This document shows positions 1-64,000 of a stretch of DNA of 64,000 bases, one piece after another. The position numbers and the translations under genes are program-made. The stretch spans positions 124,001-188,000 of the forward strand of contig CBFDEM010000036.1 in assembly GCA_965603825.1 (NCBI GenBank). Reading direction: 5' to 3'. The notes below the pieces were generated by a model. The model was not told the DNA's origin. It was given only the letters and a program-made list of their open reading frames with translations, and did not search any database. Numbering within the stretch: the stretch's first letter is position 1; each line of letters opens with the position of its first letter. Origin of the DNA: Blepharisma stoltei ATCC 30299 (Eukaryota; Protista; Ciliophora).

Positions 1-3000
1 CATCTCAGTTGATAGCTCCTCCTTTATAAGCCGCCCAATTGTTACTAAAATTGTTTGAGGAAATATCAAAATAGCAAGGAATTTCTGATTCCTCACAGCC
101 AATTTTTATAGCTCCTCCCATTCCATCAATTATTTCTTGAACTGATTTAGACTCCCAATCTTTAGCGTAATTTTCATCAAATATTGATGAAAAAACATTC
201 AAATTTATATTATTTGCCCAAATGGCTCCTCCACTGCCAGCTATATTTGAAATAAATCTAGAAGATTTTATATTGCATTGAGAAGAATTAAGATGATCAG
301 CTTTATTTTCTATATAAATAGCTCCACCTTTTTGAGCAGCATTATCGAAAAACTCAGATGAAATTATAGAAATATTATTACAGTCCGAGCAATATAATCC
401 CCCTCCAGTACTGCTATAGCCGTTTAAAAAATAGGATGATTCCGCTAATAAATTAATTTGAGATCCATAAATGCAAGAATTTGAATAATTCGTAAATGAT
501 GTGTTTGCTATTTCGATGAAGCTTGAATATGAATCGATTGATGAGTTTGAATTTATGAATATTGAATCTTTTAGAGTAAGGTTGCTGCTTTCATATAAAT
601 AAATTGATCCACCTGCACTATTTGAAAAAAGATTTAAAAATGTTGATGAAAAAATCTTTAGGGTGCTAAATGTTGAGTGCAAAGCTGCTCCAGAATTGTT
701 TGAAAATCCATCATGGAAGTTTGAATTTATGATCGTTACGGAACTGGAGCTTAACAAAATAAAGCAGCCTTCATCTCCATTTTGATTAGAAAAGGAAGTG
801 TTGCCAATCACAGCATTTGAGTCTTCTAGATGAATGCCTGGGTATTTTTGGCTGACTGAGTTATTAGAAATTTCTGAGGAATTAATAGAAATAAGTGATG
901 CTAAAAGAGCTATAGTTCCTTCACCGTATGAATAGTTTTCAATTACCTTAGAATTATCTATTGACGAATTAGCATGTACGCTTGCCATAAATATAACTGA
1001 TCCTCTATTTTTACACGAGTTTTTATTAAGTATTGAGTTATATATATGAAATGTAGCATCTGAGTCAGCATATATAACACCTCCTGATGATTTTGAGGAA
1101 TTCTCTGTAAATTTGCAAGAAAAGCAAAAGTATTGAGACTTCAAGCTAATTGAAGCTATTCCACCATTAAGACTGCTACTACAGTTTATATAAATTGCAT
1201 TTTCAGCTACAAAAATAGCAGAATTCTTTAAGTTTAGAACTCCTCCAGAATTTGGTGAATAATTGTGCTGAAATCTTGAATTTTTATCAATTACATAGCC
1301 ATTATCAAGTGAAAATACAGATCCATTATTATATTCAAATAAGCAATAATTTGTCTCTAGTGTTGAGTTTGTATTTTGATTATCCAGTGATATAGTCATA
1401 TTACCTGTATTAAATTGAAAATTGCAAGAATTTAAAATCAATTTTGAAATTTTTTCAGGATTGTTTTCACCTATTCCTATATTTAACCCTGAGCTAAATA
1501 ACCCATCGTTCTTAACAAAATTGCAAGAATTAATTTCCAATAACCCATAAACATAATAAATTCAAATAGTGCCTGAGAAGCTTGCTTTATTTTCTTGAAA
1601 TTTACAATTATTTATTGAAGAAACAGTAGAAAGTTGGACATTTCCGTCAATAAAAAGCGAAGAGCCTGCATATGCCTTGTTGTTATAAAAATCAGTATTA
1701 TCAATTTTCAGCGTTAATAAGAATTCTACCGAAGAACTTTTTGATATGAAAATTCCCCCGCCATTGAGAGTGCAGGAGTTGCTTGTAAAAGTTGTTTTCA
1801 TGATAGAAAATAAAAAGTCCTTGACATCGTAAAGAGATAAAGAATAATAAACAGCGCCTCCATTTAAACTAGGCGATTTATTTGATTCAAAATGTGAAGA
1901 GATAATTCTAAGGTTCTGACCTACAAAATACAAAGCTCCACCTAAATCTGCGATATTATCTAAAAATGAACAATTTTGTAACAATAAATCGGAAAAACTA
2001 TTTATCACACCTGGATTTCTAGGCTGATTATTTTTATTTGAGATGAAAAATGAGTCCTTAATAGTCATAGACGCATTTTTATTTAGTGTTAAACAAATCC
2101 CATTGGAACCTGATCCATAGTTGTTTTCAAAATTTGATGAGCTTATTGTTGAATTTATTGTATTTGATATAATAATTCCTGGCAAATAGTTTTTACAATA
2201 ATTATTTAGAATGCTCACTTTGTCTAGACTAAAGTTAATTGAATCTGATATTGATGATAAAGACTCACAATTTAAATCTGGAGGATCAGTAGCGTTGAGC
2301 TTTATATACATATCTGGATTTTCAATAAAGTATTTCAAAATTATTGAGTTAGAATTCATAGATTCAGATGAAATTACGCCATTTGAAACCATAAAAATGT
2401 CCCTTAAATCGATATTAATCATTTTTACAATTTCAAGGATACCACTGCTAGCAGAGTAATTTTCAACAAAGCTTGAGTTTTGAATTTTTAATCATTTTGC
2501 TAAGTGCTTTCCTTCAGTAACATTTTGGTCATTAACAGAGATTTCTAAAATAAAATCTGATAAATATTTTTGGTTGATATAATCACTTTCAATATATATC
2601 AAAGGTCCAGTTTCAATCCCATTCAAAGTAAATGATGAATTTTTAATTAATAAATTCTGAGGCTCATATTTATAATATGAGTATAGTACTCCTGCCACTT
2701 TCCCATAGTTTGATGTAAAATTTGAGTTCACAATATGAATATGATTAAGAGTTGAATAAATAATTTCTCCATCGTCATTAGTTTCATTACTAAAATCATA
2801 ATATTGAGGTTGTATATTTATTATTCCAAACTCGCAATAGTTATATATAAAAATGCAAGAATCAATTTCTAACATCTGAAATATATTTAGAAATAATAAA
2901 GTGCCTCTGTTCGTAGAAATTAATTGCGGTTCCAGCACTACGTTATACATAAAATTAACATTTCTCAAAGAAATAGATTTCGAAAAAATCACATTTAAAA

Positions 3001-4796
3001 ATCCTTTCATATGAATTGAATCCTTTATTTCATATCCATTATTGACCCTACTCACAGTGCCTTTATTAAATTGTAGGCATCCTAGGCTGTTCCATGAAAT
3101 AATCGCAGAATTATCGTTATTATGAACTTTAATATTATCAAACGTGACATTATTGAGAGTCAGGTTGCTGCCATTTGTGATCCAAAAAATCGAATTAAAA
3201 TCTGTTCGAAAATTTATAAAACTCACGTTGTTAAACACTAAATTGCTTGATATAACATCAAAAAAATTTATAGCGTTATTCATTGAACATCAAGAAATAG
3301 GTAAAAACGCCCCAATTCTTTCATCTCTATCGTTATAATAAATACTTAAATCTGAGCTTGTTGTAACAATAGGGCAATAATCGCAGTAATTATCATTATT
3401 ACAAAAGGAATCTGTATTTTTCCAGTCAAAAATGACATTATTTACTTCTAAATTTGAAATATCTGTTAAAGGAAATCAAAAAATTGACAGAGAAATATCG
3501 TTTTTTGCTCTTTTTATAGTGATTGGAGAATTATCTAAAGGTTTAATTTTTATATTTCTTGAAGTTAAAAATCCAAAAATATGTTTTGGGTTGTGATATT
3601 GATTACCCGTGTAACGATTTTTATATTTTATAGGCCGCTGTTCAGTATAGTAATTGCTTTGAGATAAATAAATAATCGAATACCTATACAGAACATTTGA
3701 AAGTGCATAACTTAGAGATGAAAATTGAGAATAATAAGTGCCATTCCCACTTATTCAATTAGCATTTTGACTTGGCTTCACAAAATAAACATGAGGGTTT
3801 TTTGCTGACGAAGTATCATTTGGAAGCATCTTTACAAGTGATCCATCAGGTAATAGCCAGGTGCCTACATCTCAATTTATATATGCTGTACAAGCTTGAT
3901 TTCATAAATAAGTAACAACTTGAACTATATTGTTTATGCATGAGAGGCACCCACTAAAATTATTATAAGACCGACGGCAATAATAATTGCGATAATTTTC
4001 GCAGTTGCCATTGGCATAATTGCATTCTAAAATATTGCACTCTTGATAACAATTTAAAAAATTTAATGCTTTTTCTGCTGAGCATGTATAATTAGAAGCT
4101 TTATAACAGTCCTCTAGATGCACAACATATGAAAAATCATTCCGGATAATTTGCTGATAGGATGAAAAAATAGCTAATGACTTGTTTTGGCATCAGTTGT
4201 TAGGATATTGGTCCACTTTGTCATAATTGCAGTTTAATGTCATGCATTCTGGCTTGCATTTTCCATAATCTGTCCATTTACAATTATCTGAACATTGGCA
4301 ATCTTTATAATCGTATAAACAATCTTCATTATTGCAAGCAGAATCGCATACTCCATTTCCTAGCATGGCGGGAAAGCATCCATCTGCGCACTGTCCACAG
4401 TCATGATTATCAAGGTCGCAGCTTCAGTTATCACATTTTTCGTCACAATTTCCGTCACCAAGCATAGAATTTAAACACCCTGGGGAACAAGTGCAATCGC
4501 CTCAATCATACCCGCAGTTTTCAGTGTTACAAGACGCATCGCAGATTCCATTTCCTAGATTTTGGGGATCGCAACCATCTAAAACACAGTTTTCATAGCA
4601 ATCTGATTGTTTTTTATCAATTGAACCAAAGAACTGAGCGCTAGTGTCATAGTCACAATAGGATGTCATGCATTCAGGATTGCACTGGCGATTACTTTTC
4701 TACTTTAAAAATTACTTGAATATCTGGACAAATCGATGAACTGCAAGTAAGATTTAAGCCTTTGGCAAACAACAAGGAAAGAGCTAGAAAAATCAT
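1..4796 (-). CDS. Family A receptor copy A1 (signal peptide-LNR-beta-helix...), 3' end runs off the window
   Basis: ATG at 4796 (MIFLALSLLFAKGLNLTC). A 16-nt intron lies at 4700-4715. ORF-track pieces 3902-4123, 2492-3283, 1562-2422 and 5-1540 are all in one frame, separated by TGA. LNR motifs (GNGICDASCNTENCGYDWGDC) and GGAI/FxxN repeats. Colinear with A2 and A3. Confidence 0.92.
4700..4715 (-). other. 16-nt spliceosomal intron GTAATTTTTAAAGTAG
   Basis: GT-AG. Removal restores the frame (CPDIQ|KSNRQCNPEC). Same position in all 7 receptor genes. Confidence 0.92.
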
Positions 4797-5050
4797 TTTT
4801 TCAAAATTAAATATAAATTTCAATTGCTTAAATAAAATTATGATAAAAAAGTTAGTCATATTTAATTATTTAATATATTATCACTAGCTTTTTTTTTTAA
4901 TTTAGAAGTTTGAGAAAACACTATTACAATAATCTCTATTTTCATCGGCAAATATTCAGATAATTATTTCAAAGTTTATCTATAATTTAAACTTTTATGA
5001 TGAATTTATTTTAATAATTTTTCTAATTTACTAAGAGCCTCGAATGTTAC

Positions 5051-8000
5051 TTATTGAATGCTCTCTTTATTATCTAGAGCATTGCTTTCATTGATTGATA
5101 TGCTATTTGATGCTAAGGAAACTTCAATTAGATTGAAAGCTGCTTTTGAATTTTCACTTTTATAACTGTTTTCTTCTGAGTAATTTTCCACTTTTTTGGA
5201 TTTTCTGAAGCTCCTAACTTTATTAATTATTGACCGAGAAATCGTTTTGATGACGCAAAATGATCAATAAATTAAAAAATAACAATTTGCTATTACTATA
5301 ATCGTAAAGAAAAAGTATCCAGCTTCATCACTTAAAGATCCCATTAAATAGTAAAGCCCACTTCATATAGTGGCTGCACACACTATCCTTGACCTTAATT
5401 CCATTTGATTTAGATTAGGCTCAATATAAGGGTTATTTGAATACTGTAGTCGTAAATATATTGAATATAAAATAGCCACAATTATTGCTTGAATCTTTAA
5501 AGATACTCTTGCTAAAAAAACTGAACAGCAAATAAGAATAATTTTGCTATACAAAATGATAAATTCCCAAAAATAGTGATTATCTTTGTATCCATTGAAA
5601 AGAAATCCATATCTTAGACGCACACCTAAATCACTAAGTCTGCTTCTATTTCTAATAATATTTATCAAGCAAACTGTCGGTAAAATAATTCCTCATAAAA
5701 TAATAGATGGCAACGAAATGGTTGTCACATAAACTATATGATCATAATTTCAGCATCTAATATCAAGATTTTCTTCTAACCAATATTCGCCAGGATTAAT
5801 TTCTGTGCAATTCATTGAAGCAAACATTTTTCTCACTACACTTGGATGAATTAAAAATAATAAAATAATCCCAGTTGATATAAAATCATCCCAAAATGTT
5901 TTATATGAAGTTTTGACTAATTTTATAATAATCCAAAAAAATAAACTCAAAACCAGCATAGCAGCTGGAATTAAAGCTACCATAATAAGAATTTTGAAAT
6001 AAACTAAATTGCTGCTATTATTTGCTCCAAATAAACACTCAAATGAATAAATTTGCTGGTATACATAATCTGCATTATTTTGAATTTTAAAAAGGCTTAA
6101 AACTTCAGATGATCAGTTGAGCTTAAAAGTGGATACTAAAATGATCATTTGAAAATAATTCAAAAATATTTTTATGAAAATTGAAATTTGGGACTTTGGC
6201 TTTAGAGCGGATTTTCTTGTTGTTTTTATGATAATTACCAATAAAAAGATCATTCCTATTGTTATGCCTATAGTCATTATAACGTTGGTTTTAAATCCTG
6301 GACACTTTTCACATTTGTTGCTTGAGGTATAAGAAAATCCTGCTTTGCAAGATTGACATTTATTGCCCTTGTAGGCTTCACTGCATTCACCTGTATATGA
6401 AATATTATTTATATTAGGTGAGCCTAAACAAGAAGAAGGATTAGGGCATTTTCAAAATTTATCTGTAAGCATATTATCTCTCCAATATCCAGGTCGTGGA
6501 ACCATTGTATAATTTCCAAGGCATTGAGCTGCATCGGGACAAGAAAGGCAAGAAATCAAGTCTGGGTTCAAACTATAAAACCCTTGAGGACATATTTGAC
6601 AATTTTTTCCTGATTTGACCTCTCCAATTTTGCATTTTCTCATATTCACATTTAATATCAAATTTTGACTATAATAGTTTTGACCTGAAGATTTTATTTT
6701 GGAAATATCAATTGCCGAAGAGGTAGCAATTATTTGGATATTCGATCCAGGCTCATCAGAAATAACAAATTCAGAGAAGTTAAATATTCCTTTTAATGCA
6801 GTAACTTTTGTTGCTCCTGAAATTTGGGTCGTTAAACTTGTAGATTTAAGCACTGCTTCACTAACATTATCAGTAGCTATGATATAATTTAAATCGTCAA
6901 CCAAAGCAATTTGCAGTTGATTTTTAATATTTTGTCCAGGTGCTATTTCTGTTAAATTTAGGCTTGAAACAGGGTCTGATAATGATCTTTTGCTATTAAA
7001 ATCTGCTAGACTGCCATCTGCTTTTACTTGCATTAGTTTGATTGGAAACGAAGCTATATCTTTACCGTATTGAGCTGCATTATTCTGGTATGTATTATTG
7101 AAAAGTGAAGGAGTTTGGTCATCTCAGCTGATACCTCCACCATTATATTCTGCGAAGTTTTCAATAAAAACGCCTGAATTAATATCAAATTTACATTTTT
7201 TTGTATCGAAACAGTTCATATTGATTCCCCCTCCGATCCCACTATCAATGTTTTTAGTTGTTGAGTATTGGCCTGGAATCGCTTTATTCTGCTTAAAATT
7301 GGAAAAAATTATTTTTAAATTTGCATTATTCGAGTATATTGCTCCTCCGTTTTGTGCCAAATTATTTATAAATTTGCTTGAAGTCACATTAACGTTACTA
7401 CTGATATCTTTTGTGGATTTAAAATATAAAGCACCTCCATATAAAGACGCAAAGTTATTTGCAAAATTACAATATATAATTTCTATATTCCTACATGAAT
7501 CACAATAAAGGGCTCCTCCATTATTTCCTGAGCCGTTGCTTAGCGAAGAATTTATAATTTCTAGCTTTTTTAATTGTTTTCCATATATCCCTGTAAGAGA
7601 AAATTTATTAAAAATTGAATTTTCTATAGATAATTCAACTTGATTCGCATTGATTACTCCACCTCCAATAGGGCTTTCTATATCAACGAAATTCGAGCTA
7701 TTTATGGATATTTGGCTATCGAAAGAAGCATAAATTGCACCTCCACTAGGAGATGATAATTTGTTAAAAAATGAGTCATTGATTAATAATGTGCTTGAGC
7801 TTGCATAAATTGCTCCACCTCTTTCATTTGATTTTCCATTAGAAAAGGTTGCATTAGCTACATATGCATTGCTTTCAGCTAATAAATATATAAAACTTCC
7901 TGAAGTACTTCTTTGATTTTCAAATTTTGAATCATATATTTCTGCATTCGAATATGTTAGTGATAACCCTGGACTGTATCCGTCTGCAGAATTATTGCTA

Positions 8001-11000
8001 AAAATAGATGATGAGATTACTATTTTTGAACTAACCAAATAAATCAAACCTAAGTTTGATGCATAATTATTGGAAAATTGGGATAAAATTAGAGAAGAAG
8101 GCACCAAATTGCAGTTAAAAGCATAGATTGCAGACCCATCACTTTCGCATGAATTTTTTTCTAATTTTGAATTTAATATAAAAAATTGAGACTCTTGTTC
8201 AGCGTTTAGTACTCCACCTCTCATTTTTGCTTTATTTTGAATAAATGAACAACTTTCACAATGAAAAATCGATTTCGAAGTAATTGCTATGGCTCCTCCG
8301 TATTCCTCACATGTATTATTTAAAAATTGCGATGAGCTTGCATATAAAATAGCAGAGTTTTGAAGGTAAAAACAAGATCCATAAGGAGCAGAATTAAACT
8401 GAAAAACAGAACCATTATCTGTAAAATAATCAAAATTCAAAAAAGCGACTCTTGCATTGTTGTATTCAAAAACAGAATTCTTAGTTTCAACAGTTGAATT
8501 TCTATTTTGACTGTCTGCATATATAACTGAGCTTCCAGTATTATTTCTGAAAATAGAGAGCTCAATGCATATTTTTGAAGGCAAATTTTTTTTATCTTCT
8601 CCTATATCAATTGCCAAAACAGCAGCCAAATATGAAGAATTTTCAATGAAAACACAGGATTTAAAAGATAAAATTCCACTGCTGAAATATAGTATTATAG
8701 TTCCTGACTGTTTTGAAACGTTTTCATTGAAACTAGAAACTAATATAACTGACTCTTTAGAAAGTGCTACTGAGCTATCGATATATAAGGCTGCACCATT
8801 ATGTGCATAATTTCCTATAAAATTTGATTGCAAGATTCTAAGATCAAGACTTTCTGATGGTCTTGAGCTCTGAGTCAAAAAAATTGCTCCTCCATTAGAA
8901 GAAGCTGAATTTTGGATAAAATCACTTGATGATATAAGAAGCGACGATATTTTATTATTTTGCAGCAAAGAAATAAAATATAAGGCTCCACCACTGCCCT
9001 GCCTTGACTCATTTGAATCAAAGATTGAAGACTCAATAAAAATACTTACTCCTGAAAAATAAACTGCAGGGGATAAACTTGCTGAGTTATTAATGAAAGA
9101 ACAGTTTGATATATATAAAATATTCTCACTCTCTACCCCTAGTGCACCATATCCTGAAATGTAATTGTTTATATTCTCAATAAATTCTAAATTAGTGAAA
9201 TTTCTATCATAAGATCCTGTAAAATAAAAACATACTGGCAATCGTCCATTTCCAACATTTCCAGAGCAGCTTAGAGAATTTAAACTATTGGAATTTGAAT
9301 TATCAATTATAAAAGTTGGCGATGAATTTCTGCAGATATTTTTTGTAATATTAACACCTTCAATACCTAAATTAATTGATTTCGATAAACTCACCATATA
9401 TTCACAATCTAAAGTTTTTGCATCATATTTTTCTTTACTTATATACAAGTCTCAAGCATCCCTATTTTCAATAAAATATTTAAGAACTAGGGAATTGACA
9501 TCTGCATCATCGTACGGAGATCCATTAGAATCTATAGTCAAATTTTTTAAATCAAAGTTGACCAAATTTACTGCAGTGATCATTCCTTTGGCATGATTAT
9601 TTTTGAAAGAAATATCAATAAATTTGCATCATCTCGGGACTGAAAAGACATCAATGGATCTTGAATTCTTTATAATAATTTGGGTTGTTTTGGTTTTATA
9701 ATAATCTAATATGGCTGAGTTGTATATATAAATTAATGAATTACTTTCTGCTCCATTTAATTCAAAGGTCAAATTGCTTAGGTGAACATTTAATAGCAAG
9801 CCAACAAACTCTACACGGATTAATCCCAATTTTCCATAGTTTGATATAAAATTGGTGTTCTTAATGTCTATGTGAGAAATAGTCACATAAGTTAAATATC
9901 AAGTTTCGTTAAAACTAGAATCATAACTGTCTATATTTAATTTGCTGTAAAATATCCCTGTTTCGCAATAATTATACATAAAAGTGCAGTTATCCATTTC
10001 AAATTTTGCCAAATTGCTAATATATATTAGTGAGCCACTCGAAAGAGAGCTTTGCGGTTTTAAATAAATCAAATTATATTTAAAATCCACATTTTTTATA
10101 GTAAGAGCTGAATTTGATTCATAATATAGAAATCCCCGAAAATCAAGTGGGTCTCCAAATTCAAATCCGTTATTTAATCTAGTCACAGAGCCTCCTAAGT
10201 AAGTAAAATTTCCATCTGGATGCACAACTGCATTTTTTTCTTTACCACTTAGCCATATATTATCAAAAAATACATTAAATAGCTCAATTGCCCCATTCCC
10301 AGATATAATGGAGTCATAATTGAATCTAAAATTTCTAATTTCAACATTCGTTAATGTAAATGCAGATTTAGCATAAAATAGGCTAAGACTCCCAGTTTCT
10401 TCAATCTGGCAGCTATCTAAAGATATATTTTGTGATATGCGCTGATTTCTATCATTATAGTAATAGCCGTCACTTTCATTATAAAAACTATAGGCACAAT
10501 AATCGCAATATATAGAATTACACCCATTATCCTGTCCAGATCCATCGATAATCACATTTTCAAACTTGATATAAGAAACCATTGAGCATGAAAGCCGCGA
10601 TCATCCATTAATCTTTATCAAAATCTTACTTCCATCATACGAGGCTATAACAACAGATGAGACTTTTCCTAAAGGATCACAGTCAGTTAAAGTATAATTT
10701 CCATCGTTATATAAATAGAAATAAATTTGTTGATTATCTCATTCTGGTGGATCAAGTATTTCAGTATTAGACAGTTTAGACTGTAATGCATAATCAAGTG
10801 TTTCAAAAGGAAAAATCAAAGTCCCATTTCCTGATGGATAAGGCCCTTTCTGAGTTGAAGTCACATAATAAAACTGAAAGTCTGGATGCTTAAAGAGTTT
10901 TCAATTATTATAGTAGAGTAAATAAAATTCACCTATGTATAAAGCCGAAGGATAACAGACATTGTTTAAGGCTCCACATAGATCACAGCTGTAAAGATTA

Positions 11001-12172
11001 CAATAATTACATAAATTTCCTTCAGGAAAATCAGGACAATTCCTTAAATCTATAATGTGGCATAAGCCGTAATTACATTCTCTAAAAAAACATTCAGGGT
11101 AGCATGATACTGAGTCTAATGACATTGTTACATTGCATTTATTAGATGATACAATTGAGCAAGCTTCAAAAGATACAATAGCATTTAAACTATGATAAAA
11201 ATATTGCTGATAAATGGTGTATTTTATTAAATCTTCATCATAGCACCACTTGCTAGGATCACTGCTTACTCTATCATACTTGCAATCACTTACTAAACAC
11301 TCTGGTTTGCATTTTCCATAATCTTCTGGCATACAATAAGGTGAACACCCACAAGCAAAATTGTCATATTTACAACGAAAAGTATTGCAAGCTTCATCAC
11401 ATACCTCGTTTCTAAGCATGTCTAAATAGCATCCACTCTCACAAAAGCCACAATTTCCAGCATCAAAATCACAATCATAGGTATTGCAAACCTCATCACA
11501 TATATCATTTTGTAATAACTCTAAAGTGCATCCAGAAAAGCAATCACAGTCGAATTCATCATAATTGCATTCTTCGACATGACAAGCTTCGTCACAAATG
11601 GAATTTCCAATCATTCACAAATAGCAATTAGGTGCACAAGTGACATTGAAGCAGTCTCCATTATCATAATTGCATTGGGAATTATTACATTCATCATTAC
11701 ATATCCCATCTCCTCATATAGTCAAATTGCAGCCTTCAGCACATTCTCAGCAGGCTCCCATGTCAAAATAGCAAGATTCTGTAGCGCACTCAGGATCGCA
11801 CTCGTTTCCTAATTGAGATTTTTGACCTATATATGGAATACATGATTGAGCGCAGTAACCGCAATCTCCTAAGTCATATCCGCAATAAAACTTATCGCAC
11901 CAATCATCGCAATAGCCATCCCCAAGAAAATTCAAATCGCAAGATCTAACGCTGCTAGGGCATTGTGAAAGACAATCTGAGCTTTCAACTTGAGTTGAGG
12001 AATTATAAAGACCTCCTGTATCATAATTGCAAAAAGGATTCATGCAGCCAGGATTGCATATGCCATCGCCTCGCTGATTAGGAATTACGAATATTGGAGG
12101 GCATTTGTTGGGATTGCACAGCATATCTATGCTAAAAACAGGAATTCAAAAGATCAAAGAAAGCCAGAACAT
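5051..12172 (-). CDS. Family B receptor copy B1, ~2368 aa: signal peptide, ~7+2 LNR, beta-helix, stalk, Cys-rich module, ~9 TM
   Basis: ATG 12172 (MFWLSLIFWIPVFS), TAA 5051-5053. All ORF-track fragments share one frame joined by TGA. C-terminal RYGFLFNGYKDNHYFWEF motif plus hydrophobic segments. Confidence 0.92.
12074..12088 (-). other. 15-nt in-frame, stop-less intron GTAATTCCTAATCAG (read as VIPNQ in the ORF track)
   Basis: GT-AG with A at -6. Homologous position to the family A introns. Removal gives CPPIF|RGDGICNPGC, which aligns gap-free to A CPDIM|KGNHQCNPEC. Confidence 0.82.
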
Positions 12173-12373
12173 ATTTTTATTAAAAATTGAGGAAAATCAA
12201 GAAATTATATTTTTCTAAAAAGATTAGATCTATAAGAAAAATAATATTACAATAATCTCTATTTTTATAAGCACAAATTCAAATAATTATCTCAAAGTTT
12301 AGCTACCGTTTAAGCATTTATGATGAATCTATTTTAATAATTTTTCTAATTTAATAAGAGCCTCGAATGTTTC

Positions 12374-15300
12374 TTATTGAATGCTCTCTTTATCTTCTAG
12401 TGCATGGCTTTTATTGATTGATATGCTATTTGATACTAGAGAAACTTCAATTCGATTGAAAGCTGCTTTTGAATTTTCACTGTTATAACTGTTTTCGTCT
12501 GAACAATTTGCCACTTTTTTTGATTTTCTGAGACTCTTAATTTTATTAATTATTGATCGAGAAATCGATTTGAGGACGCAAAATGATCAATAAATTAAAA
12601 AATAGCAATTTGCTATGACAATAATTGCAAAGAAAAAGTATCCAGCTTCATCATTTAAAGATCCCATTAAATAGTAAAGCCCACTTCATATAGTGACTGC
12701 ACAGACTATCCTTGACCTTAATTCCATTTGATTTAGATTAGGCTCAGTATAAGGGTTATTTGAATACTGTAGTCTTAAATATATTGAATATAAAATAGCC
12801 ACAATTATTGCTTGAATCTTTAAAGATACTCTTGCTAAAAAAACTGAACAGCAAATAAGAATAATTTTACTATACAAAATGATAAATTCCCAAAAATAGA
12901 GATTATCTTTGTATCCATTGAAAAGAAACCCATATCTTAGACGCACACCTAAATCACTCAGTCTGCTTTTATTTTTAATTAGATTTATTAAGCAAACTGT
13001 AGGCAAAATAATTCCCCATAAAATAATAGATGGCAATGAAATGGTTGCCACATAAACCATATGATCATAATTTCAGCATCTAAAATCAAGATTTTCTTCT
13101 AATCAATATTCGCCAGGATTAATTTCTGTGCAATTCATTGATGCAAACATTTTTCTCACTATACTTGGATGAATTAAAAATAATAAAATAATCCCAGTTG
13201 ATATAAAATCATCCCAAAATGTTTTGTATGAAGTTTTGGCTAGTTTTATAATAATCCAAAAAAATAAACTCAAAACCAACATAATTGCTGGAATTAAAGC
13301 CACCATAATAAGAATTTTGAAATAAACTAAATTGCTGCTATCATTTGATCCAAATAAGCATTGGCATGAATAAATTTGCTGATACACATAATCTGCATTA
13401 TTTTGAATATTAAAAAGGGTCAAAACTTCAGATGATCAGTTGAGCTTAAAAGTGGATACTAAAATGATCATTTGAAAATAATTCAAAAATATTTTTATGA
13501 AAATTGAAATTTGGGACTTTGGCTTTAGAGCGGATTTTCTTGTTGTTTTTATTATAATTGCCAATAAAATAATTAACCCTATTGTTATTCCTATAGTCAC
13601 TAAAACGTTAGTTCTATATCCTGGACACTTTTCACATTTGTTGCTTGAAGTATAAGAAAACCCTGCTTTGCAAGATTGACATTTATTGCCCTTGTAGGCT
13701 TCACTGCATTCACCTGTATATGAAATATTGTTTATGTTAGGCGAGCCTAAACAAGATGAAGGATAGGGACATTTTCAAAATTTATCTGTATATATATTGT
13801 CTCTCCAATATCCAGGGCGTGGAACCATTGTATAATTTCCAAGGCATTGAGCTTCATCGGGACAAGAAAGACAAGAAATCAAGTTTGGGTTCAAACTAAA
13901 ACCCATGGGGACATATTTGACAATTTTTTCCTGATATGACCTCTCCAATTTTGCATTTTCTCATATTCACATTTAATATTAAATTTTGGCTATAATTGCT
14001 TTGACCTGAAGATTTTATTTTGGAAATATCAATTGCTGAAGAAGTAGCAATTATTTGAATATTCGATCCAGGCTCAGCAGAAATAACAAGTTCAGAGAAG
14101 TTAAATATTCCTTTTGATGCAGTAACTTTTGTTGTTCCAGAAATTTGGGTTCTTAAACTTGTAGATTTAAGCACTGCTTCACTAACATTATCAGTGGCTA
14201 TGATATGATTTAAATCGTCAACCAAAGCAATTTGCAGTTGATTTTTAATGCGTTGTCCAGGTGCGATTTCTGTTAAATTTAGGCTTGAAACAGGGTCTGA
14301 TAATAATCTTTTGCTATTAAAACCTGCTAAACTGCCATCTGCTTTTACTTGCATTAGCTTGATTGGATATGAAGCTATATCTTTACCGTATTGAGCTGCG
14401 TTATTTTTATATGTATTATTGAAAAGTGAAGGAGTTTGGTCATCTCAGCTGATACCTCCACCATTATATTCAGCGAAGTTTTCAATAAAAACGCTTGAAT
14501 TAATATCAAATTTACATTTTTTTGTATCGAAACAATTCATATTGATTCCCCCTCCAATCCCACTATCAATGTTTTTATTTGTTAAGTCTTGGCTTGAAAT
14601 AGCTTTATTTTGCTTAAAATTGGAAAAAATTATTTTTAAATTTGCATTATTCGAGTATATTGCTCCTCCATTTTGTGCCGAGTTATTTAAAAACTTGCTT
14701 GAAGTCACATTAGCGTTGCTACTGATATCTTTTGTAGATTTAAAAAATAAAGCACCTCCATGTAAAGACGCAAAATTATTCGCAAAATTACAATATATAA
14801 TTTCTATATTTCTACATGAATCACAATAAAGAGCTCCTCCATCATTTCCTGAACCATTGCTAAATGAAGAATTTACAATTTCTAGCTTTTTTATTTGTTT
14901 TCCATATATTCCTGTAACAGAAAATTTATTAAAGATTGAATTTTCAATTGATAATTCGACTTGATTCACATTGATAACTCCACCTCCAATAAGGCTTTCT
15001 ATATCAACGAAATTCGAGCTATTTATGGATATTTGGCTATCAAAAGAAGCATAAATTGCACCGCCACTAGGAGATGATAATTTGTTAAAAAATGAGTCCT
15101 TGATTAATAAAACACTTGAGCTTGCATAAATTGCTCCACCTCTTTCACTTGATTTTCCATTAGAAAAGGTTGCATTAGCTACATATGCATTGCTTTCTGC
15201 TAATAAATATATAAAACTTCCTGAAATACTTCTTTGATTTTCAAATTTTGAATCATATATTTCTGCATTCGAATACGTTAGTGATAATCCTGGAGTGTAT

Positions 15301-18300
15301 CCTTCAGCTGAATTATTGCTAAAAATGGATGATGAGATCACTATTTTTGAGCTAACCATATTAATCAAACCTAAGTTTGATGCATAATTGTTGGTAAATT
15401 GGGATAAAATTAGAGAAGAAGCTACCAAATTGCAGTTAAAAGCATAGATTGCAGACCCATCATTTTCACATGAATTTTTTTCGAATTTTGAATTTAATAT
15501 AAAAAATTGAGACTCTTGTTCAGCGTTTAGTACTCCACCTTTTCTTTTTGCTTTATTTTGAATAAATGAGCAACTTTCACAATAAAAAAATGATTTCGAA
15601 GTAATTGATATCGCTCCGCCGTATTCTTCACATGTATTATTTAAAAATTGTGATGAGCTTGCATATAAAATAGCAGAGTTTTGAAGGTAAAAACAAGATC
15701 CATAAGGAGCAGAATTAAACTGAAAAACAGAACCATTATCTGTAAAATAATCAAAATTCAAAAAAACGACTCTTGCATTGTTGTATTCAAAGACAGAATT
15801 CTTAGTTTCAACAGTTGAATTTCTATTTTGGCTGTCTGTATAAATAACTGAGTTTCCAGTATTTTTTCTGAAAATAGAGAGCTCAATACATATTTTTGAA
15901 GGCAAATTTTTTGTATCTTCTCCTATATCAATTCCCAAAACAGCTGCCAAATATGAAGAGTTTTCAATGAAAACACAGGATTTAAAAGATAAAATTCCAC
16001 TGCTGAAATATAGAATTATAGTTCCTGACTGTTTTGAGACATTTTCATTGAAATTAGAAACTAATATAACTGACTCTTTAGAAAGTGCTACTGAGCTATC
16101 GATATATAAAGCTGCACCATTATTTGCATAATTTCCTATAAAATTTGATTCCAAAATTTTAAAGTCAAGACTTTCTGATGACCTTGAGCTCTGAATCAAA
16201 AAAATTGCTCCTCCATTAGAAGAAGCTGAATTTCGAATAAAATCACTTAATGATATAATAAGCCACGATATTTTATTATTTTGAAATAAAGAAACAAAAT
16301 ATAAGGCTCCACCATTGCCCTGCCTCGATTCATTTGAATCAAAGATTGAAGACTCAATAAAAATACTTACTCCTGAAAAGTAAACTGCAGGGGATAAACC
16401 TGCTAGGTTATTAATGAAAGAACAGTTTGATATATACAAAGTATTTTCACTCTCAACTCCTAGTGCACCATAACCTGAAATGTAATTGTTTATATTCTCA
16501 ATAAATTTTAAATTTGTGAAATTTCTATCATAAGATCCTGTAAAATAAAAACACACTGGCGATGGTCCATTTCCAACATTCCCAGAGCAGCTTAGAGAAT
16601 TTAAGCTATTGGAATCTGAATCATCAATTATAAAAGTTGGTGATGAATTTCTACAGATATTTTTTGTAATATTAACATCTTCGATATATAAATTAATTGA
16701 TTTCGATAAACTCACCATAAATTCACAATCTACAGCTTTTGCATTATATTTTGGTTTACTTAAATATAAGTCATAAGCATCCCTATTTTCAATAAAATAT
16801 TTCAGAATTAGAGAATTGACATTTGAGTCTTCGTACGGAGATCCATTAGAATCTATAGTCAAATTTTTTAAATCAAAATTAACCAAATTTACTGTAGTGA
16901 TCATTCCTTTGGCATGATTATTTTTGAAAGAAATATCAATAAATTTGCATCATCTTGGAACTGAAATGGCATCAACGTATCTAAAATTATTAAAAACAAT
17001 AGTTTGGGTTGTTTTTGTTTTATAATAATCTAATACTGCAGAGTTGTATATATAAATTAATGAATCGCTTTCTGCGCCATTTGAATCAATGGTTAAATTA
17101 CTTAGGTGAACATTTAATAGCAAGGCAAGAAACTCTACTCGGATTAATCCAAATTTTCCATAGTTTGATATAAAATTGGTGTTCTTAATGATTATATGAG
17201 TAATAGTCATATAAGTCAAATAAAAAGTTTCATTAATACTAGAGTCGTATCTTTCTATATTTAATTTGCTGTAAAATATTCCTGTTTCACAATAATTATG
17301 CATAAAAGTGCAGTTATCAATTTCAAATTTTTTCAAATTACTAATATATATTAGTGAACCAGTCGAAAGAGAGCTTTTTGGTTTTAAATAAACCAAATTA
17401 TATTTAAAATCCACATTTTTTATAATAAAAGTCGAATAAGATTCAGAATACAAAAATCCTCGAAAATCAAGTGGGTCTCCAAATTCAAATCCGTTATTCA
17501 ATCTAGTCACAGAGCCTCCTAAGTAAGTAAAATTTCCATGTGGATGCACAACTGCATTTGTTTCTTTTCCACTTAGTCATATATTATCAAAAATTACATT
17601 AATTAGCTCAATTGTCCCATTCCCAGATATAATAGAATCATAATTGAATCTAAAATTTCTAATTTCAACATTTCTTAATGTCAATTCAGAATCAGCATGA
17701 AATAGGCTAAGACTCCCAGTTTTGTCAATCTGACAGCTATCTAAAGATATATTTTGTGATATGCGCTGATTTCTATCATTATAGTAATAGCCGTCACTTT
17801 CATTATAAAAACTATATGCACAATAATCGCAGTATATAGAATCACACCCATTATCTTGCCCAGATCCATCGATAATAACATTTTCAAACTTGATATATGA
17901 AATCATTGAGCATGAAAGCCGCGATCATCCATTAATCTTTATCAAAATCTTACTTCCATCATATGAGCCTATTACAACGGATGAGGGCTTTTCTAAAGGA
18001 TCACAGTCAGTTAAAGTATAATTTCCATCGTTAAATAAATAGAAATAAAGTATTTGATTTTCCAATATAGATGGATCCGCTAAACTTTGATTAATAGGCA
18101 GTTTAAACTGTAATGCATAATCAAGTGTTTCAAATGGAGAAATCGCAGTCCCATTTCCTGATGGGTAAGACCCTTTCTGAATTGAAGTCACATAGTAAAA
18201 CTGAAAATCTGGATGCTTAAAAAACTTTCAATAATTAATGTCGGTTAAAGCAAATTCACCTATGCTAAAAGTTGAAGGATAACAGTAGGTGAGGTTGCAT

Positions 18301-19482
18301 AAATAGCAGTCGTAAATACTACATTTATTGGGAAAAGATTGAGGTATATTAGGACACCCATGATACCCATCATTTAAGTGGCATAAGCCAAAATTACATT
18401 CTTCAAAAAAACATTCAGGGTAGTAGGATTTGTAGTCTAATGACATTGTTAAATTGCATTTATTAGATGATGCCACTGAACAAATTTCAAAAGATACAAT
18501 AGCATTTGTATTATAAGTAAAACTTTGCTGATAAATGGTGTATTTTATTAATTCTTCATCATAGCATCACTTGCTAGAATCACTGCTGACTCTATCATAC
18601 TTGCAATCTTTTACTAAACATGCTGGTTTGCATTTTCCATAATCTTCTGGCATACAATATGGTGAGCATCGACAAGCAAAATTGTCATATTTACAACGAA
18701 AAGTATTACAAACTTCATCGCATACCTCGTTTCTAAGCATGTCTAAGTGGCATCCACTTTCACAAAACCCACACTTTTCAGCATCAAAATCACAATTATA
18801 GGTATTGCAAACCTCATCGCATACATAACTCTGAAGTACATCCAGGAGAACAATCACAATCAACATCATCGTAATTGCATTCTTCAGCATAGCAAGTTTC
18901 ATCACAAATGGAGTTTCCAATCATTCACAAGTAGCAATCAGGCGCACAAGTGATATTGAAGCAGTCTCCATTATCATAATTGCATGGGGAACTATTACAT
19001 TCCTCATTACATATCCCATCTCCTCATATAGTCAAATTACAACCTTCGGCACATTCTGAGCAGGCTCCCATGTCATAATAGCAAGAATCTGTGTTGCACT
19101 CAGGATCGCACTCATTTCCTAATTGAGATTTTTGACCTATATATGGAATACATGATTCAGCGCAGTACCCGCAATCTCCTAAGTCATATCCGCAAAGATA
19201 ATCTTGGCAATGTTGAGCGCAATCGCCATTCCCAAGAGTACTTAAAGTGCATTCACCACCCCAAGCAGGGCATTGTGGAAAACAATCTGAGCTTTGAGCT
19301 TGAGCTGAGGTATTATAAAGAACTCCTGTATCATAATTGCAAAAAGGATTCATGCAGCCAGGATTACATGTGCCATCGCCTCGCTGATTAGGAATTACCA
19401 CTATTGGAGGGCATCTGTTGGGATTGCACAGCATATCTATACTAGAAACAGGAATTCAAAAGGTCAGAGAAAGCCAGAGCAT
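12374..19482 (-). pseudogene. Family B copy B2, two frameshifts
   Basis: ATG 19482, homologous TAA 12374-12376. An 11-nt deletion at ~18824 (GAGTTATGTATGC vs B3 GAATTATTAGAAAATGATATATGC) and a 2-nt deletion at ~13898 (TTTTAGTTTG vs TTTTATAGTTTG). Frame arithmetic of the ORF pieces matches both. Confidence 0.85.
19384..19398 (-). other. 15-nt intron GTAATTCCTAATCAG in B2
   Basis: Identical to the B1 intron, same position. Confidence 0.8.
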
Positions 19483-19639
19483 ATTTTTATTAAAATTGAG
19501 GAAATCAAGAAATTATATTTTTCAAAAAAGATTAGCTAACTATTTTTTCAGCAAGTTATCTTTATTGAACTTTTATTTGTTTTATCCTTATGAATTAATA
19601 TTCATGTCACTTTCTTCTGTGGCTTTGTCTACAGGCAAG

Positions 19640-20696
19640 CTTCTAATACTTCTATCATAATTACTTGCCTGGGGAAAAAATAATTTTAAAAAGCCCATAT
19701 AGCTTTTTTCAATGCAAAATCTTACTGTGGGATTTGACCTCTTGGCGATTCTCTAATTATAGATAATTATGATGCAATAGCAAGATTTTATTATTATCAT
19801 GGAGATTATGAGGAGGCTTTGCGATACTTTGAAACTATTGAAAAAATTTGTTATGATAATGAACTAATCAAAATCAAGAATTATATTGGATCTATTTATT
19901 CTTTGATTCAAAATTATGAAAAATCCATTGAATCTTATCTTAAACTAAAAACATTATTATCATGCGGATATCAAATAGATAAAACATTTCTTTGTGTTAT
20001 AAATGCAAGGATTGGAAAATCTTATTGTAAAAAGGGTGATATGATAGTGCTGGAATCTATTATATGGAAGCTTTTAAGCTTATTGATTACTACAATTTTT
20101 GTCTATATGACCATGATTTGAGCTCAGCTAAATTTCTTATTGATTATTTTTTATTTAATAATGAAATTTAAAAGTGTGAAACTGTTTTAGTGAAGGCATG
20201 AGAAGTTTTAGAAAAAAATCCAGCTTTAGATCTCTTACAGGCCAATGTGATGCTAATATGAGCAAAACTTAAAATTGAACAAGGTGAAAGAGAAGAAGTA
20301 GATAAATACTTAAATCAAATAGAAAAAATATATAAAATTGATAAAATATTGATGGGTACTCCAGGAAAGATACAGCCCAAGCATGATGAAATTTTAAGGT
20401 GAATAGATTTTGTTAATGTTCTGTTAAGGATTCGAGATTTAATAAAAGCAGAAAAAATATTAAAATATATTGAAGAGATATTTAAAACAAATTTTTTAAG
20501 TAGCTGGAGCTTAAAACGAGAGTTATATTTATTGCTTGGACTTTTATAATACTTTTGAAAAAGAGAAATAGAAGCAAAAGTGTGCTTTGAAAAATCATTA
20601 AGCATATCTGGTCAGCATACTAATGATATACGAGGAATGAACATAGCTAAACAATGCTGAATTGAAATAGAAATAGTGGAAAAAAATTCTCAATAA
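19640..20696 (+). pseudogene. 5'-truncated, diverged family T (TPR-like) relic T0
   Basis: AHIAFFNAKSYCGIWPLGD resembles T3 AHIYFHNANSLIGILSSGD. Also GDYEEALRYF and KAEKILKYIEE. Frameshifts at ~19694 and ~20040, an in-frame TAA, and terminal TAA at 20694-20696. The 5' limit is approximate. Confidence 0.8.
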
Positions 20697-21049
20697 AGTT
20701 AGAATTTTTCTTAATAATTTGCTAAATAATCCCTAAAATCATTAATTAAGGTTTATTTTTTAAAGGATCCTCCATTGATAACATATTTATTAATAATTCA
20801 ATAATTTAAGTCTCTAAAAGGTGTTTTACCATTTAATTCTTATAAATATATAGAGCGCTGAAGAAATAATAATTTAATTTATATCTCAACTATTTGCTGA
20901 GCCAATCATTTGATTAGCATAAAAAAAGTATTTACGTGCATAATGCTATATCTGCATCTTCATTTCCATTACAATGCTGCTTATATATATTCAGTACTTT
21001 TTAATAGTATAGTTTTAATTCACTTCATGACATTACTTACTTATAGCAA

Positions 21050-22155
21050 AAGATGGACAGATGCTTAAAAAGCAAATTGAAGTCTTGGGATAAGAGTATA
21101 AAGTTAATATAAACCATGAAATTGTGATATTTTGAAATGCGAACAGAATGCTTGATTTAGGATTAATGATAGAGTGCTCAAGATAGAAGAAGGTTATAGA
21201 TGCCTGAGTATGGAAAAGGATTAATAATTCTCATCATTTGGAAGAAAGGGTAAAGAAGATGAAAGCAGCATTCGGCTTAATCTTGGGTAGATGCTTAAAG
21301 TATCTGCAGCTGCATAAGAAGTTAGCGATCTTGAAGGTGTGTGTCAACTCTGAAGGTCTCTATAGCATGGAAACAGCTGATATCACTGAAAGAGCGGTAA
21401 AAATGCTTAAACACTGGAGATAATCCAAGAAGATAGATAAGATGACTGTTAGGTGCTCCCAAGGAGTTGCAAATAAGACCTTATATATGGATATTTAATT
21501 TTAAATATGAAATGCAGAATGCTGAAATATCACCGAAACAGAGAGGGAAAGCAGAAATGGGACAATATTTGGAAAATTTATTTATTGAATGAGCAAATGG
21601 TCTTTCATGGGCTAGCATTTGTGCTAATTGTTTAGGTTCAGAATATTAGAGAAATTGTTAGGAAGCTAAAAAGTTGATAGAGTCTAGGATCAGAAGGCAG
21701 GACATCAGTATCTAGCGAATAATTGAAATGGAAGTGCCGGCCACAAGACTATATTTTATGCTTTAAATTAACGACAATCTGGTGGAGCACCCATACATTT
21801 ATCTGAACCTCATGGGAAGCATGATGGCCGTTCGCAGAGCCTAAAAAATTAAATCGAAGTTGCAGATGCAATAGATGTGGATGAATTGAGGAAGATGAAA
21901 TCCATCTTCTAAATAGCTTGTATGATGAAAAAGAGTAGAGTTTTTAATGAAGTTGCAAAAGGTAGGAGTGCTGGAAGGAATTATTGAAAGTAGATTTGCG
22001 ATTAATGAGATTGTGCTATATTCGCACAGATTTATTAGCTGGCTGAAAGAAACTCATGAAAATGCATTAGTAGAGATAACAATAGTATTAAGAATCTGCT
22101 AATAAGTAAAAAAGAGAAATCTGGATCACAGCGATAAAATGCATAATAATAATGA
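21050..22155 (+). mobile_element. Degenerate 5'-truncated non-LTR (LINE-like) retrotransposon: end of RT, thumb and C-terminal zinc knuckle
   Basis: Broken-frame translation: EYKVNINHE..IEEGYRCL (iN..K / YkYLG-like), HLEERVKKMKAAF..KKLAILKVCVNSEGLYSMET, IRWLLGAPK/GVANKTLYMD, AGHQYL, and CNRCGWIEEDEIHLLNS(+1)C = CX2CX8HX4C at 21867-21921. Purine-rich. Ends are approximate. Confidence 0.75.
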
Positions 22156-22419
22156 TCTATTTCTTTTCACTACACATTCTTATCCCCTTGCTAATCCAAT
22201 TTTCTTACTAAATTGTCTGCTATTTCTCACTTCTTTTTAGATTAACATCATTCACTTCAAGGCTCTCTTCAATTTCCTCTGCTCATCCAAAATTTTGCAG
22301 ATTCATATGTAGAGTTAATTTTTTCATGTCCAAAACCTCAATCTTTGTTCATCTTATCATAATGGGAGCCTTTCCCATACTTCTTCAGCCTAGTCGAGTT
22401 TATTGTTATAAAAATCTTC

Positions 22420-22610
22420 AATAATATTTATCAGCGTTATATAGTAATTAAAATCGTCAGGGTATCTCACAGCAGCTGTTTCTTTATTCTTTTCCTTCCA
22501 GCATCCTTAAATTATATAGCCTATCATTTCTATCCTGCATAGCTCTGTCTAGCACCAGGCCAGATGCAAAAGACATTTCTCTGCTTTCTTAGTGATTTCT
22601 TCAGCTGCTT
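22420..22610 (+). repeat. Conserved ~190-bp spacer element also found upstream of T1 (38090-38270) and, more diverged, T2 (~40985-41150)
   Basis: ATAATATTTATCAGCGTTATATAG..GGTATCTCAC..GCTGTTTCTTTATTCTTTTC..CCAGATGCAAAAG is shared with 38091-38220. Confidence 0.8.
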
Positions 22611-22625
22611 ACTTTTAATAAAAAT

Positions 22626-25600
22626 ATGCTCTGGCTTTCTCTGACCTTTTGAATTCCTGTTTCTAGCATAGATATGCTGTGCAATCCTAACAAATGCCCT
22701 CCAATAGTCGTAATTCATAATTAGCGAGGCGATGGCATATGCAATTCTGGCTGCATGAATCCTTTTTGCAATTATGACACAGGAGGTTTTTATAATACCT
22801 CAACTCAAATTCAAAGCTCAGATTGTCTTTCAAAATGCTATAGCAGCACTCCTTTTTGCGATTTCAGTATTCTTGGGGATGGCAATTGCGATATTCCGTG
22901 CGGTAAATTTTTTTGCGGATATGACTTAGGAGATTGCGGGTACTGCGCTGAATCATGTATTCCATATATAGGTCAAAAATCTCAATTAGGAAATGAGTGT
23001 GATCCTGAGTGCGATACAGATTCTTGCTATTATGACATGGGAGCGTGCTCAGAATGTGCCGAAGGCTGCAATTTGACTATATGAGGAGATGGGATATGCA
23101 ATGAGGAATGCAATAGTTCTCCATGTAATTATGATAATGGAGACTGCTTCAATATCACTTGTGCGCCTGGCTGCTACTTGTGAATGATTGGAAACTCCAT
23201 TTGTGATGAAACTTGCTATGTTGAAGAATGCAATTATGATAATCTTGATTGCGATTGTTCTCCTGGATGCATTCCAGAATTATTAGAAAATGATATATGC
23301 GATGAGGTTTGCAATACCTATAATTGTGATTTTGATTCTGAAAAGTGTGGGTTTTGTGAAAGTGGATGCTATTTAGACATGCTTAGAAACGAAGTATGTG
23401 ATGAAGCTTGCAATACTTTTCGTTGTAAATATGACAATTTTGATTGTGGATGCTCACCGTATTGTATGCCAGAAGATTATGGAAAGTGCAAGCCATCGTG
23501 CTTAGTAAGTGATTGCAAGTATGATAGAGTAAGCAGTGATCCTAGCAAGTGGTGCTATGATGAAGATTTAATAAAATACACTATTTATCAGCAATATTTT
23601 GCTGGGAGTACAAATGCTATTGTATCTTTTGAAATTTGCTCAGTCGCATCATCTAATAAATGCAATATAACAATGTCATTAGACTTAACATCATGCTACC
23701 CTGAATGCTTGTTTAAAGAATGTAATTATGGCTTATGTCATATTATAGATAAGGATAATTGTCCTGTTTTACCTCAATTATTTTGCGATTTTTGTAGTAT
23801 TTACAGCTGCGATCTATGTAACATTGTCAATGGCTGTTATCCTTCATCTTTATACATAGGTGAATTTTATTTAACCTACAATAATCATTGAAAACTCTTA
23901 AAGCATCCAGACTTTCAGTTTTACTATGTGACTTCAACTCAGAAAGGGCTTTACCCAGCAGGAAATGGGACTGTGATTTCTCCATTTGAAACAATTGATT
24001 ATGCATTGCAGTCTAAACTGTCTAGCGAAAGCTTATTGGATCCACCTATATTGCGAAATCAAATACTTTATTTCTATTTATATAACGATGGAAATTATAG
24101 TTTAACTGACTGTAATCCTTTAGGAAAAGCCTCATCTGTTGTAATAGCCTCATATGATGGGAGTAAGGTTTTGATAAAGATTAATGGATGATCGAGGCTT
24201 TCATGCTCAATGGTTTCTTATATCAAGTTTGAAAATGTGATTATTGATGGATCTGGACAGGATAATGGGTGTAATTCTATATATTGCGATTATTGTGCAT
24301 ATAGGTTTTATAATGAAAGTGACGGCTATTACTATAATGATAGAAATCAGCGCATTTCGCGAAATATATCTTTAGATAGCTGCAAGATTGACAAAACTGG
24401 GAGTCTTAGCCTATTTTATGCTAAATCTGCATTTACATTAACGAATGTTGAAATTAGAAATTTTAGATTCAATTATGACTCCATTATATCTGGGAATGGG
24501 ACAATTGAGCTAATTAATGTAATTTTTGATAATATATGACTAAGTGGAAAAGAAGCAAATGCAGTTGTGCATTCATATGGAAATTTTACTTACAAAGGAG
24601 GCTCTGTGACTAGACTAAATAACGGATTTGAATTTGAAGACCCACTTGATTTCCGAGGATTTTTATATTCTGAATCTTATTCGACTTTTACTATAAAAAA
24701 TGTGGATTTTAAATATAATTTGGTTTATTTAAAACCACAAAGCTCTCTTTCGACTGGTTCACTAATATATATTAGTAATTTGAGAAAATTTGAAATTGAT
24801 AACTGCACTTTTATGTATAATTTTTGTGAAACAGGGATATTTTACAGCAATTTAAATATAGAAAGTTATGATTCTAGTTTTAATGAAACTTGATATTTAA
24901 CTTATGTGACTATTTCTCACATAGACATTAAGAACACCAATTTTATATCCAACTATGGAAAATTTGGATTAATCCGTGTAGAGTTTCTCGGTTTGCTATT
25001 AAATGTTCACCTAAGCAATTTGACCATTGAATCAAATGGAGCAGAAAGCGATTCATTAATTTATATATACAACTCTGCAGTATTAGATTATTATAAAACC
25101 AAAACAACCCAAACTATTGTTTTTAACAATTTTAGATACGTTAATGTCATTTCAGTTCCAAGATGATGCAAATTTATTGATATTTCTTTCAAAAATAATC
25201 ATGCCAAAGGAATGATCACTACAGTAAATTTGGTTAATTTTGATTTAAAAAATTTGACTATAGATTCTAATGGATCTCCGTACGAAGACTCAAATGTCAA
25301 TTCTCTAATTCTTAAATATTTTATTGAAAATAGGGATGATTGAGACTTATATATAAGTAACCCAAAATATAATACAAAAGCTGTAGATTGTGAATTTATG
25401 GTGAGTTTATCGAAATCAATTAATTTATATATCGAAGGTGTTAACATTACAAAAAATATCTGCAGAAATTCATCACCAACTTTCATAATTGATAAGTCAA
25501 ATTCCAATAACTTAAATTCTCTAAGCTGTTCTGGAAATATTGGAAATGGAAAATTGCCAGTGTGCTTTTATTTTACAGGATCTTACGATAGAAATTTCAC

Positions 25601-28600
25601 TAATTCAAAATTTATTGAGAATATAAACAATTACATTTCAGGGTATGGAGCATTAGGAGTAGAGAGTGAGAATACTTTATATATATCAAACTGTTCTTTC
25701 AATAATAACCTAGCAGGTTTATCCCCTGCAGTTTACTTTTCAGGAGTGAGCATCTTTATTGAGTCTTCAATCTTTGATTCAAATGAATCAAGGCAGGGCA
25801 ATGGTGGAGCCTTATATTTTGTTTCTTTATTGCAAAATAGTAGAATGTCGTCGCTTATTATATCATCAAGTGATTTTATTCGAAATTCAGCTTCTTCTAA
25901 TGGAGGAGCAATTTTTTTGATTCAGAGCTCAAGGTCATTAGAAAGTCTTGACTTTAAAATTTTGGAATCAAATTTTATAGGAAATTATGCAAATAATGGT
26001 GCAGCCTTATATATAGATAGCTCAGTAGCACTTTCTAAAGAGTCAGTTATATTAATTTCTAATTTCAGTGAAAATGTTTCAAAACAGTCAGGAACTATAA
26101 TGCTATATTTCAGCAGTGGAATTTTATCGTTTAAATCGTGTGTTTTCATTGAAAATTCTTCATATTTGGCAGCTGTTTTGGCAATTGATATAGTGGAAGA
26201 TACAAAAAATTTGCCTTCAAAAATATGCATTGAGCTCTCTATTTTCAGAAAAAATACTGGAAACTCAGTTATATATACAGAAAGCCAAAATAGAAAGTCA
26301 ACTATTGAAACTAAGAATTCTGTTTTTGAACACAACAATGCAAGAGTCGCTTTTTTGAATTTTGATTATTTTACAGATAATGGTTCTGTTTTTCAGTTTA
26401 ATTTTGCTCCTTATGGATCTTGTTTTTACCTTCGAAACTCTGCTATTTTGTATGCAAGCTCATCACAATTTTTAAATAATACATGTGAGAAAGACGGAGG
26501 AGCGATATCAATTACTTCGAAATCGTTTTTTTATTGTGAAAGTTGTTCATTTATTCAAAATAAAGCAAAAAGAAAAGGTGGAGTACTAAACGCTGAACAA
26601 GAGTCTCAATTTTTTATATTAAATTCAAAATTCGAAAAAAATTCATGTGAAAATGATGGGTCTGCAATCTATGCTTTTAACTGCAATTTGATAGCTTCTT
26701 CACTAATTTTATCCCGATTTTCCAACAATTATGCATCAAACTTAGGTTTGATTAATTTAGTTAGCTCAAAAATAAAGATCTCATCATCCATTTTTAGCAA
26801 TAATTCAGCTGAGGGATACAGCCCAGGATTATCACTAACATATTCGAATGCAGAAATATATGATTCAAAATTTGAAAATCAAAGAAGTACTTCAGGAAGT
26901 TTTATATATTTATTAGCTGAAAGCAATGCATATGTAGCTAATGCATCCTTTTATAATGGAAAATCAAGTGAAAGAGGTGGAGCAATTTATGCAAGCTCAA
27001 GCGCATTATTAATCAGTGACTCATTTTTTAACAAGTTATCGTCTCCTTATGGTGGTGCAATTTATGCTTCTTTTGATAGCAAAATATCCATCAATAGCTC
27101 GAATTTTATTGATATAGAAAGCCCTAATGGAGGTGGAGTTATCAATGCGAATCAAGTTGAATTATCAATTGAAAATTCAATTTTTAATAAATTTTCTGTT
27201 ACAGGAATATATGGAAAACAAATAAAAAAGCTAGAAATTGTAAATTCTTCGTTTAGCAATGGCTCAGGAAATGATGGAGGAGCCCTTTATTGTGATTCAT
27301 GCAAAAACATAGAAATTATTTATTGTAATTTTGCAAATAACTTTGCATCTCTATATGGAGGTGCTTTATTTTTTAAATCTGCAAAAGATATCAGTAGCAA
27401 CGTTAATATTACTTCAAGTCAATTTTTAAATAATTCGGCAGAAAATGGAGGAGCAATATACTCGAATAACGCAAATTTAAAAATAATTTTTTCCAATTTT
27501 AAGCAGAATAAAGCTATTTCAGGCCAAGACTTAACATATAAAAACATTGATAGTGGGATTGGAGGGGGAGTCAATATGAACTGTTTCGATACAAAAAAAT
27601 GTAAATTTGATATTAATTCAAGCAACTTTGTTGAAAATTTCGCAGAGTATAATGGTGGAGGTGTCAGCTGAGATGACCAAACTCCTTCACTTTTCAATAA
27701 TACATACAAGAATAATGCAGCTCAATATGGTAAAGATATAGCTTCATATCCAATCAAGCTAATGCAAGTAAAAGCAGATGGCAGTTTAGCAGATTTTAAT
27801 AGCAAAAGATTATTATCAGACCCTGTTTCAAGCCTAAATTTAACAGAAATCGCACCTGGACAACGCATTAAAAATCAACTGCAAATTGCTTTGGTTGACG
27901 ATTTAAATCGTATCATAGCCACTGATAATATTAGTGAAGCTGTGCTTAAATCTACAAGTTTAACAACCCAAATTTCAGGAATAACAAAAGTTACTGCATC
28001 AAAAGGAATATTTAACTTCTCTGAACTTGTTATTTCTGCTGAGCCTGGATCGAATATTCAAATAATTGCTACCTCTTCAGCAATTGATATTTCCAAAATA
28101 AAATCTTCAGGTCAAAGCAATTATAGCCAAAATTTAATATTAAATGTGAATATGAGAAAATGCAAAATTGGAGAGGTCATATCAGGAAAAAGTTGTCAAA
28201 TATGTCCCCAAGGGTTTTATAGTTTGAACCCAAACTTAATTTCTTGTCTTTCTTGTCCCGATGAAGCTCAATGCCTTGGAAATTATACAATGGTTCCACG
28301 CCCTGGATATTGGAGAGACAATATGTATACAGATAAATTTTGAAAATGCCCAAATACTTCATCTTGTTTAGGCTCACCTAATATAAATAATATTTCATAT
28401 ACAGGTGAATGCAGCAAATCCTACAAGGGCAATAAGTGTGAATCTTGCCAAGCAGGATTTTCTTATACTTCAAGCAATAGATGCGAGGAGTGTCCAGGAT
28501 ATAAAACTAACGTTTTAGTGACTATAGGAATAACAATAGGGTTAATTATTTTATTGGCGATTATAATAAAAACAACAAGAAAATCAGCTCTAAAGCCAAA

Positions 28601-29744
28601 ATCACAAACTTCAATTTTCATAAAAATATTTTTGAATTATTTTCAAATGATCATTTTAGTGTCCACTTTTAAGCTCAATTGATCATCTGAAGTTTTAACC
28701 CTTTTTAATATTCAAAATAATGCAGATTATATATATCAGCAAATTTACTCATGCCAATGCTTATTTGGAGAAAATGACAACAGAAATTTAGTTTATTTCA
28801 AAATTCTTATTATGGTGGCTTTAATTCCAGCTGTTATGCTAGTTTTGAGTTTATTTTTTTGGATTATTATAAAATTAGTCAAAACTTCATATAAAACATT
28901 TTGGGATGATTTTATATCAACTGGGATTATTTTACTGTTTTTAATTCATCCAAGCGTAGTGAGAAAAATGTTTGCTTCAATGAATTGCACAGAAATAAAT
29001 CCTGGCGAATATTGGTTAGAAGAAAATCTTGATATAAGATGCTGAAATTATGATCACATAGTTTATGTGGCAACCATTTCATTGCCATCTATTATTTTAT
29101 GGGGAATTATTTTGCCTACAGTTTGCTTGATAAATATTATTAGAAATAAAAGCAGACTTAGTGATTTAGGTGTGCGCCTAAGATATGGATTTCTTTTCAA
29201 TGGATACAAAGATAATCTCTATTTTTGGGAATTTATCATTTTGTATAGTAAAGTTATTCTTATTTGCTGTTCAGTTTTTTTAGCAAGAATATCTTTAAAA
29301 ATTCAAGCAATAATTGTGGCTATTTTATATTCAATATATTTACGACTACAGTATTCAAACAACCCTTATATTGAGCCTAATCTAAATCAAATGGAATTAA
29401 GGCTGAGGATAGTGTGTGCAGTCACTATATGAAGTGGACTTTACTATTTAATGGGATCTTTAGATGAAAAAGCTGGATACTTTTTCTTTGCGACTATTTT
29501 AATAGCAAATTGCTATTTTTTAATTTATTGATCGTTTTGCGTCCTCAAATCGATTTCTCGATCAATAATTAATAAACTTAAGAACCTCAGAAAATCAAAA
29601 AAAGTGGCAAATTGTTCAGACGAAAACAGTTATAAAAGTGATGATTCAAAAGCAGCTTTCAATCGAATTGAAGTTTCCCTAGCATCAAATAGTATATCAA
29701 TCAATGAAAGCCACTCTCTAGAAGATAAAGAGAGTATTCAATAA
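22626..29744 (+). CDS. Family B receptor copy B3, ~2367 aa
   Basis: ATG 22626 (MLWLSLTFWIPVSS), TAA 29742-29744. Single frame with TGA=Trp. The only in-frame TAG seen (22722-22724) is the 3' splice site of the 15-nt intron. Confidence 0.92.
22710..22724 (+). other. 15-nt intron GTAATTCATAATTAG in B3
   Basis: GT-AG with A at -6. Contains an in-frame TAG, so it must be spliced for this otherwise intact 7.1-kb ORF to be translated. Confidence 0.9.
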
Positions 29745-29946
29745 GATACATTTTGGCTCTTGAAGTAGAGGGCCTATTTACAAGGCAAATACACTTTACA
29801 AAGCAAAGAGTGAGGCATACAGGGCATTAATTATCTCAGACTACCAAATTTAAATCTTTTAAAGATACATAAAACGCTGTGAGATTGTGTCAAAGCCTTT
29901 TGACGAAACTGATTCAGAAACTAATGAATTTTGCTCAAATGAAGAA

Positions 29947-30471
29947 ATGTGGGATGAAATAGACTTTCTTGACATGCAAATAAAAATCTTGGAGGATGAA
30001 CTGGGAGAAGAAGCCTGGGATGATGAAGATGAAGCTGTTGAAGAAGGAACGGATGAAGTGGAATGTCTGAGACTCTGACTCGCTGGACAGAAAGGTGAGG
30101 TTCTGGATGCTGGGGAGCTGATCCTAGCCACAGGATCCATCAATCAGGTACCGATAGAGATCATTGAGTGGGTGAAGGTGGAAAGCAAGGAGACCGAAAG
30201 CCTGGAACATCAAAATAGCCAGAAAAGACCAAAAAGACCAAAAAGACCAAAAAGACCAAAAAGACCAAAAAGACCAAAAAGACCAAAAAGACCAAAAAGA
30301 CCAAAAAGACCAAATGACAGAGCGATAAAGGTTTTTCGCACAAGGATACTGATAGATAGAGCAGAGAGGTATGAAAAAGCGGAAGTGGGTAGTGAATTCA
30401 AGCAAATAAAAATAGATAGGTGATGATTAAGAGGCCATAAGGCCTGTGGCAGTGAAGCTGCTGAAAATTAA
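29947..30471 (+). CDS. Possible 174-aa protein with an acidic N-terminus and a (KRP)10 basic tract, inside the insertion
   Basis: ORF-track pieces 29887-30078 and 30172-30423 share a frame and fuse with TGA=Trp. The frame is open from 29863 to TAA 30469-30471, first ATG at 29947. No recognisable family. Confidence 0.4.
30223..30312 (+). repeat. Perfect tandem repeat (AAAAGACCA)x10
   Basis: 90 bp, 10 identical 9-mers. Confidence 0.97.
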
Positions 30472-30849
30472 GGTAAAGGTAAGGAATTTAAGATGATCTG
30501 CGATGTGAATATGCTCTGATTATACTTTGATTTGTGTTGTGAATGAAAAATTTTGAGGGAGTATAATAAATTTATTTTTCAAGTTCATATTCGCCAAAAG
30601 TTTTGTTTCTTCTTACTAAATTAAAAATTTATTAAAATAAATTTATCATAAAGCTTAAATGATAGCTAAACTTTGAAATAATTATTTGAATTTTTGTTTA
30701 TGAAAATAGAGTTTATTTTAATATTAATTTTCTCAAAGTTCCATATTAAAAACGAATAGCTAGCGATGATATCTTAAATCATTAAATATGCTAACTATTT
30801 TATCATAATTTTACTTAAGCAAATTAAAATTTATAGTTTATTTTCTAAA

Positions 30850-33800
30850 ATGATTTTTCTTGCTCTTTCCTTATGGTTTGCCAAAGGCTTAAATCTTACC
30901 TGTAGTTCATCGATTTGTCCAGATATTATGGTAATTTTTATTGTAGAAAGGTAATCACCAATGCAATCCTGAATGCATGACATCCTATTGCAACTATGAC
31001 ACTAGCACTCAGTTCTTTAGTTCAATCGATAAAAACAAATCAGATTGCTATGAAAATTGTGTTTTTGATGGTTGTGATGCCCAAAATCTAGGAAATGGTA
31101 TCTGCGATACTTCTTGTAACACTGAAAACTGCGGGTATGATTGAGGCGATTGCACTTGTTCCCCAGGGTGTTTAAATTCTATGCTTGGCGACGGAAATTG
31201 TGATGAAGCTTGTGATAATTGAAGCTGCGACCTTGATAATCATGACTGTGGGCAATGTGCAGATGGATGTTTTCCAACTATGTTAGGGAATGGAATATGC
31301 GATTCTGCTTGCAATAATGAAGATTGTTTATATGATTATAAAGATTGTCGATGCTCAGATGATTGCGAATGGACAGATTATGGAGCTTGTAAACCAGAAT
31401 GCTTGATATTCAGCTGCAATTATGACAAAGTGGATCAATATCCTAATAACTGATGCCAAGACGAGCCATTAGCTATTTTTTCGTCTTATCAGCAAATTAT
31501 CCGTAATGACTTTTCATATGTTGTGCTTCTAGAGGACTGTTATGAAGCTTCTAATTATGCATGCTCAGAAGAAAAAGCATTAAATTTTACAGATTGTTAT
31601 GAAGAGTGCAATATTTTAGAATGCAATTATGCCAATGGTAACTGCGAAACTCGTCATAATTATTATTGTCTTCGCTCTTATAATAATTTGAGTGGGTGCC
31701 TCTCATGCATAAACAATCAATATCAAGTTATTAAGTATTTATGAAATCAAACTTGCACATCATATCCCTTTTGAGAAGTAGGTGTCTGGCTATTTCCTGA
31801 TGGATCACTCGTAAAAATGCTTCCAAATGATACTTCGTCAGCAAAAAATCCTCATGTTTATTATGTGAAGCCAAGTGCAAATTCTAACTGATTAAGTGGG
31901 AATGGCACTTATTCTTCTCAATTTTCATCTTTAAGCTATGCACTTGCAAACATCCTGTATAGTTATTCGATTATTTATTTATCTCAAAGTAATTACTATA
32001 CTGAGCATCAGGCTATAAGAAAACAACAATTCCCTATGGTAAATAAATATTATGAAGCAAAATATATTTTTAGGCATTTAACTTCAAGAAATATAAAAGT
32101 TAAACCTTTGGATAATTCTCCAATCACTATAAGAAGAGCAAAAGACGATTCTAAATGGTCAATTATGAGGTTTCCTTTAACGAATATTCCAAATTTTGAA
32201 ATAAATAACGTCATTTTTGACTGGAAAAATACAGATTCCTCTTGTAATAATGATAATTACTGCGATTATTGCCCTATTGTTACTTCAAACTCAGATTTAA
32301 GTATTTATTATAACGATAGAGGTGAAAAAATTAGTGCATGTTTGCCTATTACGTGATGTTCAATGAATAACGCTATAAATTTTTTTGATGTTAAATCAAG
32401 CAATTTAGTATTAAACAACGTGAGTTTTATAAATTTTCGAACAGATTTTAATTCAATTTTTTGGGTCACAAATGACAGCAACCTGACTTTCAATAATGTC
32501 ATGTTTGATAATGTTAAAGTTTTTAATAGCGATAATTCAGCAATTATTTCATGGAACAGCTCAGGAAGTCTACAATTTAATAAAGGCACTGTGAGTAGGG
32601 TTAATAATGGATATGAAATAAAGGATTCATTTCGTATGAAAGGATTTTTAAATGTGATTTTTGCGAATTCTATTGTTTTGAGAAACGTTAATTTTATGCG
32701 TAATGTGGTGCTGGAACCGCTATCATTTGCTCCGAACAGAGGCACTTTATTATTTCTAAATTTATTTCAGATGCTAGAAATTGATTCTTGCGTTTTTATA
32801 TATAACTATTGCGAGCTTGGAATAATAAATATACAACCGCAATATTATGATTTTAGCAATGAAACTAATGAGGATGGAGAAATAATTTACTCAACTCTAA
32901 ATCATATTCATATTGTGAACTCAAATTTTACATCAAACTATGGGAAAGTAGCAGGAGTATTATACTTACATTATAATTATGAGCTTCAGAATTTATTAAT
33001 TGAAAATTCATCATTTACATTAAATGGGATTGAAACTGGACCTTTGATATATATTGAAAGTGATTATATCAACCAAAAATATTTATCAGATATTATTTTA
33101 GAAACCTCTGTTAATGGCAAAAATGCTGCTGAAAGAAAGTACTTAGCAAAATGAACAAAAATTCAAAACTCAAGCTTTGTTGAAAATTACTCTGGTAGTA
33201 GTGGTATTCTTGAAATTAAAAAAATGATTAATATAGATTTAAGGGATGTTTTTATGATTTCAAATGGCGTAATTTCATCTGAATCTATGAATGCTAACTC
33301 AATAATTTTAAAATACTATATTGAAAACCCAAATATGTATATAAAACTCAACGTTACTGATCCTCCAGATTTAAATTGTGAGTCTTTATCATCAATATCA
33401 GATTCCATTAACTTAAATCTAGATAAAGTGAGCATTTTAAAAAATTATTGTAAAAATTCTTTACCAGGAATTATTATATCAAATACAACAAATTCAACAA
33501 TAATTTCATCAAATTTTGAAAATAACAGTGGATCAGGTTTCAATGGGATTTGTTTAACGATAAATAAAAATGCTTTCATGACTATTAAAGACTCATTTTT
33601 CATCTCAAATCAGAATAATCAACCTAGAAATCCAGGTGCGATAAATAGTCTTTCCGATTTATTGTTACAAAATTGTTCATTTTTAAATAATATCGCAGAT
33701 TTAGGCGGAGCTTTGTATTTTGTTGGTCAGAACCTTAGAATTATCTCTTCACATTTTGACTCAAATAAATCGCCTAATTTAAATGGAGGTGCTATTTATT

Positions 33801-36800
33801 ATTCTTTATCTCTATATGATATCAATAACTTTTTATTTTCTATTACAAAAACAATTTTTACAAACAACTCCTGTACTCTAAATGGAGGGGGAATTTTCAT
33901 ATCAAAAAATTCTCCTGTTGAACTCTCATTAATGCTGAAAATTGATAATACTGATTTTTATAACAACAAGGCATATGCAGGCTCTTCGCTTTTTATAGAC
34001 GGAAATGCTCAACTTTCTACTGATTCTTCAATAAGTAATTGTAAATTTCAAGAAAATAAAGCAAGCTTCTCAGGCACTATTTGAGTCTATTATATTAATG
34101 GGCTATTGGAAATTAATTCTTGCAATTTTGTTAAGAACGATGGACTATTTAGCTCAGGGTTAAGTATAGCGATAGGTGAAAACAGCTCTGAAAAAATTTC
34201 GAAATTAACTTTAAACTCTTGCAATTTTCAATTTAATAAGGGTAACGTGACTATATCAATTGATAATCCTTATACAAACTCAACACTAGAAACAAATTAT
34301 TGCTTATTTGAATATAATTATGGATCTGTATTTTCACTTGATAATGGCTACGTAATTGATAAAAATTCAAGATTTCAGCACAATTATTCACCAAATTCTG
34401 GAGGAGTTCTGAACTTAAAGAATTCTGCAATTTTTGTAGCTGAAAATGCAATTTATATTAACTGCAGTAGCAGTCTTAACGGTGGAATAGCTTCGATTAG
34501 CATGAATTCTCAATACTTTTGCTTTTCTTGTAGATTTACAGAGAATTCCTCAAAATCCTCAGGAGGTGTTATATATGCTGACTCAGATGCTGCATTTCAT
34601 ATATATAGCTCAATACTTAATAAAAACTCATGTAAAAATAGAGGATCAGCTATATTCATGGCAAGTGCATTGGCTAATTCATCTATAGATAATTCTAAGG
34701 TAATTGAAAACTATTCATACGGTGAAGGAACTATAGCTCTTTTAGCATCAATCATTTCTATTAATTCCTTAGAAATTTCTAATAACTCAGTTAGCGAAAA
34801 ATATCCAGGGATTCATCTAGAAAATTCAAATGCTGTGATTGCCAACTCTTCCTTTTCTAATCAAAATGGAGATGAAGGCTGCTTTATTTTTCTAAGCTCA
34901 AGTTCCGTAGCGATCATAAATTCAAGCTTTCATGATGGATTTTCAAAAAATTCAGGAACAGCTTTGCATGCAACATCTAGCATCCTAAATATTTTTTCAA
35001 CAACATTTTTAAATCTTTTTTCAAATAGCGCAGGGGGATCAATTTATTTATGAGAAAACAGCAATCTTACTCTAAAAGATTCAATATTCATAAATTCAAA
35101 CTCATCAATCGACTCATATACAAGCTTTATCGAGATAACAAACACATCATTTACGAATTATTCAAGTTCTTGCATTTATGGATCTCAAATTAATTTATTA
35201 GCCAAATCATCCTATTTTTTAAACGGTTATAGCAGTACTGTTGGAGCAGCATTATATTGCTCGGAATGTAATAATATTTCTATAATTTCATCTGAGTTTT
35301 CAAATAATACTGCTCAAAAAGGAGGAGCTTTTTATATAGAAAATAAAGCTGATCATCTTAATTCTTCTCAATGCAATATAAAGTCTTCTAGATTTATTTC
35401 AAATATAGCTGGTAATGGAGGAGCTATTTGGACAAATAATATAAATTTGAATATTTTTGCATCAGTATTTGATGAAAATTACGCTAAAGATTGAGAGACA
35501 AAAACAATTCAAGAAATAGCTGATGGTATTGGAGGAGCTATAAGAGTGAGTTGTGAGGAATCAGAAATCCCTTGCTATTTTGATATTTCCTCAAACAATT
35601 TTAGTAGCAATTGGGCAGCTTATAAAGGAGGAGCTATCAACTGAGATGACTCAAGACCCAAATTGGAAAATAATAATTTTTGAAATAATTCAGCACTATA
35701 TGGAAATGATATAGCCTCGTTTCCAACTATGATGGTGTTTCTAAATGATACAAACCAAAGAGTTCTTCAATATCAAGGAAACTCTGAATTGACTCTTAAT
35801 AATATTGCATCTGGACAAAATAAAAATCCGCCATTAACTTTTGCTTTGGTTGATGATATTTCTCAGATAATTACAACCGATTGCATCAGTCAGACCCAGC
35901 TTCAATCTTTAAGTGATGATTTAATTATTTCTGGGACCTCAATTGCATATGCAGCGCACGGAATTTTTTACTTAAATGAATATATTATTTCAGCCAAACC
36001 AGGATCTTCTCTTCAAATCAACATTGTTTCTTCAGCGATAGATGAGTCAAAAATGAATAAATCTCCTTATTCAATACAAATGTCATCAAAATTGCCTATA
36101 TATGTAAACTTGAGGCTGTGTGAGATTGGTGAGGCAACTGTCGGTCTTGACTGTGAAATTTGTCTTGAAAATTATTATAATATTGATAGTAAAAAATCTA
36201 AGTGCTTAGATTGCCCTTCTTCTGCAATTTGCTATGGAAACTATACAATCGTTCCAAAGAGTGGCTATTGGAGAGACAATAAATTCACTGATCATTTTTG
36301 GAAATGTCCATATCCACCAGCCTGCTTAGGGTCTCCAGATATTTCAAACTTATCCTTTACTGGAAAATGTGCCAAAGGATACGAAAATAATATGTGTCAC
36401 TCATGTGCGAAAGGATATTCTAGATTATATAAAAACGAATGCCAAGAATGCAAAAGCACTGCTAGTAATGCTTTGAGGCTTTTAGGAATTTTTAGTTTGC
36501 TTGTTTTTATGGTGATAGCTATAATAAAAACTTCAAGAAAATCTGCATTCGAGCAGGCATCTTTGTCATCCATTTATATAAAAATTTTTTGGAATTATTT
36601 ACAGATCATGATTATAATAGCTACTTTTAGCTTAAATTGGCCTTATGAAGCAGTTCAATTATTTTATATCCAGACTTGCATGGACTATATAGGGGCCCAG
36701 CTATATTCTGCTGACTGTTTTTTGCAATCTTTATATTCAAAAAATGATGTCTATTATTACAAAATATTAATTACTAGTTTAACTCCATTTTCTCTTGCAT

Positions 36801-37747
36801 TCATTTGCCTGCTGTTATGATTGATAATTTATGCAATAAAAAAGAAAAATCTAAAAGAGTTTCTAGATGATTACCTATCGACATTTACAGTTATATTATT
36901 TTTGATTCACCCAAGTATCACAAATATAATGTTCAGTATTTTTAGTTGCAAAGAAGTAAATAGTGGAGAATACTGATTATATGCAGACCTTGGAATTAGA
37001 TGTTGGGACGGCCATCATTTACTTTATGGACTTTTATTCGCATTGCCTACAATAATTATTTGGGTAATTGCAGTCCCTGCACTCTGTCTTATAAAATTAG
37101 TAAAAAACAGAAGAAAACTAGAAGATATATCAATTAAAATGAAATTTGGATTTTTATTTAATGGCTACAACTTAAAGCATTATTATTGGGAATTTTTAAT
37201 CTTATACTGAAAAGTTATTTTAATTATACTTTCGGTGTTTTTCTCAAATTTTTCAATAAATATTCAAGCTCTTACCGTAGCTTTAATGCTTGCTATATTT
37301 CTCCATATTCAAGTTAAAAATCAGCCTTATTGTGTAACACTGGTCAATAAAGTAGAAATATTTTCTATAGTCGCTGCTCTTATAACAATTATAGCTGGCC
37401 TCTTCTTTATAACTGATGATTTAGATAGTATCGGTGATAATATTTTACTTGCTTTTTTATTGCTTTTCAACTTTATATTTATCATATATATAGCAACTCA
37501 GCTTCTAATGCAAATTTCTATATTTAAAAAATGCTTTGTCATTTTAGCAAATGTTTTGCACATTAACAAAGAAAAAAAATATCAAGTCAGGGATGACTTA
37601 GATTATAAAAATGTTAACGACCACGAAAGCAAGTTTATTACAGTCGGCATCTCAAGCGTTCAAAATTTATCTGAAATTAAGTATGATTCAATTGTTTCCA
37701 TGGAAATAGATCCTTTTGCTTCAGAAAATTCACAAGCTATAAGTTAA
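30850..37747 (+). CDS. Family A receptor copy A2, ~2293 aa: signal peptide, ~4+2 LNR, beta-helix, stalk, Cys-rich module, ~9 TM
   Basis: ATG 30850, TAA ending 37747. Removing the 16-nt intron gives 6882 nt in one frame. KFGFLFNGYNLKHYYWEF motif in the TM region. Confidence 0.92.
30931..30946 (+). other. 16-nt intron GTAATTTTTATTGTAG
   Basis: Needed to join the signal-peptide exon to the main frame (CPDIM|KGNHQC). Confidence 0.93.
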
Positions 37748-37880
37748 AAACATTCTCGCAATAAGCTTAATTTTTTATTTTCCGAAGGTTAATAATTTAT
37801 GATTATTTAAATATCTAAAATTAAAAGATCTAAAAATAAAATATGAATATAAGAAGTTTAAAATAAAATAGCATAAGGTT

Positions 37881-38031
37881 ATGGTAAAGTTCAGCTGCTC
37901 CTTTGATTCTTTCGATGCAATCAATGCATGTCTGTCATCTGGTCAAAGCATTGATTTTCTCATAAGCAAGATTTTCTGATCACAGCATAGAGTGCATAAA
38001 AATTGCAACAACAAAAAATCAAAAGAAAATT
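37881..38031 (+). pseudogene. 5' relic of a T3-type gene directly after A2
   Basis: MVKFSCSFDSFDAI resembles T3 MNKVSCSLDSFDAI. Decays through ...ATAAAAATTGCAACAACAAAAAATCAAAAGAAA (compare IKISVNNKSKE). Confidence 0.75.
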
Positions 38032-38325
38032 AATCAAATATATAATCTTTATAAAGCAGATCTTAATTGACTGCTTTTAAAACCTTAGGAATAATATTTA
38101 TCAGCGTTATATAGGCATTAAAATCAACAGGGTATCTCACATCAGCTGTTTCTTTATTCTTTTCTCTCATCATTTCTGATCCTGCATAGATCTACCTAAC
38201 ACCTGACCAGATGCAAAAGGTATTTTCTGCTTTCTGAGTGATTTTCTTCAAGGTGCTTCTAGGTAGCTAAATCGTCTCCATTGTCATAATTAACTTAAAT
38301 AAGATATAAAAATAAAATATCAAGC

Positions 38326-40733
38326 ATGGCAAGAGTTTGCTGCTCTTGTTGCCTCTTAGACGCAATCTTTATATCTGACTGTGAGCAGTTTAAAGCATGC
38401 CAAAAGCATTATTTTTCTTTTGAAGCTCAAGGGTATAATCTAAAACGAATAAAGATCCCAATCAACAAAGAGTCCAAAAAGATCTTATTGGATTTTATCG
38501 TCACGCTAAAGAAGGAATTTAAGGATCGAATTGACGATTTAATTGAAGAAAGCTCAAAAAACGAAGATAATGAAAAATATAAGGAGAAACTAAGCTGATT
38601 AAGTAATGCTTTTCATGACTGCAGTAGTATCGTCATGTTTTTATTGAGAAAACAATTTGTTTTGATGAAGCAAATTTTAAGTCCTTTTGAATATTTTTTA
38701 ACTCAGCCAAAGGAAAAAGCACAACAATACACAGAGCAGCATTGAGACCGGAATGATTTATTAGAATTTTGTCGATCAGTTAGAGCACATATATTTGATT
38801 TCAATTATTATAAGTTTGAAAATGAAAAATTTATTCACGGCTGGGCTTATAAGTCAACTTACAATCTGCACAATCGTCTATCAGATTTCTGTAATTTAAT
38901 ATTTTTTGATTTTATTAAAATATCTGAATATGAGATGGCATATGAATTATATCAAAATCTCAAGAGCTATTTAGAATTTTATGACGACTCTTCAATTCAA
39001 AATATTAAAAGTATTATAGTTTTGTTTGGTAAAATCCTTAAAAAAATTATAAAGAAAAAAGATCATTCTCAGCTCGATGAACAATGAAAAATATTAAATT
39101 GGAATAAAAACCCAACTGATAATTCATCTAAAAAATTAGATTTTTGGGGATATTTTATTTTGAGTCAAATACTTACTATGATGTCTATAAAAAATAATGT
39201 TTCTGAATATTACTTTCAAACTCTCCGTACTGCAGAATACTTTTCTCAACATTATTCTGAAAATATTGCAAATAAAATTAACCAAGAGCTAGGATTGCTC
39301 TATTATGGCAAAAAAAACTATAGCAAGTCAATAGAATGTTTTAATAAATCGATTAAATATCATATAGACCGCCTCCAAAAAGACTCATGGCAGAATAAGG
39401 CAGGTGTCTGAGATGACTCCTTAGAATATTTAATTGAAGCCTATCTTTGATTGGCAAAAGCACATAGTGCCATAAAAAATAATGAAATGATTAAAAAAAT
39501 TCGAAAATGAGTTAAGTTTCAATGTGCAGAAGCTAAAGATAAATTTCTATACCATGCAACTATTGGAGAGATTTATTATCTTCTGAATTATTTTTATAAA
39601 GCTTTTAAAAAAATATGGGAATGCATTAAAATGTCTAAACAGAACAAAAATATAAACTCGTACGAATTATCAAATTTATGACTTTTATTAGCAGATATTT
39701 ATGTCTGAAGAGGCGATTTTACAAAAGCACACCAGTCTCTTTGCATTGCTAAATCTTTGCGTAGCATTTTACCTATTGCAGATCCAAATGAGCAAGAAAT
39801 TTATAAAGCATTTGGAATATTCTATTTAAATAGGCAGTGATATGATGAGGCTCTAATATCCTTTGGAAAAATAACAAGCAGATGATCTAATCATGAGCTT
39901 TTATTTGCTAATTTTTCTATGGGTATAGCTTATTTTTGAAAGCTGGATTATCAAAACGCAATAGAATTTCTAACTGGAGTAAAAAAAATGATGTCTGGTT
40001 TTACTAAAAGTTATAAAAATGAGCTATTTATTGCTAATGCGTACCTTGGAGAATTATGCTATCTTCAAGGCAATTTAGAAAACGCAAACAGATACTTTAC
40101 CGAAGCGTTTGAGCTTATTGACAGCTACGATATTTCTAATATTGATATTTATTTAAAATCCCAAAACTTTGTCTTAGTTATTTTTATGGAAAATCTGAGT
40201 ATGAAAAATGTGAAGTTATTTTGCTGAGGATGAATGATATATTAGAAAATTTCAATCATCTGAAATTCAGAATGCCTTTATATTTTATTCAATGAGCAGA
40301 GCTGTATATAGCTTGAAATAAAAAGGAAGAAGCAGAAGAGTGCTTGAGTAAAGCTGAAAATTTATTGAATATAGGCAAAATTTGATTATTTTCTAAAAAA
40401 TCGATAAAAATCAATGACCTAGATTGTATAAGTGACTATATAGATCTTGCCAAAATTTATGTTTCTGTTAACAATTTTCGAAAGGCAGAAAAAATTTTAA
40501 AATACACTAAAGATGCTATTTATAAAAAGAGACACAATGATCTATTTTCGAAACTAGATATTTATTACTCACTTGGTGATCTATATGCAAAAAAGCAAAG
40601 ATATAAAAATGCAAAACATTATTTTAGCAAGGCATTACATTTACAGAAAAAAATTAACCCTAACTCAAACGCAGTGAGTGATCTTAATAAATGATTAATT
40701 GAAATTGATGGAATATTGGAAATTTATGGCTAG
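38326..40733 (+). pseudogene. Family T copy T1 (Cys/His N-terminal motif + TPR-like helices), one 1-nt frameshift
   Basis: One frame from ATG 38326 to ~40175, where GTCTTAGT lacks a T relative to T2 GTCTTTAGT. Homology continues in the shifted frame to TAG 40731-40733. Could be a homopolymer sequencing error. Confidence 0.75.
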
Positions 40734-41194
40734 AAAGGTTCAAATAAATATCCATTAATAATAAGTTAATTTTAATCATATTTACTGGAATAACCCTAAT
40801 ATATAATAATTATCTGAGTTTTCAATTTAATTTTTAATAATGAAGAAAAGTTTATATTAAAATTGTTGCAAATTCTATTTATAACAGATCAGATTCAATT
40901 TTAATTTGCTGAATAGATTTAGCAGCTCAGATCTAGCATGCAGTCAACTAGATTGGCATAAATTATTCACAGTGTAGATAGACAAGGCTGTTTCTTATTC
41001 TTTTTCCTGAAGCATACCATAAAGTTCATAACTACTTCTTTTCTTATCCTGCACCTCTTCTCTCGTCACCAGGCCAGAAGCAAAAAGACCTTTGCAGTTT
41101 TTATTTGCTATATTTCGCTGCTTTATGAGTGCTTTTCTTAAACTACTTCTATGTAGCTAAATTACCTGTATTCTTATAATATTTATTTAAAATA

Positions 41195-44060
41195 ATGGAA
41201 AACGAAAGCTGTTCTTGTTGCTCTCTAGACGCAATCTTTGAATCCAATTGCGGTCAGATTAAAGCATGTCCAAAACATTATTTTTATTATAAAATCCAAG
41301 GATATGAACTAAAACGTATAAAAATCCCTATTAACAGTGAATCCAGACAAATTTTATTAAGCTTCATAACCAAGTTAAAGCAGGAATGCATATATTGATT
41401 AGATAATTTACTTATCGAAAACTGAAAAAACGAAGATAAAAACTACGAGGAGGAACTAAGCTGATTTAATGAGATGCATAATTACTGCAGCAGAATCATC
41501 TTGTTTTTTAATGCAAATGAATTTGTTCAAATGAAACTCATTTTAAGCCCTTTGGAATATTTTTTAACTCAGCCAAAGGAAAAAGCCCTAAAATATATAG
41601 AGGAACATTGAAATCGAGCAAATTTATTAGAATTTCGTAAAACAGTTAAATTGCATTTGTGTGATTTCAATTATTTTAAATTTAAGGATCAAAAATATAT
41701 TCATGGCTGGGTTTATAAGTACTCATACAACAAGCCCCGTCTATCGAATTTCTGTAGTATAATATTTTTTGATTTTATTAAAATATCTGAATATGAGATG
41801 GCATATGAATTATGTCAAAATCTCAAAAGTTATTTAGAACTTTATGATCATTCCTCAATTCAAAAAATTAAAAATATTATAGATTTATTTGGTAATATCT
41901 TTACAAAAATTTTAGAAAAAGAAAGCTATTTTCAGCTTTATGAACAATGAAGACAAATAGCTGATAATGAATCCCAAACATTAGTCACTAATAAAATAAA
42001 AACACTTGCTACTAATGCATTACAAAAAAATGCTAATAATGCACTTCAAGCATCAGTTCCTAATGCATTATCAAAACTATTAGAGCCTTCATTAATTAAA
42101 AAACCAACTGGCTATTCTTCAAACAATTTAGAATTTTTTTTATGCTTTATTTTGGATCGAGTTCTTTCTATGATGTTTATTGATAACAATGTTTCTGAAT
42201 ATTGCTATAAAATTCTCTGTGAAGTAGAATACTATTCTCAATATTATTCTAAAAATACCGCAAATAAAATTAATCAAGAGTTAGGGTTATTCTATTATGG
42301 CAGTAAAAACTATAGCAAGTCAATAGTTTGTTTTAAAAACTCTATTAATTATCATACAGAGCGTCTTCAAGGAGACAAATGGGAGAATATCGTAGGTATC
42401 TGAGAAAACACCATAGAATATTTAATTGAAGCTTATCTTTGTTTGGCAAGAGCGTATAGTGCATTAAACAAAAATGAAGAAATAAAAGAAATTCTAAAGA
42501 TAATAGAGATTGGATTAGTTAAAGATAAATTTTTTTATTGTGCAACAATTGCAGAGATTTACTATCTTCTGAATGATTTTGATAAAGCTTTTGAAACCAT
42601 ATGGAAATGCATTAAAATGTCTAAGCAAAAAGAATTTATAAACTTTTACAAATTATCAAATTTGTGGCTTTATTTAGCAGATATTCATACCTGAAAAGGA
42701 GATTTTGAAAAAGCACACCAATCTCTTTGTAATGCTAAATCTTTGTTAAGCATTTTACCTAAAGCAGATCCAAACGAGCAAGAAATGTATAAAGCATTTG
42801 GAATATTCTATTTAAATAGGCAGTGATATGATGAGGCTCTACTATACTTTGGATTCATAAATAATAGGTGATCCAATCATGAGCTGTTATTTGCTAAGCT
42901 TTCTATGGGAATTGTTTATTTTTGAATGCTGAGCGTTGAAGAAGCATGGGAATTTTTAATTGAAGCAAAACTATTCATGCATTTTTTTACTGAAAGTTAT
43001 AAAATTTAATATTATTTAAATAAATTAGCTTTGTGCTGCTCTTTATTTTGTAGGATTAACAGTAAAGCACACACTTAATTCTCATTCATGAAAAACATTC
43101 TAATTTCTGAATTCCTAGTCAACAAAAATTAAATAATTGATTATAGTCCTTTGTTGTAGATGGTGATTTTGGAATATAATAAGAAAAATATAAAGGGGCT
43201 TTATCTTAAAACACTAAATACCCTAATCTTTGCTCTCTGCAATAGTGGAGCAAAATAGATAAAATTACTGGAAAAAATAAGTAAGAGCTCGACTTAATAC
43301 ATTTTATTTTTTTGATATTTATAAAAATGAGCTATTTATTGCTAATGCGTACCTTGGAGAATTGTGCTATCTTAAAGACAATTTAGAAAAAGCAAATAGA
43401 TACTTTACTAAAGCGTTTGAGCTTATTGACAGCTATGATGTTTCTAATATTGATATGTTTTTAAAATCCCAAAACTTTGTCTTTAGTTATTTTTATGGAA
43501 AATCTGACTATGAAAAATGTAGGGTTATTTTGCTAAGAGTGAATGAAATATTAGAAAATAATGTGCATCAAAAGTTTAGAATGCCTTGCTACTTTATTCA
43601 ATGAGCAGAGTTATATATATCTTTAAATGAAATCGAAAAAGCTGAAAAATGCTTGAGTAAAGCAGAAAAATTATTGTTTTCTCAAAAAAATATAGCAATC
43701 AAGGATCTGAGTTGTATTGGTGACTATATAGATGTTGCAAATATTTATATTAATTTATCAAATAATTCTGATAAAACAAATTTTCAAAAGGCAGAAAAAA
43801 TTTTAAAATACGTTGAAGAGGTTGTTAACGAAAAGAGACGCAATGATCGATTTTCGAAATTAGCTATATATTACTGTCTTGGAAAGTTGTATTTTAAAGA
43901 GCAAAGATGGGAATATTCAAAACTTTACAATCAAAAATCATTCGATTTATATAAGAAATTCACCTATAACCCAAACGTAGCGAGAGATCTTAAACATAGA
44001 ATCGATTCATTGATGAAATATTGGAAATTTATGGATAGAAAGTTTAAAATAAATACCTAA
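41195..44060 (+). CDS. Family T copy T2, ~847 aa after removal of a 322-bp insertion
   Basis: The frame before and after the insertion differs by exactly 322 mod 3. The joined sequence TESYKNELFIANAYLGELCY matches T1 TKSYKNELFIANAYLGELCY. TPR-like motifs (LG..Y....Y..A...F). Confidence 0.8.
41987..42082 (+). repeat. Four imperfect 24-nt coding repeats in T2 (TNKIKTLA/TNALQKNA/NNALQASV/PNALSKLL)
   Basis: In-frame, 8-aa period, absent from T1 and T3. Confidence 0.65.
42997..43326. mobile_element. 322-bp IES-like insertion bounded by the TA-containing direct repeat TTATAAAA
   Basis: Repeats at 42997-43004 and 43319-43326. Excising one repeat plus the interior restores the T2 ORF. No GT-AG in any register. 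Confidence 0.88.
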
Positions 44061-44757
44061 AGTTAATAATAATAAAAATAATTCTGCTTGAGTGTCTTAT
44101 TTGTTGGCATGACTGTATCACATTACATTGAGAGAACGGTCATTCCATTTTTCTTACTGAGAACCAGAAGTTTTCATTTTATTGAGGTCCCAGCTTTGCT
44201 TTTATATTAAACCTGAATTTGTATTTTCATAATAAACAATTTCTTTTTCTAAAGAATGGTTTCTTTTTTGCTGAATAATCGGGTCTATATTTATTATAAT
44301 AAACAAATTTTTTTACCATTGATTTGATTGTAAATTTTCTCAATAAAATTTTAATATGCAAGCTTATTCATAAAACAGATCTTTATCTTGATGAATAAAT
44401 AAGTTATTATTTTATGTAAATCCCTTAGCAATTTTAATGTTGGCTTACCAGGCAAAATGTTTTGATGTTAATTCTTGGTCTTTTGTGAAAAATTTTCTTA
44501 TGGCAAATTTTTCCAGTTCTGCTTCTCCTTCTTGCAAACTCAGAACACCTTTACTGATCCTCCAACCCAATGTTTTACCTTAATAAAATTGTATATATTT
44601 TAAGAAAATGCATTAAAAATATTTTGATTGGCTTACTGATGAATGCGAGCTCTTTAAAAAAAGATAAAGCTTTTGCTCATCAAAAAAAGGGAAGAGATGT
44701 AAAATATGAATCTAATATTTATCATTAAAGATTTACTTAAGAAGTCTTAGCGTTTTA

Positions 44758-47700
44758 CTATTGAATCTTCTCTTTATCATTTACGCTAATGTTGCTTGAT
44801 TCTTTATCAAAATCTATAATTTGAATCTCATTCATTTCAAGGCTATTTGATGCAAGCGAAACTTCAATATGACTTATATCTAATCTTGAATTATCACTTT
44901 TAAAACTATTTTCTACTGAGTAATTTTCCACTTTTTTTGATTTTTCGAAGCTTTTAAATTTTTTAATTATTGATTGAGAAATCGATTTGAGGATGCAAAA
45001 CAATCAATAAATTAAAAAATAACAATTTGCTGCTACAATAATTGCAAAGAAAAAGTATCCAGCTTCATCATTTAAAGATCCCATTAAATAGTAAAGTCCA
45101 CTTCATATAGTGACTGCACACACTAGTCTTGCCCTTAATTCCATCTGATTTAAATTAGGCTCAGTATAAGGGTTATTTGAGTATTGGAGTCTTAAATATA
45201 TTGAATATAAAATAGCCACAATTATTGCTTGAATCTTTAAAGATACTCTTGCTAAAAAAACTGAACAGCAAATAAGAATAATTTTACTATACAGAATAAT
45301 AAATTCCCAAAAATAGTGATTATCTCTGTATCCATTGAATAGAAATCCATATCTTATACGCACATTTAAATCTCCAAGTCTGCTTTTATTTCTAATAATA
45401 TTCACTAAACAAACCGTCGGCAAAATAATTCCTCATAAAATAATGGTTGGCAATGAAATGGTCATCACATAAAATATATGATCATAATCTCAGCATCTAA
45501 TATCAAGATTATCTTCCAATCAATATTCACCAGGATTAATTTCTGTGCAATTCATAGACGCAAACATTTTTCTCACTACACTTGGATGAACTAAAAACAA
45601 TAAAATAATACAGGTCGATACAAAATCATCCCAAAACGATTTATATGAAGTTTTGATTAGTTTTATAATAATCCAAAAAAATAAATTCAAAACTATCATA
45701 ATAGCTGGAATTAAGGCGACCATAATAATAATTTTGAAATAAACTAAATTACTGTTTTCATTTGTTCCAAATAGACATTGGCATGAGTAAATTTGCTGGT
45801 ATACATAATCTGCATTATTTTGAATATTAAAAAGGCTTAAAACTTCAGATGATCAGTTAAGCTTAAAAGTAGACACTAAAATGATCATTTGAAAATAATT
45901 CAAAAATATTTTTATGAAAATAGAAGTTTGTGACTTTGGCTTTAGAGCTGATTTTCTTGTTGTTTTTATTATAATCGTCAATAAAATCAGCAATCCTATT
46001 GCTACTCCTATTACCATTAATATGTTGTTTAGATACTCTGGGCATTTTTCACATTTATTGCTTGAAGTATAGGAAAATCCTGCTTTGCAAGATTGACATT
46101 TATTTCCCTTGTAGGCTTTGCTGCATTCTCCTGTATAAGAAATATTGTTTATATTAGGTGAACCTAAACAAGATGAGGGGTGCGGGCATTTTCAAAATTT
46201 ATCGGTATGCATATTATCTCTCCAATATCCAGGACGTGGAACCATTGTATAATTTCCATAGCATTCAGCAGCATCAGGGCAAGAAAGGCAAGAAATCGTG
46301 TTTGGATTTAAACTATAAAACCCTTTAGGGCATATTTGACATTTTTTCCCAGATTTTACCTCTCCAATTTTGCATTTTCTCATATTCACATTTAATATTA
46401 AACTTTGACTGTAAAAGCTTTGACCTGAAGATTTTATTTTTGAAATATCAATTGCAGGAGAGGTAACCATTATTTGGATATTTGATCCAGGCTCATCAGA
46501 AATAACAAATTCTGAGAAGTTAAATATTCCTTTTGATGCAGTCACTTTGGTTTTTCCTGAAATTTGGGTTGTCAATTCAGTAGGTTTGAGAGTTGCCTCA
46601 CTCACATTGTCAGTGGTTATAATATTATTTAAATCATCAACCAAGGCGATTAGAAGTTGATTTTTAATAGTTTGCCCAGATGCAATTTCTGTTAAATTTA
46701 GGCTTGAAACTGGGTCTGATAATAATCTTTTGCTATTAAAATCTGCTAAACTGCTATCTGCCTTTACTTGCATTAGCTTAATTGGGTATGAAGCTATATC
46801 TATTCCATATTGAGCTATATTATTTTGGTATTTATTGTTGAAAAGTGAAGGAATTTGATTATCCCAACTAATACCTCCTCCATCATACTCTGCGAAATTT
46901 TCAATGAAGTTGTTTGAATTAATATTAAATTCACATTTTTTTGCATCAAAACAGTTCATATTGATTCCACCTCCAATCCCACTATCAATTTTTCTATTTT
47001 TTAGGTCTTGACCTGAAATAGCTCTATTCTGCTTAAAATTAGTAAAGAATATATTCAAATTTGCATTATTGGAGTATATTGCTCCTCCATTTCTTGCAAA
47101 ATTATTTAAAAATTCGCTTGAAGTCACATTAACTTCGCAACTGATATCCTTGGTGGATTTTAAAAATAAAGCTCCCCCATATGAAGACGCGGAGTTATTT
47201 ACAAAATTTGATGATTTTATTTCTATATTTTTGCAAGAATCACAATAAAGGGCACCTCCATAATCTCCAGAGCCATTGCTTAGTGAAGAATTTACAATTT
47301 CTAGCTTTTTTATTTGGCTTCCATATATTCCTGTAAGATAGAATTTATTAAAAATTGAATTTTCAATAAATAATTGAACTTGATTTACATTTATAACTCC
47401 ACCTTCAATTGGACTCTCTATATCATCAAACCTCGAATTATTTATGGATATATAGCTATCAAAAGAAGCATAAATTGCACCACCACTAGGAGATGATAAT
47501 TTGTTAAAAAATGAATCATTGATTAATAATGTGCTTGAACTTGCATAAATTGCCCCTCCTCTTTCATTTGATTTTCCATTATAAAAGGTTGAGTTAGTTA
47601 CAAGTGCGTTGCTTTCAGCTAATAAATATATAAAATTTCCTGAATTACTTCTTTGATTTTCGAATTTTGAATCATATATTTCTGCACTTGAAAATGTTAG

Positions 47701-50700
47701 TGACAATCCTGGACTGTATCCACCAGCTGAATTATTGCTAAAAATAGATGATAAAATCAATATTTTTGAGCTGATCAAACTAATCACACCTGTATTTGAT
47801 GCATAATTATTTGAAAATTGGGATAAAATTAGAGAGGAAGCTATCAAATTGCAATTAAAAGCATAAATTGCAGACCCTTCTTTTTCACATGAATTTTTTT
47901 TAAATGTTGAGTTTAGTATAAAGAATCGAGACTCTTGCTCTGCATCTAACACTCCACCTTTTATTTTTGCCTTATTTTGAATAAATGAGCAATTATTGCA
48001 GTTAAAGATTGATTTCGAACTAATTGCTATGACTCCTCCATATTCCTGACCTGTATTATTTAAAAACTGCGATGAGTTTGCGTACAAAATAGCAGAGTTT
48101 TGAAGGTAAAAACAAGATCCATAGGGAGCAGAATTAAACTGAAAAACAGATCCATTGTCTACAAAATAATCAAAGTTCAAAGAAACAACTCTTGCATTGT
48201 TGTATTCAAAAACAGAGTTCTTAGTCTCAATGCTAGAATTTTTATTCTGACTGTATGTATATATAACTGAGTTTCCAGTATTTTTTCTGAAAATAGAGAG
48301 ATCAATGTATATTTTTGAACGCATATCTTGCTTGTCTTCTGCTATATCAATTGCGAAGACGGCTGCCAAATATGAAGAATTTTCTATAAATTCGCAGGAT
48401 ATAAATGATAAAATTCCGCTGTTGAAATATAAAAAAATAACTCCTGATTTTTTAGAGGTATTTTTATTGAAATTAGAAGCTAATATAATTGAGTCTTTAG
48501 AAAGTACTACGGAGTTATCGATATATAAAGCTGCTCCATTATTGGCATAATTTCCTATAAAATCTGATTGTGAAATTTTTATATCAATACTTTTTGACAG
48601 CCTTGAGTTTTGAATCAAAAAAATTGCACCTCCGTCAGAAGCAGCTGAATTCCTTATAAAATAACTTGAGTTTATAATAAATGACGATTCTTCATTAGTT
48701 TGGAACAGAGAAATAAAATATAAGGCACCACCATTCCCAAGCCTTGATTCATTTGAATCAAAAATTGAAGACTCAATAGAAATACTTATTCCTGAAAAGT
48801 AAACTGCAGAAGATAAACTTGCTGAGTTATTAACGAATGAGCAATTTGTTATATATAAAATATTTTCACTCTCTAGTTTTAGTGCCCCATACCCACCAGA
48901 AATGTAGTTGTTTCTATTCCCAATTAATTCTAAATTAGTTAAATTTCTATCATAAGATCCTGTCAAATAAAAACAGACTGGAGATAGTCCATTTCCAACG
49001 TTTTCAGAACATCTCAGAGAATTTAAACTATTGGAATTTGAATTATCAATTATAAAAGTAGGTGATGAATTTCTGCAGGTATTTTTTGAAATATTGACAC
49101 CTTCGATATATAAATTAACTAATTTCGACAGACTCACTATAAATTCACAATCTACAGCTTTTGCATCATATTTTTCTTTACTTATATACAAGTCTCAAGC
49201 ATCCCTATTTTCAATAAAATATTTAAGAACTAGAGAATTGACATTTGCATCTTCATATGGAGATCCATTAGAATGTATATTTAAGTTTTTCAAGTCAAAA
49301 TTAACCATATTAATCGCAGTGATCATTCCCATAGCATGGTTGGTTTTAAAAGAAATATCAATAAATTTGCATCATCTTGGGACTGAAACGACATTAATGG
49401 ATCTTAAATTCTTTAAAACCAAATTTTGGATTGTTTTGGTTTTATAATAATCTAATATGGCTGAGTTGTATATATAAATTATGGAATTACTTTCTGCTCC
49501 ATTAGATTCAAAGGTCAAATTGCTTAGTTGAACATTTAGAAGTAAGCCAAGAAACTCTATACGAATTAATCCGGATTTTCCATAATTTGATATAAAATGG
49601 GTGTTCTGAATGGATATATGAGAAATTGTCAAGTAAGTCAAATAATAAGTTTCATTTAAACTATAATCATAGCTTCCTATATTTAATTCGCTGTAAAAAA
49701 TTCCAGTTTCACAATAATTATACATAAAAGTGCAGTTATCCATTTCAAACTTTGTCATATTATTAAGATATATTAGTGAGCCACTAGAAAGAGAGCTTTG
49801 AGACTTTAAATAGACCAAATTATATTTAAAATCCACATTTTTTATAGTAAAAGTCGAGTAAAATTCAGAATACAAAAATCCCCGAAAATCAAGTGAGTCT
49901 CCAAACTCAAATCCATTATTTAGCCTAGTCACAGAGCCTCATTTATAAGTAAATTTTCCATAGGGATGCACAACTGCATTTTTTTCTTTCCCACTTAACC
50001 ATATATTATCAAAATTTACATTAAATAACTCAATTGTTCCATTACCAGATATAATAGAGTCATAATTGAATCTAAAATTTCTAATATCAACATTTATTAG
50101 TGTCAACGTAGTTATAGCATAAAATAGGCTAAGACTCTTAGAATTGTTAATTTGGCAGCTATCTGTAAATATACTTTGTGATATGCGCTGATTTCTATCA
50201 TTATAGTAATACCCATCGCTTTCATCATAAAAACTATACGCACAATAATCGCAGTATATAGAACTACACCCATTAAGGTGTCCAGACCCTTCGAAAATTA
50301 CATTTTCAAACTTGACATAAGAGGTCAAAGGGCATGAAAAAAGCGATCATCCATTTATTTCTATCAAAATCTGATTTTCATCATATGAGGCGATTATAGC
50401 AGAGGAGTTTATTCAGAAAGAATCACAGTTAGTTAAAGTATAATTTCCATCATTATATAAATAAAAAAAGAGCGTTTGATGCCTTCAAAGGTCAAAGATA
50501 TTTTCACTTTTTTTGAGATCTCCATATTTTGGCAGTTTAGACTGTAATGCATGATCAAGTGTTTCAAAAGGATAAATCAAAGTTCCATTTCCTGATGGGT
50601 AAGGCCCCTTCTGATTTGAAGTCACATAATAAAACTGAAAGTCTCCATGCTTTAAAGATTTTCAATAATTGAAGTAAGCTACTTGAAATCCACCTATGCT

Positions 50701-51930
50701 CAAAGATGAAAAATAGCGGTAAGTGGATTTGCTTATATCTATGTCACAGCCATCAATTGTACAACGAGAGCAAAGTGTTGTAGTAGAAAGATCACCACAA
50801 TCAATTCCAAATGAGAAGCATAGGCCATAATTGCATGCCTTACTATTGCATTCAGGATAGCATGCTGCATGATCTAAAGACATCGTTAGATTGCATTTAT
50901 TAGATGATGCGACTGAGCAATTGTCAAAAGAAACGATGCTATTTGAGTTATCAGCAAAAATTTGCTGATAAACAGTATACTTTATTAAATCTTCATCATA
51001 GCATCATTTGCTAGGATCACTGCTTACTCTATCATACATGCAATCGCTTACCAAACACGATGGTTTGCATTTTCCATAATCATCTGAACTACAATGCAAT
51101 GAGCATCTACAAGCAAAGTAGTCATATTTGCAGCGATAAGTATTGCAAACTTCATCACATACATCGTTTCGAAGCATATCTAAATAGCACCCGCTCTCAC
51201 AAAACCCGCATTTTCCATTATCAAACTCACATTCATAGTTATTGCAGACCTCATCACATATATTATTTTGCAATAACTCTAAATTGCATCCAGGAGAGCA
51301 ATCACAGTCAAAATTATCATAATTGCATTCTTTCACGTGACAAGTTTCATCACAAATGGAGTTTCCAATCATTCACAAGTAGCAGCCTGGTGCACAAGTG
51401 ACATTGAAGCAGTCTCCATTATCATAATTACATTCTGAGTTATTACATTCGTCATTGCAAGTCCCATCTCCTCAAATAGTCAAATTACAGCCTACAGCGC
51501 ATTCTAAGCAAGCTCCCATATCATAATAGCAAGAAGTTGTATTACATTTAGGGTCACACTCATTTCCTAATTGAGATTTTTGGCCTATATATAAATTACA
51601 TGATTGAGCGCAGTACCCACAATCTGAGAACTCAAGCCCGCAAATTGGTTTATTGCATAAACCATCGCAGACACCATTCCCAAGATTGCTCAGTTTACAA
51701 TAAGAATTTAGGAAGTAGCATTGTGAAAGACAGTCTGAGTTTTCAGCTGTAGTTGAGATATTATAAAGGCCTCCAGTATCATAATTGCAAAAAGGATTCA
51801 TGCAGTCAGGATTGCATATGCCATCACCTCTCTGATTAGGAATTACGACTGATGGAGGGCATTTGTTGGGATTGCAAAGCATATCTATGCTAGAAACAGT
51901 TGTTCAAAAGATTAGAGAAACCCAGTGCAT
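44758..51930 (-). CDS. Family B receptor copy B4 (most divergent), ~2385 aa
   Basis: ATG 51930 (MHWVSLIFWTTVSS), TAG 44758-44760. All fragments are in one frame. Confidence 0.92.
51832..51846 (-). other. 15-nt intron GTAATTCCTAATCAG in B4
   Basis: Identical to the B1 and B2 introns, same position. Confidence 0.8.
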
Positions 51931-52174
51931 AATTTTCTTAAAAATAATAGCAATCAAGAGATTACAATTAACCTAAAAAGATTTAATCAAAAGTTCTATT
52001 TATATTTTTGAAATAATTTGAATAAATTCACAATTGTTTTCTCTATCTACGCTGTGAATAATTTTATTACAAATTAAAAGAAAAATCAGGAAAGAATTAA
52101 TTGATATTCTTATCTGAGGCACATTGTATTATTTTTAATTAGAATTATTTTTACCTCTCATCCTATTTGAATAT

Positions 52175-54493
52175 TTATTGGAACTTAGAGCCATAAATGT
52201 CTGAGTTATGGTTGAATTCTTTATGCAAATCTAATGATAACTGTATATAATGTCTTGACTCTTCCCATCTTTGCTCTTTAAAATATAGAGCTCCAAGCAA
52301 GTTATATATAGCTAGTTTTGAAAATCGATCATTGCATCTCTTGGTGCTAACAACCTCTTCAGCGTATTTTAAAATTTTTTCTGCCTTTGGAAAAGTATTG
52401 AATAAATTAATATAAATTTTGGCAAGCTCAATATAGTCACTGATGCAATCTAGGTCATTGATTTTTATATTTTTTTGAGGACATAATAAAATTTTGTCTA
52501 TGATCAATAATATTTCCGCTTCACCCAGATATTTTTCTGCTTGCTCAATTTTATTATAAGCTATATACAGCTCTGCCAGTTTAATTAAGTAATAAGGTCT
52601 TCTAAATTTTAAATATTCACAATTTATTAATATTTCGTTTATCTTCGACAATATAATTTCACATTTTTCATATTGAAAAATTCAATAAAAATAATCAAAA
52701 ACAAAATTCGAAGACTTAAAAAATATATCAATTTGATTTGCATCATAGTAATCAATAAATTTAATCGCTTCAGCAAAATATATAGCGTATTTATCTCAGC
52801 CAATTAAATAGCACAATTCTCCAATATATGCATTGACAATAAATAATTCACTTTTATAAATTTCTTCGAAATAAAGCATTTGCTCTTGTACTCAGATTAG
52901 GCACTCAATTGCTCTCTCATAATTAAACATTCAAAAATAAGCGATCCCTATAGAAAATTTAAGGAATAATAGCTCATGTCCTAATGAATTATTTGCTGCG
53001 TATTCAAAGCACATCAAAGCATCCTTATATCATTGACTATTTAAATAAAATACTCCCATGGCTTTATATATTTCTTTTACTTTGGGATCGCCGGAAGACA
53101 AAATACCAATCAAGGAATTAGCATTATGAAAATATATGTGAGCTCTTTTAAAATCCCCTTTTAATGTATAAATTTTTCCTAAATATAAGTACAAACCTGA
53201 TAGTTCATCAGAGCTGTTAAATTCATTTTGCTTGGATAATTTTATGCACATTCATATCTTTTTAATAGCTTTCTCATAACTATTTAAAAGATAATCAATC
53301 TCTGCAATAGTTGCGTAAAATTTAAATTTATTCTTATTCAAGAAATTTACTTCTTCTTTTTCTATGATTTCAAGAATTTTTTTCACTTTTTTTGTTTTAT
53401 TTAGGGACTTATATGTCATTGCCAAACCACGATAAGGATCAAATAAAAGTTTTGAAAATTCACTTTTCTTCAGTTCTTTATGATAATTGATAGATTTCAT
53501 GAAATATATTTTTGCTTTATTGTAGTTTTTATTATTATAATGCAATCAGCCTAGTTCTTGATTGAGGATTATTGCATCATATTTATAGCCAAAGTTTCAG
53601 CAAAAGTTTTTTACTCTGAGAAGAAAATTAAAGAGGCAACTATTTTTACTTTCATTTCTAAATATTGCTGAAAGTATTCGGATCAAAGAATTCTTTAAGG
53701 TTGACTCACTTGTTTGATATGAACTAATATCTAATGCTTCTCATTGCTCCAAGAGTTTATTATAATCCTCTTTCTTTATAAATTTTTTAAGAATATTACA
53801 AAATTCCTCACAAATAGATAAAGTTTTTTCAATTAAAGGATGATAATACAATTCTTTATAGCTTAGCAAACTTTGAATTAATTCATAAGCCATCTCATAT
53901 TCAGAAATTTGAATAAAATTGGAAAATAAAATATAGCAAAAACTTGATATATGAGACTTATAATAGCTTGTCTTGTGTTCAAATCCATGAATGTATCTTT
54001 GATCCTCAAATTTAAAATAATTGAAATCAAATACATAGGTTTTAAATGATTTATAAAAATGTATCAAATCTTCTGAATATCTAAAATTATTTACGTATTT
54101 CTTTGCTTTGCAAGGTGGCTCGATTAAAAAATACTCAAAAGGACTCAAAATTAATTTTGTAGAAACGAATTGCTTTCTTGCTAAGAGCAATAAGATTCTA
54201 TTACAGTAATTATAGGCTTCAGTTATTGTTTTTAATCTAGAAATGTATTCTTCTGAATCGCTTTGATTTTTTGGATTAATTAAATCATTAGAATAAAAGG
54301 TAAATTTCTCCCTTACAGCGAGTATAAAATTGATCAAAATTTCTTTTGATTTATTGTTGACTGAAATCTTTATACGCTCGAGTTCGAAACCTTGACTTTT
54401 GTAATAAAAATAATGCTTTGGGCAAGCAAAGTGGCCGCAGCTTGATATGAAGATTGCATCAAAAGAATCCAGAGAGCAGCTAACTTTATTCAT
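52175..54493 (-). CDS. Family T copy T3, intact, ~772 aa TPR-like protein
   Basis: Four ORF pieces in one frame. I translated the gaps and found only TGA. Colinear with T1 and T2. Confidence 0.9.
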
Positions 54494-54770
54494 AATTATT
54501 TATATTTTTATTTATATATTGAACCTTAATAAAATTAATTTTATTATTAATTCGTTTTGGATTTATTGAATTTCTAGTCATAAAGTTCCAATACTCCATC
54601 AATATCAAATAATCTTTAATTAAGATCTTTTACTGCATTTGATTTATGATTAAATTTTTATTGCAAATCTAATGATAGCTGACTGTAGAGTTTTAACGCT
54701 TCCCATTTTGGTCTTTAAAATATAGAGCTCCAAGACAATAGCATATAGAGAGTATTTGTTCAATAAACAG

Positions 54771-55022
54771 TATCAAGCAAGGTCGCATAAGATAGTCTGC
54801 CACTCAAAACTTGATCCTAGAAGATAAAGAGGAGGTATAGGAGGAAGAGCTGACATCAGGGTCCGAATGAGGGGCAAGGTGGTATCTGAGCTAAGTTGCA
54901 GGCGCAGTCATCTCAACCGAGTTCAATGGTGACGTCACAAAGCACTAAAATCCCCTGCTGTGATCCGTGGTGATTACTCAAACAAGACAGCTTCTATTAT
55001 TTGATTAAGGCTAAGGATATCA
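54771..55022. mobile_element. ~247-bp GC-richer insertion, probably bounded by a TATCA direct repeat
   Basis: Interrupts T homology between ...LND and ...YCLGALY. TATCA at 54771-54775 and 55018-55022. The left boundary is less certain. Confidence 0.55.
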
Positions 55023-55158
55023 TTGAGTCCCTTGATATTAACAACCTTTTCAGAGTATTTTAAATTTTTTTCGGACATTTCCCATCAAAAGTATTGAATA
55101 AACTAATATAAATTTTCATTATAATTACTAATGCAATCTAGCTCATTGAGTTTTATAG

Positions 55159-55489
55159 TTTTTGAGATTAATTAAGATGAAGTTATGCGTGGTGACTGAT
55201 GGAGACTCACCCATTAGTTTGACGCGAAAATGTTTTTTACCCAAGCAGGATTTGATGCATGAAGGAACTAGCTTTATTTCCTTCATGATCTGACTTAATC
55301 ATTCTCAGGCTAAATAAAGCTTCAGAAGTATGAGAGCTTTTCGCCTTCAATCTTTTATCTGTGGGCCAAGAAAAGTGTATAATTGATTAATTAAACCATC
55401 GCTATTTGGTCATTTTACACTGGCCCTGATTAACTCTAAGGCACCAAAACTTATATCCACTCACGATTTAATAATTCCCTTTTTGAGAT
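55159..55489. mobile_element. 321-bp insertion bounded by the 10-bp direct repeat TTTTTGAGAT
   Basis: Repeats at 55159-55168 and 55480-55489. Removal rejoins ...SKTIKLNELDC, comparable to T1 SKKSIKINDLDC. Confidence 0.8.
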
Positions 55490-55827
55490 AAAATAAAATT
55501 TAGTCTGCATTTCAATAACTTTTCAGCTTCGCCAAATATTTTCTGTTTCTTTGTTTAACTGTAAGTTATATGCAGCTCTACTAATTGAATAAAATATAAA
55601 GGCATTCTAAACTTTAAATGAGCTCATATTCTAATTATTTTTATGCTCTTCTTTAAATTAGAATATAAATCTTATACTCATATTTATTTTTCAAACTTTT
55701 TATTTTCAATTAATTTAGATATTTAAATAATAATAAATCATTAACTATTGACGATAAAATTACCTAAAGTACTTTAGTGATGAATATAGCATTTTTTATA
55801 TAAAAATAAAATTATTACTATACTTTT

Positions 55828-58800
55828 TTAACCATGAACTGATTCGTTCTCTGAAGCAAAAGGATCTAATTCCATGGAAACCATTGCACCATCCCTTAAC
55901 TCAGATAAATATCCAACACTTGAAATGTTCATAGATGTCATGAGCTTGTGATCTTGATCAATTACACTTCTATAATCTAAGTCTTCTCTGACCTGATATT
56001 TTTTATCTTTATCAATGTGCAAAACTTTTGCTAAAATCATGATGCACTTTTTAAATATAGAAATTTGCATTAAAAGCAGTCCTGATATATATATGATAAA
56101 TAGGAAGTTAAAAAGCAATAAAAGAATAAGTAAAATAATATTCCCAAAACAATCTAAATCATCAGTTATAAAGAAGAGACCAGCTATAATTGTTATAAGA
56201 GCAGAGGCTATAGAAAATATTTCTACTTTATTGATTTGAGTTTCACAATAAGGGTGATTTTTAGCTTGAGTGTGGAGAAATATAGCAAGCATTAGAGCTA
56301 CTGTAAGTGCTTGAATATTTGTTGAAAGATTTGAGAAAAACACTGAAAGTATAATCAAAATAACTTTTCAATATAAGATTAAGAACTCCCAATAATAATA
56401 CTTTGAGTTATACCCATTAAATAAAAATCCAAATCTCAATTTTACTGATATATCTTCTAACTTGTTTCTATTTTTTACTAATTTTATAAGACAGAGTGCA
56501 GGAACTGCAATTACCCAAATATTTATTGTAGGCAATGCGAATAAAAGCACATAAAACAAATGATTATAGTCCCAACATCTAATTCCAAGGTCTGCATATA
56601 ATCAATATTCTCCACTATTTATTTCTTTGCAACTAAAAATACTGAACATTGTATTAGTAATACTTGGGTGAATTAAAAATAAGATTACTGCAAATGTCGA
56701 AAGGTAATCGTCTTTAAGCTCTCTTAGATTCTTCCTTTTTATTGCATAAATTATTAATCATAAAAGCAGGCAAATGAACGCAAGAGAAAATGGAGTTAAG
56801 CTGGTAATCAATATTTTGTAATAATAAATATCACTTTTTGAATATAATTTTTGTAAAAAACAATCAACAAAAAATAATTGTGCTCCTATATAGTCCATGC
56901 AAGTCTGAATATAAAATAATTGAACTGCTTCATAAGGCCAATTTAAGCTAAAAGTAGCTATAATGATCATGATCTGCAAATAATTCCAAAAAATTTTTAT
57001 ATAAATAGATGACAAAGATGCTTGCTCGAAAGCAGATTTCCTTGAAGTTTTTATTATAACTATCACCATAAAAACAAGCAAACTAAAAATTCCGGAAAGC
57101 CTAAAAACATTACTGACAATGCTAGGACATTCTTGGCATTCATTTTTATATAATCTTGAATATCCTTCCTGACATGAGTGGCACATGTTATTTTCATATC
57201 CTTTTGCACATTTTCCGGTAAAGGATAAGTTTAAAATATCTGGAGACCCTAAGCAAGCTGGTGGGTATGGGCATTTCCAAAAATGATCTGTAAATTTATT
57301 GTCCCTCCAATACCCATGCTTCGGGGCTATTGTATAGTTTCCATAGCAATTTGCAGAAGATGGGCAACTTAAGCACTTAGAATTTTTAATATCAATATTA
57401 TAGTAATTTTCAAGGCAGCTTTCACACTCAAGACCGACAGTAGCCTCACCAATCTCACACAGCCTCAAGTTGACATATATAGGCAATCTTGATGACATTT
57501 GTATCGGATAAGAAGATTTACTCATTTTTGAATCGTCTATCGCTGAAGAAATAACAGACATTTCAAGAGAAGATCCTGGTTTTGCTGTAATAATATACTC
57601 ATTAAAATGAAATATTCCGTTAACTGCATTTGCAATTGATGTCCCAGAAATAATTAAATCATCACTTGAAGATAGAAGCTGGGCCTGACTCGAGCAATCT
57701 GTTGTAATTATTTGCGAAATATCATCAATCAAAGCAAAAGTTAATGGCGGATTTTTATTTTGTCCAGATGCAATATCATTAAGAATTAAATCTAAATTTC
57801 TCCGATATTGAAGAACTCTTTGGTTTGTGCCATTTAGGAACACCATCATAGCTGGAAATGAGGCTATATCATTTCCATATAGAGCTGAATTATTTCAAAA
57901 ATTATTATTTTCCAATATTGGTTTTGAGTTATCCCAGCTAATAGCTCCTCCTTTATAAACAGCCAAATTATTACTAAAGTTGTTTCAGGAAATATCAAAG
58001 TAGCAAGGAATTTCTGAATCCACACAACTAACTTTTATAGCTCCTCCAATACCATCAGTTATTTCTTGAATCGTTTTTGTCTCCCAATCTTCAGCATAAT
58101 TTTTATCAAATCTTGATGAAAAAATATTCAAATTTATATTATTTGTCCAAATAGCCCCTCCATTCCCAGCCATATTTGAAATAAATGAAGAGGAATTTAT
58201 ATTGCATTGAGAAGAATTAAGATGATCAGCTTGATTTTCTAGATAAATTGCTCCACCTTTTTGAGCGACATTATTAGAAAACTCAGATGAAATAATAGAA
58301 ATATTATTGCATTCCGAACAATATAATGCTGCTCCAACAGCACTATAACCGTTTAAAAAATAAGATGACTCAGATGATAAATTTATTCGAGAGCCATAAA
58401 TACAAGAACTTGAATAATTTGTAAAAGATGTATTTGTTATGTTGACGAAGCTTGAATATGAGTCGATTGATGAACTTGTATTTATAAATATTGAATCTTT
58501 TAGAGTAAGATTGCTACTTTCATACAAATAAATTGAGCCTCCTGAGCTATTTGAAAAAAGATTTAAAAATGTTGATGAAAAAATTTTGAGAACGCTAGAG
58601 GTTGCGTGCAAAGCAGTTCCAGAGCTGCTAGAAAATCCATCATGAAAGCTTGAATTTATGATCTTTGCAAAGCTGGAGCTTAGTAAAATAGAGCATCCTT
58701 CATTTCCATTTTGATTAAAAAAGGAAGTATTCGTAATTAAAGCTATTGAGTTTTCTAGATGAATTCCTGGATTTTTTTGGCTAACTGAGTTATTAGAGAT

Positions 58801-61800
58801 TTCTGAGGAATTGATAAAAATTGCTGATCCTAAAAGAGCTATAGTCCCTTCACCGTATGCATAGTTTTCAAATATCTTAGAATTATCTATAGTTGAATTA
58901 ACAAATACGCTTGCCATAAATATAGCAGACCCTCTATTTTTGCACGAGTTTTTATTTATTATTGAGCTGTATATATGAAATTCAGCATTTGAGTCAGCAT
59001 ATATAACACCTCCTGAAGATTCTGCAGAATTCTCTGTAAATTTGCACGAAAAGCAAAAGTATTGAGACTTCAAGGTAAGTGAAGCAACTCCACCGTTAAG
59101 ACTGCTACTGCAGTTTATATAAATTGCATTTTCTGCTACAAAAATTGCAGAATTTTTTAAATTCAAAACTCCTCCAGAATTTGGTGAATAATTATGTTGA
59201 ATCCTTGAATTTTTATCAGTTGCATAACCATTATCAAGTGAAAATACAGATCCATAATTATATTCGAATTGGCAATAATTTATCTCTAATGTCGAGTTTG
59301 TATTTTGATCATCCAGAGATATCGTCACATTCCCCGTATTGAATTGAAAATCGCAATAATTTAAAGTTAATTTAGAATTGTTTTCAGAGCTGTTTTCACC
59401 TATTGCTATATTTAACCCTGAACTATATAGCCCATTGTTTTCAAAAAAACTGCAAGAATTAATTTCCAATATCCCATAAGTATAATAAATTCAAATAGTG
59501 CCTGAGAAACTTGCTTTATTTTCTTTAAATTCGCAGTTGCTAATTGAAGAATTAGGAGAAAGCTGAACATTTCCGTCTATAAAAAGTGAAGAGCCAGCAT
59601 ATGCTTTGTTGTTATAAAAATGAGAGCCATCAATTTCTAGCTCTAATGTCAGTTCTGATAAAGAACTTTTGGATATAAAAATCCCTCCTCCATTGAGATT
59701 GCAGGAATTGTTTGTGAAAGTTGTATTCGTGATAGAAAATAATGAATTTTTGATATCATAAAGAGACAAAAAATAATAAATAGCTGCTCCATTCAAATTA
59801 GGTGATCTGTTTGAGTCAAAATATGAAGAAATAATTCTAAGATTCTGGCCTACAAAATACAAAGCTCCACCTCAATCTGCAATATTATTTAAAAATGTAC
59901 AATTTTGTAACAATAAATCAGAAAGACTATATATCGCACCTGGGTTTCTGGGCTGATTATTCTGATTTGAGATAAAAAACGAATCTTTGATAGTCATAGA
60001 AGAACTTTTATCACTCGTTAAACAAATCCCATTGAATCCTGATCCGCTATTATTTTCAAAATTTGATATGCTTATTGTTGAATTTGTTGTATTTGATATA
60101 ATAATTCTTGGTAAAGAATTTTTACAATAATTTTTTAGAATGCTCACTTTGTCTAGATTTAAGTTTATGGAATCTGATATTGATGATAAAGACTCGCAAT
60201 TTAAATCTGGAGGATCAGTAATATTGAGTTTTATATACATATCTGGGTTTTCAATATAATATTTTGATATTATTGAGTTAGCATTCATAGACCCAGATGA
60301 TGCTAAGCCATTTGAAACCATAAAAACACCCTTTAAATCTATATTAATCATTTTTGTAACTTCAAGGATTCCACTACTACCAGAATAATTTTCAACAAAG
60401 CTCGAGTTATGAATTTTTACTCATTTTGCTAAGTATTTTCCTCCAACAAGATTATTGTTATTTGCAGAAGATGTATTTAAAATAATATCTGATAAATATT
60501 TTTGGTTAATATAATTGCTTTCAATATATATTAAAGGTCCAGTTTCAATTCCATTATGCGTAAATGATGAATTTTCAATAAGCAAATTTTGAGATTCATA
60601 TTTATGATATGAATATAATACCCCTGAGATTTTCCCATAGTTTGATGTAAAATTTGAACTCACAATAAAAATATGATTCAGAGTTGAGTAAATAATTTCT
60701 CCATAGTCATTTGTTTGATTGCTAAAATCATTGTATTGCTGTTGTATATTTATTATTCCAAAATCGCAATAGTTATATATGAAAGTGCAAGAATCAATGA
60801 CTAGCATCTGAAATAAATTAAGAAATACTAATGCGCCTCGGTTCGCTGCAATTGATAACGGTTCTTCCACAACATTATACATAAAATTAACGTCTCTCAA
60901 AACAATTGATTTCGCTAAAATAACATTTAAAAATCCTTTCATACGAATTGAGTCTTTTATTTCATATCCATTATTGACCCTACTAACAGTGCCTTTATTA
61001 AATTGTAGAGTTCCTGTGCTGTTTCATACAATAATTGCAGAATTATCGCTATTATAAACCTTAACATTATCAAACGTGACATTATTGAGAGTCATATTGC
61101 TGTTTTTTGCGACCCAAAAAATCGAATTAAAATCTGTTCGAAAATTAATAAAACCCACGTTGTTTAGCACCAAATTGCTTGATGTAATATTGAAAAAAAA
61201 TTTACCGTTATTTATTGAACATCAAGTGCCAGATAAAAAATCATTAATTTTTTCACCTCTATCGTTATAATAAAGACTTAAATCTGAGCTTGATGTAACA
61301 ACAGGGCAATAATCGCAGTAATCATCATTTTTACAAGAGGAAATTGTATTTTTCCAATCAAAAATGACATTATTTATTTCTAAATTTGAAATATTTCCCA
61401 ATTGAAATCAAAATACTGACGAAGAAATATCATCTTTTCCTCTTTTTATAGTAATTGGGGAATTTTCCAAAGTTTTAATTTTTATATTTCTTGAAGTTAA
61501 ATTTCTAAAAATATAGTTTGGGTCATAATATCTACTGTTCATTAGCCCATTTTTTAATTCTATAGTCCGTTGTTCAGTGTAGTAATTGCTTTGAGATAAA
61601 TAAATTATTGAATAATTGTAAAAAATGTTTGCAAGTGCATAACTTAGAGATGAAAATTGAGAAAAATAAGTGCCATTACCACTTAATCAGCCAGAATTTG
61701 TGCTTGGCTTCACAAAATAAATATGAGGATTTTTTGCTGATGAAGTATCAATTGGAATTATTTTTGTCAATGATCCATCAGGAAATAATCCTGTATATAA

Positions 61801-62733
61801 CTCTCAATGGCTAAAGATAGTGCAAGTTCGATTAAAATTATAAGCAATAATTTGATATTTATTATTTATGCATGTGAGGCAGCCACTAAAATTCTTATAA
61901 GAGCGCCGGCAATAGGCATCAGAATAATGTTCGCAGTTGCCATTGGCATAGTTGCATTCTAAAATATTGCATTCTTGATAACAGTTTACAAAATTTAATG
62001 CTTTTTCTTTTGAGCATGTATAATTAGAAGCCTTATAACAGTTTTCAAGATTCACAACATATGAAAAATCATTACGGATAATTTGCTGATAAGATGAAAA
62101 AATAGCTAATGACTTATTTTGACATCAATTATTAGGATATTGATCTATTTTGTCATAATTGCAGTTCGCTATCATGCATTCTGGTAGACATAATCCATAA
62201 TCTGTCCATTTGCAATTTTCGGCACATTGACAATCTTTATAATCGAATAAACAATCTTCATTATTGCATGCAGAGTCACATATTCCATTCCCTAGCATAG
62301 TTGGAAAACATCCATCTGCGCACTGTCCACAGTCATGATTATCAAGGTCGCAATTTCAGTTATCACATTCTTCATCACAATTTCCATCACCGAGCATAGA
62401 ATTAAAGCATCCTGGGGAGCAAGTGCAATCGCCTCAGTCAAATCCACAGCTTGTAGTGTTACAAGAAGTATCGCATATGCCATTTCCTAGATTTTGAGGA
62501 TCGCAGCCATCGAAAATGCAGTTTTCATAGCAGTCTGAGTTTTTTTTATGCAGTGAGCTATTAAATTGAAAACTGGTGTCATAATTGCAAAAGGACGTCA
62601 TACATTCAGGATTGCACTGGCGATTGCCTTTCTATGTAAAAATTACTATGATATCTGGGCAAATGTGCGAGCTGCAGGTAAGATCTAAACCTTTGACAAA
62701 TCATAAGAAAAGGAAAGCAATTAGAAAATTCAT
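55828..62733 (-). CDS. Family A receptor copy A3, ~2296 aa
   Basis: ATG 62733 (MNFLIAFLFLWFVKGLDLTC), TAA 55828-55830. Single frame, 15-nt intron. Confidence 0.92.
62632..62646 (-). other. 15-nt intron GTAATTTTTACATAG in A3
   Basis: GT-AG with an in-frame TAG. Junction CPDII|KGNRQC. Confidence 0.92.
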
Positions 62734-62904
62734 TTTTGTTAATGGAATATATATTTGTCTTCTATTGATAGCTTGGATATGGACAGAAAATAAGTATTAG
62801 TTTTAATTGCTTAAATAAAATTTCAAATAATTAACATAATATTAGCTATTTAATATTTTGGCGTTATAGATAGCAATCAGTAGCTTGCAATTTGGAGCCT
62901 AAAA

Positions 62905-63370
62905 ATTCATAATTATTTTAGTAAACGCTAATTTCAGAGACTAAATTCTATAATTATTTAAACTTAATTATCGTTTGAGAGATGGATTTGTTTGAATAAT
63001 TTTTCTAAAGCATTGCGAACTTATAGACCACTATGATTTCTTGAAGAAAAAAAAACTTCTTTAAAATCCCAAGGTTTTTGATCAGCAATTTTCATGAATT
63101 CTGACGTGAAAAACATAAAATCATTTTATTGATATTAAAGAAATATCAGAAAATAAGGACTATCTAAAGCGTAAAGTGACTTAATATTTTATTCAATGAG
63201 CAGAGCTGTATATATTGCTCTGAATGAAATGGAAGAAGCAGAAAAATATTTGAGTGAATCTGAAAAATATTGAATATAAATAAAATTTTATTATTTTCGA
63301 AAATTCAAAAATTAAAAATTATATTGTATGAATAACCATATAGAGGTTGCCAAAATTTCTATTACAGGTT
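62905..63370 (+). pseudogene. Heavily decayed 3' relic of a family T gene
   Basis: TATTTTATTCAATGAGCAGAGCTGTATATA (63186-63215) is the same as in T1. TTAAAATCCCAA and ATAGAGGTTGCCAAAATTT also match T1/T2. Limits are approximate. Confidence 0.7.
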
Positions 63371-63473
63371 TAACTTTTTTCGCTATTTTTTGAGTGGCTT
63401 TAATCGGCTACTCTATACTCGGCACTTCTAGAAACTAAGTTCACCCATAATATATAAAAATAAAATATAGAGC

Positions 63474-64000
63474 ATGAAAAAAGAAAGCTGTTCTTGCTGC
63501 TCTCTAGACGCAATATTTACATCCAGTTTGGCAAGTTTAAAGCATGCCCAAAGCATTATTTTTCTTATAAAGCTCAAGGTTACAAGCTAACACGAATAAA
63601 GGTCTCAATCAACATTGAATCCTGAGAGATCTTGCTCGGTTTTATTGTCACGTTAAAGAACAAGTTTAAAGCCCGAATCGATGATTTAAATAAAGAATAC
63701 TCCGTGAATGAGGAAGAATATCTGGAGAAATTAGACTGCCTAAATGAAGTTTTTAATTACTGCAGCTATATGGTGATATTTTTAGAAAAAAAGAATTTTG
63801 TTTATATGAAACTTATTTTAAGTCCCTTTGAATATTTTTTAACTCAACCAAAGGAAAAAGCACAGCAATATACAGAGCAAAATTGAAACCGGATGGAGCT
63901 TTTAGAATTTCATCGATCAGTTAAAGCACATGTGCTTGATTTCAATTATTTTAGATTTGAGAATCAAAAATATATTCACGGCTGGGCTTATAAGTCCGAT
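63474..64000 (+). pseudogene. Family T copy T4, 5' part, 1-nt frameshift at ~63528; runs off the window
   Basis: MKKESCSCCSLDAIFTSS, then homology (KFKACPKHYF) continues in the shifted frame of ORF 63632. Could be a sequencing error. Confidence 0.72.

Follow-up and report, generated by a model that had tools for sequence, protein, structure and literature searches.

A head-to-tail pair of giant receptor-like genes, probably block-duplicated within an older TPR gene array, in the ciliate Blepharisma stoltei

Blepharisma is an early-branching ciliate, and to our knowledge none of its gamone receptors or cell-cell recognition molecules is known at gene level. The gamone receptors were called 'putative' in a 2024 review (PMC10892320). 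The stretch of Blepharisma stoltei somatic (macronuclear) DNA analysed here, 64,000 nt from contig 36 (124-188 kb; hereafter the window), holds two families of giant receptor-like membrane proteins, A and B, and one family of soluble TPR proteins, T. A first-pass annotation had noted that co-oriented neighbors of different families always follow the cyclic order T->B->A, and had proposed a recognition locus in which A and B act as a couple with T as a co-inherited intracellular partner. The question raised by the locus is whether this order marks a working unit or only the path of duplication. The reading that we consider probable is that an A/B unit was recently block-duplicated within an older T array, that the A/B pair itself is old, and that there is no three-gene cassette.

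Gene families of the window

When TGA was treated as a sense codon, 7 giant ORFs and 4-5 mid-size ORFs became apparent in the window (Table 1); in paralog alignments the TGA codons mostly lie opposite Trp, and TGA was read as Trp. Genes and relics of families A, B and T fill ~90% of the window, in agreement with the earlier statement that nearly all of its coding DNA belongs to three families, and the cluster containing the window extends over ~66-188 kb of contig 36. The A proteins are ~2266 aa in length, the B proteins ~2340-2400 aa and the T proteins ~775 aa. By blastp, A1, A2 and A3 share 79-85% identity and B1-B4 share 76-91%; A and B are ~36% identical over their full length. A 15-16-nt GTA..TAG intron occupies the identical place in every A and B gene, and with the shared domains and this level of identity A and B are, as had been proposed, paralogs of common architecture. 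Pseudogenes were also rightly described as abundant: B2 carries deletions, T1 is frameshifted, T2 is split by an insert and there are several T relics. T3 is the sole T copy with one open frame inside the window.

Table 1. Features of the window, in window coordinates (C36, contig 36)
Feature	Position	Strand	Remarks
A1, A-type receptor	2..4699	-	3' part beyond window start; full gene C36:121908-128699, 2264 aa, intact
B1, B-type receptor, intact	5054..12157	-	database protein P0004 / CAG9324278.1
B2, pseudogene, tandem copy of B1	12377..19512	-	7.3-kb unit, 91% nt; 11-nt and 2-nt deletions
T0, T relic	19684..20489	+	matches T residues ~450-719, two frames
B3, B-type receptor, intact	22626..29744	+	inverted copy of B1/B2, 92% nt; 15-nt intron 22710-22724
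Dispersed repeat in B3->A2 spacer	29800..30480	.	9-nt KRP-coding tandem repeat; B1->A1 spacer lacks the repeat
A2, A-type receptor, intact	30850..37747	+	inverted copy of A1, 90% nt; 16-nt intron 30931-30946
T 5'-end relic directly 3' of A2	37886..38061	+	homologous relics also downstream of A1
T1, TPR gene, frameshifted	38299..40730	+	1-nt deletion within T run near 40194
T2, split TPR gene	41180..44057	+	~314 bp insert at 43005-43318
B4, B-type receptor, intact	44758..51930	-	transcribed; 15-nt intron 51832-51846 removed in RNA-type contig
T3, 774 aa, single open frame	52175..54493	-	N-terminal Cys/His motif, helical domain, TPRs
T C-terminal relics between A3 and T3	54580..55620	-	homology to T
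A3, A-type receptor, intact	55828..62727	-	~86% identity to P0001 / CAG9324295.1 over matched region
T C-terminal relic upstream of T4	63057..63382	+	T homology
T4, TPR gene start	63464..64000	+	continues past window end; probably broken, because of an in-frame TAA further on

The A and B proteins have the same layout: LNR repeats, a PMP/beta-helix region, a Cys-rich stalk, DUF7630 and ~9 TM helices. Their Pfam domains comprise several LNR, Chlam_PMP, Beta_helix, Ephrin_rec_like and DUF7630. LNR (PF00066, gathering score 21.2 bits) reached 47.9 and 39.7 bits in pieces of B1 and 29.0 bits in a piece of A2, as well as 69.1 bits in P0004 and 43.0 bits in P0001, with three stretches in each. In B1, Chlam_PMP (PF02415; 39.3 bits, gathering score 20.6) and Beta_helix (PF13229; 35.2 bits, gathering score 25.9) both exceeded their gathering scores; in A1 the former did so at 27.0 bits, and the latter, at 25.3 bits, fell slightly below. 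DUF7630 (PF24633) scored 27.3 bits in P0001 against a cut-off of 27, and was matched in 27 of 31 family members at E <= 0.01. By hydropathy, the C-terminal part of the receptors has 6-7 hydrophobic segments, and an AF2 model of the C-terminal module (pLDDT 82, pTM 0.78) contains ~9 helices, which we read as TM. This model matches ESM Atlas clusters with Ephrin_rec_like, DUF7630 or PF06011 at TM-scores of 0.72-0.78 (0.73-0.78 for the DUF7630 clusters). The dN/dS ratio is ~0.3 overall and 0.5-0.9 at codons ~200-500, and the membrane-distal part of the proteins, at the LNR/beta-helix junction, diversifies faster than the remainder. We infer that A and B probably function as cell-surface sensors or adhesins.

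B4 is transcribed and spliced. It was found in RNA-type contigs from all four runs, and an RNA-type contig lacks exactly 51832-51846, the intron. RNA-type contigs from all four runs likewise cover 54619-55083, among the T relics between A3 and T3. These expression data are assembled contigs from one study, of presumed RNA status, and provide neither a ranking of genes nor a measure of co-expression.

Since the T genes contain in-frame TGA codons, they were scanned only as stop-free pieces; these gave weak TPR matches (E = 3e-6 to 5e-3), all under the Pfam cut-offs (TPR_12, 27.7 versus 30.1 bits). Neither a signal peptide nor a TM segment was found in T. The N-terminal alignment shows the pattern C..C..C-x5-6-C-x2-H. 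The N-terminal 252 aa had no Pfam match, zinc-finger models included, and an AF2 model of the N-terminus (pLDDT 69) had no match in the PDB; Atlas feature matches to RING/MYND/TPR clusters attained only 0.77-0.81, below the level at which they are counted. A RING/MYND-type zinc finger at this position was rejected for lack of a Pfam, PDB or sufficient Atlas match.

Block duplication and the T->B->A order

The gene order is as the first-pass annotation listed it and continues outside the window, with a T gene next after A1. On contig 36, every one of the 7 co-oriented junctions between families is T->B, B->A or A->T. However, these reduce to ~4 independent events, for which full agreement by chance has a probability of ~0.125 (our own arithmetic, with two possible cyclic orders). 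With so few independent junctions, the order carries little weight and does not go beyond what chance and block duplication would give.

The copies themselves were compared by self-blastn. A1 and 340 bp upstream of it match inverted A2 at 90%; B1 and B2 are tandem copies at 91%, and both match inverted B3 at 92%. B4 and A3 match the other copies at 84-86%. As had been claimed, the spacers are homologous too: B1->A1 and B3->A2 are ~90% alike, and the homology 3' of A1 and A2 stops after ~440 nt. Divergence is equal in the two families, with dS of 0.21 for A1-A2 and 0.19 for B1-B3, and of 0.40-0.41 for A1/2-A3 and 0.43-0.44 for B1/3-B4. The B->A junction thus appears to be a single event, copied by inverted and tandem block duplication.

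The T genes behave differently. Of 25 matches to the T N-domain, 19 lie at 66-188 kb of contig 36, and the family is restricted to this contig except for one broken copy on C38. An array of ~9 T genes without any receptor occupies 90-121 kb. No T or TPR neighbor was found at the nine other receptor loci, on C8, C53, C21, C39, C23, C28 and C37, where DNA or gene calls were examined. T3 is separated from other T genes by dS of 0.83-1.1, and judging from such distances the T genes are far older than the A/B block copies. In the T tree, the neighbor of A1 belongs to a deep clade and that of A2 to the crown, with T3 on a branch of its own. The T tree therefore disagrees with the A tree, in which A1 and A2 are sisters.

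These results bear directly on the proposal that A and B have T as their intracellular partner, the three genes being inherited together as a T->B->A cassette. The consistent junctions, the T fragments carried along with the duplicated B->A block and the suitability of a soluble protein with TPRs and a Cys/His motif as an adaptor all speak for it. Against these stand the confinement to contig 36, the receptor-free array, the absence of T at the other A/B loci, the discordant tree and dS, the small number of independent junctions and the fact that most receptor-adjacent T copies are broken. T as a third partner is strongly disfavored and we consider it very improbable; a tempting false lead can be dropped. 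Passive segmental duplication, which the first-pass annotation had named as the alternative, is the better reading of the order, given the equal A and B dS, the copied spacers and the discordant T tree.

Under the block-duplication reading that we prefer, a head-to-tail A-type/B-type unit lies within an older array of tandem genes for soluble TPR proteins and would have been amplified there recently through a small number of block duplications. The earlier step would have set A3/B4 apart from the others (dS ~0.4), followed by an inverted duplication of the B->A block giving A1/B1 and A2/B3 (dS ~0.2). The block would have brought along short flanks containing T fragments, and a tandem 7.3-kb copy of B1 would have produced the present pseudogene B2. 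The order T->B->A would then be the footprint of these duplications and not a functional three-gene cassette.

The A/B unit across the genome

A-type and B-type genes were found side by side and co-oriented at 8 loci on 7 contigs (C36, C8a, C8b, C53a, C39, C23, C28 and C37) in a survey of one strain of B. stoltei. Both types are thus present at 8 of 10 loci; C21 has B alone and C53b has A alone. At least ten A/B pairs occur together in one macronuclear assembly, within a single lineage-specific family whose members, giant receptor-like membrane proteins, number at least 60-80. Genes were classed as A or B from bit scores plus the sequence of the fetched loci, with the arrays on C30, C51, C1, C35, C25 and the far end of C39 classed by bit-score comparison only.

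The A and B genes form sister clades, both supported at 100% and both divided into the identical three subclades, in trees that are quick searches with SH-aLRT support only and in which some rows were assembled from several tblastn matches to an IES-containing assembly. Mirror-tree correlations are high, both for 11 pairs (r = 0.97, p = 5e-5) and for one pair per locus (r = 0.96, p = 3.5e-4). Because the unit recurs at eight loci and the two trees mirror each other, A+B appears to be an old co-duplicated pair whose paralog lineages diverged in parallel. Thus, of the proposed linkage and co-divergence of all three families, the part concerning A and B holds, while T is not co-inherited and its tree and dS do not track theirs.

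Whether selection has kept the partners together is a separate matter. A-type and B-type could be an obligate working pair, a heteromer or ligand-receptor couple, in which each duplicated pair provides a new self/non-self, mate or prey specificity. Co-oriented adjacency at eight loci, mirrored trees with near-equal partner distances (r = 0.96-0.97), and the 7-kb open frames that both partners retain under purifying selection, with the region near the ectodomain tip changing faster, are consistent with this, and deep, repeated retention of both types at 8 of 10 loci would also be expected under selection. The Tetrahymena MTA/MTB genes offer a precedent for a paralogous, adjacent, co-evolving pair (PMC7786109), and the Blepharisma gamone receptors are still 'putative' (PMC10892320). 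However, the two types do not occur 1:1 (A:B is 5:2 at C8a, 2:1 plus one relic at C39 and 1:2 at C28), and single genes occur. Only 9 alignment columns are fixed but different between the types, against 316 invariant columns common to both, so there is little sign of complementary specialization. Partner genes follow each other head to tail instead of being transcribed divergently, and each has an upstream region of its own. Many pairs share one macronucleus, unlike a mating-type locus. Finally, mirrored trees arise from block duplication alone, and passive block duplication would be sufficient for the A/B linkage. On balance we regard an obligate pair as possible but rather unlikely.

Alternatively, the receptors could be a variant surface-coat family, of which one or a few are expressed at once and for which pairing has no meaning. 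The family is large, with variable ectodomain patches, pseudogenes and tandem arrays, several of them near contig ends (C8, 3-55 kb; C53, 5-20 kb; C21, 17-24 kb; C39, 602-633 of 639 kb). But multi-pass proteins of 2300 aa with a conserved 9-TM module fit signaling or transport better, and B4, present in 4 of 4 runs, is not switched off; we give a surface coat very little credence.

The survey provides a genome-wide candidate list, a giant LNR/beta-helix/9-TM family, one branch of which consists of co-diverging two-gene units at eight loci. It also makes the idea of paired receptors testable, by co-expression and by better binding of partners than of non-partners.

Comparison with known receptor pairs and membrane modules

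MTA/MTB of Tetrahymena thermophila is a paralogous, adjacent and co-evolving pair of mating-type genes. A/B resembles it in several respects: in each, two paralogs that go back to one ancestral gene lie next to each other in the macronucleus of a ciliate, have diverged in parallel and encode large multi-pass membrane proteins whose ectodomains are Cys-rich (PMC7786109). The adjacency and co-evolution of such a pair are found in A/B at eight loci and with a mirror-tree r of 0.96. MTA/MTB are head to head and A/B head to tail, and programmed rearrangement leaves one MTA/MTB pair per macronucleus, whereas at least ten A/B pairs coexist (PMC7786109). The A/B domains (LNR, PMP beta-helix, DUF7630, ~9 TM) differ from those described for MTA/MTB, in a comparison of domain descriptions. 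A system with one pair per macronucleus was rejected for A/B, with at least ten pairs in one assembly.

In Dictyostelium, the allorecognition receptor genes TgrB1 and TgrC1 are likewise linked and diversified, and a ligand-receptor relationship has been proposed for them. They are transcribed divergently, are extremely polymorphic between strains and encode single-pass proteins with IPT/TIG folds. A/B share the linkage and diversification, but are co-oriented genes for 9-TM LNR/beta-helix proteins, and a pair of the TgrB1/TgrC1 type was rejected.

The fungal TRP-like/Flc family (PF06011) gave weak matches to the TM module in 3 of 31 members (best E = 1.4e-4), with 17.2 bits on a B3 piece against a gathering score of 28.5, and PF06011 is carried by 12% of one structurally matching Atlas cluster. 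All scores are below the cut-off and A/B have no ML-like domain; membership was rejected, no match reaching 28.5 bits, and the resemblance serves as a lead only.

A further likeness is to uncharacterized eukaryotic membrane proteins with Ephrin_rec_like, DUF7630 and multiple membrane passes, in which the C-terminal module has the fold predicted for A/B (TM-score 0.72-0.78, by the query). The module recurs in Atlas clusters of proteins from green algae, cnidarians, haptophytes, sponges and ciliates, and the predicted structures show that a membrane module of DUF7630 with ~9 TM is widespread among eukaryotes. We found no solved structure or tested function for any member of this module family. 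Some of the clusters also carry Chlam_PMP, as do A/B, and other ectodomains (LRR, START, TIR and others) occur; compared with these Atlas proteins, the combination of LNR with beta-helix, the 2300-aa size and the paired genomic organization were seen in the B. stoltei family only. Conceivably, though a shade less probably than obligate pairing as such, the at least ten co-diverged A/B pairs may be putative obligate couples forming a repertoire of conspecific, mate or prey specificities; ciliates would then have invented the paired-paralog logic of MTA/MTB a second time, independently, on an architecture without a characterized member.

Gene content of the window

By blastp of code-4 ORFs, the window (G000:C36:124001-188000; G+C content 30%) divides into three families, A, B and T, and about 90% of it consists of genes and relics. 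With TGA read as sense, the whole window yields seven ORFs that are 2264-2404 codons long and a further four to five of roughly 775 codons; Trp was the main residue aligned to TGA codons in paralogs. Both the three-family content and the gene order described in the first-pass annotation were recovered. Identity by blastp is 79-85% within A and 76-91% within B; between A and B it is about 36% along the full length. Pseudogenes are abundant, as had been stated: B2 is broken by deletions of 11 and 2 nt, T1 by a 1-nt deletion inside a T run and T2 by an insert of about 314 bp, and several T relics are present. B1 is 99% identical to the database protein P0004 (CAG9324278.1), and the database counterpart of A3 is P0001 (CAG9324295.1), both labeled Blepharisma stoltei. 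Matching proteins are named just 'unnamed protein product' or 'LNR domain-containing protein'. An Rfam search of the window found no family.

Genes of the window (window positions; families assigned by blastp)
Gene	Position	Strand	Family
A1	2-4699	(-)	A
A2	30850-37747	(+)	A
A3	55828-62727	(-)	A
B1	5054-12157	(-)	B
B2	12377-19512	(-)	B
B3	22626-29744	(+)	B
B4	44758-51930	(-)	B
T1	38299-40730	(+)	T
T2	41180-44057	(+)	T
T3	52175-54493	(-)	T
T4	63464->	(+)	T

Architecture and expression of the receptor genes

Pfam searches of stop-free pieces and database proteins gave the same domain order for A and B from the N-terminus: several LNR repeats, Chlam_PMP plus Beta_helix, Ephrin_rec_like and DUF7630. 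Hydropathy indicates a signal peptide and, C-terminally, 6-7 hydrophobic segments that precede a 65-85-aa tail. Among 31 family members, DUF7630 was present in 27 and PF06011, weakly, in 3. An AF2 model of the last 488 aa of P0001, built with 31 homologs (pLDDT 82, pTM 0.78), combines a small, Cys-rich beta region with about nine C-terminal helices, which we read as transmembrane helices, and a short predicted extracellular sheet. No solved structure matched this module: Foldseek returned nothing below E = 0.09 from the PDB, and VIA-align reached a Z of at most 8, with partial helices only and no known solved fold. ESM Atlas clusters of uncharacterised eukaryotic proteins did match, with TM-scores of 0.72-0.78; these clusters come from green algae, cnidarians, haptophytes, sponges and ciliates, and carry Ephrin_rec_like, DUF7630 and sometimes PF06011, LRR or Chlam_PMP.

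The intron position reported as shared between A and B was borne out, a 15-16-nt GTA..TAG intron being located identically, after the first Cys motif, in every A and B gene. In B1, B2 and B4 the 15-nt intron is in frame and free of stop codons, and the public protein models P0004 and P0162 retain it as five extra residues, 'VIPNQ'. The 15-nt intron of B4 is 51832-51846, and precisely this stretch is missing from one assembled contig of run X2, which shows that B4 is transcribed and spliced. Expression was read from assembled contigs of four runs of one study, whose RNA status was a guess backed by this spliced intron, and coverage was taken as presence only, not for ranking or correlation. The 5' part of B4 was covered in all four runs, the 3' end of T3 in two of the four, and A3 once. 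A T-derived C-terminal fragment between A3 and T3 (54619-55083) was represented by RNA-type contigs in 4/4 runs; it holds an ORF on the minus strand (54653-54973), and its contig depth was above that of the intact T3 gene.

Block copies and the T array

Self-blastn of the window showed that the region is built from few block copies. A1, along with 340 bp of the spacer upstream of it, repeats A2 in inverted orientation (90%), B1 and B2 form a 7.3-kb tandem repeat (91%) and are inverted copies of B3 (92%), and A3 and B4 are older copies (84-86%). Since they arose by block copying, the B1-A1 and B3-A2 junctions count as one; the homology of spacers noted in the first-pass annotation holds, the sole difference between these two being a 0.7-kb dispersed repeat inserted between B3 and A2. 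This insert (29800-30480) is GC-richer, contains (AAAAGACCA)x10, which would code KRP repeats, and has four more copies (82-91%) on contigs C3, C27, C60 and C29, and is probably either a dispersed mobile element or a small gene that has been repeated. Values of dS are equal for A and B at both levels of divergence (A1-A2, 0.21 vs B1-B3, 0.19; A1/2-A3, 0.40-0.41 vs B1/3-B4, 0.43-0.44), so A and B were copied together.

The cyclic order of T, B and A among co-oriented neighbors is as had been listed, but we give it little weight because there were few block copies: by our own count the seven co-oriented inter-family junctions amount to about four independent events, for which the chance that all follow one of the two possible cyclic orders is about 0.125. 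The 190 nt just upstream of B3 (22420-22610) resemble 38090-38258, just upstream of the T1 start (77%), as though the B-A block had gone in at the head of a T gene. Homology downstream of A1 and A2 extends for about 440 nt, holds a relic of a T 5' end, and then ends. In the simplest history, the block would have landed in a pre-existing T array and later have been copied inside it.

The T proteins have sub-threshold TPR matches in Pfam, all in the C-terminal half, no Pfam match in their first 252 aa, and no hydrophobic segment. The N-terminal part carries a C..C..C-x5-6-C-x2-H pattern; its AF2 model was weak, with no PDB match and weak Atlas feature matches. This N-terminal domain had 25 matches in the genome searched (a 41.5-Mb, 64-contig assembly), of which 19 lie on C36, the contig of the window, between 66 and 188 kb; two others trace to a broken C38 copy, and the remaining four are weak, distant matches. 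In the flank fetched to the left of the window (C36:60-124 kb), C36:90268-120680 (loci L004-L007) holds about nine T genes arrayed in tandem; they run in both orientations, several are fragmented, and no receptor gene interrupts them. A further T gene lies at 66-70 kb. Giant ORFs flank the cluster at C36:189032-197020 (L008, 2663 codons) and C36:78934-86760 (L002-L003, 2609 codons); neither has similarity to A or B by blastp. The database protein P0131 (2663 aa) was considered as the product of the L008 gene, just right of the window, and was rejected, as blastp found no similarity between the two.

It had been proposed that T is a co-inherited partner of A and B. T3 is separated from other T genes by a dS of 0.83-1.1, and T divergence is far older than the A/B copies. 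The T copy directly downstream of A1 (C36:118303-120680) belongs to a deep clade that also holds T113 and T110, T3 stands alone on a deep branch, and T1, which adjoins A2, is in a crown with T90, T94 and T100 (numbered copies being those of C36 to the left of the window). A1 and A2 are sisters while their adjoining T copies fall apart in the T tree; thus, T has not co-diverged with A/B. No T or other TPR gene was found beside the A/B-type loci on C8, C53, C21, C39, C23, C28 or C37. Given the concentration of matches on C36, the receptor-free array, the discordant tree and the lack of T at the other loci examined, T is a local array, and a partnership with A/B is very improbable.

The A/B pair across the genome and its comparison with other systems

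The receptor module has about 80 matches in the genome, with tandem arrays on many contigs. Genes were classed as A-type or B-type by inspecting the fetched DNA and by comparing their bit scores against an A query with those against a B query; the C23, C28 and C37 loci were read from the IES-containing (MAC+IES) assembly. A-type and B-type neighbors are co-oriented at the loci given here, C36 included, except for a B' copy on C8a (A A A, inverted B, then A A B; suffixes denote separate loci on one contig). The other arrangements are A B with a 40-bp spacer on C8b, B A on C53a and on C37, A, an A relic and then B A on C39, A B A on C23, and B A B on C28; a lone B gene lies on C21 and a lone A gene on C53b. 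For the arrays on C30, C51, C1, C35, C25 and the far end of C39, classed by bit score only, the two queries give much the same score; these appear to be same-type arrays of other clades.

A number of receptor arrays are found no more than a few tens of kb from a contig end (C8:1-55332, C53:4777-19730, C21:17235-24050, C39:602-633 kb), which hints at a subtelomeric preference. At the C23 locus (L029) the receptor genes exceed their coding length by 1-2 kb and thus carry IESs; just upstream of this A-B-A array an RVT_1 (reverse-transcriptase domain) gene was called at 3848-4432 of L029 in the MAC+IES assembly.

In a tree of 39 sequences, the A-clade (17) and B-clade (14) are sister groups, both supported at 100%, with further B. 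stoltei clades outside them; a second tree, from the C-terminal module alone, recovered the same clades. Three subclades are common to A and B: C53a with C23; C28, C37 and C39; and C8 and C36 plus C21 or C53b. Within C36 the tree shapes also match, (A3,(A1,A2)) vs (B4,(B1,(B3,B2))). Patristic distances of A-partners and B-partners correlate with r = 0.97 over 11 pairs (permutation p = 5e-5) and, with one pair per locus, with r = 0.96 (p = 3.5e-4). In the comparison of trees for co-divergence that the first-pass annotation proposed, A and B thus agree, and the A/B pair is real and old.

The family is also large outside Blepharisma, 3971 cluster representatives matching it at E <= 0.001. The non-Blepharisma homologs sampled were unnamed metagenome or MMETSP sequences, and the 30 sampled clusters included no named Stentor or other Blepharisma protein. 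Most sampled metagenome homologs are single genes amid housekeeping genes (tandem cases, 2/18), and three long metagenome contigs each have a single homolog with no paralog or TPR neighbor. All those sampled branch outside the whole B. stoltei expansion and are therefore uninformative on the A/B pair.

Mirrored trees are not by themselves proof of a working pair, since they are equally expected if a two-gene unit is duplicated as a block. Some constraint is favored by the 7-kb open frames that both partners have kept (dN/dS about 0.3), with dN/dS climbing to 0.5-0.9 around the LNR/beta-helix junction (codons ~200-500) and exceeding 1, on few changes, in the first 100 codons of B1 vs B3. Strict pairing is, however, at odds with the unbalanced copy numbers and the two genes that stand alone. 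Type-specific signatures, considered as a sign of complementary specialisation, were rejected: the A-type and the B-type show fixed differences at only 9 columns, against 316 shared invariant columns, which gives such specialisation no support. An obligate A+B couple is unlikely, and A and B were probably co-duplicated passively while each functions as an independent receptor.

Gamone receptors are still termed 'putative' (PMC10892320). Our literature search, which included the B. stoltei genome paper, found no description of this Blepharisma receptor family. A and B differ from TgrB1/TgrC1 in fold, topology and orientation. MTA and MTB of Tetrahymena lie head to head and a single pair is retained per macronucleus, whereas the Blepharisma A/B pairs are head-to-tail and at least ten coexist. 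The MTA/MTB pair, described as paralogous, adjacent and co-evolving (PMC7786109), is the closest analogy.

Follow-up and report, generated by a model that had tools for sequence, protein, structure and literature searches.

The second LNR module (LNR2) of the B proteins of Blepharisma stoltei, which belong to an uncharacterised receptor-like ciliate family, is a real, selection-driven and clade-specific hypervariable LNR. Its cysteines are fixed and the residues between them are scrambled from copy to copy, as an earlier note on this DNA had described, and diversifying selection on these residues is well supported.

The B genes in their genomic setting

The DNA analysed here (the window, 64 kb with a GC content of 30%) is macronuclear genome sequence of Blepharisma stoltei. 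The macronuclear genome of strain ATCC 30299 has been reported to comprise 41 Mbp, with UGA coding for Trp and introns of 15/16 nt (PMC9942806); our family searches used a macronuclear assembly of 41.46 Mb in 64 contigs. Long open reading frames emerge in the window only if TGA is taken to code for an amino acid, and the TGA columns are Trp positions, which supports translation table 4 as the earlier note had proposed. Genetic codes 1 and 6 were rejected because they leave no full-length frames; code 25 yields frames identical to those of table 4 and was set aside because TGA falls at Trp positions and the code of B. stoltei is published.

Four B genes (B1 to B4) and three family-A genes (A1 to A3) lie in the window (Table 1). 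The B genes are tandem paralogues of about 2,360 amino acids each, with whole-protein identities of 87-90% among B1-B3 and 78-79% against B4, and the public protein P0001, which served as query in the full-length searches, is 99.7% identical to B1; the other searches used single exons or pieces free of TGA. A query with the stalk gave 75 matches, which correspond to about 65-70 genes arranged in tandem clusters throughout the genome. The LNR-bearing architecture was also found in Stentor coeruleus (SteCoe_7231) and in metagenomic contigs, and this shared architecture, together with the 15-nt first intron in a relative of 50% GC (see below), indicates that the family is old in heterotrich-like ciliates. 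The family is transcribed and at least partly spliced, as seen in low-depth RNA contigs, one of which is identical to B3 over 24018-24173.

Interspersed with the receptor genes is a second tandem family of open reading frames of about 600-770 amino acids (38299-40242, 41180-44057, 52178-54499 and 63000-64000), with Cys/His-rich N-termini and a DNA identity of 65-79%; a Pfam search with one piece of it gave no match. A distinct LNR-rich type of protein is encoded at L023 (G000:C48:293820-296883), where an open reading frame consists almost entirely of tandem LNR-like repeats that extend over more than 400 amino acids.

Table 1. Genes of the window and features of B3 (positions within the window)
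Feature	Position	Strand	Remarks
Family-A paralogue A1	1..4796	-	control; extends beyond window edge
B1	5051..12172	-	LNR2 patch 11882-11962; intact; matches public P0001
B2	12374..19482	-	LNR2 patch 19192-19272; frameshifted; recent pseudogene or assembly error
B3	22626..29744	+	2,362 aa (table 4) after removal of two 15-nt introns
Family-A paralogue A2	30850..37747	+	control; LNR2 conserved; without LNR3-5
B4	44758..51930	-	LNR2 patch 51640-51720; intact
Family-A paralogue A3	55828..62733	-	control
Signal-peptide-like hydrophobic N-terminus of B3	22626..22667	+	predicted from sequence
LNR1 of B3	22680..22826	+	loop insertion of ~14 aa ahead of sixth Cys
Intron 1	22710..22724	+	15 nt; in-frame TAG in B3; position family-wide
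LNR2 hypervariable patch of B3	22836..22916	+	whole LNR2 to 22937; fixed Cys/Leu/Gly frame
LNR3-LNR8 of B3	22944..23531	+	conserved: 73-90% identical, omega 0.10-0.19
Intron 2 (probable)	22957..22971	+	15 nt, in frame; position family-wide
Second hypervariable Cys-framed patch	23739..23849	+	LNR/beta-helix junction; omega>1 too
Third variable patch	24018..24089	+	contains indels
Right-handed beta-helix / Chlamydia Pmp-repeat rod	24333..27755	+	approximate limits; PF13229, PF02415; omega ~0.25
Cys-rich stalk	28158..28490	+	weak Ephrin_rec_like and DUF7630 matches, under cut-off
Multi-pass membrane domain	28503..29555	+	~9-10 long helices; omega ~0.2

Two candidate introns of 15 nt (GTA..AG) are present in every B gene. 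The first, intron 1, is missing as a gap of 15 nt from RNA contigs that represent family copies in runs X9 and X11, and since the in-frame TAG of B3 falls inside an intron whose position is spliced in these contigs, a nonsense mutation or UAG read-through was rejected. The position is also occupied in the 50%-GC metagenomic relative, an ENA metagenome contig (L047:9830-9870) that uses the standard code and carries three clustered family genes, two of them with LNR matches; the 15-nt intron 1 in this contig indicates that the tiny intron predates Blepharisma. The equivalents of intron 2 carry in-frame stops in four paralogues (L027, L035, L037 and L038), and the intron is spliced out in the public B1 model; one RNA contig, however, runs across it without a gap, so that it may be partly retained. 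Intron 2 is identical in B1-B3, with public models in conflict over its removal, and its retention may give rise to two LNR3 isoforms that are 5 amino acids apart.

B2 is frameshifted at two sites, having lost 11 nt near 18826 and 2 nt near 13898. It shows no decay beyond these two deletions and is either a very recent pseudogene or the product of an assembly error; the ratio of its private changes outside the patches (56 synonymous to 31 nonsynonymous) indicates that it was under purifying selection, and thus functional, until recently.

Variability of LNR2 and the evidence for selection

The four LNR2 peptides reported earlier were recovered in B1-B4, where 8 of the 27 columns of the patch are invariant (five Cys, one Leu and two Gly) and all six cysteines of the module (C66, 73, 83, 87, 92 and 99) are unchanged. 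Pairwise amino acid identity in the patch (columns 66-92) is 0.42, compared with 0.88 for the remainder of B1-B3, and the patch ranks first in variability among the 27-aa windows of B1-B3 and second among those of B1-B4. In 2,000 rounds of column shuffling the null maximum divergence was 0.43 for B1-B3 and 0.48 for B1-B4, whereas the observed value was 0.58 (p=0.0005). Compared module by module, LNR2 has an identity of 0.48, and the values of the seven remaining LNRs are 0.73-0.90. Such variability is not unique to LNR2, as the junction patch at 23739-23849 is about equally variable and the third patch somewhat less so. The acidic C-terminal D/E-x-x-D of LNR2 is kept in B1-B4, whereas other candidate Ca2+-ligand positions vary, and B1-B3 lack the otherwise common Asn after Cys4. 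The flanks of the patch had been described as invariant, which holds for CMNPFCNYDTG; the "YIG" of the other flank is probably intronic in part, since its "YI" lies inside the probable intron 2, and the LNR1 loop between CMNPFCNYDTG and LNR2 is 68% identical among the B copies.

The expectation that a mere hotspot would produce, a dN/dS of at most 1 together with raised dS, is not what we observed among B1-B3, where the proposal of diversifying selection is upheld. The value of pN is 0.383 in the LNR2 patch and 0.056 elsewhere (about 7-fold), that of pS is 0.179 in the patch and 0.164 elsewhere, and pairwise omega in the patch is 2.1-3.8. None of the 15 LNR2 codons whose amino acid is invariant in B1-B3 carries a silent difference, compared with 285 of 1916 such codons elsewhere, and the codons adjoining them differ at two to three bases. 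Fixed codons free of silent change next to codons rewritten to this extent are not what a hotspot or import from an old donor would produce.

Codon models were built for translation table 4, comprising M1a/M2a comparisons and partition tests of the patch. M2a was preferred over M1a with an LRT of 91 and omega2=12, and 6 of the 14 sites with a posterior above 0.9 fall in LNR2; when double and triple hits were allowed, the LRT was 44 for the four copies and 21 for B1-B3. The partition test for LNR2 with a free local rate gave an LRT of 18.2 (p=2e-5), or 12.2 with multiple hits (p=5e-4), and as the patch was picked after its variation had been seen, correction over about 87 windows brings these to p~0.002 (single-hit) and p~0.04 (multi-hit). 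The local rate multiplier of LNR2 was indistinguishable from 1. For the intact pair B1/B3 alone, omega>1 in LNR2 was supported at p=0.004, and at p=0.036 with multiple hits. No more than four close copies enter the comparison, and the signal leans on the frameshifted one, B2: when B2 was left out (B1, B3 and B4), the whole-gene multi-hit test lost significance (p=0.19) and that of the patch was marginal (p=0.059). Pseudogene decay of B2 as the cause was rejected on account of purifying selection outside the patches and the omega>1 of B1/B3 alone. Informative sites reveal a mosaic history among the B copies. Elsewhere in the macronuclear assembly, no sequence was found that could have served as donor for the patch of B2 or B3, and somatic or combinatorial diversification was not seen in these data.

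Clades were assigned from a FastTree tree of 26 proteins and pairwise comparisons. Hypervariability of LNR2 is confined to the B clade and one related pair, L033/L034 (83% identical and in the same major clade as B), where LNR2 is the most variable window (26-27%) and where omega>1 and a higher local rate are inseparable. In L034, which is otherwise intact, LNR2 has lost two cysteines (C>S and C>W; L034:7389-7559). The sister clades provide a built-in control, for LNR2 is conserved in them: it is 80-100% identical in five recent groups (family A, the C8 trio, P0004/P0180, L015/L022 and L039/L024), and in family A and the C8 trio the variability lies at the junction instead. Both family A and the C8 trio (L041, L042 and L044) are without LNR3-5 owing to an internal deletion, and one family-A junction patch shows omega>1 (p~0.01-0.02).

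A fifth variant of LNR2 comes from a contig of run X8 over the B3 module. This run shares 16% of words, at about 94% identity, and is probably from strain HT-IV. The contig differs from B3 by 11 listed base changes and 8 amino acid changes, and all 8 of the latter fall at LNR2 columns that were already variable, none at fixed ones (p=0.034). Between B3 and X8 pN and pS in LNR2 are both 0.136 (omega~1), which exceeds the gene average omega of 0.3.

Domain architecture and relation to known proteins

In order, the B proteins consist of a signal peptide, eight LNRs, a Cys-rich junction, a Pmp-like beta-helix, a Cys-rich stalk and a membrane domain. The LNR identity given in the earlier note was confirmed by PF00066, which matched the exon-2 pieces of all four B genes in two stretches each (26-37 bits, cut-off 21.2). 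In an AF2 model of the LNR (pLDDT 78), the Foldseek matches listed were all to the Notch NRR, PAPP-A or 1PB5, weak in that E was above 0.5, with an rmsd of 1.1-1.8 over 24-31 residues; a VIA-align search returned no match. Like the LNRs of the Notch NRR and PAPP-A, those of the B proteins are six-Cys modules with G[DN]G-x-C and C-x-[YF]D-x-x-DC motifs. Unlike Notch, the B proteins have eight N-terminal LNRs and are without EGF, HD or ANK domains; identity as a Notch receptor was rejected since neither an EGF array nor ANK was found and a beta-helix rod and a multi-pass domain are present instead.

The beta-helix carries GGA[ILV] and FxxN motifs. In the AF2 model of the B1 membrane domain (pLDDT 87), about 9-10 long helices are predicted, and a comparison with PDB chains, GPCRs included, gave no significant fold match; identity as a GPCR or adhesion GPCR was rejected on both grounds. 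Three paralogues score 13-17 bits against PF06011 (fungal TRP-like Pkd2/Flc), below the cut-off of 28.5, and an Atlas feature match of the domain to PF06011 TRP (0.94) serves as a lead only. According to the Atlas clusters, the domain is widespread in eukaryotes, with weak TRP/Pkd2-like similarity. Judging from these models, it may represent an undescribed channel or receptor fold.

The stalk and membrane domain are homologous to those of ciliate and protist Pmp-repeat multi-TM proteins (35% for Stentor, 27% for Tetrahymena). Stentor SteCoe_7231 and the metagenomic relatives carry LNRs as the B proteins do, whereas for the Tetrahymena matches, annotated "transmembrane protein, putative", no LNR is listed. 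These relatives, with a Pmp-repeat beta-helix, a Cys-rich segment of the Ephrin_rec_like/DUF7630 type and several TM helices, are uncharacterised, and no hypervariable LNR has been described in them. The B proteins also resemble MTA/MTB, mtA and MRC2: all are large ciliate proteins in which the N-terminal ectodomain is variable, the stalk is rich in Cys and the membrane part comprises several TM helices. Of these, MRC2, of the Tetrahymena mating-type recognition complex, with a pectin-lyase fold and 8 TM (PMC10901506), is the nearest characterised analogue, although the likeness is in outline only. Members of the Paramecium mtA family combine 5 TM with Ig-like beta-sandwiches (bioRxiv 2024.10.01.616003), and Tetrahymena MTA/MTB, also with 5 TM, are arranged as a head-to-head pair that DNA rearrangement selects, whereas the B genes are tandem co-resident paralogues. 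Identity with MTA/MTB/mtA was rejected because the B proteins combine a beta-helix and LNR ectodomain with about 9-10 helices rather than five TM, a GFR stalk and a beta-sandwich.

The earlier note had also held that LNRs are known mainly from the Notch NRR and not as variable binders. Ligand contact outside Notch is in fact on record, as LNR3 of PAPP-A contacts both substrate and inhibitor (PMC9579167), and the LNR as a contact module is therefore already known; what is new is an LNR that is hypervariable and positively selected, and we found no such report for the LNRs of Notch or PAPP-A. A literature search for LNRs in Blepharisma or other ciliates, or for LNRs under positive selection, yielded nothing relevant.

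Possible roles of the variable module

These observations are most readily explained if the products of the B genes are large proteins of the plasma membrane, from an expanded heterotrich-ciliate family whose members arise and are lost by gene birth and death. Once the genes had been duplicated in tandem, selection repeatedly favoured ordinary point substitutions between the cysteines of LNR2 and, likewise, in the two junction patches, with the disulfide frame and the remaining protein kept by purifying selection. LNRs have little core and are held together by disulfides and Ca2+, so that the residues between their cysteines are mostly free to face outward. Selected change between cysteines on a fixed frame suggests that LNR2 contributes to a surface in contact with a changing partner outside the cell. 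Most likely, each copy would sense or adhere to a different molecule, such as a surface of prey, a symbiont, a pathogen or a conspecific, with the LNR array providing the contact site at the far end of a rod-like beta-helix spacer, and the multi-pass domain relaying the signal. The surface location, the exposure of the variable residues, the binding, the signalling and the nature of the partner are inferences, and on balance we consider a role in recognition or adhesion probable. The same combination of a fixed frame, omega>1 between the frame residues, tandem duplication and pseudogenes characterises germline-encoded diversified recognition families such as Dictyostelium TgrB1/C1, plant LRR receptors and Cys scaffolds of the cone-snail type; in the B proteins, by contrast, the scaffold is an LNR and the organism a free-living ciliate.

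The same pattern of omega>1 would be expected if LNR2 were an exposed docking site of a virus, parasite, predator or toxin that diversifies to avoid being bound, the protein's own job being independent of those residues. The clade-specific effect fits such an escape, and the two cysteines missing from L034 and the Asn missing from B1-B3 would then be change for its own sake. However, LNR2 and the two junction patches vary jointly in a large duplicated family, as they would in a repertoire of binders, and no antagonist is known, so that we regard escape as the less likely reading. As it fits equally well and positive selection cannot separate the two, the "CDR-like binder" of the earlier note is an inference. 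A further possibility is that LNR2 lost its role in the B clade, after which the residues between its cysteines drifted neutrally. Conservation of LNR2 in other clades makes such a loss possible, and the omega~1 between B3 and X8 and the weaker tests without B2 are in keeping with it. For B1-B3, however, relaxed constraint is largely refuted, and overall it appears very improbable: omega=1 at the gene-wide rate fits far worse (LRT 49, or 30 with multiple hits), adjoining codons have undergone two to three changes with silent sites unchanged, and Cys, Leu and Gly stay fixed.

The mosaic of informative sites, and a pS that is raised against B4 and in L033/L034, could instead reflect a mutation hotspot, or cassette-like conversion from diverged and possibly germline-limited donors that rewrites LNR2. 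We give this little credence, given the lack of any silent excess among B1-B3, the local rate no different from 1 and the absence of a B2 or B3 donor from the macronuclear assembly. Finally, the B proteins could act in conjugation, for example as a receptor of gamone 1, a glycoprotein pheromone, or as a cell-pairing adhesin, comparable to MTA/MTB or MRC2. Ciliate mating-recognition proteins are likewise large and multi-pass with a Cys-rich stalk, as is MRC2 with its pectin-lyase fold (PMC10901506), and transcripts of the family are present in RNA runs probably taken from a conjugation time course. Against this, Blepharisma has two mating types (PMC9942806) rather than dozens, the B genes are co-present tandem paralogues rather than alternative alleles, and MTA/MTB/mtA differ in their five TM helices and beta-sandwich ectodomains; a role in mating or species recognition is hence highly unlikely.

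In summary, few receptors have been named with which free-living ciliates could distinguish prey, pathogens and kin. The B family offers a concrete candidate in which candidate specificity sites have been mapped by selection. The LNR is an ancient eukaryotic module whose original role has yet to be settled (PMC2770060); our results would extend it, familiar as the auto-inhibitory shield of Notch and the exosite of PAPP-A, to a diversifying scaffold, which bears on that ancestral role outside animals. More tentatively, heterotrichs might possess a germline-encoded repertoire of dozens of receptors for non-self, be it prey, symbionts, viruses or kin. Within one of its clades, an LNR would have become the variable binding determinant, coupled to an undescribed multi-pass signalling domain.
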